DNA of 64,000 nt from a virus. The stretch spans positions 42,291 through 106,290 of IMG/VR virus record IMGVR_UViG_3300025096_002712; one strand, 5' to 3'. The notes under the pieces were generated by a model, which had not been told where the DNA came from, made no database searches, and was given only the letters and a program-made list of their open reading frames with translations. Numbering within the stretch: position 1 is the first letter of the stretch; each line of letters opens with the position of its first letter. The position numbers and the translations under genes were made by a program. This document shows, one piece after another, positions 1 to 64,000 of the stretch.

Positions 1-2
1 TT

Positions 3-3000
3 ATTTTTGATGGTTCTGGAACTGCATATAGTGATGAGATAGTTCACCTTGGAGATGCAAGAAATCAAATAGCAAGTTGGTCATTAAGTACATCTCAAAT
101 TTCAAGTAATAATCTTATATTAGATTCGAGTGGAATCATACAAACATCAGATTTTGCAAGTGGTGTTAAGGGTTGGAGAATAACATCGGCAAATAATGGT
201 GAGGCAGAATTTGAAAAGGTTACTATTAGAGGAACATTGGCTACTACTGTATTTGAAAAAGAATCTGTAAGTGCCGTAGGTGGTCAATTATATGTAGCCA
301 ATTCAACTATTATATCACAATCAACACAACTAGCAGCATCAGATACGACAATGAGTGTTGCAAATGTAGGTGGGTTTACTGGTAGTTACAATAATAATAA
401 TGGGGAAGTTATATCTATTAAGAAAGTTACCGACACAGGATTTACAACAGAGTATGTTTTAATTCAAAGTGCATCAAGAGATAATCCTTCAAGTGATAAA
501 GATTTAAGAGGTAAGTTATATGTAGTTCGTGGATATAGTGGTTCAACACCAGCAGATAGTAGTTCTCTTGGAGATGCTGCACAATCAGCTCAGACTTATG
601 AAAATGGTCAAGTAATTGTTTCAACAGGTCGCGTCAATACTGGATATATTAGATTAAATGCTAATCCAAATGATACTACAACACCTTATATTGATATTGT
701 TGAAAGAACTGGTTCTGCAATTTATGATGTAAGTTTAAAGGCAAGACTTGGGGATTTAAGTGGTTTAAGTAGTGGATTATTATATGGAAATACTTCTCCT
801 GGATTTGGATTATTTACAGAAAATGTATTCTTACAAGGTGCCATAACAGCCACAACTGGTTCATTTACAGGAATTGTACATATCAGAACTGATGCAAGTA
901 ATCAGATAAAAATGGGTACTAATGTTAATGGTAACGCCGATGGATTTTCCTTAAATAATAATAACTTTTGGTATACGACTGGTGATTTTAGAGTAGGTGG
1001 TGCTAGTAGTAATTATTTTTACATATCTGGTTCTACAATAGATATAAAAACAGATACATTAGTTGCAAGTGGAAGTTCAATACAATTAAAAACACCAAAC
1101 TTTTATTTTGGTGATAGTTCCAATTATATAAGTGGAAGTGGTGGAAAAGTAGCAATAGTAAATACAGGTACAACAACCATAAGTGGAAGTGCAGTAAATA
1201 TCCAAACACCTAAGTTTTATTTTGGAAACTCTCAAAATTTCATAAGTGGTTCAAATGATAATATTAAAATACAAAGTTATGGTACTACAACATTAAGTGG
1301 AAGTGAAGTAACAATAGAAACTCCATCATTTTTCTTTGGTAAGAAAAGTACACAATTTGTAAGCGGCTCAAATGGTTATGTAGAAATAAGCTCGTCTAAA
1401 TTTCATATACAGGCAGATGGTGATGTCATAGCAAATAATATAACAGCGTCTAATATATCAATGTCAGGTGTTGTAAATGCCAGCGAAGGTGGTATTGGTG
1501 GTTGGGTTATAGGATCTAATAAGATTTATACAGGAACGAATGAAACTGTAAGTGGATATACATCAGCCAATGGAAGATTAATATTATCTTCAAGTGGTGC
1601 AATTCATGCAAAAGGATTTTATGTTACAAAAGGTGGAAATGCATCTTTTAGTGGTTCTATATCTTCAAGTGAAGGTAATATAGCTGGTTGGACAATAGAT
1701 GCAGATGAAATAAAATCACCTGGTAGTACGGTAGTATTAGACTCAGATTCGAGTAATGGACAAATAAAATTAGGTTCAGCAACAGCTCTTAATACTGGTG
1801 ATGGTATTTACATGGATGGTGGTGGTAACTTTAGAGCCGGCGACGCAAATGGTAAGAGAATTCAATGGGATGGTACTAATATAACAGTAAGTGCTTCTGA
1901 TTTCTTTTTCGGAGATAATTCAAATTATATAAGTGGAAGTGGTGGAAACTTAGCCATACAAAATACAGGTACAACAACTATAAGTGGAAGTGCAGTAAAT
2001 ATCCAAACACCTAAGTTTTTCATGGGTGGAAGTAGTCAATATGTTAGTGGATCCAATGGAAACATCGAAATCAGTTCTTCTAATTTCCATCTTTCATCAA
2101 GTGGTGATGTTACAATGGCGGGAACTATTACTGCAACCGAGGGAGCAATAGGTGGTTCTACTATAACATCCGACGCATTAGCTTATTCACCATATTGGAG
2201 AATATCATCTTCTGCAGATACATCAGATCCTGTATCATTTATATCATCAAGTGCATTTAAAGTATCGGCTGGTGGTAATATAACTGGTTCGAGTGTTTTA
2301 TTCGATGGTGGAAAAGTCGGTGGTTGGACAATTACAGAAAATCAATTAGAGGCCAATAATATTAAAATAAATGCAGCAAGTGGTTACATTGAAGCAGGAG
2401 AGTTGAGTAATGTTAATGATATTGATGACACATCAGTAGGATTTTTCGCAAATAAAGATGGTGAAGTACTAATTAAAGCTGGAACTTCCGCAAATAAAAA
2501 TTATATGCAGTTCAAAAATGGTACTTTAGATATCAATAGTGATAAAGTACATATCAGCGGAAGTCAGATAACATTGAAAACTCCTGATTTTTATTTTGGT
2601 GATAGTTCCAATTATATAAGTGGTAGTGGTGGAAACTTAGCCATAGTAAATACTGGAACCACAACCATAAGTGGAAGTGCAGTAACAATTGAAACACCAA
2701 GATTCTTTTTGGGTCAGAAAAGTACACAATATATAAGTGGTTCACTCGGAAATGTAGAGATTAGTTCTTCAAAATTTCATTTACAAGCAGATGGTGATGT
2801 CATAGCAAATAATATAACGGCATCTAATATATCAATGTCAGGTGTTGTAAATTCAAGTGCTGGTACAATTGGTGGATGGAAAATATTACCTGGGGTATTA
2901 AAATCACCTGGTGAGAATGTTATATTGTCCGCATCAAATGGTGGTTATATATCACTTGGTGCAACACCACCCATAACAGCATCAAGTGGTGTCGGTATAT

Positions 3001-4178
3001 TCCTATCTGGTTCAGGTGATTTATTAGTTGGCGATAGTGGTGGTAATAAGATTCAATATGATGCATCTGTAGGTTCTATTAATATGAAGTCTCGTACTTT
3101 TAATTTAGATGCAACAACAATAGTTGTGGATTCTGCTACAAATAATGGTAAAATGGCACTTGGTGGTACACCACCAACTTCTGTTGCATCAACAGTTACT
3201 GGAAGTTATCTTGATGGGTTTGGAAATGTTTTATTTAGACAGAGTGCAGATGATTATTTAAAATTTACCAATAGAAAGTTGGATATGCATGCTAAAAGCT
3301 TTTTCTTGGGTGGAGCATCACAATATGTAAGTGGAAGTGGTGGAAACTTAAAAATATATAGTACTGGAGATACAACACTTAGTGGAAGTTCTGTTACGGT
3401 AGAAACACCTAAGTTTTTCTTAGGTAAACAAGGTTCTCAATATGTAAGTGGAAGTAACAATCTTCTTGAGATAAGCTCATCTAAGTTTCATTTGAAAAAT
3501 GATGGTAGTGTTACAATGACTGGTAATGTTACTGCTACTACTGGAGAAATTGGTGGTTATGTAATAAGTAGTACAGCTATGTCTGCTTCATCAGGTGGTG
3601 TTATTATTACAACAAATGCAAATGCTGACATTTATCAAGGTGGTGGAGCCTATCTCGACAATGTACCATATATGTATGCAGAAAATGCTATATTTGGTGA
3701 TTGGGATAACTACTTTAGAGTTTTTGATGGTAGAATGTACGCAGGTAAAGGAATACAAACTCAGGGAATTTGGTTAGATGCAAATGATACGACCTTAAAA
3801 TTAGGTGCTGATAATCCAAAACTCATGACATACACATCTAAAACTGGAATATTCTTATCGGGATCTGGACATTTTAGAGTTGGTTCACCTACTGGTTCAA
3901 GGGTATCATTTGACACTACAAACCTTATAATAAGTACCAGTAATTTTGATGTTATAGGTGGTGCAGTAACCGCAAGCGCTGGTTCAATTGCAGACTGGAC
4001 AATTACGACATCAAGTTTGGAATCAAACACGGATGACCTTAGAGGACTTAAACTGAAACCAGGGGATAGAGTAGTTGGATACGGGCCCACGGCACATACA
4101 AAACAGACTATATCTGGTTCGTTTAGTTTTGGAGTTTTACCAACACCTCCAGGTGAAGGTGGCGGAATAGCTTGGTAA
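3..4178 (+). CDS. Large Ser/Gly-rich repeat-built tail fibre/virion structural protein (5'-truncated)
   Basis: Frame is open from position 3 (IFDGSG...GWRITSANNGEAEFEKVTIRGTLATTVFE), so the TTG at 237 is internal. Contains GxIGGW-type and TPxF(F/Y)xG-x-YISGS repeats typical of phage fibres and sits next to S74 fibre genes. Confidence 0.75.
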   Translation: MFDGSGTAYSDEIVHLGDARNQIASWSLSTSQISSNNLILDSSGIIQTSDFASGVKGWRITSANNGEAEFEKVTIRGTLATTVFEKESVSAVGGQLYVANSTIISQSTQLAASDTTMSVANVGGFTGSYNNNNGEVISIKKVTDTGFTTEYVLIQSASRDNPSSDKDLRGKLYVVRGYSGSTPADSSSLGDAAQSAQTYENGQVIVSTGRVNTGYIRLNANPNDTTTPYIDIVERTGSAIYDVSLKARLGDLSGLSSGLLYGNTSPGFGLFTENVFLQGAITATTGSFTGIVHIRTDASNQIKMGTNVNGNADGFSLNNNNFWYTTGDFRVGGASSNYFYISGSTIDIKTDTLVASGSSIQLKTPNFYFGDSSNYISGSGGKVAIVNTGTTTISGSAVNIQTPKFYFGNSQNFISGSNDNIKIQSYGTTTLSGSEVTIETPSFFFGKKSTQFVSGSNGYVEISSSKFHIQADGDVIANNITASNISMSGVVNASEGGIGGWVIGSNKIYTGTNETVSGYTSANGRLILSSSGAIHAKGFYVTKGGNASFSGSISSSEGNIAGWTIDADEIKSPGSTVVLDSDSSNGQIKLGSATALNTGDGIYMDGGGNFRAGDANGKRIQWDGTNITVSASDFFFGDNSNYISGSGGNLAIQNTGTTTISGSAVNIQTPKFFMGGSSQYVSGSNGNIEISSSNFHLSSSGDVTMAGTITATEGAIGGSTITSDALAYSPYWRISSSADTSDPVSFISSSAFKVSAGGNITGSSVLFDGGKVGGWTITENQLEANNIKINAASGYIEAGELSNVNDIDDTSVGFFANKDGEVLIKAGTSANKNYMQFKNGTLDINSDKVHISGSQITLKTPDFYFGDSSNYISGSGGNLAIVNTGTTTISGSAVTIETPRFFLGQKSTQYISGSLGNVEISSSKFHLQADGDVIANNITASNISMSGVVNSSAGTIGGWKILPGVLKSPGENVILSASNGGYISLGATPPITASSGVGIFLSGSGDLLVGDSGGNKIQYDASVGSINMKSRTFNLDATTIVVDSATNNGKMALGGTPPTSVASTVTGSYLDGFGNVLFRQSADDYLKFTNRKLDMHAKSFFLGGASQYVSGSGGNLKIYSTGDTTLSGSSVTVETPKFFLGKQGSQYVSGSNNLLEISSSKFHLKNDGSVTMTGNVTATTGEIGGYVISSTAMSASSGGVIITTNANADIYQGGGAYLDNVPYMYAENAIFGDWDNYFRVFDGRMYAGKGIQTQGIWLDANDTTLKLGADNPKLMTYTSKTGIFLSGSGHFRVGSPTGSRVSFDTTNLIISTSNFDVIGGAVTASAGSIADWTITTSSLESNTDDLRGLKLKPGDRVVGYGPTAHTKQTISGSFSFGVLPTPPGEGGGIAW
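1085..3490 (+). repeat. Intragenic modular repeats with near-identical DNA copies
   Basis: 1101-1135 equals 2589-2623 (35 nt identical); 1413-1478 vs 2787-2852 (66 nt, 2 mismatches); 1160-1218 vs 1961-2019 (1 mismatch). The protein unit TPxFFxGxxxxYISGSxGxxxI recurs in four blocks. Confidence 0.9.
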
Positions 4179-4222
4179 CATAATGAAAAAATTATTAATA
4201 TATATAATAAAGGAGTTTTAAA

Positions 4223-5608
4223 ATGGCACAAATTTTACCATTTAAATTAAATATTGAAACCGTAAAAGGCCATACAATATCATATGCAACATCATCATTT
4301 GCAAAAACAGATGAGGCCGGCCTTAGTGGATCTGTTATTTTAAGTAGAATAGATTCTATGCCTTCTATATCTTATAGTTCAAACGAAGTAATAGGAGGTG
4401 CAGCCTCACCGGCACACACTTTTTCACATGCAAATAATATTTGGATTTCTGCTTCAATGAATAGTACACATCACGGGTCAGGTTCAATTACATTTCATCA
4501 TACAGATTCATCGGATGTGAATGATAGATTAAAAAGATATAGATTTTTTGGTGATAAAGTATGTGCTGTTCTTGGATTACCTTCACGTCATTGGATATAT
4601 CCAGTCAATTTTCAATTGTCCGATGCAACTGGTGTAGCAAATTATTTTGCTGGGGATGTATCTGCAGACTCTTTGAATGTTGCAAATAGTTTTAATATGT
4701 CACCGCTAGCCTCATCTACATCACATGTCAGACTTAATGCTACATCAGGAAGTAATGATGTGTTTTTCTTAGTTTCAAGTGGATCAGGTGCCTTTCAAAA
4801 AAATATGATACAGATTGGGTATAATACAGATGATGATAAGTTTGTTATACGAGGTGGAACTGGAGAAAGTAGTCAAGGGGCTTATATTGATGATTTCATA
4901 AGTGTAACATCTAATTATGTCGATTCGTGGTATTTCAGACAAAAAGCAGTTACTGATTCTTATATAAAGCTTTATAGTGATAGTTTCACCTATAAATCAG
5001 AAGGTGAGGATTGTGTATATTTTGAGAAAATATCATCTAGCCCTCCAAGACGGAGATATAGGTTTGGTAATCCAGGCGTCAATGGTGTTCCTTCTGAAGT
5101 AGGCATTGAATCAGATTTCATTTTTTCTGCATCAGGATCTGCTAATGGTATGAATTATACAATTTGTGCTAAAGGTGAAAAAGATGAGGGTTTTGTTGGA
5201 ATACGAGAACAGAGTCCGTCTTATCCACTTGAAGTTTCCGAGCACGTTTCAAATATATCTATATACGCAGAATATGATGTAGCAGCTTATTCGGATATTA
5301 GAGTTAAAACGGATATAGAAACTATTACTGAACCATTAGATAAAGTATTAAAATTAAGAGGTGTTACTTTTAGAAGAACTGATGATAGTGCAAGTGATAG
5401 AGTAATGATGGGATTAATTGCACAAGAAACCGAACCTATTGTACCTGAAGTTGTTGTTACAAATGAAAATCCTGAAAGTGGTAAACGATATGGACATAAA
5501 TCAATTTCATATGGAAACCTTGTAGGATTATTAATAGAGGCAGTAAAAGAACAACAAGAACAAATAGAAGAATTAAAACAACAAGTAAAGGAGATAAAAG
5601 ATGGTTAA
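4223..5608 (+). CDS. Tail fibre protein with C-terminal peptidase S74 intramolecular chaperone
   Basis: YSDIRVKTDI...KLRGVTF...GLIAQE...VPEVV...YGNLVGLLIEAVKEQQEQIEELK; SD AAGGAG upstream. Confidence 0.85.
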   Translation: MAQILPFKLNIETVKGHTISYATSSFAKTDEAGLSGSVILSRIDSMPSISYSSNEVIGGAASPAHTFSHANNIWISASMNSTHHGSGSITFHHTDSSDVNDRLKRYRFFGDKVCAVLGLPSRHWIYPVNFQLSDATGVANYFAGDVSADSLNVANSFNMSPLASSTSHVRLNATSGSNDVFFLVSSGSGAFQKNMIQIGYNTDDDKFVIRGGTGESSQGAYIDDFISVTSNYVDSWYFRQKAVTDSYIKLYSDSFTYKSEGEDCVYFEKISSSPPRRRYRFGNPGVNGVPSEVGIESDFIFSASGSANGMNYTICAKGEKDEGFVGIREQSPSYPLEVSEHVSNISIYAEYDVAAYSDIRVKTDIETITEPLDKVLKLRGVTFRRTDDSASDRVMMGLIAQETEPIVPEVVVTNENPESGKRYGHKSISYGNLVGLLIEAVKEQQEQIEELKQQVKEIKDG

Positions 5609-5891
5609 ATGGGGTGGTAAAGAAAATACAATAATACCAAAATGTGTATGTCCAACAAGTGGAGTAATATATTTGTCTGAAATAAGACAAGAACTTGAAT
5701 CAACGAGTAATTCAAATGATTATGGTAATGGGCCATGGACTACTAATACGACAACATTAAAAAATTGTAATCTCTTCGTGTATGATAGTAGAAATACTAA
5801 TTCAGATGATTATCCAAATAGTTCAGAACCACATAAGATGACAGAGTGGTATAGTTATCATCATAACGCAACAAGTGGTATGGGGATGTAA
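5601..5891 (+). CDS. Small virion-associated protein (fibre-tip/attachment motif)
   Basis: PTSGVIYLSEIRQEL...PHKMTEWY resembles the PxSGx(I/L)SLxxI...P(H/I)xMSEFY motif of small proteins that follow S74 fibres; overlaps the upstream stop. Confidence 0.5.
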   Translation: MVKWGGKENTIIPKCVCPTSGVIYLSEIRQELESTSNSNDYGNGPWTTNTTTLKNCNLFVYDSRNTNSDDYPNSSEPHKMTEWYSYHHNATSGMGM

Positions 5892-6304
5892 TGAATAAAT
5901 TATTTCATAATAATAAAATTGAAGTTAGGGATTCATCTATACATGGACGAGGAGTTTTTGCAAAAGAAGATATTAAAAGTGGTGAAATCTTAGAAGAATG
6001 TCATTATATTGTGGTAGATGATGGTAATTCACACGATATGCCACTTTATAAATGGCGTCGTTTAACAGATAGTAATATACAAATTGATGAACGGAAATTT
6101 CAATGGCCTAAAGGTGAAGATTTTGAAAAATATACAATACCATTTGGATTTGGTACTATATACAATAGTGTATTAAACGAAGAAGAAAGAAGTGTTAATT
6201 GGGAAAATGATTTAGATAGAGATATTTATAGATTTTTTACAGTTAAAGATGTAAAAAAAGATGAAGAACTTTTATTATATTATCATAATGGCAAATTTAA
6301 ATAA
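5891..6304 (+). CDS. SET-domain protein (putative lysine methyltransferase)
   Basis: IEVRDSSIHGRGVFAKEDIKSGEILEEC...GFGTIYNS...KDVKKDEELLLYY. The canonical NHS motif reads NSV. Confidence 0.8.
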   Translation: MNKLFHNNKIEVRDSSIHGRGVFAKEDIKSGEILEECHYIVVDDGNSHDMPLYKWRRLTDSNIQIDERKFQWPKGEDFEKYTIPFGFGTIYNSVLNEEERSVNWENDLDRDIYRFFTVKDVKKDEELLLYYHNGKFK

Positions 6305-6319
6305 AAAGGGTAAATAGAA

Positions 6320-6763
6320 ATGGCTTTTACAGATAGAGGAGCATATTTAGATACATCGGAAAGGGTTCACATAGGTGGAACTGGTGATCCTTCTGTATCG
6401 TTGAAAGTAACAGGTGAAGTATATGTTACAAACAATATTACTGCCTATTATTCATCAGACATAAGTTTGAAAGATAATATCAGACCGATAGAAAGTGCCA
6501 TTTTTAAGGTCAAACAAATCAGAGGTGTTACCTTTGATTGGAATAAAAAATCAGGAAAAATTGAACAAGAAAAAGGTCATGATGTAGGTTTAATTGCACA
6601 AGAAGTTGAAAAGGTTTTACCAGAAGTTATTCAGATTCGTGAAGATGGAATCAAGGCAATTGCATATGAAAAGGTTGTACCACTATTAGTAGAAGCCATT
6701 AAAGAACAACAAACTCTTATTGAGGATTTATCAAATAGAATAAAGACATTAGAGGAAAGATAA
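6320..6763 (+). CDS. Mini-fibre with peptidase S74 chaperone
   Basis: About 45 aa N-terminal segment, then YYSSDISLKDNI...IRGVTFDW...VGLIAQEVEKVLPEVI...YEKVVPLLVEAIKEQQ. Confidence 0.85.
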   Translation: MAFTDRGAYLDTSERVHIGGTGDPSVSLKVTGEVYVTNNITAYYSSDISLKDNIRPIESAIFKVKQIRGVTFDWNKKSGKIEQEKGHDVGLIAQEVEKVLPEVIQIREDGIKAIAYEKVVPLLVEAIKEQQTLIEDLSNRIKTLEER

Positions 6764-7845
6764 TGGCACTACAAAGTGGATTTAAAATATTAGGTCTAAA
6801 TATTATAGATAGTGGTGGTGGTTATGGAACATCAAAAACTGGTAGTTTGAGAGCTAGAGATCCAGGTCAAGGAAATGGATTTTTAGGAAATTATTATTCT
6901 ACGGGTGGTAAAATAGTTTCTGCTTCAATATCAAATAAAGGTAAAAGTTATTCAAGTGGCTCTTGGGTACAACCGAACACGGCGATTAAAGGTGCAGTTA
7001 CTTCTATTTCAATTGGAACATATGCAGATCCAGCTACAGGATCTGGTTCAATAATATTACCAAACATTGGTATGGATATATCTATGAGTATATCTGATAT
7101 CAATAGAGAAAAGGGAATAGCAGCCACTACTGCAAATTCAGACATTCACGATTTATATGAAGATTTTTCATCAATAGCAGGTTCAGTTCATAGTGGTTTA
7201 GAGGGAAAACCAAATTTCGATTGGTGGCAAGGAGGTCCAGTTTCACAGTCAGCATCCCATCCTATAAGATTTGATGAATTTTATAATGCAAATTATTCAA
7301 TGTATGGTGGTGCAGGTTGTCTTGCAATAGGAACACCGATAACAATGGCAGATGGTTCTACTAAAAATGTAGAGGATGTAAATGTAGGGGATATGGTAAG
7401 GGCAGCAACAGTAAAAGGTATGCCATTAGATTTTGATGATGAAGATACTTGGTCTATTTGGACTGGTGTACCACACGGAAATCCACCTGGTTCAGTATGG
7501 GCTACCGCATATTATGATATACAAGAGATAAATCGAGTTACACCAGCAAGTGCGTCAGTTCAAGAGATTTATTTTGATTTTTATGATAATTATTATCTGA
7601 TAAATGGTTCTTTAAAGGCAACATATGAACATCCATTTTTTGTATTAAGAGATGGTAGTTATCATTTTAAAACAACAGCCAGTTTGTTACCTGGTGATAA
7701 GTTATTCAAAGATAATAACGAGTTTGAAGAAATAACATCACTTGAATTTGTACAAGAATCAATAGAAACAGTTAATCTTAATGTAGAAAATTTAGATGTT
7801 TATTTCGGTGGTGGTTATTTAATGCACAATGTTCATTCTAAATAG
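6763..7845 (+). CDS. Virion-associated protein with C-terminal Hint (BIL-type) domain
   Basis: Hint at 7318-7830: CLAIGTPITMADGSTKNVEDVNVGD...TYEHPF...VNLNVE...YFGGGYLMHN, followed only by VHSK-stop. Confidence 0.85.
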   Translation: MALQSGFKILGLNIIDSGGGYGTSKTGSLRARDPGQGNGFLGNYYSTGGKIVSASISNKGKSYSSGSWVQPNTAIKGAVTSISIGTYADPATGSGSIILPNIGMDISMSISDINREKGIAATTANSDIHDLYEDFSSIAGSVHSGLEGKPNFDWWQGGPVSQSASHPIRFDEFYNANYSMYGGAGCLAIGTPITMADGSTKNVEDVNVGDMVRAATVKGMPLDFDDEDTWSIWTGVPHGNPPGSVWATAYYDIQEINRVTPASASVQEIYFDFYDNYYLINGSLKATYEHPFFVLRDGSYHFKTTASLLPGDKLFKDNNEFEEITSLEFVQESIETVNLNVENLDVYFGGGYLMHNVHSK

Positions 7846-7853
7846 GAGTTATA

Positions 7854-8864
7854 ATGAGTTATGATGTTTATTACTCTACTGGAGGTGGTTCAGTAGTTTA
7901 TGGTGGAGCAGATATTTGGGTTAATAATTGGTTACGAGAAGTAGCCCCTAAATTAAATCATCCATCTAAATTACTAATTCATCGCCGTAGACCTGAAAAA
8001 GTAAAGGTAGAATTTGATTCACCAATAGAAGTTGTATGGCAAGGTGATCACCCAAAAGATTTCGAAGAAATAGCCTCGAAGGCTCGTAAGATTCATGTAT
8101 TACACGGATATTATACACCACATAGGATAATAGAAAGTAATAAAGATAAATTAGAATCAGTATGTATTCATGTATCAGTAGATTTATCGTTAAAGGCAGG
8201 ATTTCAATTAGGATTACCGAAGTTAATGCATTATGCAGCAAACGCATCTTGGGAAAAGAGAGTTTCAAAATGGGCAAAGAAGGTAGTGTGGATTGGGTTA
8301 GATAAGATTCCATTACATGATGAAGTAGGTATAATTGATTTACCAAATTATTACGAGTTTACACAAAATAAAAAAGTATGTATGAGTAATAAAGTTGGAT
8401 TTGCAGCAAGATGTGAAACTCGTAAATCACCACATTTCTTAGATGGTATTGATAGTTATTCTTTTACCGATCCAGAAGATTGGAGATGGTGGAAATTAAA
8501 TCTTGGGTTAGAGTTTAAAAATACTCGGTTATATCAATTTAAAAATAAAAATATTCATTGGTTTTTTAATAGAGAGGATTGGGGAATATCACATAGCTGT
8601 CATCTACATGAACCATTCGGTTATTCTATATTTCAAGCATTAGATTATGGAAAGTTACCTATATTACAAAAAGATTGGCTGTCAAACTATGATTATCCAT
8701 TCAGAGCTTTCAATAAGAAAGAGTTTGATGAACAATTACATAATATATCAGAGTTATCAGAGAAAGAAAGACAAGATTATTTGGATGGACTGAGAGATTA
8801 TTGTAGGAAGTATGATAATAAGGATGAATGGGTAGAGAAATATTTGGAAATATACAACGCATGA
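7854..8864 (+). CDS. GT-B fold glycosyltransferase (GT4-like)
   Basis: N-terminal GGADIWV; C-terminal HEPFGYSIFQALDYGKLPIL resembles the GT4 EPFG-x-EA-x-GxP motif; SD AGGAG. Confidence 0.7.
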   Translation: MSYDVYYSTGGGSVVYGGADIWVNNWLREVAPKLNHPSKLLIHRRRPEKVKVEFDSPIEVVWQGDHPKDFEEIASKARKIHVLHGYYTPHRIIESNKDKLESVCIHVSVDLSLKAGFQLGLPKLMHYAANASWEKRVSKWAKKVVWIGLDKIPLHDEVGIIDLPNYYEFTQNKKVCMSNKVGFAARCETRKSPHFLDGIDSYSFTDPEDWRWWKLNLGLEFKNTRLYQFKNKNIHWFFNREDWGISHSCHLHEPFGYSIFQALDYGKLPILQKDWLSNYDYPFRAFNKKEFDEQLHNISELSEKERQDYLDGLRDYCRKYDNKDEWVEKYLEIYNA

Positions 8865-8873
8865 TATTTATTA
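8865..8873 (+). promoter_or_regulatory. TATTTATTA promoter-like motif
   Basis: The same 9-mer occurs in intergenic gaps at 8865, 10470, 23118 and 59926. Confidence 0.5.
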
Positions 8874-8890
8874 ATAACACACAACACGGC

Positions 8891-8934
8891 ACGCGTATTA
8901 GACGAGAATCGTCTTTTTCATGCGTATTTTTTTT
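8891..8934 (+). terminator. Two-stem hairpin with U-tract (terminator/attenuator-like leader)
   Basis: ACGCGT(8891-96) pairs with ATGCGT(8920-25) enclosing AGACGA-GAA-TCGTCT(8900-14), followed by A-T8 and then the SD GGAG of the next gene. Confidence 0.55.
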
Positions 8935-8945
8935 GGAGAACTTTT

Positions 8946-10442
8946 TTGGCAACACCAACAGATGGAACTAAACTATCATTAGGAAAACTCGGTAGGGCAA
9001 CCGCCGTAGGTAATTCCGATTATACTTCTAAGACAAGTCTTAATGATGCTGGCAGAGATAGTGGAACTGATAAAACTAAGGTAAGTGATTTTTACATTGG
9101 TTCAGTAGATAATACTTTAGATGGTTATCCATATGTGGATGAACAAACAAATGAAACCTATACAATGACTTTCACTAATGAGAATAGTTTATTTCAATCT
9201 CGTATAGGTGGACGACACCAAAACTTTACTTGGAGTGGAAGTGCTTTATTTGCCCCACAATCAAATCAAGATTATACTGCAGTTTTTGCAGCAGGAACAA
9301 TAACAGACCACGCAACACCGAGTGTAAGTGAAAGTAATGTAGTTGTGGACTATGATTTTAATAATTGGGCAGATTCAAACACATTAGTTAGTTGGTCAGG
9401 TAGTGGGGCGAGTGTAATATCAAAGCATACTCTTGTAAGTCAATCACCATCTGGTTCTAATAATTTTGCAGTAAAGTTTAATACACAAGATAGTCATATA
9501 AGTCAGTCTTTAACAGTTAAAGGAAACTCTGTTTATAGAATTAGAGCAATGGCCTCATCTTCTAATCTTGATGAGGGAAATATAAATATGGAAATTAGTG
9601 GTGCTTATACTCAACAGACATTTAGAGGTATAGCAGGTAACGGTGAATGGAAAGAAACAAGAAATGATTTTTACACGAGTGGTTCTGCAGGAGTAACTCA
9701 AACCCTAAAACTTACTTTCACTGCAATATCAGCTTCTTCAGACCATAAACCACTATTAGATACGGTATTTTTTGAAAGATGGGAAGGTGCACATATGAGT
9801 GATACGAGTGTAGTTGTATCTGGTAAATATCATGATGCAGGACAGAGTGATGGGTTTAATGACCACGCTACACGATATAATACTGATATTACTAAAACTG
9901 TTGAAATACAAGATACATATGGTGGACTTGCAATAGCCTGTTTCTTACCAGGAACTTTAATATTAATGTCAGATGAAACTACAAAACCCATTGAAGATAT
10001 TAATGTGGGTGATGAAGTAATGTCATTAGATTTACCTGGACTTCCAGATGAAGATTTAGGATATTTAGAGTGGAAGGCTTATACAATGAGACCAATGGAT
10101 AATTTAGATGAAGTGATAGAAAGGTATAAGAAAACTGCAAATGTAGAACATTTATTTTATGATTATATGGATGGTTATTATAGTATTAATAATGGATACT
10201 TAAAAATTACGAGAGAACACGATCTTTTTATATATGATAATGGTATGTGGAGATGGATGACACCAAATGAAATAAGTGGTGGTATGAAATTATTTAGTTA
10301 TGAGGGCGAAATAATAAATATAGATTCGATAGAATGGGTAGAAGGTGAAGTTGAAGTTGTAAATTTTGATGTAGAACCATTGGATGTATATTTTGCAGGT
10401 GGAGTATTAGTTCACAACAAAGGAGCAAGTTCTGAACCATAA
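8946..10442 (+). CDS. Virion-associated protein: tip motif, CBM4/9-like beta-sandwich, C-terminal Hint (BIL-type) domain
   Basis: TTG start with SD GGAG. LSLGKL...KVSDFY at the N-terminus; DFNNW...ISQSLTVKGNSVYRI...LDTV (CBM-like); Hint at 9939-10418 CFLPGTLI...ITREH...VVNFDVE...YFAGGVLVHN, then KGASSEP-stop. Confidence 0.8.
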   Translation: MATPTDGTKLSLGKLGRATAVGNSDYTSKTSLNDAGRDSGTDKTKVSDFYIGSVDNTLDGYPYVDEQTNETYTMTFTNENSLFQSRIGGRHQNFTWSGSALFAPQSNQDYTAVFAAGTITDHATPSVSESNVVVDYDFNNWADSNTLVSWSGSGASVISKHTLVSQSPSGSNNFAVKFNTQDSHISQSLTVKGNSVYRIRAMASSSNLDEGNINMEISGAYTQQTFRGIAGNGEWKETRNDFYTSGSAGVTQTLKLTFTAISASSDHKPLLDTVFFERWEGAHMSDTSVVVSGKYHDAGQSDGFNDHATRYNTDITKTVEIQDTYGGLAIACFLPGTLILMSDETTKPIEDINVGDEVMSLDLPGLPDEDLGYLEWKAYTMRPMDNLDEVIERYKKTANVEHLFYDYMDGYYSINNGYLKITREHDLFIYDNGMWRWMTPNEISGGMKLFSYEGEIINIDSIEWVEGEVEVVNFDVEPLDVYFAGGVLVHNKGASSEP

Positions 10443-10469
10443 ATAATATGATTTGAAAGTTTTTTTAAC

Positions 10470-10478
10470 TATTTATTA
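10470..10478 (+). promoter_or_regulatory. TATTTATTA promoter-like motif
   Basis: Intergenic copy at the boundary between the structural and enzyme modules. Confidence 0.5.
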
Positions 10479-10499
10479 AAGGATAACAATAGGTTTTAT

Positions 10500-11210
10500 A
10501 TGTCAATACTAAATCGTGGATATATATACGATTCAATAACAAGAAATGAAGATTCAGGTTCAGTATCATATAGATGGACTCATGGTGCTAATGACACTTA
10601 TATGGGCACTGGTATATTTTATTATGCCATTCCATATTTTCTAAAGGCACGAGTATGTGTTTGTCTTGGTAGTGGTGGTGGATATGTGCCACGATTGATG
10701 GTTGATTGTGTTCATGAATTAAATGAAGTTGATATGTATGGTGAGAATAAATATGGTGAAGTCTATGTTGTTGATGCGACAAATGGTTTTAATGGTGAAG
10801 TTGATTGGTCTGATGAGGATAGTTTTTTACGAGAAAAGTTTAATCCAAAATTTTTAAACACCACTACGGAAGATGCATTCTATAACTTTTTTGTTAAACG
10901 GGATATCAAAATAGATTATTTACATATAGATGCAGACCATACTTATGAGGGTTGTAAACTTGACTTTGATTTATATTCTACGATAATGAACGAAAATGGA
11001 ATTATATCAATACACGATACAGATAGAAAATATTGGGAAAACTTTGGAACTTATGATGGAGAGGAACATGATTCCTGTACGGGTCCAAGTGAAGTTATAA
11101 ATGAAATCAGTAATAAATGGGAAGTATTTAATTTGTTTGATTATAAAGAAAAAAATGAAGTTTTACCTTCTTCTGGTTTAACTATATTGAGAAGAAAAGA
11201 TGAGATATAG
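10500..11210 (+). CDS. Class I SAM-dependent methyltransferase (Methyltransf_24-like)
   Basis: CLGSGGG motif I; IDYLHIDADHTYEG...DF...NGIISIHD. Confidence 0.8.
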   Translation: MSILNRGYIYDSITRNEDSGSVSYRWTHGANDTYMGTGIFYYAIPYFLKARVCVCLGSGGGYVPRLMVDCVHELNEVDMYGENKYGEVYVVDATNGFNGEVDWSDEDSFLREKFNPKFLNTTTEDAFYNFFVKRDIKIDYLHIDADHTYEGCKLDFDLYSTIMNENGIISIHDTDRKYWENFGTYDGEEHDSCTGPSEVINEISNKWEVFNLFDYKEKNEVLPSSGLTILRRKDEI

Positions 11211-13668
11211 ACCAACAAAGTTTACCATAGAAGAACAACAGGATATACGAGAACGATATAGTGAATGGTTAAAACCAGAAAATATTATTTGGGTAGAAAA
11301 GGAATATAAAGATAATATACAATATTATGAATACCAAGAAATAGAAAAGTTTATTGATAAACATTTTAATTTTGCAAAAAGTTATGCAGAAAAAATGTGG
11401 GTATTAGAAAAAATAAAGGATTGGAATTCTCATACTTCTCAATATATTGATAGTAGAATAGGTAATTATAAAATAAATGATTTTAATGATGAAACACTTC
11501 AAAGAATTATATTGGAAGAAATAGAACACGGTGGTGCAGAAGGAAAGGGATTTTTAAGTGATTTTATAGAAAATAGAATTAAAGATATGGAACTTTCTTC
11601 ATTTCAAGAAGAACTAAGTGTTAGACAAAAGTTGTGTGATTTAGAGTTTCATACAACACCTTATGTTGAAAAAAGAATAGGAGATTATGAAATAGAAGAT
11701 TTAGATGATGAATTAGTAAAACGAATAAAATTAGAAGAATGTGAAAAATTAAATAGCCCATTTATATTAAAACAAATAAAAAAACATATGGGAAAAATAC
11801 ATCCTGATGATGAACTCTCAAAGAGACAGATATTAAACGAGTGTGAGAAACATACTAATGATTATGTTGCAAAAAGAATAAAAGAATTTCAACCACTAAC
11901 TTTAAAAACTGAAAATCACGAAGATTTATATGAACAGTTACAATGGAGAGAAGATTTAGAGCAAATAATTGATCATAGATCTGAGTTTATAGATCAAAAT
12001 ATAAAATTTTATAAAGGTCGTGGTGTAGAAATAACAACACCCACACAGGAACTCGAACACAGATTAAAACTTGAAGAATGTGAAAAGTTTAATACAGACT
12101 ATATTTCAAGAGAAACAGCAAGATTAAAGGATGAATATTTAATTCGTGATCCACAAGAAGAACTTAAACATAGAATGAATCTTGCATTTTTCGAAGATAA
12201 TGTAAAGGATAAAGAAAAAATAGCAAGTAAAGAAACATTTTGGGATATGATTTCAGTTCATGGATTAGAAAATTTAAATCTACTCAAGGAAGAATTAAAT
12301 AATGTAGGTAATGGTTTTTGTTTAGCAAAATGGAATCAAGTTAGTATTCTTTTACAGACAGGTCAAACTCATAGTTGTCACCACCCAAGACCTCATGTAG
12401 TTCCTAAAAGAGAATTGGAAAACAATCCATCTGCACTTCACAATACATATTTCAAAAAGATGCAAAGAAAGACGATGTTAAAAGGTGGTCGTCCAAAGGA
12501 ATGTGATTATTGTTGGAATGTAGAAGATGCTAATCCAGGAGCATTTAGTGATAGGATTATGAAAAGTGGTGAGGCCTGGGCATTTCCATACTTCGATAAG
12601 ATTAAAAGGTCAGATCCAGAAGAAAATACTAATCCATCTTATGTAGAAGTTAGTTTTTCTAATCAATGTAATATGAGTTGTGGTTATTGTGATGTCAAAA
12701 GTAGTTCCAATTGGCAACACGAAATAGCAACAAAAGGACATTATCCTACGAGTGGAATGTATAACAATACTGAATGGATGGAAAGGGAAGGAATAGTTCC
12801 GATACCACATACTAAACCCAATCCATACAGAGATGCTTTTTGGAAATGGTGGCCAGACTTATTCCCAACACTTCATACTTTTAGAATAACTGGAGGTGAA
12901 CCACTTTTACATAAAGATACATTTAAAGTTTTAGATTATCTAATAGAAAATCCAAAAGTAAATCCTATGTTAGAAATGTCTGTTAATAGTAATTTATGTG
13001 CACCACAACATTTATTTGAAGAGTTTGTGGATAAAGTTAAGTATATTACAGATAGAGACTTAGTTTGGAATTTTGCACTATTTACAAGTATTGAGGCGGA
13101 CGGGAAACACGCAGAATATATGAGAGATGGAATGGACGCTGATAGATTTTGGAATAACTTAGATTATTTTTTAACCAAATGTCAAAAACCAGAGGCAACT
13201 ATAATGGCAACTTATAATCTTACAAGTGTTTCAACTTATCACGAAGTGATTAAGAAGGTATTTGAATTAAAAAAGAAACATTATAATGGCCAAAGATACA
13301 GACATTATGGTATAATACTGGACACGGCATATCTTAGACATCCAGAGTTCTTACAAGTTCGTTTATTGTCTACACATTGGATTGATAAAATACGAGAAGA
13401 TGTAAAATTAATGGAGAGTTTAGCGGAAGAAAAATATACTCATATTTATGGACATGGACATGCAGGATTTTATGATTTTGAAAGAGAAAAATTAAGACGA
13501 GTATTGGATTGGGTAGATGCCCCACTCGATGATGTAAAATGGTTAATGAAAATGAGGAAAGATTTTGTATTATTTATCGATGAGTTTGATATAAGACGAG
13601 GAAAAAACTTCTTAGAAACTTTTCCAGAGATGGAAGATTTTTACAATTCTTGTAAGAAGTTGATATAA
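11200..13668 (+). CDS. Radical SAM protein with Cys-rich auxiliary segment and N-terminal helical repeat array
   Basis: CNMSCGYC motif; ITGGEPLL; upstream FCLAKW...SCHH...ECDYCW; about 33-aa repeats ELxxRxxLEExEKxxxxYIxxRI in the first ~330 aa. Confidence 0.85.
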   Translation: MRYRPTKFTIEEQQDIRERYSEWLKPENIIWVEKEYKDNIQYYEYQEIEKFIDKHFNFAKSYAEKMWVLEKIKDWNSHTSQYIDSRIGNYKINDFNDETLQRIILEEIEHGGAEGKGFLSDFIENRIKDMELSSFQEELSVRQKLCDLEFHTTPYVEKRIGDYEIEDLDDELVKRIKLEECEKLNSPFILKQIKKHMGKIHPDDELSKRQILNECEKHTNDYVAKRIKEFQPLTLKTENHEDLYEQLQWREDLEQIIDHRSEFIDQNIKFYKGRGVEITTPTQELEHRLKLEECEKFNTDYISRETARLKDEYLIRDPQEELKHRMNLAFFEDNVKDKEKIASKETFWDMISVHGLENLNLLKEELNNVGNGFCLAKWNQVSILLQTGQTHSCHHPRPHVVPKRELENNPSALHNTYFKKMQRKTMLKGGRPKECDYCWNVEDANPGAFSDRIMKSGEAWAFPYFDKIKRSDPEENTNPSYVEVSFSNQCNMSCGYCDVKSSSNWQHEIATKGHYPTSGMYNNTEWMEREGIVPIPHTKPNPYRDAFWKWWPDLFPTLHTFRITGGEPLLHKDTFKVLDYLIENPKVNPMLEMSVNSNLCAPQHLFEEFVDKVKYITDRDLVWNFALFTSIEADGKHAEYMRDGMDADRFWNNLDYFLTKCQKPEATIMATYNLTSVSTYHEVIKKVFELKKKHYNGQRYRHYGIILDTAYLRHPEFLQVRLLSTHWIDKIREDVKLMESLAEEKYTHIYGHGHAGFYDFEREKLRRVLDWVDAPLDDVKWLMKMRKDFVLFIDEFDIRRGKNFLETFPEMEDFYNSCKKLI

Positions 13669-14387
13669 TGTTTGGAGTATTAACAAATAAAGGACAAGTT
13701 AATTATGTTTCATTAGATGATTTTATTTCTATTGATAAGATGAATTATTTCGAAACATATTTTGAGAAACAATTTGATAAGTTTTGTAATGATCTTCCAC
13801 GAATTGTAGAGAGAAATGGATGGGCTGCAAATGAGTATTCGAAGGATGCTATAAATGATTCAGATAGAGTTTATTTATTCAATTCTTTAATGAGTACTTG
13901 GTATGATGACATTATTCCAAGAGATTATGCGTGGAAATTAGTAAAGACATATGTACCTGAATTTGTAGAATATTTATATGACAATGTATTGGATTATATG
14001 CATGGGTTTTTTATAAAACGCGAACTTCACAAGCCTATGGAATTTCATAGAGATTGGGGTGATAATGGACTTGATCCAACAGAAGAAGATTCACGAGGAA
14101 TGCAGGAAACTTGGATATGGTTTAGATTTTCGGATACTAAAAAACTTTATGTTTCAGACATAGATGGTGAACATGATGTTTCTAAAAGAATACCAATGGA
14201 ATCCTATGGTGCAGTATTTAATGGGTTAGATTATCATGGTTGTTATGATGGTTCGAGTGGATTTAGTGTAAGGATTAATGGTGGATTAAAACAAAATATC
14301 ATAGACGATACAGGGATTGATGTTACTACTTGGAAAGAATGGTATCCAGCTACTGGTCATTGGTTAGATGAGAAATTAACTCTATGA
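13668..14387 (+). CDS. Putative 2OG-Fe(II)/cupin-fold oxygenase
   Basis: HRD...FNGLDYHG...SVRING pattern (HxD...H facial triad). Confidence 0.45.
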   Translation: MFGVLTNKGQVNYVSLDDFISIDKMNYFETYFEKQFDKFCNDLPRIVERNGWAANEYSKDAINDSDRVYLFNSLMSTWYDDIIPRDYAWKLVKTYVPEFVEYLYDNVLDYMHGFFIKRELHKPMEFHRDWGDNGLDPTEEDSRGMQETWIWFRFSDTKKLYVSDIDGEHDVSKRIPMESYGAVFNGLDYHGCYDGSSGFSVRINGGLKQNIIDDTGIDVTTWKEWYPATGHWLDEKLTL

Positions 14388-15238
14388 GTATAAATTTAGT
14401 TACAGTTTGTGGTCATAATACCACAATGTTAAGACATATGTTGCAACATTACAAAGATTTTGTTGATGAAATCTATGTAGTTGTATATTTATCAACAGAC
14501 AAGGATAGAGTTTTATCTGAAGTCAAAGAAATCACTCGTGATTTAAATATTGATATACATAAGACGACAGTTGAAGAACCATTTAATTGGACAAGGGTTA
14601 CGGAGTTATATAATGAAACAAAGTTATTAAAACCAGATGATTGGTGGATTGTAGCAGATGATGATGAACTTCATGTATATCCAACACCAATCAATGAACT
14701 CATAGAAGATTGTGAAGAAAATGGTTATCAGTTTATTACAGGAGCATTTTTAGATAGGATCGGTGAAAGAGGTCGATTCCCAAAGATTGATGATGATAGT
14801 GATGTTTGGAAAGAGTTTCCATTGGCTGGTTCATTTAGATATCCAGTTTCAAATGCCTGTCCAAATAAAACTGTAGTGATGAAAGGTATTATACAAGTCA
14901 CTAATGGACAACATTATGCAATGGTAAACGATTTCCAAGATACTTATGGTGATAGGTGGATGCACGAGTTGAGATATCCAGTCGGTGGGTGTTTTATTCA
15001 AGTTCATCATTTTAAATGGGATATTTCAGTTATTGATAGAATAAGAGATGTTTCTCTTACAAAAAAAGATTACACATTTCATGATGAATATAAGAAAATG
15101 TTTGATTATATAATGGATAATTTTGGAACAATTAATATTAGAGATGAAAGATTTATGATAGAAAGAAGTGGTAAAAATTATTACGATTATCCATATTGGG
15201 ATAAAATAAGAACACAGGCTATAGAGTATAGAACATGA
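14384..15238 (+). CDS. GT-A glycosyltransferase (GT2-like, Glyco_tranf_2_4 type)
   Basis: MLQHY...VDEIYV; WWIVADDDE (DxD); GQH; VHHFKW. Confidence 0.7.
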   Translation: MSINLVTVCGHNTTMLRHMLQHYKDFVDEIYVVVYLSTDKDRVLSEVKEITRDLNIDIHKTTVEEPFNWTRVTELYNETKLLKPDDWWIVADDDELHVYPTPINELIEDCEENGYQFITGAFLDRIGERGRFPKIDDDSDVWKEFPLAGSFRYPVSNACPNKTVVMKGIIQVTNGQHYAMVNDFQDTYGDRWMHELRYPVGGCFIQVHHFKWDISVIDRIRDVSLTKKDYTFHDEYKKMFDYIMDNFGTINIRDERFMIERSGKNYYDYPYWDKIRTQAIEYRT

Positions 15239-16716
15239 AAAGATTAGCAGTTATACTACCATATAACGAGAGTCATATAGAAAACTTTACAGAACATTTT
15301 AGGGCTACTATACAAGAGGGTGAAGATTTATATTATAAATTATGTTTTATAAAACAAAAGTCTAATAGACCATTAAATAAAGGTAAGTTGTTTAATATTG
15401 GATATATGTTACATAAGGATAGTTTTGATTATTTTTGTTTTCACGATTCAGATTTAATACCAATTTCTGATGAATGTGATTATTCATATGAAGAAAAACC
15501 AATTTCATTAGTAGGTATGAGAGATAAAATAAAGTTTGGTGATCAAGAAAATTTAGAAGATTTTGATGATTATACTTTACCTTATGATGAGTATTTTGGT
15601 GGAGCAGTTTTATTTTCAAAAGAACATTTTCAAGAAGTTAATGGATACTCAAATGAATATTGGGGTGTTGGTTATGAAGATTATGATTTACTGCTTAGAT
15701 GTGTGGTTAAGGGATTGCCTATTAGAAAAGAGTTGGAAGTTGAACCATCAAAAACTTATGGAACTTTTAATGGTGTAAATTCGTATTTAAAAATACCAGC
15801 AAAAAATGCAAAAATTAGAAATGCAACTAATAAAAGTTTTACAATGTGTGGGTGGTTCAAGACTGACGGAGAACCACCGTATGGAGCTGATATAGATAGT
15901 AATAGATGTGAATATTTTATATTTGGTCGTCCAGGATATCATATGGGACTTTCTTATACTCATGGTGGATTCGCCAAGGGTGTAATTTGGATTAGGGAAC
16001 AGGGAAAAAGTGAAAGAAATGCATTAGTAATAAAAACTTTGTTAGGTGCAGACCAATGGCATCATATAGCACTTACTGTTGACGAAATGAAACAAGAGAT
16101 GATTCTTTATATAAATGGAATAGAAGTTGGTAAAGAATCTTATGATGGAGAAATCCTTCCATACCATAGTAAACCATATTATATTGGAGTCGGTGATCCA
16201 GATATAAATCATTGGAGAAACTATTTCGTGGGTAAAATTGCAGAAGTAGGATTATGGTCTGAATCATTAAAATCTGATGAAATTGTACATATTTTTAATA
16301 AGGGCATAGTTGATAATAGAGGTGAATATTCAACTTCTGCTTTACCAGTAGGAGTTTGGGATTTTAAAGGTGGATATTCAGATAGAACTTTTGATGTGTC
16401 TGGAAATGGAAATCATGCAAAGTTTAATAATATCGATTTTGCAAATAAATCGTTAAAAAGTAATACTGAGCGATATTTACCTTATAGAAGAAATGGTGCT
16501 TATGGTTTTATATCACATCCAAATGAATATTTAAATCTCGAAAATATAAAGAGAAGTCAACATCCTGAAATAATGACAAATCGTAATTCTTTTAATAAGA
16601 AAATTAGAAATCAAATGCAGGATATAGATAAAGATGGCCTATCATCAACAAGATTTCGGATAGTCAATAGAAAAGACTATCAAGGAAAACATGAAATAAT
16701 AGAAGTTGTAATATAA
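15235..16716 (+). CDS. GT7 (beta-1,4-galactosyltransferase-like) with inserted LamG domain
   Basis: VILPY; NKGKLFNIG; CFHDSDL; GGAV; VNGYSNEYWGVGYEDYD; LamG segment (WHHIALT, LYING, WDF, DVSGNGNHA); GT7 C-terminus DGLSS. Confidence 0.85.
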   Translation: MKRLAVILPYNESHIENFTEHFRATIQEGEDLYYKLCFIKQKSNRPLNKGKLFNIGYMLHKDSFDYFCFHDSDLIPISDECDYSYEEKPISLVGMRDKIKFGDQENLEDFDDYTLPYDEYFGGAVLFSKEHFQEVNGYSNEYWGVGYEDYDLLLRCVVKGLPIRKELEVEPSKTYGTFNGVNSYLKIPAKNAKIRNATNKSFTMCGWFKTDGEPPYGADIDSNRCEYFIFGRPGYHMGLSYTHGGFAKGVIWIREQGKSERNALVIKTLLGADQWHHIALTVDEMKQEMILYINGIEVGKESYDGEILPYHSKPYYIGVGDPDINHWRNYFVGKIAEVGLWSESLKSDEIVHIFNKGIVDNRGEYSTSALPVGVWDFKGGYSDRTFDVSGNGNHAKFNNIDFANKSLKSNTERYLPYRRNGAYGFISHPNEYLNLENIKRSQHPEIMTNRNSFNKKIRNQMQDIDKDGLSSTRFRIVNRKDYQGKHEIIEVVI

Positions 16717-16727
16717 GGAGAAAAATT

Positions 16728-17051
16728 ATGGCTACAAAGAAAAAAGAAACAGATGCAAGAGATGCTCTCGACGCTGGAACTACTAATGAAGGCAGTGAAC
16801 TTTCTGCAATAGCAGTTAAGTCATTGACCAATTTGGAAGAAAAGGTTGATGCAATCGATTGGAAACTATGGGAAATCTACAATATCGTAAAGACATATGT
16901 AGAAAATAATCCAGCAGGTTCATCAGCACCAGCCGTTTCACAACCACAAGCATCCGCAGCAGATATTGCTGGGGAGATTGCAAAAGCATTAGGTGGAGCA
17001 TCAGGCAAAGAGGAAAAGAAGTCAGCAGTATCTAAACTATTTGGGGGATAA
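16728..17051 (+). CDS. Small hypothetical protein (coiled coil plus Ala/Ser/Pro-rich linker)
   Basis: Strong SD AAGGAG; LEEKVDAIDWKLWEIYN helix; PAGSSAPAVSQPQASAA low-complexity region. Confidence 0.7.
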   Translation: MATKKKETDARDALDAGTTNEGSELSAIAVKSLTNLEEKVDAIDWKLWEIYNIVKTYVENNPAGSSAPAVSQPQASAADIAGEIAKALGGASGKEEKKSAVSKLFGG

Positions 17052-17054
17052 ACC

Positions 17055-18536
17055 TTGAAACCAAAACTCGCTATAATAGTACCATATCGAGATAGGGAAG
17101 AACATTTAGCTCTATTTGTGCCTCATATGGACAAGTTTTTGTCCGATAGGGAAATTCCATACAAGATATTTGTTGTAGAACAAGGGAATGATAGGGCCTT
17201 TAATCGTGGTTGGTTAATAAATGTTGGTTATTCAATAGCAAAAGAACAAGGATTTGATTATTTTTGTTTTCACGATATTGATATGCTTCCAGAGGATAAT
17301 TCTTGTGATTATTCTTGGGTAGATAAACCAACACATTTGGCCGCACGGTTAAGTAAGTTTAAATATCGTTTAGTCTATCCTGAATATATGGGTGGTGTTA
17401 CTCTAATGAATAGAGAACATTTTGAATGGATTAATGGATTTTCTAACAACTATTGGGGATGGGGATTTGAAGATGATGATTTACTTTATCGTTGTAGAAC
17501 CCGTGGAGTGCCCTTAGAAGAACAGAGAACCTTTAAGGCAAAAGATAAAAATCCACTTTATACAAATTGTATGGAGTTTAATGGACGAGATTATCTTGAA
17601 ATAAAGAATAGCCTTTCATTAAACAAAGTTGTTAATTCGTCTTTTTCAGTTGAAGCCTGGGTAGAACCATATGGAGATTTAAAACTTGACCCGAATAAAG
17701 AATATGATGAGTTTCATGTCTTTACTCGTCCAGGTCATCACGTTGGAATTGCATATACAAGTGGATTGCAATACAAAGGTGCAATTTGGACAGAAGATGG
17801 TAGTCAACCTATGGTTATTTCTGATAGGCGTTCTGGTGAATGGGTTCATGTTATTTATACAGTTGATACATTGTTAAAAAGATTGAGAATGTATGTGAAT
17901 GGTGTAGAAACAGCTGAATCACCAACAGATTATTTGGGTAAACTTAAAGAGGCAAACAATGTTCCATATTATATTGGATGTGCAAATCCAATGGCAAGGT
18001 TCAACGATAGGGGTTACTTTATAGGTAATGTCGCTCAAGTTGCAATGTGGTCAACTTGTTTAGAATCGAGTGAAGTAGAACATCTATACAATGAAGGTCG
18101 ACCATATAATGTTACAGAGGATCAAAAATTTGACGGATGGAAATCTGGAAAAGAAACCTATAAATCAGCAAATAAAGTTGTTGGATATTGGGACTTTGAA
18201 AATATAGTCGGTGATATGGCTCTTGACAAAAGTGGAAATGATAATCACGCTAAAATAATAGGGGCGATAAAGAAAGAAAAGGAATTACGGATAGGTAGTA
18301 GTGCATTAGTACCTAATAGACGAGATGGAAGATTTACTTGTTTAGAACATGAAGAAAATGGTTGGGGACAAAGTAAGTTCACACATTGGGAAACGCGAGA
18401 AAACCAATTACGATTTTTTAATAGAGTGAGAAGTGGATTAACCGACATTAAAGATGATGGTTTGAGTTCATTATCATATGAAGTTATACATAAAGAAACA
18501 TTTTTGGATGATCACGAGTTTATATCAGTAACATGA
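17055..18536 (+). CDS. GT7 with inserted LamG domain
   Basis: AIIVPYRDREEHL; FNRGWLINVG; FHDIDMLP; INGFSNNYWGWGFEDDD; LamG insert; GRFTCLEH...DGLSSLSY. Confidence 0.9.
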   Translation: MKPKLAIIVPYRDREEHLALFVPHMDKFLSDREIPYKIFVVEQGNDRAFNRGWLINVGYSIAKEQGFDYFCFHDIDMLPEDNSCDYSWVDKPTHLAARLSKFKYRLVYPEYMGGVTLMNREHFEWINGFSNNYWGWGFEDDDLLYRCRTRGVPLEEQRTFKAKDKNPLYTNCMEFNGRDYLEIKNSLSLNKVVNSSFSVEAWVEPYGDLKLDPNKEYDEFHVFTRPGHHVGIAYTSGLQYKGAIWTEDGSQPMVISDRRSGEWVHVIYTVDTLLKRLRMYVNGVETAESPTDYLGKLKEANNVPYYIGCANPMARFNDRGYFIGNVAQVAMWSTCLESSEVEHLYNEGRPYNVTEDQKFDGWKSGKETYKSANKVVGYWDFENIVGDMALDKSGNDNHAKIIGAIKKEKELRIGSSALVPNRRDGRFTCLEHEENGWGQSKFTHWETRENQLRFFNRVRSGLTDIKDDGLSSLSYEVIHKETFLDDHEFISVT

Positions 18537-20035
18537 GTAAGAAATTAGCAATATGTGTCCCACATTACAAAAGGGAAGAACATCTTAAAAAGTTTGTTCC
18601 ACATATGGATGAGTTTTTTAAAGATAAAGACATAGAATATAAAATATTTGTGGCCAATCAAGTTTATCCTGATTCGGTTAGTGGATTTAACAGAGGAACA
18701 TCTAAGAATGTTGCTTTTGATGTTGCACAAAAGGAAGGTTATGATTATTTCTGTTTTCACGACATAGATATGTTACCTGAAGATGATACTTGTGATTATT
18801 CTTATCCTGATAAAGTGGAACATTTAGCAGTTCATGTGGCACAATTTGATTACGGATTAAAATACCAAGAATATTTTGGTGGTTCTATTTTGTTTACCAA
18901 AGAACATTATGAAAAAATAAATGGATATTCTAATGGATACTTTAATTGGGGAATGGAAGATGATGATTTATTTTACAGAACCAAGAAAAAGGGATTGGCA
19001 GAAGAAACATTTATGAATCACGAATCAGATGAACCACGAAGTTTTTTAAGATTTAATGGTTTAAGTGATTATGTAAAAATAAGTCCAAATGATTCTATAC
19101 GAGAAATTACAAGTGGTAATTTCACGATGTCAGTTCTTGTTCGTGCTGAAGATAGATTTGATATACCAAAGTATTTGATTGGTGATATAGAAAATAGACA
19201 ATTTATTCATCAATATATTTTTGGACGACCAAGTTTTCAAATGGGATTAGGTTGGGATAATTCAGATGCATATTCATTTGGATTGTTTAACCAAAAGAAC
19301 AATCATTCTTATATGTGGATAAAAAGGCATCCCGATGTTTGGACTCATTTAATGGTTACAGTAGATGTTGATGAAAATGAAATGAGATTTTACCTAAATG
19401 GTAGAGAATCCGATTCACGATTTGGACATGGTTCACAATCACCATTAGGATTTGAATCACCATTAAAGAGATATGGTGGGAATCCATTTTATTTAGGAGT
19501 TGGTGATCCTAATAAAGAAGAATCTAATTTCTTTGCAGGTGATATTGCACAAGTATGTATTTGGAATAAAGTTTTTGATGAAGATAGAATTGAAGAATAC
19601 TATTCTACTGATTATCCGTTTGATGGAAATGATGTACAATTATATTATGATTTTTCAAAAATACAAGATGAGATAGTTTATGATTTAAGTGGTAATGGGA
19701 ATCATGGTGTATTAAATGGATGTTCAGTTGGATCAGAACCTATTAGTAAAATACAACATACAACATTACCATACAGAAGTAGACCAGGCAGATTCTTTTC
19801 ACAAGAACATAAACGAAATGATATGGTAGGTGGAAAATGGGTACATCAAAAAGATACAAGTGTGAATGAAAAACGATTTGTAGAGGAAGTTCAAGGTGGT
19901 TTAATTAGTATAGATGAAGATGGACTTACAGATTTAAATTATAGTATTGTAAGAAAAGAAAAGTTATTCGGAACTTATCATGAAATAATAGATTTCAGAT
20001 GTGAACAAGATATACCAGACCATGTAGAGTTTTAA
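18533..20035 (+). CDS. GT7 with inserted LamG domain
   Basis: AICVPHYKREEHL; FHDIDMLP; YFGG; INGYSNGYFNWGMEDDD; LamG insert; GRFFSQEH...DGLTDLNY. Confidence 0.88.
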   Translation: MSKKLAICVPHYKREEHLKKFVPHMDEFFKDKDIEYKIFVANQVYPDSVSGFNRGTSKNVAFDVAQKEGYDYFCFHDIDMLPEDDTCDYSYPDKVEHLAVHVAQFDYGLKYQEYFGGSILFTKEHYEKINGYSNGYFNWGMEDDDLFYRTKKKGLAEETFMNHESDEPRSFLRFNGLSDYVKISPNDSIREITSGNFTMSVLVRAEDRFDIPKYLIGDIENRQFIHQYIFGRPSFQMGLGWDNSDAYSFGLFNQKNNHSYMWIKRHPDVWTHLMVTVDVDENEMRFYLNGRESDSRFGHGSQSPLGFESPLKRYGGNPFYLGVGDPNKEESNFFAGDIAQVCIWNKVFDEDRIEEYYSTDYPFDGNDVQLYYDFSKIQDEIVYDLSGNGNHGVLNGCSVGSEPISKIQHTTLPYRSRPGRFFSQEHKRNDMVGGKWVHQKDTSVNEKRFVEEVQGGLISIDEDGLTDLNYSIVRKEKLFGTYHEIIDFRCEQDIPDHVEF

Positions 20036-21825
20036 TGAAACCAAACAAAGATTTACTTATTTCCATAACAAAGGGTAATGCTACCAAAGAAGAATACTCT
20101 GCTTATCAAAAAGAAAAACAAAGAAATAGTGATGATTTAAAAATTGATTTAACTACTTCTGTAATGGATAGAGAAAACTTTCATGGTGCTAAAAATGTCA
20201 AAGAAAATATTTCTACTCATACAGTTAAGTCTGAAGTTATAAAAAACATTGGAAAACAGGATATATTAGTTACTCAAGTTCCTAATCTAAATGAAGCTGG
20301 ATTTTTTGCAGGAATGGCAAATCTAATATCATATATTAGAGAAGAGGAAAAGGATATTAAAATAAAAGGATTTGATCCTTGTACTGATTATTTTTTCTCA
20401 AATGACATTGATTTAAAATCTAATTTCTTTGCTGACTTTAATACTTACGCCAAACAAGGAACTGTTGATCTTAGCAAATACGAAGAATTAAATGAAATTA
20501 TAAAGATATTTGAAAAATATATTAAATCTGTAGAACCTAAATTTATCGGGTTTGGTTTAATTGATGGTAATATTGATGCTTCACTATTTTTTGCAGAACA
20601 TCTTAAATCGATATTTCCAAACATTAAAATTATATTAGGTGGGTGTGGTGTTGGTTTGTTGGGAAGAAATGAAGATAATTTGAATTTGAGTGTTGCATCA
20701 AATCAATGTTATGATATAAAAAAGTATTGGTTTATTGATTATATTATTAATGGAGATGGTGAAAAAACCTTGATAGAGTTATTTTATTCTAATTTTAAAA
20801 ATTTAGAAAAAATAAAAGGGTTAGTTTGGAAAAAAAATGGTAAGAAATGGGTTATTAATCAAAAAAGGGATTTTACAGATTTAAATGTTTCCCCATCACC
20901 AGATTATAGTGATTTTCTTGAAAATCCATATTATAAAAAGTTTTATGATATAGCCATACCATTGACATTTTCAAGGGGATGTAATTTTAGATGTACTTTT
21001 TGTTCAGTTCCTACTTTTGTTCCAATATATAGACATAGACCAATAGAAAAATGTTTAGATGAAATAGGACATTGGATTGATTTACATAAAGAAAAATTTG
21101 AAGAAGTTGATTGGTATCGTGTTGGTATGTTGGCACATGATTCTATAATGAATGGAAATCCTAAATGGTTATCGGATTTGTGTAATGGTATAATTGAAAG
21201 GGGATATGGTGATAAAATAACCTGGGGTGGTAATATTAGACTTATGAAACCGTTGGCAGATATTGATACATTAAGGTTATATAGTCGTGCCGGAATAGAA
21301 TATATGGTAACAGGTATGGAATCTGCTTCTGAAAGTGTTTTAAAACACATGAAGAAAAATAAGAATATGAAAATAGTAAGGAAAATATTTGAAAATATTA
21401 GACAGATTAATAAAGAGGCGGGTAATAAAGAAAATGATAAAATAAGAGTTCAATTACAATTGATTGTTGGTTATTTAAACGAGTCAGAAGAAGATTTTCA
21501 AATGACACTTGATTTTATAGAAGAATTTCATGATGTGATATATGAAATATTAACTTGTTCTGTTTTTTCAATATGGTATCCGTTGAAGGCCCAATGGGAA
21601 TCAGAGGGAGAATATTTAAAATATTATAGTCCAGTTGTTTGGGATACTAAGTATAATACTACTGCAGACAGAATAGAAAGGATTGATAGGATAGAAAAGT
21701 TATTTGATAAACTTGGACTACAATATAATACATATCATCGAGGTCTCATGTTAGAAGAATATGAGAACTACCAAAGATTGACCAAACCCAAGTATATTAA
21801 ATATACGATAGAAGATAAGGGTTAA
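20035..21825 (+). CDS. Cobalamin-binding radical SAM protein
   Basis: IILGG...DYIINGDGE B12-binding signature; SRGCNFRCTFC; GMESASESVLKHMKK. Confidence 0.85.
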   Translation: MKPNKDLLISITKGNATKEEYSAYQKEKQRNSDDLKIDLTTSVMDRENFHGAKNVKENISTHTVKSEVIKNIGKQDILVTQVPNLNEAGFFAGMANLISYIREEEKDIKIKGFDPCTDYFFSNDIDLKSNFFADFNTYAKQGTVDLSKYEELNEIIKIFEKYIKSVEPKFIGFGLIDGNIDASLFFAEHLKSIFPNIKIILGGCGVGLLGRNEDNLNLSVASNQCYDIKKYWFIDYIINGDGEKTLIELFYSNFKNLEKIKGLVWKKNGKKWVINQKRDFTDLNVSPSPDYSDFLENPYYKKFYDIAIPLTFSRGCNFRCTFCSVPTFVPIYRHRPIEKCLDEIGHWIDLHKEKFEEVDWYRVGMLAHDSIMNGNPKWLSDLCNGIIERGYGDKITWGGNIRLMKPLADIDTLRLYSRAGIEYMVTGMESASESVLKHMKKNKNMKIVRKIFENIRQINKEAGNKENDKIRVQLQLIVGYLNESEEDFQMTLDFIEEFHDVIYEILTCSVFSIWYPLKAQWESEGEYLKYYSPVVWDTKYNTTADRIERIDRIEKLFDKLGLQYNTYHRGLMLEEYENYQRLTKPKYIKYTIEDKG

Positions 21826-21827
21826 TA

Positions 21828-23117
21828 ATGTTAAGATTTGGTTATGATCAGTGGAATGAAGATACTTGGGAAATAATAGAACCTAATGGTTTAATAGGAC
21901 AAGAAAGAGAACCAGAAACTTTTAAGTTATATTTACCTCCGTGGTGGGGAAGAATTTTTAAGAGATATAATTTTCTATATGAAATTAAATCTTCTAAAGA
22001 ATTAATAAATTCTAATCACCAAGAAAAATGGATATATATGATAGAACCAAATGGAGATCCAAGAGGCTGGTTTGGACAATATACAGATGGAAATCCAAAT
22101 CCAATTAAATCATTGTTGGCTGGTGTTGATGAAAGAACATTACAGAGTTGTAGAGATGATAAATCAGTAATATGTTTGTGGCAACCAAATGAGGGATTTC
22201 CATCAGAATGGATTGGTATTAATGTATTTGAAGAAATATATAAAGAATTAAAGAGAACAAAAATATCACCTAAAAATTTTATATATGTAAGTTCTAATTG
22301 GAAAACTGAAATAGAATATAAAAGATGGAAAGAACAATTAACTAAAGAATTTAATAATAGTGACGATATTTATTTATCTATTTTTAATAATGAAAGATTT
22401 ATAGACTTTCGTAAAAAATGGAAACTTGCACGATTTAATAGTGAGTTAAAAAGAAAAAAACATTTTTTATGTTTTAATAGAGAGTTAAGACCACATAGAA
22501 AATTGTTATTAACAATGTTATTAGAAGAAAATCTTTTAGATTCAGGTATGGTTTCGAGTAAGAAATTTGATAAAGAAACTTTTTTTAGAGTTCCTAAAGA
22601 ACTTTCTATTGGAAGTGGTATGATTAAACGGTTAGAAAAACAGGCCGATAAACTTGTGGAAATGACCCCGTTGGTAGTGGATGTTGAAGAATGGGACACT
22701 AATCATTTTGATACTTCACCATCTTGGGTATATGATGAAACTTATTTTTCTGTAGTTACTACTACTTGGTTTGTAGAGGATACTATATTCTTTGATGAAA
22801 AAATTTGGAAACCTATAGCAAACGAACATCCATTTTTAGTAGTTGGGAATTATAAAGTACTTGAAGAATTGAGGAGACAAGGATTTAAGACATTTCATCC
22901 TTTTATTGATGAATCATATGATTTGGAACAGCATCCGTATAGAAGAATGAAAATGATTATAAAGGAAATTAAAAGATTATCTAATTTTACAATAGAAGAA
23001 ATGAATGGGTGGTATAAACAATTGAAACCAATTGTTGAACATAACAATAAACAATTATATGAACTTGATTCACTAAATGAACTGCTGAAAAAATTTAAGG
23101 ATATTACTGAGAAATAA
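21828..23117 (+). CDS. Putative glycosyltransferase, GT10-like paralogue family (1 of 9)
   Basis: FNR..RPHR...YFSVVT...EKIWKPI...PF...LR..GFKTFHPFIDESYD...EIKRL...HN shared with 8 other ORFs. Confidence 0.5.
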   Translation: MLRFGYDQWNEDTWEIIEPNGLIGQEREPETFKLYLPPWWGRIFKRYNFLYEIKSSKELINSNHQEKWIYMIEPNGDPRGWFGQYTDGNPNPIKSLLAGVDERTLQSCRDDKSVICLWQPNEGFPSEWIGINVFEEIYKELKRTKISPKNFIYVSSNWKTEIEYKRWKEQLTKEFNNSDDIYLSIFNNERFIDFRKKWKLARFNSELKRKKHFLCFNRELRPHRKLLLTMLLEENLLDSGMVSSKKFDKETFFRVPKELSIGSGMIKRLEKQADKLVEMTPLVVDVEEWDTNHFDTSPSWVYDETYFSVVTTTWFVEDTIFFDEKIWKPIANEHPFLVVGNYKVLEELRRQGFKTFHPFIDESYDLEQHPYRRMKMIIKEIKRLSNFTIEEMNGWYKQLKPIVEHNNKQLYELDSLNELLKKFKDITEK

Positions 23118-23136
23118 TATTTATTAGTATGAAAAA
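23117..23136 (+). promoter_or_regulatory. ATATTTATTAGT-ATG motif, identical to 59925-59944
   Basis: Exact 20-nt match upstream of two paralogous B12 radical SAM genes; no SD present. Confidence 0.55.
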
Positions 23137-25099
23137 GAAAAATATATATTTTATAGAAGTTAATTCTGTATATTCTGGAATAGAAAAGAAAATTAAATTG
23201 CCTTATAGTACAGGATTAATTTGGTCTTATTGTTCACAAAATAAAGAGATTAGAGATAATTATGAGTTTGCAGATTGGATATGTCACAGAGATGGTATAG
23301 ATGAAATTTTTGATAGAATTAAAGAACCATCAATAGTTGGGTTTTCTTGTTTTACTTGGAATTGGAAATTTAATAAAATTTTAGCACAAAAAATAAAAGA
23401 TAAATACCCAAATTGTTTAATAGTTTTTGGTGGAAAAGAACCGCCAAATGAACAATGGTTATTACAGAATCCAGAATGGTATAGGGATTATCCATATTTA
23501 GATATTATAGTTCATGGTGAGGGAGAATTAACTTTTGAAGAAATATTACTTGAAACTTTAAAAGATAGGCCAAATTATACAGGAGTTGCAGGATGTTCAT
23601 TGATAACTAATAATGGTCACTTAACAACTTTACCGAGACAGAGATTAACGGATATGAGTAAAACACCATCTCCGTATTTAAGTGGAATGTTTGATGAGAT
23701 TTATGAAAAATATAAAAAAGATGGATTTATATTTTCTGCAGTTCTTGAAACTGCCCGCGGGTGTCCATATTCTTGTACTTTTTGTGAGATAGGTGATTCT
23801 TATTATACCAAAGTAAAACAACAACCATTACAGCAAGTATTTGATGAGATAGAATGGATTGGTTCTCGTGGGATAGATTATATTGATGATGCCAATTCTA
23901 ATTTTGGACTTTACTATGAGAGAGACATGGAAATAGCAAAATGGTTAGTTCATTGTAATGAAAAATATGGAAATCCCAAATTATGGAAAGTAGATTGGGC
24001 AAAGAGTAAAGCAGAAAAGTTATTTGATATTGCTAAAGTTCTTCATGATGGTGGGTTACATAAAGGTATGACTTTAGCAATGCAATCAATGGATGACCAA
24101 GTATTAAAGGCCGTCAAAAGAAAAAATCTTGTTGATGATTCAGATATGCAACGAATTACTAAGATGTATGAGGATGCGGGTATCTCAACTTATATAGAAA
24201 TTATAATTGGTTTACCAGACGAGACATTAGAAAGTTTTAAGAAAGGTTTGTGTAGAACACTTGAAATAGGAGAACACAATCATATTGGGATGTATGTTTT
24301 AGTTGCACTTAGAAATACACCTTTCGGGGACGAAGAATATGTAAAGAAATATGAGTTAAAAACAAAAAGAATATTGGCACCAATAGCGAGATGGGTTGAG
24401 CCTCCTGATGGTATAAGAGAGGAAGCGGATTTGGTTATAGGACATAAAAATTTAACTACATCGGAATGGGTTGATATGTACTTATTTTCGTGGTTAGTTG
24501 CAAGCTGCCACCACATGGGATTTACAGAAATGGTGGTCAGATTTTTGAGAGTTCATTATGATATAAGTTATGAAGAACTTTATAAAAAATTATTTGACTT
24601 TGTTATATCTCATCCAAAAACTATATTAGGAAAAGAGTTATTAGAAGTTAAAAATCATGTTATTAAAATTATTACAGAACCTGAACCTAAAACACAATGG
24701 GGTAGAACTTTGAAAGGATGGAGAGGTTTTGAAAACTTTCAGGGTGAAAAGGAAGAATTGTCATCACTTGTTTTTACAAAAAATAAAGATGTTTTTTATA
24801 GTGAATTTGGTGAGTTTATAAAAAATAACTTTGATATTAATAGGGATGTAATTAATGCATTAATAGATTTTCAAAAAATATCTATGATAGATCCACTTAC
24901 CTATTATCCTATAAAGACAGATGTTAAATATAATTTTATTGATGTAATACATAAAAATAAAAAATTGAAAATGGGGAAATATAAAGTTGAGTTAGATGCA
25001 AATAATTATGGTGGTGATTATTTTGAATATGGAACAGCATTATATTATACAAGAAGATTGGGGGCAGGTAGAACAAGAGTAAAGGATTATGCACAGTAG
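23129..25099 (+). CDS. Cobalamin-binding radical SAM protein (LPYSTG subfamily)
   Basis: KLPYSTGLIW; IVFGG; HGEGE; ETARGCPYSCTFC; DANSNFG. Confidence 0.88.
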   Translation: MKKKNIYFIEVNSVYSGIEKKIKLPYSTGLIWSYCSQNKEIRDNYEFADWICHRDGIDEIFDRIKEPSIVGFSCFTWNWKFNKILAQKIKDKYPNCLIVFGGKEPPNEQWLLQNPEWYRDYPYLDIIVHGEGELTFEEILLETLKDRPNYTGVAGCSLITNNGHLTTLPRQRLTDMSKTPSPYLSGMFDEIYEKYKKDGFIFSAVLETARGCPYSCTFCEIGDSYYTKVKQQPLQQVFDEIEWIGSRGIDYIDDANSNFGLYYERDMEIAKWLVHCNEKYGNPKLWKVDWAKSKAEKLFDIAKVLHDGGLHKGMTLAMQSMDDQVLKAVKRKNLVDDSDMQRITKMYEDAGISTYIEIIIGLPDETLESFKKGLCRTLEIGEHNHIGMYVLVALRNTPFGDEEYVKKYELKTKRILAPIARWVEPPDGIREEADLVIGHKNLTTSEWVDMYLFSWLVASCHHMGFTEMVVRFLRVHYDISYEELYKKLFDFVISHPKTILGKELLEVKNHVIKIITEPEPKTQWGRTLKGWRGFENFQGEKEELSSLVFTKNKDVFYSEFGEFIKNNFDINRDVINALIDFQKISMIDPLTYYPIKTDVKYNFIDVIHKNKKLKMGKYKVELDANNYGGDYFEYGTALYYTRRLGAGRTRVKDYAQ

Positions 25100-25808
25100 T
25101 GAAATATTAGACTTTTATAATACGAATGGTTTTTATGTTGAAAGGTTATTTTCTCGTAGTGAAATGGATAAGTACAGAGAAGAATCTGGTAGATTATTAG
25201 AACTTAGGGGAGAGGATGCTCGTCCATATGCATATCCACACGAAGATTCTAAATTATTTGATGATTTGTGGAAACATCCAAGAACTTTAGAAATACTAAA
25301 ATTATTGATTGGTGGTGATGTGAGTGGATTACAGACCTGGATGTACTTTAAACCACCAGGTGAACTTGGTAGAGACATACACCAAAATATATTTTATACT
25401 CATACCAACAAAGGTGATATAATTAATGCCTCTTTGGCAATAGATGATGCTGATAGAGAAAATGGATGTTTGTATGCATATATAGGGTCCCATAAGGAGT
25501 GGTGTTTACCAATAGAAAAGGATGTAGAACGAATGAAAACAAATCCAGATGATTGGAGAAATGAAAGAGGTAAACCTTGTGTGATTCCTGGTGAATGGGT
25601 TGATGGAGTTTGGACGGAAAAATATGAAAAAAGGTATTTACCAATTAATAGTGGGGAGATAATATTTTTACATTCTCATGTACTTCACGGGTCAGATGAT
25701 AATAATTCAAAGGACAAATGGAGAAGATCATTTCTTTGTGGTTATCTAAGAGAAGGGGCACATTTTAATTCAGGTGGTCAGATGAAACGTGTTGGTTTGT
25801 CGTTTTAA
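25089..25808 (+). CDS. PhyH-family 2OG-Fe(II) dioxygenase
   Basis: FYNTNGF; KPPG...HQN; AIDDADRENGCL; GSHK; HSHVLHGS...R. Confidence 0.85.
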   Translation: MHSSEILDFYNTNGFYVERLFSRSEMDKYREESGRLLELRGEDARPYAYPHEDSKLFDDLWKHPRTLEILKLLIGGDVSGLQTWMYFKPPGELGRDIHQNIFYTHTNKGDIINASLAIDDADRENGCLYAYIGSHKEWCLPIEKDVERMKTNPDDWRNERGKPCVIPGEWVDGVWTEKYEKRYLPINSGEIIFLHSHVLHGSDDNNSKDKWRRSFLCGYLREGAHFNSGGQMKRVGLSF

Positions 25809-25819
25809 AAGGAGTTGGA

Positions 25820-26779
25820 ATGATAAAACTTTATTATGATGATCCTTCAGGATGTGATAGAAATGGAGTAGAGTTGTGGCGTTATGTCGGTACAAAAAAC
25901 GGAGATAAAGAAAACAGATTATCACCAAAAGAAATGAAAGATGCTATTACTAAAGATAATTTTAAGTTGGTAGTTGCATCTACAGATGGTATGGCAAGTA
26001 GATTAAAAACTTGGGCTTCTGCATTAAGAATAGATTCAAATCCAAAAGTTTTTTGGTGGTTAAAATCTGCACTAAAAGAACATAAGTTTATTGAGTTATT
26101 TAAAGATAGTGAAATGGAAGTACAAACTCTACCACCAGATTTTGATTTTATTTTATATAGTGATGGATTCTTGTTGATATTACCAGAAGATGAACTTCCA
26201 ATGGATTTTACTAATGATAAATTATTTCAAAGAAGAAACGGATTTTATAATACAGATACCAAACAGAGAATAGATTGGGAGTTTGATAGAATACCAAGTC
26301 ATCTTAAAGAAGAATATTCAAAAATGTTTTCAATAATAAAATCTCAAGTTAGAGATGATATTATATTAGAAGTGGATAATTTTTCTGAAAAGTTTAATGA
26401 TAAAACTATTTCGATTCATATCAGAAGTGGAACTGGACATCCAATTGAAGGGATAGCACAAGAAGAAAGACGGGCATTTAAATTGGATGAAACTATAAAA
26501 GTAATGGAATCGTATACAGATGATTATACATTTTTTGTTTCAACGGATGAATATATTGAACAAGGAAATAATAATATTTTAAGTACATTACGAGAAAAAT
26601 TCGGTGATAGAATTTTATATCATAAAAAAGATTCATTGAGTGTTAGGGGGTCGTTAATAGATTTATTGTTACTATCAAAAAACACAACAATTATTGGTAC
26701 ATATTTTAGTAGCTTTACTGAGGTTTCGTGGTGGTTAGGTGGAGCCAAGGCTAAAGTAATTTTTCCAGGATGGGAATAG
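25820..26779 (+). CDS. NodZ/GT11/GT23-like fucosyltransferase-fold protein
   Basis: DGMASRL; SIHIRSG; FFVSTD; DLLLLS...IGTYFSSFT. Confidence 0.7.
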   Translation: MIKLYYDDPSGCDRNGVELWRYVGTKNGDKENRLSPKEMKDAITKDNFKLVVASTDGMASRLKTWASALRIDSNPKVFWWLKSALKEHKFIELFKDSEMEVQTLPPDFDFILYSDGFLLILPEDELPMDFTNDKLFQRRNGFYNTDTKQRIDWEFDRIPSHLKEEYSKMFSIIKSQVRDDIILEVDNFSEKFNDKTISIHIRSGTGHPIEGIAQEERRAFKLDETIKVMESYTDDYTFFVSTDEYIEQGNNNILSTLREKFGDRILYHKKDSLSVRGSLIDLLLLSKNTTIIGTYFSSFTEVSWWLGGAKAKVIFPGWE

Positions 26780-26787
26780 GAGTTGAT

Positions 26788-28065
26788 ATGAATATAGGAT
26801 TTATAGGATTGGGTAAACTTGGTTTACCTTGTGCATTAGCGATAGAATCGAGAGGTCATAAAGTAGTTGGTTATGATCCTTCTGAACAAGTTAAAGATAT
26901 TATTGGTACGAAGAAATTACAATATCAAGAAATATGGGCACAAGAACATTTAGATAAAAGTAAGATAGAGATAAAATCAATACAAGATGTTGTTAGTGAA
27001 TCTGATATCATTTTTGTTCCAATTCAGACACCACATGGAAAGGAGTTCGAAGGAACTACACGAATACCAGATGAGAGAAAAGATTTTGATTATTCGCATT
27101 TGATACGGGGTATTAAAGATTTAGAAATCGAGATGTGGTATCAACAAACAAGAAAAGTTGTTATTATTATTTCTACGGTTTTACCTGGTACAATTCGTAA
27201 AGAAATTAAACCACTTATAGACCATAATCCATATTTTAAATTATGTTATAATCCATTCTTTATAGCTATGGGAACTACTATGAGAGATTTTTTACATCCT
27301 GAGTTTATATTGTTTGGTCAAGATGATGATTGGGCACTAAAAACTGCAAAGAAGTTTTACAAAACAATAACACATGCTCCTGTATTTGAAACCACAATAG
27401 AAAATGCAGAATTAATTAAAGTGTGTTACAATACTTTTATTTCTACAAAATTATCTTTTACCAATACTGTTATGGAGATGTGTCATAAATTACCAAATAC
27501 TAATTGTGATGATGTTATGAATGCACTTGCACTTGGTAGTAAAAGAATACTTGCAGAATCATATTGGTCTGGTGGTATGGGTGATGGTGGTGGTTGTCAT
27601 CCAAGAGATAATATAGCATTGAGTTGGTTATCTAAAGAGTTGGATTTATCTCACGACTGGTTTGATAATATAATGATGCAGCGAGAAAAACAAACTGATT
27701 GGTTGGCAAATTTAATAGAGGAAACTTCTTTTAAATATAAAGGTTGTTCTGATGGTTATCCAATTAAAATACTTGGGAAATCTTTTAAACCTGAGACCAA
27801 TATTACAACAGGTAGTCCATCTATTTTATTGAAAAATATTTTAGAAGAAAGGGGACACGAGGTTGATATGTGGGATCCGTATGTTGATGATAGTGAGAAT
27901 GAGTCTCAACAAGAAGCACAAATATATTTTATTGGAACTAAACATCCCGATTTTACTTTTTATGAATACAATCAAGGTTCTATTATAATTGATCCTTGGC
28001 GATATATACCCAAACAAGATAATTGTGTGATTATTCATATAGGAGATAATTTAGGTGAAATATGA
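26788..28065 (+). CDS. ugd: UDP-glucose/GDP-mannose 6-dehydrogenase family protein
   Basis: IGFIGLGKLG; STVLPGT; AELIK...N; GGGCHPRD catalytic Cys; SFKPET. Start moved to ATG 26788 after SD AGGAG. Confidence 0.9.
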   Translation: MNIGFIGLGKLGLPCALAIESRGHKVVGYDPSEQVKDIIGTKKLQYQEIWAQEHLDKSKIEIKSIQDVVSESDIIFVPIQTPHGKEFEGTTRIPDERKDFDYSHLIRGIKDLEIEMWYQQTRKVVIIISTVLPGTIRKEIKPLIDHNPYFKLCYNPFFIAMGTTMRDFLHPEFILFGQDDDWALKTAKKFYKTITHAPVFETTIENAELIKVCYNTFISTKLSFTNTVMEMCHKLPNTNCDDVMNALALGSKRILAESYWSGGMGDGGGCHPRDNIALSWLSKELDLSHDWFDNIMMQREKQTDWLANLIEETSFKYKGCSDGYPIKILGKSFKPETNITTGSPSILLKNILEERGHEVDMWDPYVDDSENESQQEAQIYFIGTKHPDFTFYEYNQGSIIIDPWRYIPKQDNCVIIHIGDNLGEI

Positions 28066-28978
28066 TATAATTTTTACAACACTTTTTTATCACAATCCCT
28101 TTATGGTAGTTCCTTGGGTAGAGTATCATAAGAAAATAGGAGTAGACCATTTTCTTTTGTATTATGATGGATTATTGGGAGATTTAAGTAAAAAATATCC
28201 AGATGTATATGAAAAAATATTGGAATATTGTGATGAAGATATTGTTACTTTAATTGAATGGGATATACACGATTCAAACTCATGGAGAAATAATTTAAAT
28301 GACGAATTGAATGTAGTTGATATTGAGAATAGGTTATGGGAAAGGCATAGGTATCACCAATTCCATGATACATTGTGGAAGTATGGACACCATACTAAAT
28401 GGGTTGGTAATTTTGACCTTGATGAATTTTTTATAATGGAAAAATATTGTTCTATAAAAGAGTTTTTATCTGAATATGAAAAAGAGGAAGTTTCACATCT
28501 TAGGATGAAAAACAATTGGGCTTTATTGGATGGTATGAGTTCGTTGGACTATAAAAAATTTAATATAGAAGATTTTTTAAAGTGTGATACTTATGTCCAG
28601 AAAAGTATAGATCAAAATGGCGAGATATTCAGTTTTTCAACATCAGAGGGTAAATATATTTATAATCCACGAAAGGTTATAGAATTGAGTAATCATCATG
28701 TTGAAAAATATGAAGGTGAAATTATTTATTTGGATGAATCTGAAGCTTCTTATTTACATTATAAGAGAGAATGGGATGAAAATGATGATAGTAATTTGAG
28801 AAGGGATTATATGATAAAATGGCCAACTGGACATAAAAATGTATGGGGGCACCACATTAGTGATTCAAATTATGATATAGATGAATATATTTTTGGTAAG
28901 TGGGCATTACTCAATGTAGGTGGAGATATAATAATTAATAATAGAATTAGAGATTTAATTAGAGGAAGTATAAAATGA
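28055..28978 (+). CDS. GT-A glycosyltransferase (GT92/DUF23-like)
   Basis: WVEYHKKIGVDHFLLY; WVGNFDLDEF; KYIYNP; HH; LHYK. Confidence 0.7.
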   Translation: MKYDIIFTTLFYHNPFMVVPWVEYHKKIGVDHFLLYYDGLLGDLSKKYPDVYEKILEYCDEDIVTLIEWDIHDSNSWRNNLNDELNVVDIENRLWERHRYHQFHDTLWKYGHHTKWVGNFDLDEFFIMEKYCSIKEFLSEYEKEEVSHLRMKNNWALLDGMSSLDYKKFNIEDFLKCDTYVQKSIDQNGEIFSFSTSEGKYIYNPRKVIELSNHHVEKYEGEIIYLDESEASYLHYKREWDENDDSNLRRDYMIKWPTGHKNVWGHHISDSNYDIDEYIFGKWALLNVGGDIIINNRIRDLIRGSIK

Positions 28979-29079
28979 TAAAATGGATAAAATATCTGTG
29001 GTTTAAAGTAAAATCACATTATTTATATAAGAAGAAGATAAAGGCATTACGGAAAAAAGATCCATTTATTTACAAATGA
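28975..29079 (+). CDS. 34-aa basic small protein (not in ORF track)
   Basis: MIKWIKYLWFKVKSHYLYKKKIKALRKKDPFIYK-stop; ATGA overlaps with both neighbours and fills the gap exactly. Confidence 0.75.
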   Translation: MIKWIKYLWFKVKSHYLYKKKIKALRKKDPFIYK

Positions 29080-29816
29080 AACATTTAGTAACAAGTGGTT
29101 GTAGTTTTTCTGATGCATCAAATCCACATAAATCTTGGCCATTACACTTAGAGGATTTGGTACAAGATAAATACCATTTTCGACATATTGGAGCATGTGC
29201 TCAAGGTGAAGATTATATAAGTCGTTCTGTGATATGTAAAGTTAATCAGTTATTAAAAGATTATAACTCGGATGATATTTTTGTAATAGTTGGTTGGTCA
29301 GGGTTACAAAGACGTGCCATATTAGTGAATAACGAAACTACAAAAATGCATTATAAGTTTAAAGATTGGGAAATGAGTAAGGGAGAATCTATGTATGGAA
29401 ATCCCATTGGTAGTTGGCAAGATTTTGATGAGGAATATCAAAAGATACAATCAGAAGAACATAATATAATTCAGAGTATGGAACATATTATTAGAACACA
29501 AGATTTTTTACGAGTTAATAATGTTGATTATAAGTTTTTTGGATTCGGTAATCTGTTTGCAAATTTAGATGAGACAAATTTTTTAACAAAAGGTAAGGGA
29601 ACAAGAATAGATAAAAAATATCCTAATACATCTTATTTATTTGATATAATGGATTGGGATAAATGGTGGTTTCATAATGAATTTGGTGGATTGGGAGAAT
29701 GGGTTAATGACAATGTACCGAATGGATTTGATGGTGGGTTTGGAAACTCTGGACACCCATTGGCAAATTCACAAAGATTATTTACACAAGAGGTTGTTTT
29801 AAAATGGATAAAATAA
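29076..29816 (+). CDS. SGNH/GDSL-fold protein (putative acyl esterase or transferase), 1 of 4
   Basis: GCSFS block I; GEDYISR; GWSGLQR; C-terminal GHP. Confidence 0.65.
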   Translation: MKHLVTSGCSFSDASNPHKSWPLHLEDLVQDKYHFRHIGACAQGEDYISRSVICKVNQLLKDYNSDDIFVIVGWSGLQRRAILVNNETTKMHYKFKDWEMSKGESMYGNPIGSWQDFDEEYQKIQSEEHNIIQSMEHIIRTQDFLRVNNVDYKFFGFGNLFANLDETNFLTKGKGTRIDKKYPNTSYLFDIMDWDKWWFHNEFGGLGEWVNDNVPNGFDGGFGNSGHPLANSQRLFTQEVVLKWIK

Positions 29817-30748
29817 TAATAACTGCTGGATGTAGTTTTACTAATTCAGATGGTACTTGGCCATATCATATAGATGAACAAAAATATGGCTGGTCTCTTA
29901 ATGTAGGAGATACGGGTGCTGGTAATTCATATATTAGTAGGTCTGTCATTTGGGAAGTAAATGACCAATTAAAACTTGGAAAGAATCCAAAGGATATTGA
30001 GGTTGTTATAATGTGGTCGGGTATAACAAGAAAAGAGTTTTTGTCTACTAAAAGAGAAAATCCAATGCACGAACTTTGGGTAGATGGACCTCACAAAAAT
30101 TGGATGGGTAATTTTATCCATGATGAACATTGGCACAGACATCCAACTGAAGATTCTACTTGGATAAAAAGTAGTATTCCTTATATGAGTTGGGACAATA
30201 AAGCAGTAACTAAGTTTTTAGATTTGTATTGGAAACACTTTTATTCAGAGGAAGAAAGTTTAATAAATACATTTGAATCTATTTTAAGAACCCAATGGTA
30301 TTTAGATGGTTTGGGGGTTAAGTATACAATGATGTGTTGGCAAAATATATTTAATCAATATTCTTTCAAAGTTCCAAGTGGATGGGTAAGACAAGAAGGC
30401 GATGAAATATTTGGACACGAAATATGGAATCTTGCGTGGAGAGATAATACACATTTTAAAACGGATAGATACTGGCCTGATAACGCAACTGAAAAAATAT
30501 CAAAAGATACACCATTACTAAAGGACATATATCCAAACGCAACTCATTTGTGGGATATGATAGATTGGGATAAATGGTGGTTTTATGAAGATGAACAAGT
30601 AGAGTATGGTGGTTTGGCAGAATGGGTTTGTTTGAAAGCTCGTGATCCTTGGGGAAATGGTGAACACGATCCAGGTCATCCATCACCATCTTCACATAAA
30701 AAGTTTTGTGAACAAGTTATAATACCAATTTTAGAGGATAAAGTATGA
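29804..30748 (+). CDS. SGNH/GDSL-fold protein, 2 of 4
   Basis: GCSFT; GAGNSYISR; MWSGITRKE; DPGHPSPSSH. Confidence 0.7.
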   Translation: MDKIIITAGCSFTNSDGTWPYHIDEQKYGWSLNVGDTGAGNSYISRSVIWEVNDQLKLGKNPKDIEVVIMWSGITRKEFLSTKRENPMHELWVDGPHKNWMGNFIHDEHWHRHPTEDSTWIKSSIPYMSWDNKAVTKFLDLYWKHFYSEEESLINTFESILRTQWYLDGLGVKYTMMCWQNIFNQYSFKVPSGWVRQEGDEIFGHEIWNLAWRDNTHFKTDRYWPDNATEKISKDTPLLKDIYPNATHLWDMIDWDKWWFYEDEQVEYGGLAEWVCLKARDPWGNGEHDPGHPSPSSHKKFCEQVIIPILEDKV

Positions 30749-31575
30749 AATTAATTACAACTGGATGTAGTTTTGCAGGACCTACATCACATCCACCTAT
30801 TGAAGAAGAATCTTGGGGAATTCAACTGGCCAAAATACTAAATTTAGAGGAATGTGTTGAAGGTAACGGAGATGGTTGGTTAAATTTAGGACTTGGTGGG
30901 TGTTCTTTAGATTATATCAGTAGAGGTATAATTGATCAAGTTATACCTAATTTAGATAAAGATTTAGTTGTTGTTGTGGGGTGGACATCAATACAAAGGT
31001 GGGAACACTTTACAGATGAACTTGGTAAGTGTCAAGCAAATACTAACGAACCATATCATTACGGTGCACAGGCTTTTTGGAAGAGCACATTAACCTCGGA
31101 CAGAGAATATAAACAACATTTGCTGAACCATACTTTATTTCAAGAACATATGAGAAAATTAAATATGATTATTACATTGGCAGGATTTTTAAAATCACAC
31201 AATATAAAATATGTATTTTTTAATGCATTTGAACCATTGGATGGTTGGAAAAAAGGAACAGGATACTATGATAAATCAGAAACGGGAGAAGATTGTCCAG
31301 TACTAAATAAACTTACTGATTATGTTAGACAAAATGTTAATTTTTTAGAACAACTTCAAATAGAAATAGGTGCTAAAGAAGGATATGAAGAAAGGGTTAG
31401 AATTGGAGATTTTGATGGTGATGATAAATCATACCCATATACTAAAAAAGAATATTTTACACACGATGGTTGGCATCCAAGTCTGGTGGCACACAAAGAA
31501 TGGTCTAAAATATTATATGACGCTATTATGAGTGAGAGTGTGTGTCATCTTAATAAAAAATATGGAATTAAATAA
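30745..31575 (+). CDS. SGNH/GDSL-fold protein, 3 of 4
   Basis: GCSFA; NLGLGGCS; GWTSIQRWE; DGWHPSLVAH. Confidence 0.7.
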   Translation: MKLITTGCSFAGPTSHPPIEEESWGIQLAKILNLEECVEGNGDGWLNLGLGGCSLDYISRGIIDQVIPNLDKDLVVVVGWTSIQRWEHFTDELGKCQANTNEPYHYGAQAFWKSTLTSDREYKQHLLNHTLFQEHMRKLNMIITLAGFLKSHNIKYVFFNAFEPLDGWKKGTGYYDKSETGEDCPVLNKLTDYVRQNVNFLEQLQIEIGAKEGYEERVRIGDFDGDDKSYPYTKKEYFTHDGWHPSLVAHKEWSKILYDAIMSESVCHLNKKYGIK

Positions 31576-33065
31576 TGAAAATATTAGGAATAAATGCATT
31601 AAACCATGACGCTGCTATAGCTATGATACAAGATGGTGAGGTATTATTTGCTGGTCATAGTGAGAGATATAGTGGGGTTAAAAACGATTCTGATTTAAAC
31701 GCAGCACTATTAGCAGATTCGTTTAGACATGGTGGTAAACCAGATAAAGTGGTTTATTTTGAAAGACCTTGGCTCAAAAAGGCAAGACAATTAAAGGCAG
31801 GTCAATACGGAGAAGTATTTTCTCGTAAGAATACACCACAATACTATCTACGAGATTATGTTGGTAATGCAGAAATAGAGTATGTCCAACATCATCAATC
31901 TCATGCTGCAGCAGGTTATTATACAAGTCCATACGAAGAATCAGCAATCGTAGTTATAGATGCAATAGGTGAGTTTGAAACTTGCACTATTTGGTATGCT
32001 TGGGGAAGTCATTTTGAAAAACGATATAGTTTAAAGTATCCAAAATCACTTGGTCTTTGGTATTCAGCAATGACTCAACGATTAGGATTGAAACCACAAG
32101 AGGATGAATACATTCTTATGGGAATGGCTGGTTGGGGAACGGTTGATGAAGAATTAAAACAGAACATACGAAACGATTTCTTTAAAGATAGTGATAAACT
32201 AATTGATTTAAAGGATAATTTACATAGAGGTTGTTTAGGTTGGAATCCTGAATACTACAAAGATGATGATAGTGAACAATGGAAATTTGATATAGCAGCA
32301 AATGTCCAAGCAATTTGTGAAGAAGAAATCGTAAAGGTATTTGAACTAACAAAACAATTAGTTCCTGAAACGGATAATTGTGTTTATATGGGTGGAGTGG
32401 CACTAAATTGTGTAGCCAACTCAATTATAGCCCGTGACCATTATCCTAATTTATGGATACTACCAAACCCAGGTGATGCGGGAAGTTCACTCGGTTGTGC
32501 AGCATATGTATTCGGTGAACATATTAATTGGACTTCACCATTTACAGGTTATGATATTAAAGGTCGTTATCCAAGAAGGAAAGTATTAAACGAGTTACTT
32601 GAAGGTAACATCGTTGGTGTGGCAAACGGAAGGGCAGAGTTCGGTCCAAGAGCACTTGGTAATCGTTCTCTACTGGCAGATCCGAGAGGACATAAAATAA
32701 AGGATAGAGTGAATGAGATAAAACACAGACAAAAGTTTCGTCCATTCGCTCCATCCGTCCTTGAGGAATATGCACACGAGGTATTTGATATGCCAGTTAA
32801 GAAGAGTCAGTTTATGCAGTTTACGGCACCTTGTAAGTTTCCTGATAAGTATCCTGCAATATGTCATGTTGATAATACTTCAAGAGTTCAAACCGTGAGT
32901 AAGGAAGATAATCCAGGTTATTATAAACTTATTAAAGAGTTCTACCATAAAACAGGATGTCCTATGGTTTTGAACACAAGTCTAAACATAAAAGGACAAC
33001 CAATAGTCAATTCTTATCATGATGGTGTTGCATTTGAAAAACAATATAATGTAAAGGTTTTTTAA
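31575..33065 (+). CDS. O-carbamoyltransferase (NodU/CmcH family)
   Basis: HDAAIA; SERYSGVKND; HHQSHAAAG; DAIGE; GGVALNCVAN; PGDAG; EFGPRALGNRS; FRPFAP; NTSLN. Confidence 0.95.
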   Translation: MKILGINALNHDAAIAMIQDGEVLFAGHSERYSGVKNDSDLNAALLADSFRHGGKPDKVVYFERPWLKKARQLKAGQYGEVFSRKNTPQYYLRDYVGNAEIEYVQHHQSHAAAGYYTSPYEESAIVVIDAIGEFETCTIWYAWGSHFEKRYSLKYPKSLGLWYSAMTQRLGLKPQEDEYILMGMAGWGTVDEELKQNIRNDFFKDSDKLIDLKDNLHRGCLGWNPEYYKDDDSEQWKFDIAANVQAICEEEIVKVFELTKQLVPETDNCVYMGGVALNCVANSIIARDHYPNLWILPNPGDAGSSLGCAAYVFGEHINWTSPFTGYDIKGRYPRRKVLNELLEGNIVGVANGRAEFGPRALGNRSLLADPRGHKIKDRVNEIKHRQKFRPFAPSVLEEYAHEVFDMPVKKSQFMQFTAPCKFPDKYPAICHVDNTSRVQTVSKEDNPGYYKLIKEFYHKTGCPMVLNTSLNIKGQPIVNSYHDGVAFEKQYNVKVF

Positions 33066-33067
33066 TT

Positions 33068-34366
33068 ATGATAAATTTAGTTTGTATGACTGATACTTTA
33101 ACACCAGAAAGAGAAAAGGATATAGATTTATTGCCACATAATAGTCTTGGATCAGATTTATTTTTTGAATATACAAGATTAAATAATGATTGGATTCGAG
33201 ATGAAAGATGGAACGATGTTAATATCAATGAAGAATTACCAAAGACAGAAAAATATGTTATTGTTTATGATACTTTTAATCCCATACTTACAATGGAAAA
33301 TATGGTAAGTAAAAATAGTTCGGTATCAAATAAAATTATTTCGGATTTAAAAGAATCTAAATGTTCAATTGTATTTTTTCACACGGATTTATTTTGGGTT
33401 GGATTTAATAAAGATGAATGGGAAGATTTTTATACGGTCGTAAAGGGTATAGACCTTAAAAGATTTTACTTTTTATTCGATGAACAGACAATAGATGATG
33501 AGATAAAAGATATAGATTTGGGATTCAATGTTTTTACTGAAAGAAGTTGGCCATCAGTTTTCTTACTCAAGTCAGAAGATTGGACAAAAAATGCAGGTGG
33601 CTACCAATCTACATTATTAAGGTCTATATTTAATAATACGAGAGGATATTATAGACAATTTAAATATTGTACACATAATAACAATATAAAGGATCATAGA
33701 GTTGAATTACTTTTATTTTTAGTACAGAACAATTTATTAGATGGTGGAGTGTGGTCTTGGTTTGGTGGGGTAGAACCAGCACAACAAGGAGCTGATAAAT
33801 TAGATTTTACTAACTTTGAAAGTGTTGGAAACGAAAAAGTTGATTATACTATAGAATACGGAAAAGAGGCCGTGGAGTTTGCAAATAATCTTGTACCATA
33901 TACATATGATTATAAAGTTGATGGATTACAAGATTATTTAAATCTTATTCCTTATTTTAATAGCTATTTTAATATAGTTACGGAAAGTGTATGGGGACCT
34001 GGATATGATAATACTCACCCACAAAAAATACATATTACAGAAAAAGTGTGGAAATGTATAATTACATTCCAACCTTTTATTTTAATTACTAACAAAAATA
34101 ATTTAAAAAAATTACGAGAGTGGGGATTTAAAACTTTCCATCCGTTTATTGATGAATCATATGATGAGTTGGATACTTATAAAGAGAGAAAGGCATTACT
34201 TGAAAAGGAAATTAAAAGACTTTGTAGTATGACAAGAAAAGAATTAGACGAGTGGTATTGGTCAATGGAAGATATTTTACGACACAATCAACAACATTAT
34301 GTTGAGTTTATGAAGTATCAGTATAATGGAATTACGGATTTTATATTTAAGGCATATAATGATTGA
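33068..34366 (+). CDS. GT10-like paralogue family (2 of 9)
   Basis: SYFNIVTES...TEKVWK...QPFI...GFKTFHPFIDESYD. Confidence 0.5.
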   Translation: MINLVCMTDTLTPEREKDIDLLPHNSLGSDLFFEYTRLNNDWIRDERWNDVNINEELPKTEKYVIVYDTFNPILTMENMVSKNSSVSNKIISDLKESKCSIVFFHTDLFWVGFNKDEWEDFYTVVKGIDLKRFYFLFDEQTIDDEIKDIDLGFNVFTERSWPSVFLLKSEDWTKNAGGYQSTLLRSIFNNTRGYYRQFKYCTHNNNIKDHRVELLLFLVQNNLLDGGVWSWFGGVEPAQQGADKLDFTNFESVGNEKVDYTIEYGKEAVEFANNLVPYTYDYKVDGLQDYLNLIPYFNSYFNIVTESVWGPGYDNTHPQKIHITEKVWKCIITFQPFILITNKNNLKKLREWGFKTFHPFIDESYDELDTYKERKALLEKEIKRLCSMTRKELDEWYWSMEDILRHNQQHYVEFMKYQYNGITDFIFKAYND

Positions 34367-35792
34367 TATTTTATTTGTACATACCAATTCAAGTGCACAA
34401 ACATTTCAAAGTTTATCAAAATACGCTGCAATAGAACCACCAATATGGGCTGCATTATTAGCAGAAAGTATGAGAAAACTTGGTATGAGAGTGGGCATTT
34501 TAGATTGTGAAGCGTTACAATTAGATACAGAACAGAGTTATAATCATATAAAGGAAATAAATCCTAAGTTAGTTTGTTTTGTTCAGTTCGGACAGCATCC
34601 ATCTGCATCCGCACAAAGTATGCAGGGAACACACGAATTATTGGAAGTTATGGATTATGAATTTAAGACTATTTTAGTTGGTCTATATCCATCAGCATTA
34701 CCAAGAAAAACACTTCAAGATGAAAAGTGTGATTTTGTATGTGAAGGAGAAGGAGTAGATACTTTGTTAGGATTATTTCAGAGTGATTTAGTTAATGTAA
34801 GTAAAGTTCCTCGTTTGTGGTATAGAGATGATGGTGAAATAAAATTTACTAATATGACACCAATTATTGGTAATCTTGAACAAGGTTTACCTGGTATGGC
34901 TTGGGATTTGTTACCGATGGAAAAATATAGAAATACAGTTCATTTTTCTATGACAAATAATAATGATAGAACACCATTTGCATCACTTTATACTTCACTT
35001 GGTTGTCCTTATAAATGTGAATTTTGTTGTATTAATGCTCCATTTGGAAAGGCAACTTTTAGATACTGGGAACCAGAGTTCATCATAAAAGAGTTTGATA
35101 AGATTGCCGATATGGGAATACGAAATATTAAAATTGCAGATGAGATGTTTGTATTAAATAAAAATCATTTTTTAAAGATATGTGATTTGATAATTGAGAG
35201 GGGATATGATTTTAATATTTGGGCATATGCACGAGTAGATACAGTTAGAGAAGAATATTTGGAAAAATTAAAAAGAGCAGGTGTGAATTGGTTGGCACTC
35301 GGTATTGAAAGTGGTAATAGAAAGATTCGTATCGATTCAGTAAAGGGTAAGTTTCAAGAAGTAGATGTAGTTGATATAGTGAGAAAAATTGAATCATTTG
35401 AGATTGAAGCACTTGGTAATTATATGTTTGGTATGTCTGGTGATACATTTGAAACGATGCAACAAACACTTGATTTAGCAATGGAATTAAATACAAGCTG
35501 GGCAAATTTTAATCCAACTATAATTTTTCCTGGATCACCACTTTTTACTGAATCAGTTAACAAAGGAGTTGATTTACCACCGACATATTCAGGTTATTCA
35601 TATTATTCTAAAGATTCATTTCCAAATCCAACAGAAAGTTTAACAAGACAAGATATTTTATCATTCAGAGATGAGGCTTTTGTAAAATATTGTGATAGAC
35701 CAGTGTGGTTTGATAAAATAAGAAATAGATTTGGTCAAGAGTCTGTTGATATATATAAAGATATATTAAAAGTGAAATTGGTGAGGTCTTGA
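34359..35792 (+). CDS. Cobalamin-binding radical SAM methyltransferase-like protein
   Basis: EPPIW; GEG; TSLGCPYKCEFC; DEMF; YARVD; GIESG. Start placed at ATG 34359. Confidence 0.88.
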   Translation: MIDILFVHTNSSAQTFQSLSKYAAIEPPIWAALLAESMRKLGMRVGILDCEALQLDTEQSYNHIKEINPKLVCFVQFGQHPSASAQSMQGTHELLEVMDYEFKTILVGLYPSALPRKTLQDEKCDFVCEGEGVDTLLGLFQSDLVNVSKVPRLWYRDDGEIKFTNMTPIIGNLEQGLPGMAWDLLPMEKYRNTVHFSMTNNNDRTPFASLYTSLGCPYKCEFCCINAPFGKATFRYWEPEFIIKEFDKIADMGIRNIKIADEMFVLNKNHFLKICDLIIERGYDFNIWAYARVDTVREEYLEKLKRAGVNWLALGIESGNRKIRIDSVKGKFQEVDVVDIVRKIESFEIEALGNYMFGMSGDTFETMQQTLDLAMELNTSWANFNPTIIFPGSPLFTESVNKGVDLPPTYSGYSYYSKDSFPNPTESLTRQDILSFRDEAFVKYCDRPVWFDKIRNRFGQESVDIYKDILKVKLVRS

Positions 35793-36817
35793 TGAATGAA
35801 GTTATAAGTAAGGATGTATTGAATGATATTAGAAAATTAGACAAACGAGTAGTATCAAATAACCCCTCGGGTACTGGATCAACTCTGATAAGTTATATAA
35901 GTGCATTAAGAGTAAAAGATGATGCTAAACTTTTTTTTACACCACATGGTAATAATACGGTACTTTCGTATCCACATTCTAAGTTTGCAACTCAAGGTGA
36001 TTCAGTTGGAGATAACATAAAAGATGAATTTATAGTAGATGAGATTTTAGAAGATGATATAATAATTAGTAACGATAAGTTTATACTTTTTGAGGGAGAT
36101 CAGTATAGTGATTTCCCAGCAAGACTTCAATTTTTTTATCAATGGGGACGAGTTGATGAGAAAAAACTTGTACAATGGGGACTTCCACCGAAAGAAAAAG
36201 GTTTTACTAAATCCTTGGGTAATAGACCCCCTTTAGACAATTTTATTTCTTGTGCAAAAAAACTTGAAAAGAGATTAAAACCAGACTTTCTACAAAAAGT
36301 AGAAAAATATTCTTCTTTTTTTACTGATAAGACTATATCTGTACATATAAGAACTGGAAATAATATGGATTGGACACAGAGTAAATCTGAAATGGAAAAG
36401 TATAAAAATATGACAGAAAATATAGTTTTAGATTATTATAAACATATGGATGATGTTGATAGTACATCTAATTTTTTTGTGTGTTGTGACAATGATGAAA
36501 TATTAACAAGATTTAAAGATAGATATAAAAATAGAGTTCTCACTTTTGATGACGAAGTTGATACATCTTCACGGGCATTACTTGACATTTTTTTATTGTC
36601 TAAAAATAACCGTATGATTTTATTTCATAGTAGTTGTTTTGGTGAACTTGCATGGATATTAGCAGGTGCACCTACATCTGTTAAAATTGTATCTACTGAA
36701 AGATTTACAAATCCATTTTGGGAACACGAAGAAGAAGAACAAGAAAGTTTAATGAAGTGTGGATGTAACATTGATACACATCAACCACATTGTAAGTATC
36801 ACGTGTGGAATAGATAA
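35789..36817 (+). CDS. NodZ/GT11/GT23-like fucosyltransferase-fold protein
   Basis: SVHIRTG; FFVCCD; LDIFLLS...SSCFGELAW; short Cys/His-rich C-terminal tail. Confidence 0.65.
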   Translation: MMNEVISKDVLNDIRKLDKRVVSNNPSGTGSTLISYISALRVKDDAKLFFTPHGNNTVLSYPHSKFATQGDSVGDNIKDEFIVDEILEDDIIISNDKFILFEGDQYSDFPARLQFFYQWGRVDEKKLVQWGLPPKEKGFTKSLGNRPPLDNFISCAKKLEKRLKPDFLQKVEKYSSFFTDKTISVHIRTGNNMDWTQSKSEMEKYKNMTENIVLDYYKHMDDVDSTSNFFVCCDNDEILTRFKDRYKNRVLTFDDEVDTSSRALLDIFLLSKNNRMILFHSSCFGELAWILAGAPTSVKIVSTERFTNPFWEHEEEEQESLMKCGCNIDTHQPHCKYHVWNR

Positions 36818-36826
36818 GGAGTTATT

Positions 36827-37789
36827 ATGAAAATATTAGTTACTGGAGGAGCAGGTTATTTAGGTTCTGTATTGTGTGCAGATTTAATTAAAAATCATGA
36901 GGTAGTAGTGTATGATAATTTGATGTATAATCAATCATCATTATTAAACTTATTTAATAATAAAAACTTTAAATTTGTTTATGGTGATGTTAGAGATTAT
37001 AAAAAATTATTTCCATATGTTAAGGAGGCAGATGTTATAATACCATTAGCAGCAATAGTTGGATTTCCTGCATGTGATAGAGATAAACAATTAGCAACCG
37101 CAATAAATTATTATCAGATTAAAAATATTGTTAAAAACATTTCGAAAGATCAAAAGATTTTATATCCCAATACAAATAGTGGATATGGACAAAAAACTGA
37201 AGGAGTATGTACAGAGGATCAAAAATTAACACCAATAAGTCATTATGGAGTTACCAAATGTGATTCTGAAAATCTTCTTTTAGATAGTGGTCGGGCAATT
37301 ACATTTAGATTGGCTACAGTTTTTGGTATGTCTGAAAGAATGAGATTAGATTTACTTGTAAATGAGTTTGTATACAAGGCACTAACAGATAGATATATTA
37401 CTTTATTTCAGGCACATACGGTTAGGAATTATATTCATGTAAAGGATGTATCTTCTGTATTCCAATTTATGATGGAAAATTATGATGAGAATGTAGGAGA
37501 GGCGTTTAATGTGGGGTTGAGTGATACTAATTTAAATAAAAGAGAATTGACTGAACGAATCAAAAAATATATACCAGATTTTGTTGTTAATGAATCAGAT
37601 TATTATGAAGATCCAGATAAGCGAGATTACATAGTTTCAAATGAAAAGATTGAATCAAGAGGATGGAAACCACAATATACATTGAATGGTGGAATACAAG
37701 AATTGATAAGTGGATATCAAATAATAATAAACAAGGATAGTAGTCATTTTAGGAATGGATTTCCTATAAAATATGGACAGGGATTATAG
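36827..37789 (+). CDS. NAD-dependent epimerase/dehydratase (extended SDR)
   Basis: VTGGAGYLGS; LAAIVG; YGVTK; RLATVFG. Confidence 0.92.
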   Translation: MKILVTGGAGYLGSVLCADLIKNHEVVVYDNLMYNQSSLLNLFNNKNFKFVYGDVRDYKKLFPYVKEADVIIPLAAIVGFPACDRDKQLATAINYYQIKNIVKNISKDQKILYPNTNSGYGQKTEGVCTEDQKLTPISHYGVTKCDSENLLLDSGRAITFRLATVFGMSERMRLDLLVNEFVYKALTDRYITLFQAHTVRNYIHVKDVSSVFQFMMENYDENVGEAFNVGLSDTNLNKRELTERIKKYIPDFVVNESDYYEDPDKRDYIVSNEKIESRGWKPQYTLNGGIQELISGYQIIINKDSSHFRNGFPIKYGQGL

Positions 37790-39120
37790 TGAATAAAATT
37801 AATATTTTATTAAATACATATACAGAACAATTAGATGGTTGGTCTAATTCAATAGGTACTTTAGAATCATCTGATTTTGGGGAATTTAATAAAATTCAGA
37901 TTTCTGATTTAAAGGATGATTCAAATTTTATTTTACCTATATCATGTGGTGGTTTACATAGATACCTTGATATACTTGATGGGGGTGGTAGTGGCGGAAA
38001 AACTTTTTTATATTTTTTAGATGAGAGAGTAAGAAATTTAATTCGTGAGGGAAGTGGTTATATTTTGATAAATTATATACATGAGGGACATATTCAACAT
38101 CAAAATTATAAAGATTTACATAATGAGTTATTAAAATATAAAATTCTAGCAAATAAAGTTTTTTTTGTTGCAAGTAATTTGAATGGTAAAAATCAATATA
38201 AAACTTTTTGTGATATAATGCCCACTTTAACAAAAGACAAGATGAATATTATTGAAGTGAACCATATGTTAGAGTCAAGTGTAGACATTTATCATTATGT
38301 TATTGATAATAATTACAATAAAGATTTAGATAAACTTTTACCATATAAACAATCATTTGTTAATAAAAAAGATTTAGATGATATGAGAGATACGATAAGG
38401 GAAAAGTATTTTTTATCTTACAATAGAGTAATCAGAGAGTATAGATTGGCATTAGTTGCAATGATTTATAAAATGGAGTTACAAAATAAAGGAATTATTA
38501 GTCTTGGGGCAAAAGAAGTAGATAGTGCTTTTGGTGGGGTTTGGCCAGCACATATAGGAGATTTTATAAAGGATAAGCAACAGAATGAAGTAGTAAGTAA
38601 TGCATTAAAAAAGATAAAACCATTATATCCTATTGATGCGGATGGTGATATAGATGCAAATTGGGTTTATAAAGATGGTGAAAAATGGGGTGGGGCTGTC
38701 GGTCAATGGTCTAATTTTTCTCATCAATATAAAAGAGTTTATTTTAATGTAGTTACTGAAAGTTGTTATTATGAAGATTGTATTTATATGAGCGAAAAAA
38801 TATTTAAACCAATTAGTAATTTAGTTCCATTTATAATAGTATCTAATCCATTTTTTCTTGCAAAGTTAAGAGAGATAGGATATAAAACTTTTTCACCTTG
38901 GATTGATGAGTCGTATGATGAAGAAGTGGATAATGATAAAAGATTTTTTATGATATTAGACGAGATAAAAAGATTATGTAGTATGTCAAAAGAAGAAATA
39001 CATAAATGGTATTATGAAATGGAAGATATTCTTTTATATAATCAAGAACATTTCGCAAATTATAAACACCAAGATAGAAAAAATTGTTGGACTGAAATAT
39101 CGGAGGTTATGGGTGGTTAA
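37789..39120 (+). CDS. GT10-like paralogue family (3 of 9)
   Basis: SYNR..REYR; YFNVVTES; SEKIFKPI; PFI; GYKTFSPWIDESYD. Confidence 0.5.
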   Translation: MNKINILLNTYTEQLDGWSNSIGTLESSDFGEFNKIQISDLKDDSNFILPISCGGLHRYLDILDGGGSGGKTFLYFLDERVRNLIREGSGYILINYIHEGHIQHQNYKDLHNELLKYKILANKVFFVASNLNGKNQYKTFCDIMPTLTKDKMNIIEVNHMLESSVDIYHYVIDNNYNKDLDKLLPYKQSFVNKKDLDDMRDTIREKYFLSYNRVIREYRLALVAMIYKMELQNKGIISLGAKEVDSAFGGVWPAHIGDFIKDKQQNEVVSNALKKIKPLYPIDADGDIDANWVYKDGEKWGGAVGQWSNFSHQYKRVYFNVVTESCYYEDCIYMSEKIFKPISNLVPFIIVSNPFFLAKLREIGYKTFSPWIDESYDEEVDNDKRFFMILDEIKRLCSMSKEEIHKWYYEMEDILLYNQEHFANYKHQDRKNCWTEISEVMGG

Positions 39121-39760
39121 AAAACTATTAGTAAATGGTTGTAGTTTTACTGTCGAAGATGTCCTTGATCCCGATAATTGGGGGGCGTTATTAGCAAGAA
39201 AACTTGGAGTATTAAATAATTATACAAATTTAGCTCTTGGTGGGGGTGGAAATGATAGAATTTATAGAACAACAATAGAATATTTAGAAAATTTAAATGA
39301 TAAATATTATAAAGAGTTGATGGTAATAATTTGTTGGTCATTTGAACCGAGGAGAGAATATATGTCCGATGGGGAATATGAATTAATTACTTGGGAAGAT
39401 CACCCGTATCTTTGGGATGTATTTGAGATTGGTAAAGAAAAGCCGAGTGGGCGTGATTTATTTACGACTACTGCTGTAAATTATGTTATAGGACTTCATA
39501 ATATCTTGGAGAATTTAAACATAAATAATTATCACTTTTTTGCTGACAGTTGGTTATCTGAAATTAAAAAACATAAAAAATTATTAGATTGTAGTAAATT
39601 CTATTTTGATAAACCTTACCACACTACCAATACAGATTATGATACTCCAAATTTACAAATAGATAAGATTTCAATTGATGATGATCATCCAGGACCAAAA
39701 TCAAAAGAATTAGTTAGTGAACTTTTATATGATAAAATAAAACATAATTTTTTAAAATGA
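39113..39760 (+). CDS. SGNH/GDSL-fold protein, 4 of 4
   Basis: GTG start after GGAGG; NGCSFT; NLALGGGGNDRIYR; WS..RRE; DDDHPG. Confidence 0.7.
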   Translation: MVKKLLVNGCSFTVEDVLDPDNWGALLARKLGVLNNYTNLALGGGGNDRIYRTTIEYLENLNDKYYKELMVIICWSFEPRREYMSDGEYELITWEDHPYLWDVFEIGKEKPSGRDLFTTTAVNYVIGLHNILENLNINNYHFFADSWLSEIKKHKKLLDCSKFYFDKPYHTTNTDYDTPNLQIDKISIDDDHPGPKSKELVSELLYDKIKHNFLK

Positions 39761-40266
39761 TTAGAAAAGAAGAACTTAAATACATTAAAGAGGTGTATGA
39801 AGAACCTGATGGATATCTACACTACACAAAGTTTTTTGACTATGTTGGTATTGATAACTTTGGTATTATACCAGATATTGACCATTGGGATGAAATACAA
39901 CATTGTATAAGGCCTACCAAAAATGAAAATGAATTTAGGGGAGATAAAAAAAAAGTAACAGTATGTCAATGTGTATGGGAAATGACTGGTAAAAATACTC
40001 ATGGTGCATTAGTATATTACTTACGAGAAGTTATTAAGGCAGGTGGAGTAATGCCAGTAGATGTTAAAATTGAAGATGGAAAGGTTACTTATTTGGATGG
40101 TTCTCATAGAGTAACTGCACACATACAACTTGGAAACGAAATGATTCCTGTTTATATTAATCGAGAGAAACACCATTGGGTGACTTGTTGGAGACCTGGT
40201 ATGATTTTGGAAGATGGAACTCTTGATATGAGTTATGATTTTAGTAATGAGGGTATCATTGCATGA
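39757..40266 (+). CDS. ParB/Srx-like N-terminal domain protein
   Basis: PVDV...YLDGSHRVTAHIQLG...IPV. Confidence 0.55.
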   Translation: MIRKEELKYIKEVYEEPDGYLHYTKFFDYVGIDNFGIIPDIDHWDEIQHCIRPTKNENEFRGDKKKVTVCQCVWEMTGKNTHGALVYYLREVIKAGGVMPVDVKIEDGKVTYLDGSHRVTAHIQLGNEMIPVYINREKHHWVTCWRPGMILEDGTLDMSYDFSNEGIIA

Positions 40267-41381
40267 TAGATATTTTAACGATTAAATATTGGAATAAAAT
40301 TGAAATAATGAATGAACAAGATGTTATTTCATATGAAGATGGGAGATGGCCAGATAAGAACTTACCATTTTCATTTCCAGAGTTTAATAGAGATAAGTTT
40401 AATTTTATAGAATCCCCTACTAAAAAATATATTGTATTTTTTGCATTAAAGTTGGGTATGGGATTTAATAAAGAAGATATAGAGAATGATAGATTATGGA
40501 AAGAAATTGTAGAAGATTTAAAAAACGATAAATGTAAAATAATATTTTATAGTCCAGATTGGGATTCAAGTGATTTAGTAGAAGATTTAGGTGTACCAAA
40601 CGCATATGTTGTAAGTGGAGAACATGGTGATAATGAAGATGTTTTATATGTAGATTTTGTGGGAATATCATATGTCGATAAACAAAATAAATATGTAGAT
40701 TTTTCTAAGTATTTTGAATCAATGAAACCATACAATAGAGATTTTCATTTTTTAAGTTTCAATCATCATTTAAAGGAAGAAAGATTTCACTTATACAATT
40801 TTCTTAAAGAGAATGATATACTTAAAAAAACAAAGCACACTTTCTTCTCTCAGTATAAAAAATCAGAAATTGAAAATGCATTCGGTAGTTCAGAAGGATT
40901 ACCAACAAAAGGTGATATGAATGATGTTAAGTTATTACCAGGTAATTTTCAGAATGAAGAATTTTATTTAAATACATCAGCACAATTTAATTCTTATATA
41001 AATATAACTACTGAAAATAGAATTAGTAGTGATGAAATATTTTTGGCAGAAAGAATACATAAAAATTTCATGACCTTTCAACCATTTATTGTGATAGGAC
41101 AACCAAATACATTATTGTTGTTGAAGAAGTGGGGATATAAAACATTTGAACCACTAATCAATGAAGAATATGATAGAGAATTGGATTTTGATACGAGATT
41201 TAAAATGATAAAAGAAAATATTATTAGGCTATCTATTTATAGTATAGATGAACTACACAATTTATATTATAATATACAAGATATTCTTTACCATAACTTT
41301 AACCATTTAAAAACACAATATGATTACGAATTAAAGAGATTCGAAATTTTTTTGGAGGACTTATATAATGAAAGTTCATAA
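40263..41381 (+). CDS. GT10-like paralogue family (4 of 9)
   Basis: SFN; SYINITTEN; AERI; QPFIVIG; GYKTFEPLINEEYD. Confidence 0.5.
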   Translation: MIDILTIKYWNKIEIMNEQDVISYEDGRWPDKNLPFSFPEFNRDKFNFIESPTKKYIVFFALKLGMGFNKEDIENDRLWKEIVEDLKNDKCKIIFYSPDWDSSDLVEDLGVPNAYVVSGEHGDNEDVLYVDFVGISYVDKQNKYVDFSKYFESMKPYNRDFHFLSFNHHLKEERFHLYNFLKENDILKKTKHTFFSQYKKSEIENAFGSSEGLPTKGDMNDVKLLPGNFQNEEFYLNTSAQFNSYINITTENRISSDEIFLAERIHKNFMTFQPFIVIGQPNTLLLLKKWGYKTFEPLINEEYDRELDFDTRFKMIKENIIRLSIYSIDELHNLYYNIQDILYHNFNHLKTQYDYELKRFEIFLEDLYNESS

Positions 41382-42069
41382 TTATGACACTCAAAAATAT
41401 TCATTCAAGATATTACTTGAAGATTTATTAGAGTGCAAATTAGAAAAGATACACGAAAAATATAAAATTAGTAGTGAAGAAATAGTTGGTAAGGTGTATG
41501 AGTATTTTAGAACCGATAATGATTTTCAGTCTTTGTGGAAGTCTTTCTGTAAAGATGTAATAAAGAACATTCTTGAAGATACAAAAATAGTAGTTCAACA
41601 ATTACCATCCGTTAAGATTATACCATCAAAGGAAAAACTAACTGAGTCAGATGAAAATAATGAATGGGTACAATTTGGTGGTAAGATAGTTGAACAAGAT
41701 GGAATTAAATTTAATTGCCATACAGATGGCGAGGCACCATTTCATCATCCAAGTTGGGAAACTAATTTTTGGATACCAATGATTAATGTGGATGATGATA
41801 ACACAATGTATGTAATGGATGATAAGGGCCAACTTAAACCTTGTTTACTTAAACACGGACAAATATTAGAGGCAGACCTCAATACTATTCGACATGGTGT
41901 AAAAACTTTTAATAATTCTAAAAACAGTAGAGTTTCTTTGGATTGTAGGGGATTGGCATATAGAGAATATGATACCGATAAATTATCAGATACTATAATA
42001 AAATCCAAAAATATTAATTTCCAACAATCAGAATATTTCTCGGTTGGTCAATATTATATGGAAGTGTAA
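41368..42069 (+). CDS. 2OG-Fe(II)-type oxygenase, StrG-like
   Basis: QQLPSVKI; HTD...HP..ETNFWIP; HG...N....RVSLDCR; paralogous to 61954. Confidence 0.55.
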   Translation: MKVHNYDTQKYSFKILLEDLLECKLEKIHEKYKISSEEIVGKVYEYFRTDNDFQSLWKSFCKDVIKNILEDTKIVVQQLPSVKIIPSKEKLTESDENNEWVQFGGKIVEQDGIKFNCHTDGEAPFHHPSWETNFWIPMINVDDDNTMYVMDDKGQLKPCLLKHGQILEADLNTIRHGVKTFNNSKNSRVSLDCRGLAYREYDTDKLSDTIIKSKNINFQQSEYFSVGQYYMEV

Positions 42070-42071
42070 AA

Positions 42072-43985
42072 ATGAAAAATGTTTATTTATTTGAAATAGC
42101 TGATGTTACAGCGCAACAAGTAAAATTACCTTATAGTACTGGTTTAATTTGGGGACATTGCCATAAAAATAAAAATATAACAGATAACTATAAATTAGAT
42201 GGTTGGTTTTATTATCGTGAACCGATAGAAGTAATTATGAAACGATTAGATAATCCAACTGTAATAGGATTTTCAGATTTTGTTTGGAATACACAATATG
42301 ACCATAAAATTGCAAAACAAATAAAACAGAAGTATCCTAATTGTATTATTGTTTTCGGTGGACAAGGAACACCGAAGGCAGATAGAGTTTCTAACTTTTT
42401 TAAAGAAAGTCCATATGTAGATATTGCAGTACATGGTGAAGGTGAGGTTACATTTGAAGATATACTAATAGAAAACTTAAAAGAAAAACCTGACTTTAAA
42501 AATGTATTGGGGTGTTCGGTTAGAAAATCAGATTTAAGTGCACACACTACACTACCAAGACCAAGAATAGATGATATTGATTCTATGCCAAGTCCTTACT
42601 TAGATGGTCTATTTGATGAACTCGTAGAAAATAAAGACCACGAGTATGATTTTGAAGGGGCAATAGAAACCGTTAGGGGGTGTCCATATCGTTGTACATT
42701 TTGTGATATAGGAGATTTATATTTTCAAAAAATTAAAAAACAATCAAATGAAAAGGTATTTAAAGAATTAGATTGGTTAGTAGATAATAATGTAGAATTT
42801 TTATATAATGCAGATTCTAACTTTGGGATGTTTAAAGAACATAGAGATATTGTTAAATATATGACAGATTTAAAAAGTAAAACTGGATATCCTGATAATA
42901 TTCGTGTTGATTGGGCAAAGGCTAAAGCGGATAAGGTTATTGATTTGGCTAAATTATTAACTGATGCGAATATGATGAAAGGAATTACTATTGCTCTACA
43001 ATCTATGAGTCCAGAAGTATTAGATGCGGTAAAGAGAAAAAATGTGGATGGTGGAAAGTTAAAAGAGTTTTTTGAATTATATAAAGGTGAAAATTTAAAA
43101 ACATATATTGAATTAATTCTTGGACTTCCAAAAGAAACCGTTAAATCATTTAAGGATGGAATATTTCAAATATTAGATTTGGAATATTATGATTACATTG
43201 GTGTGTATCCAATGACAGTTTTACCTAATACACCATTTGCAGAACCAGAATATGTTGAAGAATATGGTATTGATGTAACAGAAACATTACCCGCATTTTT
43301 TCACCATGATTATCCACAGGGTATGAAAGATGAAACTTCAACGATGGTAGTTGGACATAAGACATTAACTCGTGATGAGTATATTGAAATGAGTATGTGG
43401 AGATGGTTATTTATGTTTGGTCATAATCTTGGGTATTTACAATATATGGCAAGATTTTTAAAATCTATTAAGGGAATATCCTATAGTGAGTTTTATGAAA
43501 AATTTTATTCATATATGATTGATAATCCTACTACTCTTGTCGGTAAAGAATATTTAGAAACACAAAAAAGATTTAGGGGTATTCTTAATAGAACAGAGTA
43601 TTGGGGAAGAAGTATAGATGAAATTAAAAAGGATTATTATTGGGATTTTGAAGAGGCAACCGCGCTAGTTTTTTCAATAAATGAAGATGAATGGTATAAA
43701 GATTTGAGAGTATTTTTAAGACAATTTGATTTGGGTGCAAAACTTGAAGATGATATACTTAATTTTCAGCACTTATTTGTTTCGAATCCACTTCAAGTAT
43801 ATCCAGTCAAAAAGGATTTTAATTATAATATAAAAGAAGTTTTATTTGAAAACAAAAAATTAAAAAATTCAGGTTATGAATACACCTTTGAAAATAAAAA
43901 TTATCAACGAGATTTATTAAAATGGTGTAAGGAAATGATGTGGTGGGGCAGAAGAAATATGCAACATCAATCAGTAGTTTTATAA
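42072..43985 (+). CDS. Cobalamin-binding radical SAM protein (LPYSTG subfamily)
   Basis: KLPYSTGLIW; HGEGE; ETVRGCPYRCTFC; ADSNFG. Confidence 0.88.
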   Translation: MKNVYLFEIADVTAQQVKLPYSTGLIWGHCHKNKNITDNYKLDGWFYYREPIEVIMKRLDNPTVIGFSDFVWNTQYDHKIAKQIKQKYPNCIIVFGGQGTPKADRVSNFFKESPYVDIAVHGEGEVTFEDILIENLKEKPDFKNVLGCSVRKSDLSAHTTLPRPRIDDIDSMPSPYLDGLFDELVENKDHEYDFEGAIETVRGCPYRCTFCDIGDLYFQKIKKQSNEKVFKELDWLVDNNVEFLYNADSNFGMFKEHRDIVKYMTDLKSKTGYPDNIRVDWAKAKADKVIDLAKLLTDANMMKGITIALQSMSPEVLDAVKRKNVDGGKLKEFFELYKGENLKTYIELILGLPKETVKSFKDGIFQILDLEYYDYIGVYPMTVLPNTPFAEPEYVEEYGIDVTETLPAFFHHDYPQGMKDETSTMVVGHKTLTRDEYIEMSMWRWLFMFGHNLGYLQYMARFLKSIKGISYSEFYEKFYSYMIDNPTTLVGKEYLETQKRFRGILNRTEYWGRSIDEIKKDYYWDFEEATALVFSINEDEWYKDLRVFLRQFDLGAKLEDDILNFQHLFVSNPLQVYPVKKDFNYNIKEVLFENKKLKNSGYEYTFENKNYQRDLLKWCKEMMWWGRRNMQHQSVVL

Positions 43986-43987
43986 AA

Positions 43988-45049
43988 ATGGAAACACGAT
44001 TTTATTTAAATAATAAACTAATAGATAATTTTAATGAGATTTGGACGAATAGAATACTTTTCGAAAAGATCCAGGAAGTAAAAGTATCTAAACTTTGTGA
44101 TATTTTTTTGATTAAGCCTGGGTATCCAGAAGATAATCCATTTGATGTTATACAAACACTTGGTAAGGATAGAAAAATAATTGTGTGGTATATGGATACA
44201 GTTTCAAATCAGATATATTATAATCATAAAAATAGTATTAATATGTTATGTGAGAAGGGATATGATTTAAAAGTTATAATACCAGATCATTTAGACAATT
44301 ATGATTTATCTTGTGAGGTTTTTAATAATTATTCAATGGCAGATTGTATTTTAGAACAGCAAGAGAGAGATAAGTGGTTGATAAGCTATTTATATAATGA
44401 TAGAAAAAAATTGTATAGACAAAAATATTTTTTATCCTTTAACGGAGTTCCTAAACTTCATAGGATTGCACTTTTAGGTCTTATTATTTCTAATAATTTG
44501 TTGAAAAAATTTGATATATCCTTCAATTCATTTTTTTGGAATGAAGAATTAAATTTAAGTGGTTTAAGTGAGTATAATATTGAGAAGTTTGATACTTCAA
44601 TTTTACCTTTACATTTGGATTTGTTAGAATCAACATATTATACATCCACTAAATTGAATTTACCATTATATTCTAATTCTTATATAGATATAGTTTCTTG
44701 CTCTAATTATAATAGGGATGGTGTTTATATTGATGAAAAAACTTATAAATCCTTTGCATGTATGAAACCATTTATTTTAGTTAGTCAATGTGGGGCATTA
44801 AAAAAATTAAGAGAATTGGGATTTAAAACTTTTTCACCTTGGATAGACGAATCATATGATGATGAAAAGAATCATGTTAAAAGAATGAGTTTAATTGTTG
44901 AAGAAATAAAAAGAATCTCTAAATTATCATTAAAAGAAATTGATAAAATGTATTTTGATATGGAGTTGGTTTTGAAACACAATAGTAGTCAATTAGGAAT
45001 TTATATACATAATACAGATAAAAAAATATTGGGTATTTTTAATGATTGA
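43988..45049 (+). CDS. GT10-like paralogue family (5 of 9)
   Basis: SFNG.PKLHR; SYIDIVS; DEKTYK; PFI; GFKTFSPWIDESYD. Start placed at ATG 43988. Confidence 0.5.
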   Translation: METRFYLNNKLIDNFNEIWTNRILFEKIQEVKVSKLCDIFLIKPGYPEDNPFDVIQTLGKDRKIIVWYMDTVSNQIYYNHKNSINMLCEKGYDLKVIIPDHLDNYDLSCEVFNNYSMADCILEQQERDKWLISYLYNDRKKLYRQKYFLSFNGVPKLHRIALLGLIISNNLLKKFDISFNSFFWNEELNLSGLSEYNIEKFDTSILPLHLDLLESTYYTSTKLNLPLYSNSYIDIVSCSNYNRDGVYIDEKTYKSFACMKPFILVSQCGALKKLRELGFKTFSPWIDESYDDEKNHVKRMSLIVEEIKRISKLSLKEIDKMYFDMELVLKHNSSQLGIYIHNTDKKILGIFND

Positions 45050-46283
45050 TGTAGTTTATATTAAATATGTAGATGGCAAATATAATATTGTTACTGATAT
45101 GGGATTGGTTTTTGATAATAGTTTTTTCATGGATAAGTTTTCTAATATTAATAATTTTGTTAATAATGAAATTAATTTGTGTGATAATTTTCCAAGTAAT
45201 GAGTATGTGATAATATTAGATCCAGAAGATGCAGCAGATGCTATACGATATATTGAATCTTCTAAAAATATTATTTCAGATTTAAAAAAAAATAAATGTA
45301 GGATATTTGTTACTATAAGAGAAGGAGCAGTAAATGATAATGGTAGTACCCATTTTGATTTTGAAAATTCTACATATGATCCAGGGGAGTTAGGTTATAT
45401 AATAAAAGAAAATAAGATTCCACGAGATAATTTTATTTGGATGAGTCCTGAGATTTTGATAAATGATGAACATTATAGTGATTTTGATTTTACTCATAAA
45501 TTTTTTAATATTTGGTTACTAAAATTAGATAATGTTAGTAGATCACATTATTATCCACACATGATGAACTTGTTTAAAAGAGGAACAAACTTTTCGAGAA
45601 CAAAATATTTTTATACAGTTAATTCATCACCACGACCACATAGATTAGAATTGTTAGATTTTCTTAAAAATAACAATTTATTAAAATATGGAAATGCCAA
45701 TTTTTTTAGTAATGCACACGGAGAAACATCCAATAGTGATTATCATACTGATTGGATGGGTGTAGAGATGGTGGGTAGCAAAGATTTAAAATGGAATGAT
45801 GAAAACTATCATATGGGTGCACAAATTAATGATAATGAGAGTTATCTTCCAACATATGCAATTAATGTAGTTCAATCTTTTAATGCATATTTTCAAATTA
45901 TAACAACTTCTATATATGATTATGATAAAGATTGTAAATATCCATATATTTTTTTTAATGAAAAAATATGGAAGTCTATGATTACATTACAACCTTTTAT
46001 TATTATGTCTCAACCTAATATTTTAAGAATGTTAAAGGAGTTTGGATTTAAAACATTTCATCCATATATTGATGAGAGTTACGATAGTGTTTTAGATGAT
46101 GATGAAAGGAAAAATCTTATTTTTAAGGAGATAAAAAGATTGTGTTCTATGACAAGAGATGATATACATAAGTGGTTTTGGAATACAAAAGATATATTAG
46201 TACATAATCATAATAGACTTTCTGAATATTCAGATGAACATTGTGCTGATTTTATAGAATTATTGAAGAAAAATATTAATTAA
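45042..46283 (+). CDS. GT10-like paralogue family (6 of 9)
   Basis: N..PRPHR; AYFQIITT; NEKIWK; QPFI; GFKTFHPYIDESYD. Confidence 0.5.
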   Translation: MIDVVYIKYVDGKYNIVTDMGLVFDNSFFMDKFSNINNFVNNEINLCDNFPSNEYVIILDPEDAADAIRYIESSKNIISDLKKNKCRIFVTIREGAVNDNGSTHFDFENSTYDPGELGYIIKENKIPRDNFIWMSPEILINDEHYSDFDFTHKFFNIWLLKLDNVSRSHYYPHMMNLFKRGTNFSRTKYFYTVNSSPRPHRLELLDFLKNNNLLKYGNANFFSNAHGETSNSDYHTDWMGVEMVGSKDLKWNDENYHMGAQINDNESYLPTYAINVVQSFNAYFQIITTSIYDYDKDCKYPYIFFNEKIWKSMITLQPFIIMSQPNILRMLKEFGFKTFHPYIDESYDSVLDDDERKNLIFKEIKRLCSMTRDDIHKWFWNTKDILVHNHNRLSEYSDEHCADFIELLKKNIN

Positions 46284-46298
46284 TTATACTTATATATA

Positions 46299-46403
46299 AG
46301 TCCAGTAGTGATAACAGGGGGTATAAAAACCCAAAGACCTAACCGACTACAGAAAATGGACTATAAAAACGGAGGCACTTTAAATAGTGTCCTTATAATG
46401 AGG
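46299..46403 (+). ncRNA. Structured 5' leader RNA (candidate cis-regulatory element)
   Basis: Four nested stems AGTCCA/TGGACT, GTAGT/ACTAC, AGG/CCT, GGGT/ACCC (46299-46362); then hairpin GGCACT/AGTGTC and CCTTA/TGAGG over the SD; preceded by TACTTATAT at 46287. Confidence 0.55.
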
Positions 46404-46411
46404 ATTTTTTA

Positions 46412-47443
46412 ATGCGAGTTTTAATAACAGGTATTACAGGTTTTGTCGGTAGTCATATGGTAGACTACTTAATCAAAAATGTTCCAAATGTAGAAATATT
46501 TGCAATTCGAAGGTGGAGAAGTAGAGACGATAGTATTAAACATTTATATTCTCCTGAAAAATATGGCGATGATAAACAAGATAATGTTCAATTCATAGAG
46601 TCAGATTTATTAGATAGGGGAAGTATTTATAATGCAATTTATATTTCAAAACCAGATGTTGTTTATCATTTTGCCGCTCAAAGTTTTCCAGAAGCTAGTT
46701 TTCTAACACCAAGTAGTACGCTAACTACTAACATAATAGGAACTACAAATCTCTTAGAAGAATTACGACTTGCAAAAGAAAGAAATTATTGTAATCCTAC
46801 AATAATAAGTGTTTCTTCATCAGAAGTTTATGGTAATCCAACCGAAGATGAAATACCAATCACAGAAGATAATCCAATTAGAGCAGCAAATCCCTATTCT
46901 ATATCAAAAGTTGGACATGATTTAATGTCCCAATATTATCATAAGGCATATGATATGAAAGTTATAATCACTCGAATGTTTTCACACGAGGGTTCTCGTA
47001 GAGGAAAACGATTTGCATTATCATGGTTTGCATATCAAATAGCAATGGCAGAAAATAGAGAGGATTTTCCGCCCTATGCTCCAAGTTTTCCAACACATCC
47101 TATTAAACACGGAAATCTTGATTCTGTTAGAACTTACAATCATATAGAAGATGCAGTTTATGCCTATTGGTTGGCAGTAGATAAATGTGATTATGGAGAA
47201 GTGTATAACATCGGTGGAGATTATACTTGTACGGTTGGAGATGCATTAGATATGTTGATATCCAAATCAAAAAATCCAAAGGCCTTTATAAAAGAACTTG
47301 ATCCTGATAGAGTCAGGCCAACAGATATCACATTGCAGATACCAAGTAGTGATAAGTTTAGAGAAAAAACTGGATGGAAACCAACAAAAGGATTGGAAGA
47401 AATTTGTGAAGATTTATTAAATTATTGGAGAGGGGTTTTATAG
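46412..47443 (+). CDS. gmd: GDP-mannose 4,6-dehydratase family protein
   Basis: ITGITGFVGSH; HFAAQS; SSSEVYG; PYSISK; RMFSHEG.RRG; GNLDSVR. Confidence 0.8.
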   Translation: MRVLITGITGFVGSHMVDYLIKNVPNVEIFAIRRWRSRDDSIKHLYSPEKYGDDKQDNVQFIESDLLDRGSIYNAIYISKPDVVYHFAAQSFPEASFLTPSSTLTTNIIGTTNLLEELRLAKERNYCNPTIISVSSSEVYGNPTEDEIPITEDNPIRAANPYSISKVGHDLMSQYYHKAYDMKVIITRMFSHEGSRRGKRFALSWFAYQIAMAENREDFPPYAPSFPTHPIKHGNLDSVRTYNHIEDAVYAYWLAVDKCDYGEVYNIGGDYTCTVGDALDMLISKSKNPKAFIKELDPDRVRPTDITLQIPSSDKFREKTGWKPTKGLEEICEDLLNYWRGVL

Positions 47444-48036
47444 TGAAAAATAGATTTTATGCAGTGGATATGTTTTATTATCCTTATGTCCAAAAACATT
47501 TGGGTGATAAATCACTACAAAATATTGTAACTACTGGTGGTTCTTTTGGAGCAATACATTGTGAAATTAAAAGACACGATGAACTTACATATGAAAATAT
47601 TTTTCATTATGAATTGATGGATAATCAAATACTTGACTTTGAGGATCAACGCCAATTTGGGGGTAAAATAGGTGGTAATGTAAAAAGTAAATCAGGACAA
47701 ATAATAAAAGATAATATTTTATGTCCAGATGACCCCATTCAATCTGTAAATTTAATTTATGCTGATGTCGGTGGAAATGGAGAATTGTATGATATAATGA
47801 TGGAAGGTGGTATTGAAAACGGGGTGAATAAAATACTTGAAGCTGGATTTGTTAATAATAAACTTGGAATATTAGTTTTTTTATATTTTGATGGGATAGG
47901 AATAGAACCATTTTTAGATAAACAATATGGTTCTTATAAATCAAAAGATTTTTTTAGTTCAAACATCGTGTGGGATGATGGACAACCAAACTGTTCTGGA
48001 ACTCAAAGATTAGATGGAGTAGTATTTTATGAGTGA
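47443..48036 (+). CDS. Hypothetical protein
   Basis: GTG start overlapping the upstream TAG; coupled on both sides; no motif recognised. Confidence 0.6.
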   Translation: MKNRFYAVDMFYYPYVQKHLGDKSLQNIVTTGGSFGAIHCEIKRHDELTYENIFHYELMDNQILDFEDQRQFGGKIGGNVKSKSGQIIKDNILCPDDPIQSVNLIYADVGGNGELYDIMMEGGIENGVNKILEAGFVNNKLGILVFLYFDGIGIEPFLDKQYGSYKSKDFFSSNIVWDDGQPNCSGTQRLDGVVFYE

Positions 48037-48550
48037 TTTTAAAGTAGAAGTAATAGATTCAGAAGTGTTTCCTGAGGTGAAAATATTGAAACCTGATCCT
48101 TGGTTTGATTATCGCGGTGAAATGTGGACATTTTGGGAAAAGGAAAACGAAGTGTTACCAAAAAAACACGAATGGAAAATATCCAAGTTTACTCGTTCAA
48201 GAAAAAATGTTCTTCGTGGATTACACGGAGATAATGTAACTTGGAAAAATATTACTTGTGTGTGGGGAGAAATATATCTGGTAGTTGTAGATAACCGACC
48301 AGATTCAGTAAATTATTTAGAATGGGATAGTTTTCTTATTTCTGAAAGAAATCATTTGAGTGTCTTAGTTCCACCTAATTTTTTAAATGGTCATTTATGT
48401 TTAAGTGAAGAATGTTTATTTCATTATACACAGGCATATCCAAACGACTACGTAGATTGGCAAGACCAAGATACTGCTAAGTGGAATGATGAAAGAATAG
48501 GAATAGAGTGGCCTATAAAAAACCCTATATTAAATTGGAGAGATAAGTGA
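48029..48550 (+). CDS. rmlC: dTDP-4-dehydrorhamnose 3,5-epimerase family (RmlC-like cupin)
   Basis: DYRG; SRKNVLRGLH; VVVDNRPDS; PPNFLNGHL; WNDERIGIEWP. Confidence 0.88.
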   Translation: MSDFKVEVIDSEVFPEVKILKPDPWFDYRGEMWTFWEKENEVLPKKHEWKISKFTRSRKNVLRGLHGDNVTWKNITCVWGEIYLVVVDNRPDSVNYLEWDSFLISERNHLSVLVPPNFLNGHLCLSEECLFHYTQAYPNDYVDWQDQDTAKWNDERIGIEWPIKNPILNWRDK

Positions 48551-49035
48551 GTATAGAGGACAATAAATTTATTCAAGAAATTTTAGAAAGTGGAGAAGTT
48601 CCTTTAATTTTTAATATGGGATACACAAACTGGCCAGTTGATGGAGAAATAATACCATTATTAAGATATTTTTGGAAGAATGGTATTGAAACTTTTAATT
48701 CTTGTGCTAGTCATGTTGAAGTATCTACTATTGAAGGTTGGGGATATTATTTTTCTTCGAAACCTTATGTTGTAGTTGATGATACTTCTATGCATTCACC
48801 ATTTATTGAACAATTAGAAAAGGAAGTTGATGAGATGGGATATCGTATGGAAGGAAGAGAGGATACTCGCTATCTAGCAACAAGGTTAGAGTTTATAAAT
48901 AAATCTATAAATCAACCCAAATATTCAAAATACGAATGGGATTTTAGAGACAACGGTATTGTTATTGGTGAAGTAGAAGAATTAATTGAAAAAAATCATA
49001 ACTTTTTAAGTAAGTTTAGGGATAAGGAGAATTAA
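48547..49035 (+). CDS. Hypothetical protein (VD..I..L...GIET..SC.xH motif)
   Basis: PVDGEIIPLLRYFWKNGIETFNSCASH; coupled on both sides. Confidence 0.6.
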   Translation: MSIEDNKFIQEILESGEVPLIFNMGYTNWPVDGEIIPLLRYFWKNGIETFNSCASHVEVSTIEGWGYYFSSKPYVVVDDTSMHSPFIEQLEKEVDEMGYRMEGREDTRYLATRLEFINKSINQPKYSKYEWDFRDNGIVIGEVEELIEKNHNFLSKFRDKEN

Positions 49036-49036
49036 T

Positions 49037-49624
49037 ATGATAGATAAACAATTTTTAATAGACTTTGAAACAGAAGTCAAAGAACGATATGAAGCAGGTG
49101 AAATTAAAGCGCCTGTTCATCTTGCATCAAATAATGAAGATGAACTTATAGAAATATTCGAGAATGTTAATAAAGATGATTGGGTATTTGCTAGTTGGAG
49201 AAATCATTATCATGCATTATTACACGGAATACCAAGAGATGTTCTGATGAACCAAATTATTAGAGGTAAGAGTATGAGTGTGTACTCAAAAGAACCAAAG
49301 TTTTATTCATCTGCAATAGTTGGTGGGATAATTCCAATAGCACTTGGAGTTGCACAATCAATTAAATTAAAAGGTGAATCAAATAAAGTTTGGTGTTTTG
49401 TTGGAGATATGACTTTTGAGAGTGGAATATTTCACGAGTCATATAAATACGCTAAGAACTTTGATTTACCATTACGATTTGTAGTTGAGGATAATAATCT
49501 TTCTACAAATACACCAGTTGATGAAACTTGGGGTGGTAAACAAGAAGTTCCAAGTGATATAATTTATTATCAATATAAAAGTGATTATCCACATCACGGA
49601 ACAGGAAATTGGGTGTTATTCTAA
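49037..49624 (+). CDS. ThDP-dependent enzyme, E1 alpha-like subunit
   Basis: PVHL; WRNHYHALL; SAIVGG; ThDP motif GDMT...EDNN. Confidence 0.88.
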   Translation: MIDKQFLIDFETEVKERYEAGEIKAPVHLASNNEDELIEIFENVNKDDWVFASWRNHYHALLHGIPRDVLMNQIIRGKSMSVYSKEPKFYSSAIVGGIIPIALGVAQSIKLKGESNKVWCFVGDMTFESGIFHESYKYAKNFDLPLRFVVEDNNLSTNTPVDETWGGKQEVPSDIIYYQYKSDYPHHGTGNWVLF

Positions 49625-50154
49625 TGAAGTATAAAGATGAATTAATAAGAAGTATGGAGTGGTTATCCGAAAAAGAAGATACATATTTTATCGGACAATC
49701 AGTTAAGTATAGTGGTAATGCAATTTACAATACATTGAGTACATTACCAAGTGAAAAATTAATTGAATTACCAGTATTTGAAGAAATTCAAATGAGTATG
49801 AGTACAGGTATGGCTATGAATGGATTAGTTCCTATTAGTTGTTTTCCACGATTTGATTTTTTAATGAGATGTATGGATGCGTTGGTAAATCATTTAGATA
49901 AAATGCAAAATATGACCGAATTCAATTATAGACCAAAAGTAATTATGAGAACATCTATTGGTTCTACCAATCCTTTAAATGGTGGTGTTCAGCATACCAA
50001 TAATTATACAAATGAATTTAAATCAATTTTAAAAGAAGTCAAAGTTGTATTGTTAAATGAACCAGAAGAAATATTTCCTGCGTTTGAGAAGGCATATAAT
50101 AGACAAGGTTCTACATTATTGATTGAACACGGAGATCATTATAATGATAAGTAA
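49624..50154 (+). CDS. ThDP-dependent enzyme, E1 beta-like (pyrimidine-binding) subunit lacking the C-terminal domain
   Basis: FIGQSV; ELPVFEEIQMSMSTGMA; PRFDF; GVQH. ATG at 49624 in a TAATG overlap. Confidence 0.85.
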   Translation: MKYKDELIRSMEWLSEKEDTYFIGQSVKYSGNAIYNTLSTLPSEKLIELPVFEEIQMSMSTGMAMNGLVPISCFPRFDFLMRCMDALVNHLDKMQNMTEFNYRPKVIMRTSIGSTNPLNGGVQHTNNYTNEFKSILKEVKVVLLNEPEEIFPAFEKAYNRQGSTLLIEHGDHYNDK

Positions 50155-51316
50155 ATCTTTAGATTTAACTGGACAATCACTATGGAAATATCCACTTGCA
50201 AGTGATACTATAGATGAACTTGATATAAGTTCTCTAATTGATTGGTTAAGCACAAATCCAAGACTTACTATGGGGGATGTTACTAAAAAGTTTGAAAGAT
50301 TATGGGCCGAATATATTGGTACTAAATATTCTGTATATGTTAATAGTGGTTCATCAGCAAATTTATTGATGGTGTATTCTCTGTTAAATGCTAACAAATT
50401 AAAGAATAAAAGATTGTTAGTTCCAGCGTGTGGATGGGTTACTACCGTAAGCCCACTCATTCAGTTTGGTATTGAACCTATAATGGTTGATGCAGATAAA
50501 GACAATTATAATATTGATTTGAATATCGTAGAAGATTATTTAAAACAAGGTGATATTGATGGGTTTATATTTGTTCATGTTCTTGGAGTTCCACACAGAA
50601 AGAAAGACCTTTTATATTTAAAGGAAAAGTATGGATGTTATATTCTCGAAGATTCTTGTGCATCAGTCGGTGCCAAGTATGACGATGGAAGTTATGTTGG
50701 TACACTTGGGGATATGTCATCTTATTCATTTTATTTTGGTCATCAATTATCTACGATTGAAGGTGGTTTTATTAATACAGACGATGAGTTTTTATATAAG
50801 GAATTATTAAAGTTAAGATCACACGGGTGGGTAAAGGATATAGTAAATGATGAATATCGAAATGATGAAAACTTTCCTTTTATATTTAATGAACCAGGAT
50901 TTAATGTAAGGTCTACTGATTTACAGGCATATATAGGATTGGGACAATTAAAAAAGGCTGATGGTATATTTCAAAAACGAAGCGAAAATCATTTACGGTA
51001 TATTGAAAAATTAAATTATAGGTTTGAATTACAAGATTGTACAAATACTATTCCTGTTAGTTTACATATTGGTATATTGGCAGAATCAAACGAACATAGA
51101 AAAAAAGTAATTCAAGAATGTAATGAGAATAGTATAGAAACAAGAGTTTGGTCACACGGAAATCTTGGAAAACATAATTTTTGGACAAGTAGATATGGTG
51201 AATTTGAAGGAAAAATTGCAAACAAAATTTATGAACGAGGATTTATTATACCAACTCATCCATTAATAAACTTGGAAGATGTAGATTTCATATCAGAGGT
51301 TTGTAATGGAGTATAA
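50144..51316 (+). CDS. DegT-fold PLP enzyme, ColD-like NDP-4-keto-6-deoxysugar 3-dehydratase
   Basis: VNSGSSANL; EDSC; SFYFGHQLSTIEGG has His where aminotransferases have Lys; no RfbH-type Fe-S Cys cluster seen. Confidence 0.8.
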   Translation: MISKSLDLTGQSLWKYPLASDTIDELDISSLIDWLSTNPRLTMGDVTKKFERLWAEYIGTKYSVYVNSGSSANLLMVYSLLNANKLKNKRLLVPACGWVTTVSPLIQFGIEPIMVDADKDNYNIDLNIVEDYLKQGDIDGFIFVHVLGVPHRKKDLLYLKEKYGCYILEDSCASVGAKYDDGSYVGTLGDMSSYSFYFGHQLSTIEGGFINTDDEFLYKELLKLRSHGWVKDIVNDEYRNDENFPFIFNEPGFNVRSTDLQAYIGLGQLKKADGIFQKRSENHLRYIEKLNYRFELQDCTNTIPVSLHIGILAESNEHRKKVIQECNENSIETRVWSHGNLGKHNFWTSRYGEFEGKIANKIYERGFIIPTHPLINLEDVDFISEVCNGV

Positions 51317-51932
51317 TAAATTTCTTAAAGAGGGATATATAATAGTTGATGACTTTTTACCACAAGATGAGGCGTTAAAATTAGAATCGTTATATTCTAA
51401 TAATAGTGATTGGTCACTTGCAGATCAAGTAAGAGACGATTTATATACAACATCTCATTTTCAAAGTGCACGAACAAAATCTAAGTACTTACCTAAAGAG
51501 AATGAATCATATAGTGCTAGATTTTGGAGTTCTGTAGAATTGGTTTCACAAGTAGAAAAAATTCATGATAAATATTTTAAACCTTTATTGAAAGAAATTA
51601 GTTCGTTTGAGTTGAGTGAATATAATGTTAGATGTTATAAAATGGATGAGGGTTGTCATTACAGAACACATTTAGACCAATGGGTTGGTGATATTGGCTG
51701 TATATATTACATTAATCAAAAATGGATGTGGGATTGGGGAGGCATATTACATTTGGATACAGCATCAGAAGAAAATGATGATAGTGATTCTGTTGTTCCA
51801 ATTTTTCCAAAATTTAATCGAGCATTGATTATGAATAATACACTTGAAAAGTTTAAGTTTCCACATTTTATTAGTCATGTGGCAGACTACGCACAGTATC
51901 CAAGATATACATTAATTACATTTGGGAGATAA
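51306..51932 (+). CDS. 2OG-Fe(II) oxygenase (prolyl-hydroxylase-like)
   Basis: VDDFLP; HLD; YYIN..W..DWGG.L; PKFNR; H..SHV; RY. Confidence 0.8.
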   Translation: MEYNKFLKEGYIIVDDFLPQDEALKLESLYSNNSDWSLADQVRDDLYTTSHFQSARTKSKYLPKENESYSARFWSSVELVSQVEKIHDKYFKPLLKEISSFELSEYNVRCYKMDEGCHYRTHLDQWVGDIGCIYYINQKWMWDWGGILHLDTASEENDDSDSVVPIFPKFNRALIMNNTLEKFKFPHFISHVADYAQYPRYTLITFGR

Positions 51933-51933
51933 A

Positions 51934-52908
51934 ATGTTTAAAGATAAAAATATATTAGTAACTGGTGGAACAGGAATGATAGGTAGAGAGTTAGTTCAAC
52001 TACTATTAGATAGGGGAGCAAAAATAAGAGTTGCATCACTTGATGAACCAGTTGATTTTTTTGAAGAAGTAGAATTTCATAAAGTAGATTTGACCAATTA
52101 TGAAAATTGTGAAATGATATGTGAGGGTATGGATTATGTATTTCATGTTGCTGGTATAAAGGCATCTGCGGAAATGCCTAAAATAAAACCTTTAAATTAT
52201 TTTATTCCATTGGTTAAGTTTAATATTAATATGATGGAAGCAGCATTTAAAGCAGGAGTGAATTGGTATTTATATACGAGTTCGTATGGAGTATACACAC
52301 CATCAGAAATATCACACGAAGATGATATGTGGAAAACATTTCCATCTGATAATGATAAGTTGCCTGGTTGGGCAAAACGAATGGGTGAATTACAGGCAGA
52401 AGGTTATAAAATACAATATGATTGGGATAATATTTCTATTGTTAGACCAGCCAATGTTTATGGTAAATGGGATAATTTTGAATTAGAAACTGCAATGGTA
52501 ATCCCATCTTTAATTAGAAAGGCAGAAGAGGCAGGTGTTGGTGGAACTATGAGTGTTTGGGGAGATGGAACACCAATTAGAGATTTTATTCATTCTAAAG
52601 ATGTAGCAAGAGGAATGGTTTTTGCAGTAGAAAATAAAATAACTGAACCATTGAATCTTGGAAGTGGGGATGGTGTTAATATTGCAAAATTAGCATCAAG
52701 TATTGCTGCACGTTTTGAATGTGGAATTGATTTTGATTCAAGTAAACCAAATGGTGATCACAAAAGAATATTAGATATGTCAAGGGCATATAGTTATGGT
52801 TTTAAAAATGTGGTTGATATTGATGATGGTATTGAAGAAACTATTGAATGGTATCTTGATAATAAAGATAATAAATTAGATTTTAGACATAATCCATTTG
52901 AGGACTGA
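51934..52908 (+). CDS. GDP-fucose synthase/WcaG-like extended SDR
   Basis: VTGGTGMIG; RPANVYG..DNF; VIPSLI; VWGDGTPIRDFI; NLGSG; KPNG. The YxxxK position reads PGWAK. Confidence 0.8.
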   Translation: MFKDKNILVTGGTGMIGRELVQLLLDRGAKIRVASLDEPVDFFEEVEFHKVDLTNYENCEMICEGMDYVFHVAGIKASAEMPKIKPLNYFIPLVKFNINMMEAAFKAGVNWYLYTSSYGVYTPSEISHEDDMWKTFPSDNDKLPGWAKRMGELQAEGYKIQYDWDNISIVRPANVYGKWDNFELETAMVIPSLIRKAEEAGVGGTMSVWGDGTPIRDFIHSKDVARGMVFAVENKITEPLNLGSGDGVNIAKLASSIAARFECGIDFDSSKPNGDHKRILDMSRAYSYGFKNVVDIDDGIEETIEWYLDNKDNKLDFRHNPFED

Positions 52909-52909
52909 T

Positions 52910-53848
52910 ATGGGATATTTAAAAATAACGAACAAATTTTGGCAAAGTGACGTCTGTACTGGTTTTGGAAATCGTATTCCACATTGGGCATTAGCATATA
53001 AAATAAGTGAACACCACGATTTTAAATTTACTATTTTACTTGATTCATTTCATTGGCCAGAAACCACTTATGTTGATTTCCCACAGACAGAATCTACTTT
53101 TTTAGATGATAATTTATACGGAGAGTTTATAGAACTCACAATGGATGAGAGTATATTAGACTTGGATACATCTAAAAATTACTATTTGAATGGTGAGAAT
53201 TTAGAAAGTGTAGAAAAATCAGAACCATCTAATCCAGAACCAACTGGAATTTTCTATTTACCTCCAGTTTATACATTATTAAAATTAAAAAATTCTTATT
53301 TAGAGTCTTTAATAAAAGATAAAGTAAAAGATGCAGTAGGTGTTCATGTGAGAAAAAATAATGTTGCTCCTGTTGATATTTCAGAAGGAGATATTATTTA
53401 CGAAAGAAATACTGATTTATATGAAGCATATGAAAAGGTAGAATATATTAATACCTTTTCTGAATTGGTAAAAGATTATGATGATGGTCAAATATTTTAC
53501 ATAAGTAGTGATATATCAACAACATATAGAGATTTAAAGGCTATGAATGAAGAAGAACTTTTTTCTTTGTTCCCTAATTATAGTGATTTTTTTGTTACAA
53601 AAGAAATATATCAAGAATATAATTGTATAGATTATACTGATATAATTCCAGATTATAATTTTGGATTTCCACTTGGAGCTATGAATGATAATGGTGTATT
53701 AAAAAGTGGTGGAGTTTCTAATTTAGTTTATTTTAAAAAAGTATTGAGGGATGTTGTTGATTTGTTTAGTTTGATGTATTGTAAAGATTTTATACCAGCT
53801 CTTTCTAGCTGGTCAGTATTTGTACAATTTTATAGAAAAGAATTGTGA
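52910..53848 (+). CDS. GT11/GT23-like fucosyltransferase-fold protein
   Basis: TGFGNRI; GVHVRK; FYISSD; DLFSLMYC...SSWS. Confidence 0.65.
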   Translation: MGYLKITNKFWQSDVCTGFGNRIPHWALAYKISEHHDFKFTILLDSFHWPETTYVDFPQTESTFLDDNLYGEFIELTMDESILDLDTSKNYYLNGENLESVEKSEPSNPEPTGIFYLPPVYTLLKLKNSYLESLIKDKVKDAVGVHVRKNNVAPVDISEGDIIYERNTDLYEAYEKVEYINTFSELVKDYDDGQIFYISSDISTTYRDLKAMNEEELFSLFPNYSDFFVTKEIYQEYNCIDYTDIIPDYNFGFPLGAMNDNGVLKSGGVSNLVYFKKVLRDVVDLFSLMYCKDFIPALSSWSVFVQFYRKEL

Positions 53849-54450
53849 GATTAGAACACTTTGGAGAATTGGAATCTTGTATGGTATCAAAATTTGATAA
53901 GACTATAGAAATTGTTAATTCTCATTCAAGATTAATGTTTGTGTCTACTACTGGTTATACCATATGGTGGAAAAACTTTGGAGAAGGCAAACCCGCGAAA
54001 ACTTCTACATATTTTATAGATTTTAATTTTCCTAATTCACATCAAAAACTTGGTAATTATACTTTCAATACAAGAGAATATGATGGAATAATTTTGAAAA
54101 ACATAGGCAAACCTCATTTTGAACTTTGTAAATGGTCCATTGAGAATTATATTGAAGGAAAGCCAAAAGATGATCAGAGGAGAATAAAAAAATATTTTTT
54201 TGATGGGAAATCTACTACTGATTGTATTCAGAAGTTTTTACAGCAAACAGGAATGATAAGAGTTAATTGGAAATTAAGTGAAGGGGCAGAATTAAATATA
54301 GAATCACATCATCCCCTTACCAGTTCACAAAGAAGATTTTTTATAGATCTTATAGAAAGTTATAATATTATTATAGATAAAATTTATATAGATGATTACT
54401 CAAAAGAACAATGTATTAAAAGACAATTAGGATTAAATTATGTTTTATAA
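53845..54450 (+). CDS. Hypothetical protein
   Basis: GTGA overlap; 201 aa; no motif recognised. Confidence 0.55.
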   Translation: MRLEHFGELESCMVSKFDKTIEIVNSHSRLMFVSTTGYTIWWKNFGEGKPAKTSTYFIDFNFPNSHQKLGNYTFNTREYDGIILKNIGKPHFELCKWSIENYIEGKPKDDQRRIKKYFFDGKSTTDCIQKFLQQTGMIRVNWKLSEGAELNIESHHPLTSSQRRFFIDLIESYNIIIDKIYIDDYSKEQCIKRQLGLNYVL

Positions 54451-55387
54451 AGATAAAAAAGTAGTAGTTACTGGTGGTGGTGGTATGATTGGAACACACT
54501 ACATAAAAGAACTTTTAAATCGTGGTGCTAAAGTTAGAACACATACACATAATAGACCTTTGAATGTTGTTGATGATAAGATAGAGGTATTGGAGAATCT
54601 TAATTTAGAAAAGTTAGATGATTGTATGAAACTTGTGGATGGTGCTGATTATGTAGTACACGCGGCAGGTAAAATATGTCACCCATCTGATGTTCCAACT
54701 GATTTTCAAATAGCAGTAAGTCAAATAACACTCGTGTCAAATCTTATGGAATCAAGTTATAAATCTAATGTAAAAGGATTTGTTGATATTAATAGTTCAA
54801 CTGGTTATCCCGACAGACGATACCCAATTACAGAAGATGAGTATTGGGACGATGAACCATACATTTCTTATTATGGTTATGGATGGTCAAGGCGATATAG
54901 AGAAAAAATTATGGAACATTGTTCACATTTTTCTGATATGAAAATTGGAATAGCCCGTGGAACTGCAATGTTTGGTCCTTATGATAATTTTAATCCAAAA
55001 AATTGCCATGTAATTCCTGCACTTATTAATAGGGTTTTGAAAAATGAGAATCCATTTGTGGTATGGGGAAGTCCTGATGTGGTTAGAGATTTTCTTTATG
55101 TAAAAGATGTTGTAAATGGTGCATTGTTGGTATTAGAAAAGGGTGAATCTATGAGACCATATAATCTTGGTTATGGTTCAACAATTACTATAGGAGAAAT
55201 AGTGGATACTATATTGAAAGTTACTGGTAAAAATCCTAAAGTTGAATGGGACAATTCTAAACCAACTACAATTCCTTTTAGGGCGTGTAGTACTGATAGA
55301 ATATCAAAAGAACTTGGATTTCAACCACAATATACTTTTGAAGAAGGAATAAGAGAAACAATTGAGTGGTATAAAAACAATGAGTAA
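54440..55387 (+). CDS. GDP-fucose synthase/WcaG-like extended SDR
   Basis: VTGGGGMIG; FGPYDNF...HVIPALI; VWGS...RDFLYV; YNLG. The YxxxK position reads YGWSR. Confidence 0.8.
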   Translation: MFYKDKKVVVTGGGGMIGTHYIKELLNRGAKVRTHTHNRPLNVVDDKIEVLENLNLEKLDDCMKLVDGADYVVHAAGKICHPSDVPTDFQIAVSQITLVSNLMESSYKSNVKGFVDINSSTGYPDRRYPITEDEYWDDEPYISYYGYGWSRRYREKIMEHCSHFSDMKIGIARGTAMFGPYDNFNPKNCHVIPALINRVLKNENPFVVWGSPDVVRDFLYVKDVVNGALLVLEKGESMRPYNLGYGSTITIGEIVDTILKVTGKNPKVEWDNSKPTTIPFRACSTDRISKELGFQPQYTFEEGIRETIEWYKNNE

Positions 55388-56699
55388 ACTAATTTTTGGT
55401 TTTGATAGGTTTAAAGAAAATGGTGATCCATTACCTAATTGTGAAGATTATACATTTAAAGGAAATAAAGTTTGTAATTGTGGTAATGTGTTTTTAGGAA
55501 TGCTTCAGAATGTTAATCAAGAATATTTAAAAAAATCAGAAAGAGAATGGGAATTTTTAGAAGTAGATACTTTACCTATTGATAAAATTAAATCTAATTA
55601 TGTATATCATATCGATGTAAATTGTTTTGCTTGGGCATTAGGTTATAATAGATGGCCAAAAACATTTGAAGATGTAAGTGTTTTTGATTCTATTTCGAAT
55701 AGAGTAATAAAAGATGCACAAAATGGTAAGTGTAAAATTTTATTGAATTATGGGTATGAGGGATTAGGATCACATCACAGAGATACTATATTAGATAAAG
55801 CTTTACTTGAAAGAGTACATTTTTTATTAGATAAATATAAAATTGCACACAAAGATTTTATTTATATGGATAGTAATCATAGATTAGATAAATTATCAAT
55901 GGATACGGATATTAATGTTATTCAATATGAATATTGTGCATTAGACCAATGGAGATATACAATGGTAAATTTTGATATGATGTATCATGGTAATTCGGTG
56001 TCATCAAATAATATGAGAAAATGGGTAAGGACAAAAAATAAATTAAGAAATAAATATTATCTTTCATTCAACAGGTTACCTAAAGGTCATAGAGTAAAAT
56101 TAGTTTTAAGTTTGGATAGAAATAACTTATTAGATAAGGGGTATGTATCTTTTGCAAACAATATTTCGGATTGGGATTGGAAAGACATGGTTACGAAATC
56201 GGAAAGAGAATCTTTAGAGAAAAAAATGCCATTAGTTATTGATAGAAAAGATTTAAGTGATGCAAAATATTCGTATGAAAAGTTTGAGGTTAAATATTAT
56301 TTGGATAGTTATTTTCAAATTGCTACTGGTAATAATTTTACAGACTTTGATGACCAATTAATTTTTAGTGAAAAAATCTGGAAGCCAATAACTAATTTTC
56401 AACCATTTATTTATTTAGATGATGTTGGGGCATTGAAAAAATTAAGAGAATATGGATTTAAAACTTTTTCTCCATTTATAGATGAAAGCTATGATAATGT
56501 TATAGATACAGAAGAACGATTTGTTATGATAGAGGATGAAATTAATAAATTATGTAGTAAACCAATAGAAGAAATAGATGAGTGGTATTGGTCTATTGAA
56601 GAAACATTAAAGCATAATTATTATTTATTTTATAATACATTTATTCCAGATTTAAGAGTGAAATTGATTGATAGTATTGGGGGTGTAGTAAATGCATAA
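55380..56699 (+). CDS. GT10-like paralogue family (7 of 9)
   Basis: SFNRLPKGHR; SYFQIAT; SEKIWKPI; QPFI; GFKTFSPFIDESYD. Confidence 0.5.
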   Translation: MSKLIFGFDRFKENGDPLPNCEDYTFKGNKVCNCGNVFLGMLQNVNQEYLKKSEREWEFLEVDTLPIDKIKSNYVYHIDVNCFAWALGYNRWPKTFEDVSVFDSISNRVIKDAQNGKCKILLNYGYEGLGSHHRDTILDKALLERVHFLLDKYKIAHKDFIYMDSNHRLDKLSMDTDINVIQYEYCALDQWRYTMVNFDMMYHGNSVSSNNMRKWVRTKNKLRNKYYLSFNRLPKGHRVKLVLSLDRNNLLDKGYVSFANNISDWDWKDMVTKSERESLEKKMPLVIDRKDLSDAKYSYEKFEVKYYLDSYFQIATGNNFTDFDDQLIFSEKIWKPITNFQPFIYLDDVGALKKLREYGFKTFSPFIDESYDNVIDTEERFVMIEDEINKLCSKPIEEIDEWYWSIEETLKHNYYLFYNTFIPDLRVKLIDSIGGVVNA

Positions 56700-57975
56700 T
56701 AAATGGGGAGATTGGAATTATGATACAGGGAAGTTTGTTATTTATTCTTCTAAATTTAAAGATTTTAAATGTAGTTTAAATTATTTAGATGATGATGGCA
56801 ATTTTGGATTTTTAAATGAATCTACAGGTACAGATTATAAATATCATTTATGGTTTGTTCCATCAGATACAATATTTCAAAATCTTTATAACGAATTATT
56901 TTTAAGGGATTATCTAAATCGTGTTTTTCCAACGGCAGAAGAAACTTGGAATAATGAAAAGTTATGGATAGTAATTGACAGAAGAATGGAATCTTTAGAT
57001 ACTGAAGGTACGAAACAATTACTTAATCAATGTTCTAAGTATGGTTATAATATAGACAGAATAAAGTTTTTTTCTAATTCTTATTTTAAGGATCAAAGTT
57101 TACTTATTAATTTTCCCTTTGAGTTTTATCAGAGAACACTTAGATTTAAATTATCAGATGAAGAATTTGGTGAGAGATTAAGGGGTAGAGATATTGCAAT
57201 TAATTATGAGTTCGAAGGACATTCAAGTGATTATAAAAAGTGGTTACTTAATTTAGATAATGTAGAATCAAGACCTTACACTTTTTTATCATATGCTGGA
57301 AGTTTACCATCACATAAGTTACTACTATTATCAGAATTGTATAGAAGAAAATTAGATAAATATTGTTTGATATCTGCATTAAATAGAGATGATGATGATA
57401 TAAATACTTTGAGAGAAAGGGTAAGAGAGTTTCAACCAAATGGAGTAAAAGGTCTTGATGAAAGTAAAATTTTAGATATGTTACCAATATATCTCGATAT
57501 AGATAGAGAACTTTCTAAAAATGAAACCGTTGGTTATGATGTATCATTACCTGATGGAGAAGGTTCGTCTGAAATAGGAGATTCACAACCTAAGAAACAT
57601 CACCATAATCAGACTTATTTTTATTTGGCAAATGAAACTTCATTTGATTGTGCAAGAATAACATCTCATATTAAATCTGTAATATTACATCCGATGATTT
57701 TTAACGCAGGAGCAGGTACTTTAGAATTATTTAAATCTTGGGGATTCAAAAGTTTTCCAAATATATTTGACGAGTCTTATGATGAAATAGAAGATGATAT
57801 AGAACGACATAAGTTTCTCGTAAAGGAAATAGAAAGAGTCTGTCTATTACCAGAAGAAGAAAAACATAAATTATATTTAGAATCAATTCCTACAATAAAG
57901 TATAATCAAAAAGTTTTTATTAACTTTGATGTAGAAAATATGGTTTTGGATATGTTTAATAAAATAGTGAGTTAG
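56692..57975 (+). CDS. GT10-like paralogue family (8 of 9; divergent subtype)
   Basis: TYF.LANETSF; LHPMI; GFKSFPNIFDESYD; close paralogue of 58647. Confidence 0.45.
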   Translation: MHNKWGDWNYDTGKFVIYSSKFKDFKCSLNYLDDDGNFGFLNESTGTDYKYHLWFVPSDTIFQNLYNELFLRDYLNRVFPTAEETWNNEKLWIVIDRRMESLDTEGTKQLLNQCSKYGYNIDRIKFFSNSYFKDQSLLINFPFEFYQRTLRFKLSDEEFGERLRGRDIAINYEFEGHSSDYKKWLLNLDNVESRPYTFLSYAGSLPSHKLLLLSELYRRKLDKYCLISALNRDDDDINTLRERVREFQPNGVKGLDESKILDMLPIYLDIDRELSKNETVGYDVSLPDGEGSSEIGDSQPKKHHHNQTYFYLANETSFDCARITSHIKSVILHPMIFNAGAGTLELFKSWGFKSFPNIFDESYDEIEDDIERHKFLVKEIERVCLLPEEEKHKLYLESIPTIKYNQKVFINFDVENMVLDMFNKIVS

Positions 57976-57976
57976 T

Positions 57977-58660
57977 ATGAATAATAGAATATTAATTACT
58001 GGAACTAATGGTTCACTTGGATCATTTTTGTCCAGTAAATATGAAAATCCGATTTGTATTACAAGAGAAAATCCACTTACAGATGATATTATTTCTGAAG
58101 GAGTGGATACGATAATACATTGTGCATTTAATTCTAAATTGGAAGAATTACAAAAAGTGTCTAAAGAGTGTTACGAGGATAATGTTGATTTAACTTATTC
58201 TTTGGTAAAAGTACCACATAGAAGATTTATTTATATTTCAAGTATTCAAATAGCACCAAAATCACTAACACCATATGCAATATTTAAAAAAATTGCTGAA
58301 CATATTGTACAAAATAATTGTAAAAATTATTTGATATTACGAGTATCGTGTTTTTTACCACAACCAAAAAAACAGAGTTCATTTTTTAAAATTGCAAATG
58401 GGGAAGATATAACACTAACAGAAGATTCAGTTAATGATGTAATATATTGTGAAAACATATACGATTCCATAGAATCAAATTTAAGTGGTGTTAAGTATTT
58501 AGTATCGAGGAAAACCATTACAACTAAAGAAACAGCAGAATTATTTAATAGTAGTACCAAGTTTGGTAATTATCATTATGATGTTGGTAGTTTACAGAGT
58601 GATATTGATATAGGAAAGACAAGTGAGGAAATTTTAAAGGAGTTTTTTGAAGTTGAGTGA
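57977..58660 (+). CDS. Short NAD-dependent epimerase/reductase (SDR)
   Basis: ITGTNGSLGS; IIHCA; YISS; PYAIFK. Confidence 0.75.
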   Translation: MNNRILITGTNGSLGSFLSSKYENPICITRENPLTDDIISEGVDTIIHCAFNSKLEELQKVSKECYEDNVDLTYSLVKVPHRRFIYISSIQIAPKSLTPYAIFKKIAEHIVQNNCKNYLILRVSCFLPQPKKQSSFFKIANGEDITLTEDSVNDVIYCENIYDSIESNLSGVKYLVSRKTITTKETAELFNSSTKFGNYHYDVGSLQSDIDIGKTSEEILKEFFEVE

Positions 58661-59921
58661 TAAAATAAAATATGATTTCGGTGGTGATGATTTTATTCTT
58701 CCTTATGATAGATTTAAGGATTTTAAGTGTAGTAAACATTCGTGGGATGAAATGTATCAACAGACATTTGTTGTTGAACCTACTAATAGGGATTACAAAT
58801 ATCACTTGTGGTTTGTTGATCCCGATTTTTTATTTGATAGTGAAATTGATGAATATCAAACAGATGAATATATTAAAAAAACATTTCCATCAGTTAAAGA
58901 TACTTGGGATGATGAAAAGTTGTGGGTTATTATAGATAGAAAAAGTGAGGCACTACCAGAAAGTTCTGCACAAGATTATCTTGAAAAAATATGCAAATTT
59001 GGATATAATAAAGATAGGATAAAATTTATTTCGAGTTCTTATGAACCTGGTATTTTAACGGTCAATTTTTGTTGGGAATTATTTATCCGTGCATTGAGAT
59101 TTAGATTACCAGATTATATGTTTGGTCGAAAATTTGTGCAAATGGATAGAGGAATGAATTGGGAATATTATGAAAAATATGAAGATAGTATTCAATATAA
59201 AAAATGGTTACTTGATTTAGATAGTGATGAGTTGTTAGAACCACGTCCTTATACTTTCCTGAATTATAATGGAACTTTACCAGGTCATAAATTGACACTC
59301 TTGTCGGAAATATATAAAAGAAAATTAGAAAACTATTTTTTATTATCGGCAACAAATAGAGATAGGACCTCTATTGATACTTTAAAGGAAAGATTATATC
59401 AGTTTAATCCAGACGCCGATGGAAAGATTTTTGATTTATTACCAATATATCTTGATATAACAAAGGATATGGATAGTGAATTGCAAGTATTCAGACATGA
59501 TAAATATAGTTCCGAGATAGGAAATTCTAATCCTAAAAAAGTTCATTATAATAAAACTTACTTTAGTGTTATTAGTGAAACTTCTTTTGATGTGACAAGA
59601 TTGGTTGGTGATCCTTGGAAGGCAATGATATTACATCCATTTATATTGAACGCGGGGATGGGAAGTTTAAAATTATTTAAATCGTTTGGATTTAAAAGTT
59701 TTCCAAATGTGTTTGATGAGTCTTATGATGATATAGAGGATAATTTGGAACGGAGTAGATTTATAATAGATGAAATAGAAAGAGTTTGTTTAGTGAGTGA
59801 AAAAGAGAAGCATAAATTATATTTAGATTCTATACCTATTATAAAATATAATCAAAAACTTTTATGTGAGTTTGATGTAGAGAGTATGATTTTTAATATT
59901 TTTAATGAACTTGTTAGTTAA
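58647..59921 (+). CDS. GT10-like paralogue family (9 of 9; divergent subtype)
   Basis: DYKYHLWFV shared with 56692; TYFSVISETSF; GFKSFPNVFDESYD. Confidence 0.45.
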   Translation: MKLSDKIKYDFGGDDFILPYDRFKDFKCSKHSWDEMYQQTFVVEPTNRDYKYHLWFVDPDFLFDSEIDEYQTDEYIKKTFPSVKDTWDDEKLWVIIDRKSEALPESSAQDYLEKICKFGYNKDRIKFISSSYEPGILTVNFCWELFIRALRFRLPDYMFGRKFVQMDRGMNWEYYEKYEDSIQYKKWLLDLDSDELLEPRPYTFLNYNGTLPGHKLTLLSEIYKRKLENYFLLSATNRDRTSIDTLKERLYQFNPDADGKIFDLLPIYLDITKDMDSELQVFRHDKYSSEIGNSNPKKVHYNKTYFSVISETSFDVTRLVGDPWKAMILHPFILNAGMGSLKLFKSFGFKSFPNVFDESYDDIEDNLERSRFIIDEIERVCLVSEKEKHKLYLDSIPIIKYNQKLLCEFDVESMIFNIFNELVS

Positions 59922-59924
59922 ATT

Positions 59925-59944
59925 ATATTTATTAGTATGAAAAA
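59925..59944 (+). promoter_or_regulatory. ATATTTATTAGT-ATG motif, identical to 23117-23136
   Basis: Exact 20-nt match; lies directly before the ATG at 59937. Confidence 0.55.
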
Positions 59945-61949
59945 CCTTTTAATATGTGAATTTAGTAATATTTTCGGATACGGCGAAGTTCGTTTGCCAT
60001 ATAGTACTGGTGTAATTTGGAGTCATTGTAGGACGGATGAAATTATATCCAAAAACTATGATGTTAGTAATTGGATATATTGGAAAGATGAAAAGAAAAA
60101 TATAATGGAACACATTACAGAGAAACCAGATGTGGTATTCTTTTCTTGTAATGTATGGTCTTGGACTTTATCTAATGAAGTTGCTGAATTAATAAAACAG
60201 ACATGGCCAGATTGTGTGGTTATTTATGGTGGACAAATGCCACCACGTTCTAACAATACAAGATGGGTTAGAAGAAATCCATCAATATATGATTTTTATA
60301 AAAACCGACCATATGTAGATATTATTGCACATCACGAAGGGGAAGAAACTACAAGAGAGTTGTTAATAGAATTATTAGAGGATAAACCAGATTTAAGTAA
60401 AATTTTAGGGATTTCATATAAAAATGAAGATTTGACTACGAGTATAAATCTACAAAGAGATAGAATTAAGGATTTAAATTCAATGCCAAGTCCTTACTTG
60501 GATGGAACATTTGATAAATTAATTTCCAACAAACCTAAACACATACGAAAATTTAAAATGACGGTTGAACCATCAAGAGGTTGTCCATACGCGTGTACAT
60601 TTTGTGAAATTGGGGATACACTTTATACTAAGATAGAAAGACATTCTATTGAAAAAATATGTGCAGAATTAGATTGGGCATCAAAGAAGGAAATAGAGTT
60701 TATAGATTGTGCAGATTCTAATTTTGGTTTATTTCCAGAACATAAAGATATGGTTGAGTATATGGGTAAGAAAAAAAGAGAAACTGGTTACCCTATTAGA
60801 TTTTCAGTATCTTGGTCTAAAGGACATGCCGATAGGGTAATGAATATAGCTAAAATAATGAAGGAAGAAGAACTTGATAAAACAGGTGTAACCATAGCAT
60901 TACAATCGATGAATCCAGACACACTCAAGGCAATAAAAAGAAAAAATATCGATAATGGTAAATTGGCAGAATTTTTGAAAAAGTATGAATTAGACCATCT
61001 TGATACTTATGTAGAATTGGTAATGGGATTACCATTGGAAACATTCGATTCGTGGGTTGATGGATTGTGTTATTTGATGGAGATAGGTTTACACACTTCA
61101 GCAAAAATGTTTCCTTGTGCAGCACTACCAAATACACCAATAGCAGAAAAAGAATATGGAGAATTGTATGGTATTCAGTATGCACCCATCTATGAATCAA
61201 ATCATACACCATATAATCCAGAGGCACAATCTGGTGGTTGGGATATTGTTATTGGAACTAAGGCCATGCCACATACGGATTGGAAACGTGCATATATGTT
61301 TAAATGGTTGTCAGGATGTTTTCATTGGTTGGGATATACACAATTCATAAGTAGATATTTGAGAAATATGAATGGTGTTTCATATAGGGATTTTTATTGT
61401 AATCTATTAGAATTTGCAGAAAATAATGAAGATACATTCATTGGTTCAGAATTAAAAATAACAATGGATAATTTAGAATACGCAATTGCAAACCAATCTT
61501 CGTTGGGCAGAGTAATTGAAGAAGTAGATGATGATAGTGATAAAAATCAACTTATTTGGGATTATGACGAGGCGACGGCAATATACTTAAATTTAGGAAA
61601 TAAGGATAGATTTTATAGAGAATTGAGAGATTTTTTAAAGACAAATTTGAGTTTATCTTTTGATGATGACTTGTGGGATGATATTGTAAAATACCAATCT
61701 AATGCCATCATAAATCCGTATGATGAATACCCATATATAGATGATTTTAATTATAATATTCATAATTGTACTATGGGAACTTCTGATACATTAAAAAATG
61801 GTGGGTATAAACTTGAATTTAATCAAAGTTGGGCAGACAATCCTAAAAACAAAAAGGGATATTTTGGTGATAAGTTTCAATTTGCATGTGAGAAGTTATG
61901 GTGGTTGAGAAATCGTGGTGAATATAAGGCAAAGGTACGGGAGTTATAG
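59937..61949 (+). CDS. Cobalamin-binding radical SAM protein (LPYSTG subfamily)
   Basis: RLPYSTGVIW; HEGE; SRGCPYACTFC; ADSNFG. Confidence 0.88.
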   Translation: MKNLLICEFSNIFGYGEVRLPYSTGVIWSHCRTDEIISKNYDVSNWIYWKDEKKNIMEHITEKPDVVFFSCNVWSWTLSNEVAELIKQTWPDCVVIYGGQMPPRSNNTRWVRRNPSIYDFYKNRPYVDIIAHHEGEETTRELLIELLEDKPDLSKILGISYKNEDLTTSINLQRDRIKDLNSMPSPYLDGTFDKLISNKPKHIRKFKMTVEPSRGCPYACTFCEIGDTLYTKIERHSIEKICAELDWASKKEIEFIDCADSNFGLFPEHKDMVEYMGKKKRETGYPIRFSVSWSKGHADRVMNIAKIMKEEELDKTGVTIALQSMNPDTLKAIKRKNIDNGKLAEFLKKYELDHLDTYVELVMGLPLETFDSWVDGLCYLMEIGLHTSAKMFPCAALPNTPIAEKEYGELYGIQYAPIYESNHTPYNPEAQSGGWDIVIGTKAMPHTDWKRAYMFKWLSGCFHWLGYTQFISRYLRNMNGVSYRDFYCNLLEFAENNEDTFIGSELKITMDNLEYAIANQSSLGRVIEEVDDDSDKNQLIWDYDEATAIYLNLGNKDRFYRELRDFLKTNLSLSFDDDLWDDIVKYQSNAIINPYDEYPYIDDFNYNIHNCTMGTSDTLKNGGYKLEFNQSWADNPKNKKGYFGDKFQFACEKLWWLRNRGEYKAKVREL

Positions 61950-61953
61950 TTTT

Positions 61954-62742
61954 ATGGATATAATGAAGATACCATCTAAATGGAATCGGGTTTTTAGAAA
62001 AGAAGTAATACGGTTATTATCAGAAAGAAATATAATTGATAAACAATTTTTTGATTTAGAAAAGTTACATTTATGTGTTAATAAAGAATTATTTGATTAT
62101 GGACCTGATATTGGTAATTATGCTGGATTAGAAAATAGATTAACTATTCAGATGTATGAAACAGATGATATTTTTTTAGAGACTTATTATAAGTTTTTAC
62201 ATGATTTAAAAATAGAGTTAGGATTTGATTTTTATTTTCAATTAACACCTACTTTTAGATTTCACGCACCAAAATCAGAAAATGAGGATAGATTTCCAGA
62301 ATTTCATTCAGATAGACAAAAAGGACATCCACCAGAGGAAATTAATATTTGGTTTTCATTAACTGAAAATAATCATTCCAATTTTTACATTATTGACAAA
62401 GAAAAAAGTAATAAATGGGTAGAGGATTATGATTCCGATTATAAAAAGTTTGGAGAAGTTTCTTATAATTCAAAACATGGAGTAGATGATAGTTTTAGTG
62501 AAATGGGATTTAGTTTGGCAGAAGAAGTTGAATCAACAATTAATGATATATATGTTTTTGATTCTGATTGTATACATACAGCAGTTCCAAGAAAAGAAGA
62601 AACCAGAGTTTCAATGGATATAAGAATTAATCCAGTTGAAAAATTTGTTGATGGTTATGTGGGGAGTGGAAATATGCAGGCAGAGTTTAGACCTGGTGGA
62701 AGATTTGGTTACTATGAAAAATCAATAGGAAAGATAATATGA
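61954..62742 (+). CDS. 2OG-Fe(II)-type oxygenase, StrG-like
   Basis: FQLTPTFRFHAP; FHSD...GHPPEEINIW; HTA...TRVSMDIR. Start placed at ATG 61954 after GGAG. Confidence 0.6.
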   Translation: MDIMKIPSKWNRVFRKEVIRLLSERNIIDKQFFDLEKLHLCVNKELFDYGPDIGNYAGLENRLTIQMYETDDIFLETYYKFLHDLKIELGFDFYFQLTPTFRFHAPKSENEDRFPEFHSDRQKGHPPEEINIWFSLTENNHSNFYIIDKEKSNKWVEDYDSDYKKFGEVSYNSKHGVDDSFSEMGFSLAEEVESTINDIYVFDSDCIHTAVPRKEETRVSMDIRINPVEKFVDGYVGSGNMQAEFRPGGRFGYYEKSIGKII

Positions 62743-62864
62743 AAAATATAAAACCTTTTTGGGATGAAGAATATAAAAAATTAGATTATCGAAAAGAAAT
62801 TTTCAATGATGAGTATGTCATAGAAGAATTTAACAATAAATTAGTATCAATATTTAAAATATGA
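62739..62864 (+). CDS. 41-aa small ORF, possibly a gene remnant (not in ORF track)
   Basis: MKNIKPFWDEEYKKLDYRKEIFNDEYVIEEFNNKLVSIFKI-stop; ATGA overlaps at both ends. Confidence 0.6.
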   Translation: MKNIKPFWDEEYKKLDYRKEIFNDEYVIEEFNNKLVSIFKI

Positions 62865-63754
62865 GAATATTAATAACAGGTGGAGCAGGTTATCTTGGTT
62901 CTAAATTAACAGAAACACTTTTAAGTCAAGAACATAATGTAATTGTATATGATAATTTATTTTTTGGTTCAGTAGGAATAATTCCATTTTTAGATAATCC
63001 AAAATATAAATTAATTAAAAATACAATAAATAATCTTGAATTAATAGAGGCCGTTGTAAAGGATGTAGATTATGTTATTCATTTGGCAGCAATAGTAGGA
63101 GAACCAAGTTGTAAACAATATGAAAGTTCGGTATATGGTGTAAATTCAGGAGCCACATCATGGATTAGTAAATGTGCATATAACTATGATATACCATTAT
63201 TATTTTTAAGCACTTGTAGTAATTATGGGAAAACTGATGAAGTAGTAACAGAAGATTCACTATTAGAACCACTTGGGTTATATGCAGACTCAAAAATACA
63301 GGCAGAAGAAATTGTATTAGATAACAAACAGTTGGTATTGAGAATGTCTACATTATTTGGAGTGAGTTATAGAGTTAGATATGATATAACAATAAATGAG
63401 TTTGTATATCAGTATTATAGGGATAAATTGTTAAAAGTTTATGGTGAAGATACTTGGCGACCATATCTTCATGTTCAAGATGCATGTAATATGATTATTA
63501 AATGTATGGAAAAAGATTTACGGGGTGTTTATAATGTGGGATTTAATAATTTAAACTATCAAAAGAAAGAAATTGTGAATGCAATAGTAGAATATCTTGG
63601 AGACGGTAAAATTGAATATGTTGATTTTGATGATCCAAGAGACTACCAAGTCAATTTTGATAAAATACAAAATGAATTGAATTGTCAATATAAGTTTTCA
63701 CTTGAAGATGGTATCCGTGAGTTATATGAAACTATTCAACGTGGAATGGTGTAA
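62861..63754 (+). CDS. NAD-dependent epimerase/dehydratase (extended SDR)
   Basis: ITGGAGYLGS; HLAAIVG; STCSNYG; YADSK; paralogue of 36827. Confidence 0.92.
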   Translation: MRILITGGAGYLGSKLTETLLSQEHNVIVYDNLFFGSVGIIPFLDNPKYKLIKNTINNLELIEAVVKDVDYVIHLAAIVGEPSCKQYESSVYGVNSGATSWISKCAYNYDIPLLFLSTCSNYGKTDEVVTEDSLLEPLGLYADSKIQAEEIVLDNKQLVLRMSTLFGVSYRVRYDITINEFVYQYYRDKLLKVYGEDTWRPYLHVQDACNMIIKCMEKDLRGVYNVGFNNLNYQKKEIVNAIVEYLGDGKIEYVDFDDPRDYQVNFDKIQNELNCQYKFSLEDGIRELYETIQRGMV

Positions 63755-64000
63755 TGAAAGTAGAATATTATTACGAGAGAACACAAAGGGCATTAGATGA
63801 AAATAAAATGATTGCTCCTATTAGTGTGGAAATTGATTTGACTAATGTATGTTATCAAAAGTGTTATTATTGTAATGTAGAACAATTTAGAGCTGAAAAT
63901 CCAGATAAAGGAACTACTGAAGATTATTTGAAATTAATATCTTCATTACCAAAGGAAACAAAAGATATTACTTTTGCCGGTGGTGGAGAACCACTTGATA
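63754..64000 (+). CDS. Radical SAM protein (3'-truncated; not in ORF track)
   Basis: MKVEYY...PISVEIDLTNVCYQKCYYC...ITFAGGGEP; TAATG overlap; runs off the window edge. Confidence 0.85.
   Translation, partial: MKVEYYYERTQRALDENKMIAPISVEIDLTNVCYQKCYYCNVEQFRAENPDKGTTEDYLKLISSLPKETKDITFAGGGEPLD

Follow-up and report, generated by a model that had tools for sequence, protein, structure and literature searches.

The DNA analysed here, a stretch of 64,000 nt with a GC content of about 30% (hereafter, the window), is tiled by 57 open reading frames of at least 100 aa, all of which lie on the plus strand (Table 1). Fibre genes come first and are followed, from position 10500, by an enzyme-only island of about 50 genes; 17 glycosyltransferase (GT) candidates, one of them embedded in the fibre module, and eight radical-SAM genes (seven complete and one partial) were counted. 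The island reaches the contig end and is cut there, so its size of at least 53.5 kb in the window is a lower bound, compared with ~55 kb in the collinear relative G003. The sequence-only reading had described a single co-oriented and translationally coupled gene run; the co-orientation holds throughout and most junctions are overlapping or abutting (-1, -4, and -11 nt), whereas gaps of 44-282 nt at positions 4178, 5608, 8864, 10442, 28978, 46283, and 62742, as well as a terminator-like hairpin at 8900-8914, speak against one coupled unit.

Table 1. Predicted genes and gene groups of the fibre module and the sugar island, with coordinates in the window
Feature	Coordinates	Strand	Basis
C-terminal part (1391 aa) of a giant fibre-like protein of 3375 aa	3..4178	+	5'-open ORF, start at G000:C1:36341
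Fibre/spike protein, C-terminal Peptidase_S74 intramolecular chaperone	4223..5608	+	PF13884, E 7.6e-15
SET-domain protein amid fibre genes	5891..6304	+	PF00856, E 1.9e-8
Small Peptidase_S74 chaperone-domain protein	6320..6763	+	PF13884, E 8.6e-17; paralog of 4223 C-terminus
Tail-region protein, terminal Hint domain	6763..7845	+	weak Hint Pfam matches; paralog of 8946
GT-B (GT4-like) candidate embedded in fibre module	7854..8864	+	AF2 pLDDT 93.4; Foldseek
Tail-region protein, DUF642 carbohydrate-binding-like and C-terminal Hint	8946..10442	+	Pfam, sequence features
SAM methyltransferase (Methyltransf_24), first gene of enzyme-only island	10500..11210	+	Pfam
Radical SAM enzyme, 822 aa	11200..13668	+	weak Pfam match
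GT2-like candidate, weak	14384..15238	+	Glyco_tranf_2_4, 25.6 bits, below 27.5 cut-off
Three GT7 (beta-4-galactosyltransferase-type) and LamG paralogs, one 107-aa ORF	15235..20035	+	Pfam above cut-off
GT7-LamG genes	15235-16716, 17055-18536, 18533-20035	+	Glyco_transf_7N, 7C, Laminin_G_3
Radical SAM enzyme	20035..21825	+	Pfam
Candidate nine-paralog GT-B family (A1), member 1	21828..23117	+	paralogy, alignment, model of 37789
A1 members 2-5	33068-34366, 37789-39120, 40263-41381, 43940-45049	+
A1 members 6-9	45042-46283, 55362-56699, 56692-57975, 58647-59921	+
B12-binding radical SAM enzyme	23129..25099	+	Pfam; close paralogs 42072-43985, 59937-61949
More distant paralog of 23129	34326-35792	+	Pfam, paralogy
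PhyH-type Fe/2OG dioxygenase	25089..25808	+	Pfam
Fucosyltransferase-like candidate	25820..26779	+	language-model similarity and motif alone
Fucosyltransferase-like paralog of 25820	35789-36817	+	language-model similarity and motif alone
NDP-sugar 6-dehydrogenase, UDP-glucose dehydrogenase type	26770..28065	+	TIGR03026, 194.2 bits vs 189.8 cut-off; Pfam
GT92 glycosyltransferase	28055..28978	+	PF01697, E 1.5e-24
Three DUF6071 paralogs, SGNH-like	29076..31575	+	Pfam; fourth at 39014-39760
NodU/TobZ-type O-carbamoyltransferase	31575..33065	+	Carbam_trans_N and Carbam_trans_C
SDR NDP-sugar epimerase/dehydratase/reductase	36827..37789	+	Pfam, TIGR models
Other SDRs	51922-52908, 54440-55387, 57977-58660, 62861-63754	+
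Deoxy-/amino-/branched-sugar block, including two unknowns	46412..51932	+	Pfam, TIGR models
Block members: NDP-hexose 4,6-dehydratase; RmlC-like cupin; split TPP E1 alpha/beta-like pair	46412; 48029; 49037, 49609	+
Block members: DegT/RfbH-like PLP enzyme; 2OG oxygenase	50123; 51306	+
'Sporadic carbohydrate cluster' 2OG-Fe(II) oxygenase-like protein	61915..62742	+	TIGR04324, E 9.8e-11, below cut-off
Weaker relative of 61915	41368-42069	+
Radical SAM gene start, cut at contig end	63754..64000	+	CxxxCxxC motif

The giant fibre-like protein contains no Pfam domain, and its size, repeats, and neighbouring genes suggest that it is a fibre. The [ST][GAS]S motif occurs in it 93 times vs. 33.5 expected, with the copies sitting inside recurring strand-turn repeats, such as 'YVSGSNGNIEISSSNF' and 'ITGS'; the SGS enrichment is real, but as a structural fibre repeat accounts for the motif, it is no evidence of a glycosylation sequon. 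In the tail-region protein at 6763, Hint features recognised by eye include Cys1, TYEH, and an HN pair four residues short of the C-terminus. In both the window and G003, the Peptidase_S74 and Hint fibre genes directly adjoin the island and share its orientation, confirming the physical tie between the two modules.

Methyl, carbamoyl, and hydroxyl tailoring, all proposed before, are supported by domain matches, while acyl tailoring is suggested by SGNH-like motifs in the four DUF6071 paralogs. The methyl set combines the Methyltransf_24 protein with the radical-SAM genes, four of whose complete members have B12 domains. The radical-SAM protein at 11200 has 2035 metagenomic homologs, mostly carrying PF04055, under the JGI name 'organic radical activating enzyme', and the fragment at the contig end matches the N-terminus of L010:5827-6879 (PF04055, E 1e-19) with 98.8% identity. 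The B12-radical-SAM paralogs are essentially absent from GenBank phages, with one weak match; homologs of the carbamoyltransferase occur in 148 phage records, mostly of cyanophages. The DUF6071 paralogs, which share conserved GCSF, GxGND, and D..GHP..H blocks and gave no match in a PDB search, are candidate O-acyl esterases or transferases. The nearest model for the SDRs at 51922 and 54440 is GDP-fucose synthase, below its cut-off. No nucleotidyltransferase is encoded in the island.

About 18 GT-like genes had been proposed, and we count 17 of unequal evidence: three GT7-LamG, one GT92, one weak GT2, nine GT-B paralogs, one GT4-like, and two fucosyltransferase-like genes. CAZy membership was established for the GT7-LamG paralogs (7N, 46-88 bits, and 7C, 60-76 bits, with cut-offs of 27 and 23) and for the GT92 protein (PF01697, 87.5 bits vs. 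a cut-off of 23). The former are mutually 31-35% identical, carry their LamG domains as lectin-like fusions, and have no homologs found in GenBank phages. For the GT4-like candidate at 7854, the top Foldseek matches of the model are all GT4-type transferases (E 3e-10, TM 0.66), an EX7E-like motif is conserved, and the top Atlas clusters are of the AGT family. Its homolog in the huge phage LR756508 (37% identity) holds the same position, between a homolog of the Hint/DUF642 protein at 8946 and a fibre-like protein; this phage lacks the island and yet retains the 7854-type GT beside fibre-like genes.

The nine A1 paralogs gave no match in Pfam and no homologs in GenBank phages, and have 493 unnamed metagenomic homologs. 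Structural matches to the AF2 model of the protein at 37789 (pLDDT 60) are solely GT-B transferases, including OtsA (E 1.5e-4), T4 AGT (Z 11.3), FUT11 (9.6), FUT9 (9.4), and a chlorovirus GT, and we consider the paralogs a candidate unnamed GT-B family. FUT11, FUT9, FUT13, and the H. pylori FucT stand amid many GT-B structural matches (Z 7.6-9.6), and the A1 stretch 'TE..(S/T)EKI.K' presumably resembles the GT10 motif; neither Pfam nor PDB searches gave a sequence match of A1 to GT10-type fucosyltransferases. The pair at 25820 and 35789 has an Atlas score of 0.95 to the FUT8/NodZ/O-FucT clusters; its members have the motif 'HIRTGN' in common, as well as the block D..LLSK...S.F.E towards the C-terminus. 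This pair had no Pfam or PDB sequence match and no Pfam-labelled homolog; cyanophage homologs of the 25820 type (31% identity) are annotated as GDP-fucose protein O-fucosyltransferase. No GT of a recognised protein-initiating family was found among the candidates of the window.

In agreement with the sequence-only reading, none of the 57 window proteins has a credible transmembrane segment in a Kyte-Doolittle 19-residue scan, and the plus-strand ORFs of the island and flanks in eight relatives encode none save a few small single-segment proteins. Hydropathy and Pfam searches of the island and flanks in the window and the eight relatives likewise revealed no initiating phosphoglycosyl transferase, flippase, polymerase, or ABC exporter, as had been claimed, and the upstream 42 kb contains nothing transporter-like. 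A Wzx/Wzy- or ABC-dependent O-antigen or capsule locus was rejected on these grounds, as the required multi-pass membrane proteins and Pfam families were not found. All island enzymes are predicted to be soluble. Lipid-linked pathways, too, employ soluble or peripheral GTs, and the missing phage membrane proteins are thus compatible with the use of WecA, Wzx, and WaaL of the host.

The viral origin of the contig, assumed at the outset, is confirmed by its IMG/VR record, by T4-type baseplate proteins (gp6-like and gp10-like) encoded on the same record, and by G003, where the island is followed by genes for a kinase, a CCA-adding enzyme, and the T4-type terminase, portal (252 bits), and prohead protease. 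The upstream flank of the fibre arm and island encodes primase and SbcCD. The baseplate protein is 46% identical to that of Mel-JY01 and 40% to those of immuto and LR756508, and the portal is ~25% identical to a cyanomyophage portal vs. 54% to Mel-JY01 and immuto. These three are the nearest phages by comparison, and they are neither Kyanoviridae nor pelagiphages. We take the source to be an uncultured marine jumbo myovirus, distantly T4-like, whose relatives include Microcystis phage Mel-JY01 and the Immutovirus phages of Flavobacterium.

The island is a mosaic between near relatives, with the GT-B paralogs diverging fastest: their mean identity to the G003 counterparts is 66%, vs. 89% for the NDP-sugar enzymes (Mann-Whitney p = 0.0006), and in other relatives cassettes have been gained, lost, and reordered. 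Such variability is typical of a surface determinant. Homologs of the island were sought and not found in the closest cultured relatives, immuto and Mel-JY01; the island is therefore not needed for virion assembly in this lineage.

Our leading reading, to which we give close to but short of an even chance, is that the island serves to cover the fibres of the phage itself with an elaborate glycan. We infer the substrates, the order of steps, and the acceptor as follows. Host NDP-hexoses would be the starting material, given an island without a nucleotidyltransferase, and would be converted in the cytoplasm to uronic, 6-deoxy, amino, branched, and probably C-methylated sugars by the dehydrogenase, 4,6-dehydratase, SDRs, cupin, PLP enzyme, TPP pair, and radical-SAM/B12 enzymes. 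About 17 soluble GTs would then link these sugars into a complex glycan, to be decorated by carbamoyl-, methyl-, hydroxyl-, and possibly acyl-transfer. The most likely acceptors would be fibre or tail-tip proteins of the phage itself; the GT4-like protein 7854, encoded within the fibre module, is a candidate for an early step, and the host-recognition apparatus would end up with a glycan coat that varies between strains. A bolder joint claim, which we would sooner doubt than assert, is that of a self-contained cytoplasmic protein-glycosylation factory taking up roughly a quarter of a genome of about 240 kb, in which 17 soluble GTs, among them a new GT-B family of nine paralogs and GT7 enzymes fused to lectin-like domains, and eight radical-SAM sugar editors would give the giant fibres a strain-specific, heavily C-methylated and carbamoylated coat. 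If this bolder claim is correct, the 'LPS genes' in the host-recognition clusters of marine phages would serve to decorate virions rather than the host surface. In favour of virion glycosylation count the soluble machinery, the linkage to fibre genes, the variability of the island, the lectin-like LamG domains of the GT7 enzymes, and the place kept by 7854 beside fibre-like genes in the distant, island-less LR756508; autonomous glycosylation also occurs in giant viruses. Against it count the search for a protein-initiating GT family, which found none, the lack of the island in the closest cultured relatives, and the habit of T4-like hyperplastic regions of also gathering auxiliary genes without a virion role. 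Virion glycosylation in mycobacteriophages (Freeman 2023, PMC10527164, as cited in PMC12619734 and PMC12801897) provides a precedent.

Also counting against virion glycosylation, comparable fibre-linked GT islands of pelagimyophages and cyanomyophages have been read in print as remodelling of the host envelope (PMC7029224; PMC7824862; PMC12801897), specifically as O-antigen modification in the first two reports. Such remodelling, unlikely here in our judgement although a serious contender, would use a lipid carrier of the host, together with its initiating transferase, flippase, and ligase or exporter, to make an O-antigen or capsule-like glycan that is novel or modified, with the aim of blocking superinfection or keeping progeny from adsorbing to infected cells and debris. 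The UDP-Glc dehydrogenase, RmlC-like, DegT/RfbH-like, Fcl-like, and carbamoyltransferase families are typical of O-antigen and capsule loci, which the mosaic GT content also resembles, and receptor masking would equally explain the linkage to fibre genes. However, an initiating phosphoglycosyl transferase, flippase, polymerase, ligase, and ABC transporter are absent from ~59 kb of island plus flanks across nine contigs, unrelated host export machinery would need to accept the product of 17 GTs, and 7854 stays with fibre-like genes where the island is missing. Known phage seroconversion systems, moreover, consist of few membrane-bound enzymes, not a full pathway.

An aminoglycoside- or saccharide-antibiotic-like cluster, whose soluble glycosylated natural product or free oligosaccharide would act on the host or competitors and not be attached to a macromolecule, we consider improbable. 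The B12-radical-SAM methylases, TobZ/NodU-type carbamoyltransferase, DegT aminotransferase, TPP two-carbon branching pair, and 2OG oxygenases are hallmarks of sugar secondary metabolism, and a secondary-metabolite cluster was proposed in jumbo cyanophages by Iyer et al. (PMC7824862), but no aglycone or cyclitol core pathway, resistance gene, or exporter was found in the window, 17 GT candidates far exceed the needs of such products, and the tight association with fibre genes would be left unexplained. Least credible, with a very small chance of being right, is DNA hypermodification, whereby some or all of the GTs would glycosylate modified phage-DNA bases and so evade restriction. Phage GTs do put diverse glycans on DNA (Pyle 2024, as cited in PMC12619734), the GT-B models are similar to the alpha- and beta-glucosyltransferases of T4, as they are to many further GT-B enzymes, and the Atlas clusters of 7854 point the same way. 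Yet neither 7854 nor A1 has a Pfam AGT/BGT match (PF11440 or the BGT family), the likeness being one of fold, and 7854 finds its better structural matches among GT4 polysaccharide enzymes. The island neighbours genes for fibres and the head and not those for nucleotide metabolism, and its deoxy, amino, and branched sugar pathways and 17 GTs go beyond known DNA glycans; a thymidylate-synthase/hydroxymethylase-family gene was not found on five incomplete fragments, a weak point against this explanation.

Fibre-linked phage sugar islands have already been described, and that of the window is a very large new version. The larger scale claimed for it relative to known phage systems is tempered by the host recognition clusters (HRCs) of pelagimyophages, which average 44.6 kb including fibres and are poorly recruited in metagenomes owing to their variability (Zaragoza-Solas et al. 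2020, PMC7029224), and by cyanophage S-SCSM2R with 13 reported GTs, possibly the maximum for marine phages (PMC12801897). Like the HRCs, the island is large, hypervariable, and non-syntenic within the structural region of a T4-like marine myophage, and combines tail-fibre genes and GTs with sugar enzymes of the LPS type, UDP-glucose 6-dehydrogenase among them, and with radical-SAM cassettes whose set varies from one close relative to the next (PMC7029224). Unlike them, it does not belong to a pelagimyophage or cyanomyophage, as the portal is nearer to Mel-JY01 and immuto; it lies between primase/SbcCD and the kinase, CCA enzyme, terminase, and portal, apparently not between VrlC and the neck gene gp14; its enzyme-only part alone exceeds their mean length; and its dominant GTs are the unnamed GT-B family, GT7-LamG, and GT92 instead of GT8. 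With the LPS/cell-wall clusters of jumbo cyanophages (P-SSM2, S-SCSM1, and S-SCSM2R; PMC7824862, PMC12801897) it shares NDP-sugar epimerases/dehydratases, RmlC-like cupins, carbamoyltransferases, and several paralogous GTs polymorphic between related phages, functions being predicted in both. Those clusters have ~15-22 genes and up to 13 GTs, in contrast to ~50 genes, 17 GT candidates, and eight radical-SAM genes here.

As in the virion glycosylation operons of mycobacteriophages, to our knowledge the sole phage system with glycans shown on virion proteins, soluble GT genes adjoin structural genes. Those phages of actinobacterial hosts reportedly have few GTs, far fewer than the 17 candidates of the window, and carry their glycans on the C-termini of capsid and tail-tube proteins. 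The capsid glycans of chloroviruses and the fibril glycans of mimiviruses, both of which infect eukaryotes, are made in the cytoplasm by virus-encoded rare-sugar pathways and soluble GTs from clade-specific gene sets, whose clusters range from about ten genes to a few tens. NDP-sugar pathways and soluble GTs are common to these giant viruses and the island, with a likeness shown up to the fold level, as in the chlorovirus GT match to the A1 model.

The source record is a 106,290-bp IMG/VR virus contig of which the window is the 3' 64 kb, and its CheckV completeness of 45% implies a genome of about 240 kb. The window is tiled by 57 ORFs of at least 100 aa, all on the + strand; GC content is about 30%, and no tRNA genes were found in it. 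Sequence near-identical to this phage occurs in sequencing runs of 16 studies, with no RNA run among those listed as carrying it. The 42 kb upstream encode T4-type baseplate proteins (gp6-like phrog_6 and a gp10 domain), fibre-like proteins, a DnaG-type primase and an SbcC-like nuclease, and end in a 3375-aa ORF whose final 1391 residues start the window. The baseplate protein is 46% identical to that of Microcystis phage Mel-JY01 and 40% identical to those of the Flavobacterium Immutovirus phages and of LR756508, a 484-kb uncultured phage. Another IMG/VR contig (G003, 80.8 kb) is collinear with the window, with a gene-by-gene match that starts at the end of the giant protein and runs through gene 61915 (genes are named by their window start); genes having a counterpart are 52-98% identical. 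Beyond that point it carries a further 2OG-like gene, an AAA_33 kinase, a CCA-adding enzyme and unknown genes, followed by a T4-type large terminase, a T4 gp20 portal (252 bits) and a prohead protease; the portal is 54% identical to the Mel-JY01 and Flavobacterium phage immuto portals, and only about 25% to a cyanomyophage portal. A cellular contig would have refuted the sequence-only reading; the T4-type baseplate together with the terminase, portal and prohead protease of the collinear contig shows that it is not cellular. Its source is a distant T4-like jumbo phage.

Candidate features of the fibre arm (window 3-10442) and of the enzyme island (10500 to the contig end)
Feature	Window position	Strand	Basis or remark
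Fibre-arm protein with Peptidase_S74 intramolecular chaperone domain	4223-5608	+	Pfam
SET-domain (lysine methyltransferase-type) protein	5891-6304	+	between two S74 fibre genes
Protein with Peptidase_S74 intramolecular chaperone domain	6320-6763	+	Pfam
Tail-region protein ending in Hint domain	6763-7845	+	paralog of 8946-10442
GT-B (GT4-like) glycosyltransferase candidate	7854-8864	+	AlphaFold and Foldseek; between two Hint paralogs
Tail-region protein, DUF642 carbohydrate-binding-like domain and C-terminal Hint	8946-10442	+	paralog of 6763-7845
NDP-sugar 6-dehydrogenase	island	+	only sugar-nucleotide enzyme above NCBIfam cut-off
NDP-hexose 4,6-dehydratase; RmlC-like cupin; DegT/RfbH-like PLP enzyme	island	+	
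Split TPP E1 alpha/beta-like pair	49037-50154	+	inside deoxy-amino-sugar block
Six SDRs	island	+	two of six closest to GDP-fucose synthase
Three GT7N+GT7C+LamG paralogs	island	+	above Pfam cut-offs
GT92	island	+	above Pfam cut-off
GT2_4 candidate	island	+	Pfam, weak
FucT-like candidates, paralogous pair	25820 and 35789	+	language-model similarity, motif, cyanophage homologs
Methyltransf_24 methyltransferase	island	+	
Radical-SAM genes, seven of them complete (B12 domains in four) and an eighth truncated by contig end	island	+	
NodU/TobZ-type carbamoyltransferase	island	+	
PhyH and three 2OG-type oxygenases	island	+	
Four DUF6071 paralogs	island	+	alignment blocks (SGNH-like GCSF, GxND, DxxH)

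The island contains no nucleotidyltransferase, so the primary NDP-hexoses would be supplied by the host. About ten ORFs drew no assignment. Glycosyltransferase candidates number 17 including gene 7854, at clearly unequal levels of evidence. Nine of them form a paralog family (A1) that has no Pfam match and no homolog in GenBank phages, and that has 493 unnamed metagenomic homologs, Tara sequences among them. The AlphaFold2 model of one member, 37789 (whose counterpart in the collinear contig is a longer, 493-aa form of 63% identity), reached a pLDDT of only 60, with the C-terminal half above 80, and matched GT-B transferases only, namely OtsA (E 1.5e-4), T4 AGT (Z 11.3), FUT11 (9.6), a chlorovirus glycosyltransferase (9.5) and FUT9 (9.4). 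The two FucT-like candidates show a language-model similarity of 0.95 to that class and a conserved HIRTGN motif, and they share 31% identity with cyanophage genes that carry a protein O-fucosyltransferase annotation; the accompanying profile search (A4) returned unnamed homologs only. Sequence searches of the PDB with the A1 and DUF6071 profiles, 7854, 52898, 25820 and an 822-aa protein gave nothing meaningful, the sole hint being a marginal formyltransferase-like match of 52898 (E 0.016), and the SGNH-like assignment of DUF6071 gained no support from them. NCBIfam yielded no equivalog-level names apart from the NDP-sugar dehydrogenase subfamily. The TPP pair, an unusual find in a phage, may provide two-carbon branching activity in the synthesis of a branched-chain sugar. 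A 34-codon ORF (MIKWIKYLWFKV...DPFIYK) at about 28975-29079, between GT92 and the first DUF6071 gene, overlaps both neighbours.

Gene 7854 has no Pfam, NCBIfam or PDB sequence match. Its AlphaFold model, built with a 20-sequence homolog alignment, reached a pLDDT of 93.4, and all top Foldseek matches were GT4-type GT-B transferases (E 3e-10, TM 0.66), including a methylmannose-polysaccharide mannosyltransferase, tll1591, PimA, WaaG and BshA. LR756508 encodes a homolog (37% identity) at the same position, after the primase and SbcC homologs and flanked by an 8946 homolog and a fibre-like protein; that phage has none of the large island, and its portal follows after only about 16 kb. This kept pairing with fibre and tail-tip genes provides the strongest evidence, albeit indirect, for a glycosyltransferase that acts on the fibre apparatus.

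The Hint domains of 6763-7845 and 8946-10442 share Cys1 after a YGG linker, a TxxH motif (TYEH or TREH) and a terminal HN with 4-7 residues following, and are probably self-cleaving C-terminal modules that work alongside the S74 chaperones. It is conceivable, as pure speculation, that they perform a hedgehog-like thioester transfer to a non-water nucleophile, e.g. a glycan. Neither giant ORF of the record (G000:C1:11270-19804, 2844 aa, and 36341-46468, 3375 aa) has a Pfam domain, and the latter comes after the primase and SbcC genes, so that replication genes divide the fibre-like genes into two blocks. The motif [ST][GAS]S occurs 93 times in the 3375-aa protein against 33.5 expected (z = 11), beyond composition, and with z of 2.4-7 in other fibre-like proteins, while it is almost lacking in enzymes. 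We rejected it as a glycosylation sequon: the occurrences fall in repeated strand-turn units, e.g. 'YVSGSNGNIEISSSNF', 'FISGS' and 'ITGSxV', and since this structural repeat accounts for the statistic, the motif was not counted as evidence of glycosylation. The apparent 282-nt gap after the first fibre gene (5601-5891) contains a 96-aa ORF and thus is not truly intergenic. A terminator-like hairpin with a T-run lies at 8900-8914, directly 3' of the GT4-like gene, and no second site of this kind separates the fibre genes from the island; a sigma-70 promoter scan stayed at background level, and the T4 late-promoter TATAAATA was not positioned in intergenic gaps.

A 19-residue Kyte-Doolittle scan found no credible transmembrane segment in any window protein, and the only two values above 1.6 fell in Rossmann and TPP folds; the earlier observation that the island has no multi-pass membrane protein is therefore upheld. 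Among + strand ORFs of the island and flanks in eight relatives (G003, L010, L013, L014, L020, L023, L028 and L031) no credible membrane protein was detected, apart from a handful of short ORFs (95-227 aa), each with a single hydrophobic segment. No exporter families appeared in the Pfam-scanned sample of flanking genes, and flanking wzx, wzy or ABC genes, which would have counted against a self-contained virion glycosylation system, were not found in the available DNA.

Across related contigs the sugar-nucleotide core is 80-98% identical, while GT-B, SGNH-like and radical-SAM cassettes are gained, lost, reordered and replaced. Mean identity between the window and the collinear contig is 66% for the nine GT-B paralogs versus 89% for the NDP-sugar enzymes (p = 0.0006), a pattern typical of surface determinants exposed to diversifying pressure; it does not indicate which surface.

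Fibre-linked glycosyltransferase islands rank among the largest and most variable regions of abundant marine myophage genomes. To our knowledge, their function has never been tested, and host O-antigen modification is the standing assumption. The present island is an extreme and clean case: about 50 soluble enzymes lie next to one another, none of nine independent contigs shows a membrane component, and one glycosyltransferase stays with the fibre module in a genome that lacks the island. Together these features make glycosylated fibres a concrete and testable alternative. The outcome would alter views of host range, virion stability and the 'auxiliary metabolic genes' of ocean phages. Targets for enzymology include the unnamed nine-paralog GT-B family with its hundreds of marine homologs, GT7-LamG fusions outside eukaryotes, and a phage-borne set of B12-radical-SAM enzymes.

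We tentatively prefer a reading in which the phage glycosylates its own fibre or tail-tip proteins in the cytoplasm, because the machinery is all soluble, the island adjoins the fibre genes in both collinear genomes, the pairing of 7854 with fibre genes persists without the island, the GT7 enzymes are lectin-fused, and there are precedents in mycobacteriophages and giant viruses. What the analysis shows is viral origin, gene content, solubility, fibre linkage and mosaicism; all substrate assignments, the step order and the acceptor are inferred. A serious rival, to which we give somewhat less weight, is remodelling of the host envelope via host membrane machinery, which would also account for the fibre linkage, through receptor masking, and is the published default. 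In pelagimyophages and cyanomyophages, the host recognition cluster, a hypervariable island within the structural region (mean 44.6 kb in pelagimyophages), brings together fibres, glycosyltransferases, LPS-type sugar genes and radical-SAM cassettes, and was read as modifying the host O-chain (Zaragoza-Solas et al., PMC7029224). 'LPS' clusters of jumbo cyanophages comprise 15-22 genes, with up to 13 glycosyltransferases in one cluster, called possibly the marine-phage maximum (Iyer et al., PMC7824862; S-SCSM2R paper, PMC12801897). The present island is of the same type as these published clusters and belongs to another T4-like lineage with other flanks. It is larger (an enzyme-only part of at least 53.5 kb versus the 44.6-kb mean), is dominated by glycosyltransferase families not noted in them, and carries B12-radical-SAM paralogs that GenBank phages essentially lack. 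Neither of the cultured relatives, immuto and Mel-JY01, has the island. Less likely than either fibre glycosylation or envelope remodelling are a soluble natural product, which we consider improbable, and DNA hypermodification, which is more improbable still; no thymidylate-synthase-family gene was present on the fragments searched, which are incomplete, so this carries no weight against hypermodification.

Downstream of the island in two relatives (L099:14286-18412 and L014:10958-17470), an AAA_33/zeta-like kinase is followed by a CCA-adding enzyme with an HD domain; in L014 the stretch also holds a 951-aa protein with a cytidylyltransferase-like domain, and immuto has a NadR-type enzyme at the equivalent position. 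This stretch looks like a tRNA-repair and NAD module. A 3.9-kb scaffold of a Crocinitomicaceae (Bacteroidota) MAG (L089) bears a fragment 84% identical to the island 4,6-dehydratase, a hint of a marine Flavobacteriales host that agrees with the relatedness to Flavobacterium phages and is too weak to use. In immuto, a cob(I)alamin adenosyltransferase gene adjoins the terminase (L102:33588-34589) and may have a bearing on how this group of phages uses cobalamin, given the four B12-domain radical-SAM genes of the window.

Follow-up and report, generated by a model that had tools for sequence, protein, structure and literature searches.

An [ST]-[GA]-S tripeptide over-represented in outer tail and fibre proteins of a marine T4-like phage and its lineage, a candidate O-glycosylation site

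Results

Genes of the window

The analysed stretch of DNA (64,000 nucleotides, hereafter the window; positions 42,291 to 106,290 of IMGVR_UViG_3300025096_002712) derives from an uncultured marine T4-like phage, and all features described below lie on the plus strand. It opens with the C-terminal 1391 aa (3..4178) of a fibre-like giant ORF of 3375 aa (36341-46468 of the contig), in which four paralogous blocks of a 38-aa unit, F[FY]FG..S.Y[IV]SGSGG..I...G.TT[IL]SGS.V.[IV][EQ]TP, were recognized. The next ORF (4223..5608, 461 aa) encodes a tail fibre that matches many PHROG tail-fibre families and terminates in an S74 intramolecular chaperone domain (Peptidase_S74, E 7.6e-15). Two tail-module proteins of 360 aa (6763..7845) and 498 aa (8946..10442) end in Hint-like domains (weak Hint matches), and the larger one consists of an N-terminal part, a DUF642-like beta-sandwich (weak DUF642 match) and the Hint-like domain. 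These neighbours had been described as unrelated in the initial annotation; this held for several proteins, among which no homology was detectable, but not fully for ORFs 6763 and 8946, which share a C-terminal Hint half with 32% identity over 250 aa. A conserved, motif-free fibre-module gene of 336 aa with 585 relatives in IMG/VR is located between the latter two (7854..8864).

A glycan-building island of about 53 kb (10500..64000; Pfam and NCBIfam assignments) follows and encodes soluble enzymes: NDP-sugar dehydratases and epimerases, a DegT aminotransferase, a UDP-sugar dehydrogenase, a carbamoyltransferase, at least four B12-binding radical SAM enzymes, two further radical-SAM matches and dioxygenases. 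The three GT7 enzymes noticed initially were confirmed as a tandem (15235..20035) by Pfam domains, each containing Glyco_transf_7N and Glyco_transf_7C together with a LamG/ConA-like domain (Laminin_G_3); GT92 and GT2-like genes are also present, and GT2-type genes were found in relatives. A hydropathy scan of the island detected no multi-pass membrane protein and no flippase- or polymerase-like one, and no Pfam match to a TibC/Aah-type GT-B heptosyltransferase was obtained among the window ORFs scanned.

Frequency of the tripeptide

In this phage and across its lineage, the outer proteins of tail and fibres carried approximately six times too many copies of [ST]-[GA]-S. ORF 3-4178 contained 22 SGS, exactly the number estimated by the earlier manual count, versus 3.75 expected after composition shuffling (z 9.8), and 47 [ST][GAS]S versus 16.3 (z 8.0); in the entire 3375-aa giant ORF, 40 SGS were found (7.3 expected). 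All motif contexts previously listed for ORFs 4223 (including LSGS, GSGS, TSGS, SSGS and SASGS), 6763 and 8946 were recovered on recounting. SGS was the top-ranked tripeptide of ORF 4223 (5 versus 0.63, with 10 motifs), and ORF 8946 contained 4 SGS (WSGS twice, PSGS and TSGS; 0.42 expected) and 6 motifs; in ORF 6763 the motif was significantly enriched (8 versus 1.9), but SGS alone was not (2 versus 0.48, p 0.08). Orthologues of ORF 6763 carried 2-5 SGS (about 0.35 expected), and those of ORF 8946 carried 2-4 (0.3-0.8 expected). The four window proteins combined gave 33 SGS versus 5.4, and the nine Ser-rich tail-module proteins of the whole contig gave 85 versus 13.6 (global composition shuffle), with SGS ranking first among tripeptides in six of the nine.

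Local shuffling of the nine proteins yielded 16.6 (10-residue), 16.2 (15-residue) and 15.3 (30-residue) SGS, with a maximum of 29 across 500 shuffles of 10 residues, and 39.4 were expected from a first-order Markov model. Shuffling both structural and enzyme ORFs, as the initial annotation had proposed, established that Ser/Gly composition alone fails to explain the excess. In the 51 downstream ORFs, 2 SGS (4.0 expected) and 13 motifs (18.4 expected) were counted, with island counts at or under expectation; the near-absence from downstream enzymes noted at first was thus reproduced, and it reflects the low Ser/Gly content of those proteins, not avoidance.

The preference was directional and Ser-specific. 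SGS (observed/expected in the nine proteins, 85/13.6), TGS (28/9.1) and SAS (31/8.2) were over-represented, whereas SGT (13/9.1), NGS (2/7.0), DGS (7/6.9), SGN (6/7.0), SGD (10/6.9) and GGS (12/11.3) were at or near expectation or below it; Asn, Asp and Gly were not equally favoured around the central Gly, contrary to what a generic Asx/Gly beta-turn would predict. The residue preceding SGS was aliphatic in 53 of 85 cases (31% in the background), and Asp plus Glu accounted for 4.6% of the residues within 4 positions of SGS versus 11.0% in the background. Motifs were scattered, with 17 to several hundred residues between one and the next. In ORF 3-4178, 19 of the 22 SGS lay inside the four repeat blocks, where they were invariant, and 3 lay outside (1.1 expected); the earlier statement that the motif is not limited to repeats was borne out, and the motif recurs in proteins without detectable homology.

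Conservation and predicted structural context

At aligned sites, only SGS, TGS, SAS, SSS and SQS ([ST]-[GASQ]-S) interchanged, and the third Ser was near-invariant. The degenerate [S/T]-[G/A/S]-S pattern proposed initially is in agreement with both these substitutions and the enrichment values. Among 120 homologues with a mean identity of 68%, five of six SGS sites were more than 92% conserved, and both Ser codon families were found at the same conserved sites. Judged from these alignments, the motif is maintained by selection, at the protein level rather than at the DNA level.

Among the SGS-rich proteins, neither Pfam nor PHROGs gave a match for the giant ORF, for the baseplate family g25175 or for shafts of the P.GVVSGSSQV type on other contigs; the giant ORF and the g25175 family were also compared by sequence with PDB, likewise without a match. 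AF2 modelling of the g25175 family (mean pLDDT 58.7) placed the SGS sites of a better-scored stretch at predicted strand ends, one of them in a hairpin turn. Foldseek comparison of this model with PDB gave nothing at E <= 0.001, the best VIA-align Z was 4.5, and BFVD returned only uncharacterised phage proteins. The model of a giant-ORF repeat block (pLDDT 47) was unusable.

Distribution among related and control phages

Orthologues encoded by 80 related contigs also had the excess, as did the cultured Flavobacterium phage immuto (vB_FspM_immuto, NC_055915), of which gp106 is one SGS-rich protein, and Microcystis phage Mel-JY01 (PP395634); shafts made of P.G[IV][IV]SGSSQ[IV] repeats were found on other contigs of the lineage, which has thousands of relatives in metagenomes and two members in culture. 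T4 baseplate and fibre proteins had no excess (5 SGS versus about 5), nor had the S-CREM2 fibre, and it was weak in KP15 and BUCT194. It was limited to the outer tail module: the gp6-like wedge of the relatives contained 2 SGS versus 9.0 expected, and in the 98%-complete relative G001 the large proteins outside the tail module were nearly all free of SGS and none had an excess. A tblastn search of cultured phages with an SGS-repeat fibre matched the S74 domain alone, and the SGS motif in phage fibres was nowhere described in the literature searched. These results show a tripeptide restricted to a single class of virion proteins and to the present lineage.

The initial annotation had associated the motif with the GT7 trio and the glycan island. 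Comparison of related phages with and without the island did not bear this out: relatives that lack both retain the excess, and it is kept in G001, immuto and Mel-JY01. GT7 is present in the close relative G003, while G001, G002 and immuto gave only Glyco_transf_7C matches below the Pfam cut-off, and a weak epimerase match was all that G001 had in common with the island. No phage with SGS-rich fibres and no glycosyltransferase was found, the mid-sized contigs examined being only 12-26% complete and thus uninformative.

Candidate priming enzymes

ORF 7854, suggested earlier as a priming enzyme, belongs to a family whose members lie immediately downstream of SGS-rich fibre genes in 77 contigs; the upstream neighbours are rich in SGS (331 versus 73.8), and the gene itself contains none (4.6 expected). 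Its signs of glycosyltransferase character were limited to two: the cluster name assigned automatically in the ESM Atlas and a motif, E.FG....QA...G.P, noticed by eye and resembling that of GT-B enzymes. Pfam, NCBIfam and two PDB profile searches for such a function were negative, and hhalign comparison with the T4 alpha-glucosyltransferase (AGT) gave a probability of 0.2. The gene is absent from immuto and G001, both of which have the excess. ORF 7854 as a glycosyltransferase is a weak lead.

Among genomes with the excess, all nine that are complete or nearly so encode a 205-aa GT-A protein (52406-53026 of the immuto record), which was in none of five control phages; this co-occurrence is confounded, because the nine genomes share ancestry, forming one lineage in which all carry the g25175 baseplate family. 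It was not found in the 45% of the genome of this phage that was searched. As a candidate for priming, we prefer the conserved GT-A to the GT7 enzymes. The conserved glycosyltransferases might instead have DNA or host glycans as substrates.

Discussion

As the best explanation of the pattern, [ST]-[GA(S)]-S would be a tag carried by the outward-facing baseplate and fibre proteins in a single broad lineage of aquatic T4-like myoviruses, which includes immuto and Mel-JY01. An advantage for folding in general would be expected outside one lineage as well; a lineage-specific reader of the tag therefore best accounts for its distribution, and the most likely reader would be a soluble phage glycosyltransferase. 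The tripeptide may accordingly serve as an O-glycosylation site, a plausible though unproven reading whose probability we place a little below even. Attachment of the glycan would take place in the cytoplasm, on the invariant third Ser, either ahead of tail assembly or while it proceeds, with the conserved 205-aa GT-A priming the serine and the 53-kb island of this phage then elaborating the glycan. Such a role is suggested by the excess over composition, local composition and dipeptide content, by the direction of the motif and its conserved third Ser, and by the restriction to the lineage and the tail module. The solubility of the glycan enzymes, the co-occurrence of GT-A and the precedents of mycobacteriophages and TibC also suggest it. 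Against it stands the independence of the excess from the island, GT7 and ORF 7854; moreover, position conservation, the aliphatic predecessor, the beta-rich repeats and the modelled strand-end sites would also fit a structural role. The broader proposal that the whole, highly abundant lineage O-glycosylates its outer baseplate and fibre proteins in the cytoplasm of the host at a directional sequon, [ST]-[GA]-S, with GT-A priming and variable islands (up to about 53 kb) extending the glycans into phage-specific sugar coats, is possible but less likely than not. Should the motif prove to be a sequon, phage virion glycosylation would gain its first defined acceptor motif, and it would become clear what the very large soluble glycan islands common in marine phage genomes are for; there would also be consequences for how hosts are recognized, for the stability of the particle and for the evasion of hosts or grazers in the ocean.

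A purely structural role is nearly as likely as glycosylation. Here, aliphatic-[ST]-[GA]-S, free of modification, would end strands, form tight turns or aid packing in the beta-rich folds of the fibres and baseplates of this lineage; duplication of repeats and exchange of modules would have spread it, and constraints on folding would maintain it. We hold this combined account to be a serious possibility. It is in line with the spacing of 17-22 residues in the duplicated 38-aa units that hold most SGS of the window giant ORF, with the aliphatic residue before the motif, with the strand-end and hairpin positions in the g25175 model, with the near-invariance of the sites and with the shafts formed of SGS-containing repeats on other contigs of the lineage; the persistence of the excess in phages without the island, GT7 or ORF 7854 also favours it, as does the existence of structural tripeptides peculiar to other fibres. 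A general turn former, however, should favour Asn, Asp or Gly flanks, and the corresponding tripeptides NGS, DGS, SGN and SGD were not over-represented. Tolerance of Ala, Ser or Gln in the middle position, while the flanking hydroxyls are fixed, argues against a Gly-dependent turn; SGS also ranks first in proteins that share no detectable homology, and functionally equivalent T4 proteins do not use it. A structural motif would be a building block, so far undescribed, of fibre and baseplate proteins that lack a relative of solved structure. On either reading it is a simple sequence marker of outward-facing tail proteins where Pfam and PHROGs are silent, and with two lineage members in culture the question is directly testable.

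It is improbable, although conceivable, that the tag has another lineage-specific reader, namely an assembly chaperone, an enzyme that modifies Ser differently (by phosphorylation, by acylation or by chemistry of the radical-SAM or dioxygenase type), or a host surface glycan bound by the Ser pairs. The specificity and lineage restriction that favour glycosylation apply equally to such a reader, the ORF 7854 family directly 3' of SGS-rich fibre genes would be a candidate, and the island holds many tailoring enzymes to which no substrate is assigned; on the other hand, immuto and G001 keep the excess without ORF 7854, no kinase or acyltransferase is conserved alongside the motif, and we know of no precedent for a fibre or baseplate chaperone signal of this kind.

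An artefact, whether from richness in Ser and Gly, from segments of low complexity, from a motif in the DNA or from codon bias, can be virtually dismissed as the source of the excess. Although the enriched proteins are Ser- and Gly-rich and the first Ser over-uses AGT, global composition, local composition and dipeptide content are ruled out by the shuffles and the Markov model, and a DNA-level cause is ruled out by the reading frame (126 of the 136 AGTGG occurrences are in frame 0), by the genome-wide extent of the AGT-before-Gly bias and by the mixed Ser codons at conserved sites.

Returning to glycosylation, the initial annotation had drawn an analogy with animal proteoglycans, whose Ser-Gly sites are xylosylated and then extended by beta4GalT7, and which the present case resembles in the Ser-Gly site and the GT7-family enzymes of the window. 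Proteoglycan xylosyltransferase sites are flanked by acidic residues. The depletion of acidic residues around SGS is the opposite, and relatives without GT7 keep the motif; the analogy was not supported. In NCBIfam comparison, the SDR enzymes scored far below every equivalog cut-off, UDP-xylose synthase included, and neither a xylosyltransferase nor a UDP-xylose synthase was assignable by it.

In mycobacteriophages, virions are glycosylated by phage-encoded glycosyltransferases (Freeman et al. 2023, according to the summary in PMC12619734), and the same summary describes glycans shown chemically on the C-terminal tails of capsid and tail-tube subunits. Both cases would involve a tailed phage with soluble glycosyltransferases proposed to decorate its own virion proteins, but the candidate sites here, predicted from sequence, are tripeptides at conserved positions inside the chains of baseplate and fibre proteins. 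TibC/TibA and Aah/AIDA-I represent cytoplasmic O-glycosylation of many Ser in beta-helix repeat loops (PMC4358343, PMC3835316). TibC glycosylates folded beta-helix repeats at Ser and recognizes structural context, not a linear sequon (PMC4358343); the autotransporter heptosyltransferase is a GT-B dodecamer, and its substrates are secreted adhesins (PMC4358343, PMC3835316). Ser as the acceptor would be common to both systems, whereas the putative substrates here are virion proteins and those of TibC are adhesins. GtfA/GtfB prime S-x-S repeats with O-GlcNAc in the cytoplasm, and soluble glycosyltransferases extend the glycan stepwise (PMC6973325, PMC7948813). Such SRR regions are long, of low complexity and mostly unstructured, whereas the motifs described here are widely spaced and conserved in beta-rich proteins, and their excess survives 10-residue local shuffles.

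A short i/i+2 tripeptide strongly over-represented in a fibre protein for structural reasons, to which a purely structural [ST]-[GA]-S would be a parallel, is also known from the T4 gp37 needle, whose HxH tripeptides bind iron and in which HSH is the top-ranked tripeptide. HxH is restricted to one domain of one protein, whereas [ST][GA]S extends across at least six unrelated protein families.

Enrichment and specificity of the motif

Counts of the [ST]-[GAS]-S motif and of its main form, SGS, were compared with per-ORF expectations from 2000 composition shuffles. The counts of the initial annotation were all reproduced exactly, including 22 SGS (3.75 expected; motif, 47 versus 16.3) in ORF 3-4178, which corresponds to the last 1391 residues of a fibre-like giant ORF of 3375 aa. 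SGS was also in excess in ORF 4223, a fibre ending in an S74 chaperone (5 versus 0.63; motif, 10 versus 3.06), and in ORF 8946-10442 (4 versus 0.42; motif, 6 versus 2.30). In ORF 6763-7845 the motif reached 8 versus 1.9, and SGS (2 versus 0.48) was not significant. The last two are tail-module proteins with C-terminal Hint-like domains, sharing 32% identity across the C-terminal 250 aa. Of the 22 SGS that the giant ORF has inside the window, 19 lie in four paralogous blocks of a 38-aa unit, so those copies are not independent. A second repeat, G.[IV][GA]GW.I....L, closes each block (e.g., EGGIGGWVIGSNKIY and EGNIAGWTIDADEIKS).

Over the whole contig, 85 SGS were found in nine Ser-rich tail-module ORFs, five of them upstream of the window, against 13.5-13.6 expected from global shuffles, 15.3-16.6 from local shuffles of 30 to 10 residues and 39.4 under a first-order Markov model; the remaining approximately 80 ORFs held 4 versus 6.1. 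When all tripeptides were ranked without bias, SGS topped the list for six of the nine proteins and took second place for a seventh. BLAST divided the nine into about six unrelated groups, which bears out the proposed excess in non-homologous structural proteins, and the shuffles confirmed that composition does not explain it. The motif had also been described as nearly absent from the downstream enzymes; it is indeed scarce there (SGS, 2 versus 4.0; motif, 13 versus 18.4), but this is what composition predicts, and no avoidance is needed.

The signal was directional and Ser-specific, with observed/expected counts of 85/13.6 for SGS, 28/9.1 for TGS, 31/8.2 for SAS and 31/16.8 for SSS, compared with 13/9.1 for SGT, 2/7.0 for NGS, 7/6.9 for DGS, 6/7.0 for SGN, 8/11.1 for STS and 1/8.6 for SNS. 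An aliphatic or aromatic residue precedes SGS in 53 of the 85 cases (background, 31%). A DNA-level signal was rejected: of 136 AGTGG occurrences in the enriched genes, 126 were in frame 0. AGT is preferred before Gly genome-wide, not just in these genes.

Conservation and distribution

The SGS-rich baseplate protein family of the lineage, g25175, has thousands of relatives in marine metagenomes; across 120 homologues (mean per-site identity, 68%), conservation exceeds 92% at five of the six SGS sites. At aligned sites exchange is limited to SGS, TGS, SAS, SSS and SQS, with the third Ser almost invariant. The same conserved Ser positions are encoded by AGY in some sequences and by TCN in others, so the amino acid has been retained through two-nucleotide codon changes. 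Eighty related IMG/VR loci cover five of the enriched families; SGS in the orthologues there ran at 5-15 times expectation, and the gp6-like wedge had 2 versus 9.0. SGS richness also recurs in lineage-specific insertions. In an AF2 model of g25175 (mean pLDDT, 58.7), whose fold had no match among solved structures, those SGS sites that fall in the stretch with 10-residue block means mostly >70 lie at strand ends, one of them in a hairpin turn. The model of the giant ORF repeat block (pLDDT, 47) was unusable.

Two cultured phages share both the syntenic module and the excess: Flavobacterium phage immuto, with 14 versus 3.5 SGS in one tail spike, for example, and Microcystis phage Mel-JY01, with 8 versus 0.9, 5 versus 0.36 and 5 versus 0.37. 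In a 98%-complete related genome of 186.6 kb (G001), the excess is confined to tail-fibre and baseplate genes, nearly all other large proteins having no SGS. Searching by the S74 domain brought in 74 further contigs, on which S-rich ORFs have 3-4.5 times the expected SGS, and single fibres up to ten times. The four complete genomes among them also carry g25175 and so belong to the same broad lineage. Some fibre shafts of the lineage are built of P.G[IV][IV]SGSSQ[IV] repeats of about 15-19 residues (L106:2014-3942 and L117:1189-3753, on other contigs), which match neither a Pfam family nor a solved structure. Among controls, SGS counts were 5 versus about 5 in T4 baseplate and fibre proteins, 3 versus 2.3 in the long fibre of Synechococcus phage S-CREM2, 6 versus 1.1 and 2 versus 0.9 in two fibres of Vibrio phage nt-1, and, for S74 fibres, 4 versus 1.4 in KP15 and 3 versus 1.2 in BUCT194; no comparable excess was seen in these controls. 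The excess thus characterises a single lineage and a single class of proteins, not fibres in general.

Candidate glycosyltransferases

The initial annotation had tied the motif to the three GT7 enzymes of the window, by analogy with proteoglycan Ser-Gly sites. Neither part held. G001 lacks both the GT7 trio and the island of soluble glycan-building enzymes and keeps the excess, as do immuto, in which a Glyco_transf_7C match was sub-threshold only, and Mel-JY01. Acidic residues are depleted around SGS, the opposite of a xylosyltransferase site.

In each of the six close relatives examined, ORF 7854 (window 7854-8864, 336 aa) is flanked by the two Hint-ended proteins. Its family counts 585 relatives in IMG/VR and almost always directly follows an SGS-rich fibre gene; SGS numbered 331 versus 73.8 in the upstream neighbour and 0 versus 4.6 in the gene itself. 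As a putative glycosyltransferase (GT) it presents a mixed picture: the assignment comes from an automatic ESM Atlas label, accompanied by a GT-B-like E.FG....QA...G.P.I motif, and all profile tests for a GT or any family were negative. The gene is not present in immuto or G001.

A better candidate is a 205-aa GT-A protein that matches Pfam GT2 and contains a QIDADE motif. Its gene adjoins a DegT aminotransferase (L179:907-1530 in immuto, L095:9188-9799 in G001 and L181:2058-2669 in G002, another related genome), and its 56-62% identity among these three exceeds baseplate-protein conservation. Each of the nine complete or near-complete genomes showing the excess encodes it (immuto, Mel-JY01, G001, G002, G010-G013 and G017), and five control phages lack it; on the present contig (45% of the genome) it was not found. 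Co-occurrence of a 423-aa GT2 with the excess, unlike that of the GT-A, did not hold. Among 50,697 cultured phage records only immuto and Mel-JY01 carry the GT-A, and these are essentially the records with g25175; the co-occurrence is therefore real but inseparable from common ancestry.

Interpretation of the motif

What remains to be weighed is a structural element against a tag with a trans-acting reader. A reader is favoured by the confinement to a single lineage and class of proteins, the recurrence in unrelated folds, a third position that is strictly Ser and a first that is S/T around a middle free among G, A, S and Q, the lack of enrichment of Asn- or Asp-containing turn formers, and the soluble glycan enzymes abundant in the surroundings. 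Putative O-glycosylation of the tag is the reading we tentatively place first. A purely structural motif, placed second, is a serious possibility, favoured by the near-invariance of the sites, the aliphatic residue ahead of them, their occurrence in repeats and the independence from any single GT. Some other reader or modification, sharing the case for a reader, is rather unlikely, and an artefact is scarcely credible, composition and DNA-level causes being excluded.

Gene content of the contig

The window forms the final 64 kb of one 106,290-bp viral contig, 45% complete by CheckV. Judged from the gp6-like baseplate wedge, primase and gp46/SbcC-like nuclease encoded upstream of the window, the phage is a T4-like myovirus. 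The fibre of ORF 4223, which has its own S74 domain, is adjoined by a gene for a stand-alone 147-aa S74 intramolecular-chaperone domain (window 6320-6763), and a 137-aa SET-domain protein (window 5891-6304; Pfam E = 1.9e-8) lies amid the fibre genes. Soluble sugar-nucleotide and tailoring enzymes occupy the window from 10500 onward, among them three GT7+LamG proteins, one GT92, a carbamoyltransferase, several SDR epimerases/dehydratases and B12-binding radical SAM enzymes, of which there are at least four, with radical-SAM matches in two further ORFs. A hydropathy scan found no multi-pass membrane protein. At window 49037-50154, two neighbouring small ORFs match the E1 dehydrogenase half and the transketolase pyrimidine-binding half; because they adjoin an RfbH-like DegT enzyme, branched or dideoxy sugar synthesis is suggested. 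Upstream, contig 24055-27369 (L002:5055-8369) encodes three tandem paralogues with a conserved C-terminal YIT.VGLYN..NELLAVAKLS.P, a family matched at five places in Mel-JY01.

What the first reader, a model, noticed from the sequence alone, without database searches (positions are those of the whole stretch)
6763..10442. Two virion proteins end in non-splicing Hint domains after Gly-Gly linkers: possible self-activated covalent conjugation
Seen: Hints at 7318-7830 and 9939-10418 keep Cys1, the TxxH block and terminal HN. The +1 residues are Val and Lys (no Cys/Ser/Thr), the C-terminal remainders are only 4 and 7 aa, and there is no endonuclease. The N-junctions are YGGAG|C and YGGLAIA|C. Known: Hedgehog and BIL Hints form an N-terminal thioester that an external nucleophile can resolve (cholesterol in Hedgehog). 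Inference: the Hint activates the C-terminus of the tip or CBM module for ligation to another virion protein, glycan or small molecule, or acts as a removable maturation domain. Selfish intein behaviour does not fit.
Basis: partly seen in the sequence, partly recalled or inferred. Interest (0 to 1): 0.8.

Follow-up and report, generated by a model that had tools for sequence, protein, structure and literature searches.

The report
Self-processing Hint caps on phage fibre proteins
Two neighbouring tail-fibre-region proteins of an uncultured marine giant phage each end in a small intein-like (Hint) domain followed by a tiny lysine-bearing tail. The domain most likely cuts itself off after the protein is made, a maturation route for phage fibres that I found described in no paper.

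Summary
ORF-A (6763-7845, 360 aa) and ORF-B (8946-10442, 498 aa) end in paralogous mini-Hint domains (7318-7830, 9939-10418). Each has Cys1, TxxH, terminal His-Asn, no +1 Cys/Ser/Thr, no endonuclease, and a tail of 4 or 7 residues.

The catalytic residues are invariant in about 120 homologues of each protein. No Hint-less orthologue appears among the 120 best N-domain matches, so this is not a selfish intein.

An AlphaFold model (pLDDT 85.8) matches bacterial intein-like (BIL) domains best: Tetrahymena BUBL BIL2 (Z 18.9) and Clostridium thermocellum BIL (Z 17.2). ORF-B also carries a CBM16/CBM4-like module.

New here:
- 77 of 79 short tails in this Hint clade contain a lysine (22.8 expected).
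- Two Hint-less paralogues of ORF-B end exactly at the YGG motif before the junction.
- Two neighbouring fibre proteins carry the self-cleaving S74 chaperone instead.

Best reading: a type-A-BIL-like, self-removing C-terminal cap. Its thioester is resolved by water or by the tail lysine. Conjugation to another molecule is not excluded and has a precedent in BUBL BIL2.

This scan has reported the same module class in at least 51 other genomes. No processing has been shown experimentally.

The parts
6763..7845 (+). ORF-A, 360 aa: N-module of unknown fold, then linker, Hint and 4-residue tail
   Evidence: ORF. A family of 167 homologues, the top 120 at 46-100% identity. Cys186 is its only Cys.
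7303..7317 (+). ORF-A pre-junction linker Y181-G-G-A-G185; predicted scissile bond Gly185|Cys186
   Evidence: Y181 119/120; G182, G183 and G185 120/120. The same (D/T)YGG motif precedes Cys1 in distant family members.
7318..7830 (+). Hint A (Cys186-Asn356, 171 aa), type-A-BIL-like
   Evidence: C186 120/120; T287, E289, H290, H355 and N356 118/118. 39% identical to Hint B. phrog_38766 E 1.2e-9.
7831..7842 (+). ORF-A tail V-H-S-K (family consensus V-[HY]-x-K)
   Evidence: V357 118/120, H358 106/120, K360 119/120.
7854..8864 (+). Intervening 336-aa gene, no family assigned; always sits between the two Hint genes
   Evidence: No Pfam or PHROG hit and no PDB sequence hit. 75-81% identical and syntenic in L007-L010.
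8946..10442 (+). ORF-B, 498 aa: base domain with an inserted CBM, then linker, Hint and 7-residue tail
   Evidence: ORF. 656 and 742 homologues. AF2 model pLDDT 85.8. Cys332 is its only Cys.
9321..9782 (+). CBM-like beta-jelly-roll (residues 126-279), the most variable part of ORF-B
   Evidence: VIA Z 16.5 to CBM16 2zew, 15.5 to CBM61, 14.8 to CBM4-2. DUF642 25.1 bits against a cut-off of 27. 57% mean identity across the family. Absent from the Hint-less paralogues.
9846..9938 (+). ORF-B pre-junction segment (residues 301-331, ending ...DTYGGLAIA), the most conserved part; predicted scissile bond Ala331|Cys332
   Evidence: 90% mean identity. E320, Q322, D323, Y325, G327 and A331 120/120. Model pLDDT below 50 at residues 326-329, which suggests a flexible linker.
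9939..10418 (+). Hint B (Cys332-Asn491, 160 aa), type-A-BIL-like
   Evidence: C332, T422, H425, H490 and N491 120/120. VIA Z 18.9 (rmsd 1.8, 137 aligned) to BUBL BIL2 6y75, and 17.2 to Cth BIL 2lwy. Foldseek TMt 0.82 to 2lwy.
10419..10439 (+). ORF-B tail K-G-A-S-S-E-P (family consensus K-G-x-x-x-[EDN]-P)
   Evidence: K492, G493 and P498 120/120. Tail variants listed.
4223..5608 (+). Neighbouring tail-fibre protein (461 aa) with a C-terminal S74 self-cleaving intramolecular chaperone
   Evidence: Peptidase_S74 E 7.6e-15. Many tail-fibre PHROGs.
6320..6763 (+). 147-aa protein that is almost entirely an S74 chaperone domain; its stop overlaps the ORF-A start
   Evidence: Peptidase_S74 E 8.6e-17. 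phrog_8215 E 5.9e-41. Coordinates.

Best explanation
Each protein carries a C-terminal cassette: a Gly-rich linker, a type-A-BIL-like Hint, and a short lysine-bearing tail. The cassette acts once, on its own chain, to remove itself.

Inferred steps:
1. After folding, Cys1 (Cys186 or Cys332), helped by the block-B Thr/His, converts the Gly185|Cys186 or Ala331|Cys332 peptide bond into a thioester.
2. The thioester is resolved either by water or by the amine of the conserved tail lysine (K360, K492). Water gives plain cleavage. The lysine gives a peptide or isopeptide link, as with the flank lysine in BUBL BIL2.
3. The terminal Asn (356, 491) cyclises and frees the Hint.

The mature fibre-module protein then ends at ...YGGAG or ...YGGLAIA, either free or capped by the 4- or 7-residue peptide.

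Its role would parallel the S74 intramolecular chaperones on the neighbouring fibre genes. Both would be temporary C-terminal domains present during folding or assembly and discarded afterwards.

Shown here: the fold, the residues, their conservation, the fixed presence, the lysine rule and the Hint-less paralogues. Inferred: every chemical step and the timing.
For: - **Fold and residues.** All type-A-BIL residues are present, and the best structural matches are BIL domains.
- **Conservation.** Cys1, TxxH and HN are invariant in about 120 homologues of each protein. The Hint (74-76% mean identity) is at least as conserved as the N-modules (56-72%), so the chemistry is under selection. Cys1 is the only Cys in each protein.
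- **Fixed presence.** 116 of the 120 best N-domain matches carry the Hint, and the other 4 are truncated.
- **Tail lysine.** 77 of 79 short tails in the clade contain Lys against 22.8 expected, p < 5e-6. K is the +1 residue at 100 of 169 internal junctions.
- **Hint-less paralogues.** L010:715-1203 and L012:2501-2986 stop at ...NYGDAG and ...AYTGGS. That is at the YGG motif, with no Lys tail. The N-module therefore works when it ends there, and the tail belongs to the cassette.
- **Same cassette on bona fide fibre proteins.** Examples are P0366 (tail-collar fibre N-terminus plus fn3), P0381, and the Erwinia phage Y3/Yoloswag tail-module protein.
- **Neighbouring S74 caps**.
- **Published chemistry.** Type-A BILs mostly cleave and can splice without a +1 nucleophile (PMC4031507). 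BIL2 uses a flank lysine to form an isopeptide (PMC8616854).
Against: - No experiment or proteomic data show processing of these or any related phage proteins.
- Hint domains are monomeric and have no known role in fibre trimerisation, so the parallel with S74 is only by position.
- If only removal were needed, the terminal Asn and tail would be dispensable, as in Hedgehog. Their strict conservation may therefore mean more than self-removal.
- The two Hint-less paralogues also lack the CBM, so they are not strict equivalents of a processed ORF-B.
- Virion location is inferred from gene context only.
Confidence: 0.6

Rival explanations
1. Conjugation in trans. The thioester is attacked by a nucleophile on another molecule, such as a lysine of another virion protein or a sugar made by the adjacent glycan island. 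This would covalently couple the C-terminus of the fibre-module protein without ATP or E1/E2 enzymes.
For: The closest solved structure, BUBL BIL2 (Z 18.9), is reported to conjugate its N-flank to different substrates in trans (PMC8616854). The junction has a Gly-Gly-type C-terminus. The genes sit next to a long co-oriented run that includes several glycosyltransferase, methyltransferase and radical-SAM genes. ORF-B carries a CBM that could hold a glycan.
Against: No acceptor was identified. The same cassette caps unrelated fibre proteins in phages of very different kinds. The near-universal tail lysine offers a built-in acceptor. Hint-less paralogues end in a plain carboxyl terminus.
Confidence: 0.12
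2. Infection-triggered chemistry. The Hint stays on the virion, and its thioester fires on contact with the host. It would either covalently anchor the fibre to a surface amine or hydroxyl, or release the fibre tip.
For: The position is next to a carbohydrate-binding module at the distal end of a fibre-module protein. BIL2 activity is switched by a ligand, Zn (PMC8616854).
Against: A single-turnover thioester equilibrium is unlikely to stay unspent in seawater. Nothing here tests this reading directly.
Confidence: 0.06
3. Inactive structural domain. The Hint has lost its activity and serves as a permanent distal knob.
For: Pfam scores are below threshold. Some Hint-fold domains in nature are non-catalytic (general knowledge).
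Against: Cys1, the block-B His and the terminal His-Asn are invariant in about 240 homologues while the surroundings vary. These residues are not needed for the fold.
Confidence: 0.08
4. Ordinary selfish mini-intein that splices the short tail onto the host protein.
For: Terminal His-Asn and a conserved C-flank are present. Type-A BILs can splice (PMC4031507).
Against: There is no +1 Cys/Ser/Thr and no endonuclease. No intein-free allele was found among the closest 120 N-domain homologues. The Hint-less paralogues lack the tail peptide. The host is not a conserved enzyme site.
Confidence: 0.03

Closest known systems
Type-A bacterial intein-like (BIL) domains (Amitai 2003; Dassa 2004; Aranko 2013, C. 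thermocellum BIL, PDB 2LWY), as summarised in PMC4031507
   Same: Mini-Hint fold, Cys1, block-B TxxH, C-terminal His-Asn, no +1 nucleophile and no endonuclease. It sits in variable surface-type proteins and is fixed rather than sporadic. It is the best PDB sequence hit, with Z 17.2.
   Different: Here the domain is at the extreme C-terminus, with only 4-7 residues after it. The host is a phage fibre-module protein. The clade has its own signature: a (D/T)YGG or poly-Gly linker before Cys1 and a lysine in the tail. Pfam models miss it at threshold.
BIL2 of the Tetrahymena thermophila BUBL1 polyubiquitin-like locus (PDB 6Y75, 6TMM; Chiarini 2021, via PMC8616854)
   Same: It is the closest structure (Z 18.9, rmsd 1.8 A, 26% identity). 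A lysine of the C-flank acts as nucleophile to give an isopeptide. The N-flank ends in a small, flexible C-terminus.
   Different: BIL2 lies between two ubiquitin-like domains in a eukaryote. Here the flanks are a fibre-module protein and a 4-7 residue peptide. Whether the phage lysine is a nucleophile is untested.
Peptidase_S74 C-terminal intramolecular chaperone of phage tail spikes and fibres (endosialidase type)
   Same: It is a self-cleaving domain at the C-terminus of phage fibre proteins. It is present on two neighbouring genes of this very module.
   Different: The fold and chemistry are unrelated: a Ser-Lys dyad in a trimer, against a Cys thioester and Asn cyclisation in a monomeric Hint.
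Hedgehog/Hog C-terminal autoprocessing domain
   Same: A C-terminal Hint that cleaves at Gly|Cys-Phe through a thioester resolved by a non-protein nucleophile. Fold Z is 16.0-16.1 (1at0, 6tyy).
   Different: Hedgehog lacks the terminal Asn and has a sterol-recognition region after the Hint. Here His-Asn is invariant and only a short Lys tail follows.
Erwinia jumbo phage Y3 gp110 and Yoloswag gp103 ('virion structural protein; putative phage tail protein, contains intein domain'), phrog_38766
   Same: A C-terminal Hint ending 10 residues before the stop, a Lys in the tail, and a location in the tail module.
   Different: +1 is Thr. The N-terminal part is unrelated. It has only been annotated, not studied.

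Membership tests
Type-A BIL domain | Hint fold of mini-intein size without a homing endonuclease | tested here: met
   VIA Z 17.2-18.9 to BIL structures over residues 328-493. Foldseek TMt 0.82. Lengths are 160 and 171 aa, with no endonuclease Pfam hit.
Type-A BIL domain | N-terminal Cys (or Ser) plus block-B Thr-x-x-His | tested here: met
   C186, T287 and H290; C332, T422 and H425. All are invariant in 118-120 homologues.
Type-A BIL domain | C-terminal His-Asn, with no Cys/Ser/Thr at +1 | tested here: met
   HN|V and HN|K. V357 in 118/120 and K492 in 120/120.
Type-A BIL domain | Fixed, non-sporadic presence in variable or surface proteins rather than conserved enzyme sites | tested here: met
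   116/120 best N-domain matches carry it, and the rest are truncated. The hosts are fibre-type proteins.
Type-A BIL domain | Autocatalytic N- and C-terminal cleavage, with or without splicing | not testable with these tools
   Needs expression and mass spectrometry.
Classical (class 1) intein | +1 Cys/Ser/Thr nucleophile | tested here: not met
   +1 is Val or Lys, invariant across the families.
Classical (class 1) intein | Sporadic distribution with intein-free alleles | tested here: not met
   No Hint-free orthologue among the 120 best N-domain hits.
Hedgehog/Hog autoprocessing domain | No terminal Asn; a sterol- or adduct-recognition region follows the Hint | tested here: not met
   His-Asn is invariant and only 4 or 7 residues follow.
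Pretoxin HINT (PT-HINT) of polymorphic toxins | Hint lies immediately upstream of a C-terminal toxin domain that it releases | tested here: not met
   Nothing but a 4-7 residue tail follows. The Pfam PT-HINT score is below the cut-off.
BUBL-type BIL (isopeptide-forming) | Lysine of the C-flank acts as nucleophile on the N-junction thioester | tested here: inconclusive
   A conserved Lys is present in both tails and in 77/79 tails of the clade. This is the closest fold. Its role as nucleophile is untested.
BUBL-type BIL (isopeptide-forming) | Flanked by ubiquitin-like domains | tested here: not met
   The N-flanks are a CBM-bearing base domain and an unknown module. No Ubl hit in Pfam or by fold search.

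The most novel reading that the evidence does not exclude
The cassette is a self-contained, ATP-independent conjugation device, a phage counterpart of BUBL. The Hint thioester would transfer the C-terminus of the fibre-module protein to a lysine of another virion protein, or to a glycan built by the adjacent biosynthetic island. The tail lysine would serve only as the default acceptor.
Probability: 0.12. Interest if true: 0.85.

Novelty: new variant of a known kind. Interest (0 to 1): 0.6.

Why it matters
Phage fibres and receptor-binding proteins are known to mature through separate chaperones or through the S74 self-cleaving chaperone. A Hint/thioester-based cap would be a third, chemically different route.

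It is widespread. The profile search found 6480 hits, and many of the best-scoring ones are terminal caps on fibre-type proteins. Even so, curated family models miss it at their thresholds, and I found no paper on it.

The lysine rule gives a sharp, cheap experimental question: does the tail lysine resolve the thioester?

If it does, the cassette would be a natural, compact tag that removes itself. It could alternatively be a natural self-ligating tag. It would also tie phage biology to the only other known lysine-directed Hint, ciliate BUBL.

For annotation, it warns that the gene-predicted C-terminus of many phage fibre proteins is probably not the C-terminus found in the virion.

Tried and rejected
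- **blastn against cultured phages.** The region gave no match. tblastn matched only the Hint part. No cultured relative of the N-modules was found.
- **Single-sequence AlphaFold of ORF-B.** It failed (pLDDT 32.7). Only the alignment-based model was used.
- **ORF-A structure.** Its N-module stays unassigned, and the ESM Atlas gave only unnamed viral clusters at 0.86.
- **Intervening 336-aa gene.** No Pfam, PHROG or PDB sequence match. I leave it unnamed rather than call it a glycosyltransferase.
- **Literature.** Searches combining Hint, BIL or intein-like with phage tail fibre or structural protein found no paper on terminal Hints of phage fibres. Hits in phiCbK, CBB, PaBG and the jumbo-phage review concern ordinary inteins. 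The primary BUBL paper is not held.
- **The look-up of encoding contigs.** The genomic context of the tandem-Hint proteins and of P0366 could not be checked.
- **Selfish-intein and read-through readings.** Both rejected. The next gene is in another frame and tail lengths vary among homologues.
- **Model coordinates.** They are not available to scripts, so the distance from the tail Lys to Cys1 could not be measured.

Full report
**1. What is there**

The window is the 3' 64 kb of a 106-kb IMG/VR virus contig with a CheckV completeness of 45%. GC is about 30%, and all long ORFs lie on the + strand. Upstream are a gp6-like baseplate wedge gene and fibre-type genes. A 3375-aa ORF runs into the window and ends at 4178.

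The gene order then runs as follows:
- a 461-aa tail-fibre protein with a C-terminal Peptidase_S74 chaperone (4223-5608);
- a SET-domain gene;
- a 147-aa protein that is almost only an S74 domain (6320-6763);
- ORF-A (6763-7845);
- a 336-aa gene with no family;
- ORF-B (8946-10442);
- a methyltransferase, radical-SAM genes and glycosyltransferases.

The order S74-147, ORF-A, 336-aa gene, ORF-B, methyltransferase, radical SAM is kept in three related viral contigs. In a fourth, ORF-A is absent from the stretch fetched.

**2.

- Cys186 and Cys332 are at nt 7318 and 9939.
- TxxH is present in both proteins.
- His-Asn ends at nt 7830 and 10418.
- The +1 residues are Val and Lys.
- The tails are VHSK and KGASSEP.
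- The junctions are YGGAG|C and YGGLAIA|C.

The two Hints are paralogues (39% identity, E 1.8e-27). Pfam reaches them only below its gathering scores. PHROGs links them to phrog_38766, 'virion structural protein'.

An alignment-based AlphaFold model of ORF-B is confident (pLDDT 85.8). The linker (326-329) and the tail end (495-498) are low, as expected for flexible parts. Residues 328-493 superpose best on three kinds of structure:
- the BIL2 domain of the Tetrahymena BUBL1 locus (Z 18.9, rmsd 1.8 A, 137 residues);
- the Clostridium thermocellum BIL (Z 17.2);
- mini-inteins and the Hedgehog autoprocessing domain (Z about 16).

Residues 126-279 are a CBM16/CBM4/CBM61-like jelly roll (Z 14.8-16.5).

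**3. Under selection, and not a selfish intein**

ORF-B has 656 homologues in marine metagenomes and ORF-A has 167. The best 120 of each are essentially full length.

In ORF-B, these residues are invariant in 120/120: C332, T422, H425, H490, N491, K492, G493 and P498. In ORF-A, C186 is 120/120; T287, H290, H355 and N356 are 118/118; K360 is 119/120.

Mean identity to the window protein, by segment of ORF-B:

| Segment | Mean identity |
|---|---|
| 30 residues before the junction | 90% |
| Tail | 87% |
| Hint | 74% |
| N-terminal base domain | 72% |
| CBM | 57% |

This pattern fits a variable binding module attached to a conserved processing module.

A search with the N-domain alone returned 742 hits. 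Of the best 120, 116 are 485-534 aa and carry the Hint. The other four are cut by contig ends or truncated inside the Hint. Cys1 is the only cysteine in each protein.

**4. The wider family**

A two-sequence Hint profile found 6480 proteins at E <= 1e-3 among 1.8 billion representatives. Among the best 150, 80 Hints lie within 30 residues of the protein's end. They follow one plan:
- a variable N-part;
- a Gly-rich or (D/T)YGG linker;
- Cys, then the Hint, then His-Asn;
- a short tail.

N-parts include a tail-collar fibre N-terminus with fn3 domains (P0366), tail-fibre PHROG families (P0381), fn3 and Calx-beta.

Cultured Erwinia jumbo phages Y3 and Yoloswag carry the same cap on a tail-module protein. 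That protein is annotated 'putative phage tail protein, contains intein domain'. Its junction reads ...QSG|CIVFGS and its end reads ...VLVHN plus a 10-residue tail containing Lys.

**5. The lysine rule**

Of 79 short tails (1-30 residues), 77 contain at least one lysine. From each protein's own lysine content, 22.8 were expected, and none of 200,000 simulations reached 77.

Only 6 of the 79 have Ser or Thr at +1, and none has Cys. At internal junctions of the same clade, +1 is Lys in 100 of 169, and Gly follows in 70 of those 100. So the 'remainders' are part of the module, not leftovers.

The published precedent is BIL2, the closest structure. There a lysine of the C-terminal flank is the nucleophile that attacks the N-junction, giving an isopeptide without ATP. 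BIL2 can also load other substrates (PMC8616854, section 2.4, citing Chiarini 2021).

Type-A BILs in general have Cys1 and His-Asn and lack the +1 nucleophile. They mostly cleave, and they can splice when the freed amine of the C-flank attacks the thioester (PMC4031507, citing Amitai 2003, Dassa 2004, Aranko 2013).

**6. Hint-less paralogues mark the mature end**

Two viral contigs encode 161-162-aa proteins homologous to ORF-B residues 4-113 and 288-314. They have neither the CBM nor the Hint.

They end ...NFNYGDAG-stop and ...AYAYTGGS-stop. That is one to three residues after the YGG motif, where the Hint-bearing forms would be cut. They have no lysine tail. This shows three things:
- The base domain is viable when it ends there.
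- The CBM is an insertion into that domain.
- The tail travels with the Hint, not with the host protein.

In P0369 and L017 the same kind of Hint is internal. It is followed by K-G-T-T-T-Q-P in P0369, and a LamG-like domain comes after it. The cassette can therefore also sit between two domains.

**7. Mechanism**

I commit to self-removal at 0.6. A thioester forms at Gly185|Cys186 and Ala331|Cys332. Water or the tail lysine resolves it. Asn cyclisation then frees the Hint.

The two neighbouring genes with S74 caps suggest the same logic by a different chemistry: a temporary C-terminal domain. All chemical steps are inferred.

The rivals are trans conjugation (0.12), infection-triggered chemistry (0.06), an inactive knob (0.08) and a selfish intein (0.03).

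**8. Comparison and novelty**

By every sequence and fold criterion I could test, these are type-A-BIL-like Hints. Only activity is untestable here. They fail the defining tests for classical inteins, Hedgehog Hints and pretoxin Hints.

Three things are not in the literature I could search: the terminal position on phage fibre-module proteins, the linker and lysine signature, and any function.

This scan has already reported the same class in at least 51 other genomes, with similar conclusions. I reached the lysine statistic before reading those notes.

Specific to this locus are:
- the pair of paralogous caps flanking a conserved unknown gene;
- the S74 neighbours;
- the Hint-less paralogues;
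- BIL2 as the closest structure.

**Limits**
- There are no experimental data.
- ORF-A was not modelled.

Noticed in passing
Proteins P0241, P0242, P0247, P0248, P0250, P0255, P0264: Proteins made of tandem Hint domains that abut directly, separated only by K, KG, KGG or KGGGG (...LVHN-KGG|CFLPGT...), up to about six or seven in a row. If each one excised itself, almost nothing but the linkers would remain. Their source and purpose are unknown.
   Followed up: partly
window 6320-6763: A 147-aa protein that is little more than an S74 self-cleaving chaperone domain with about 45 residues in front. Its stop codon overlaps the ATG of ORF-A by one base, which suggests coupled translation.
   Followed up: no
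L010:715-1203 and L012:2501-2986: 161-162-aa paralogues of the ORF-B base domain without the CBM and without the Hint. They show that the CBM (ORF-B residues 126-279) is an insertion into a smaller conserved domain with the N-terminal motif L-(S/L)-L-(G/A)-K-L-G-R-A.
   Followed up: partly
P0369 and L017:4512-6254: The same Hint subtype lies internally, between an N-part of about 165 aa and a LamG/ConA-like domain of about 240 aa. In P0369 the +1 to +7 sequence is K-G-T-T-T-Q-P, like the ORF-B tail. This may be a true two-domain BIL substrate.
   Followed up: no
window 7854-8864: A 336-aa gene always found between the two Hint genes (75-81% identity in relatives). It has no Pfam, PHROG or PDB sequence match, and its function is unknown.
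   Followed up: partly
window 5891-6304: A SET-domain (lysine methyltransferase-type) gene sits among the fibre genes (Pfam E 1.9e-8). Both Hint tails carry an invariant lysine, but no link between the two was tested.
   Followed up: no
L003:8539-10560 (Erwinia phage Yoloswag gp98): This gene is annotated 'putative large intein domain protein', yet by eye its 673-aa sequence shows no Cys1, TxxH or HN Hint signature. The annotation may be wrong.
   Followed up: no
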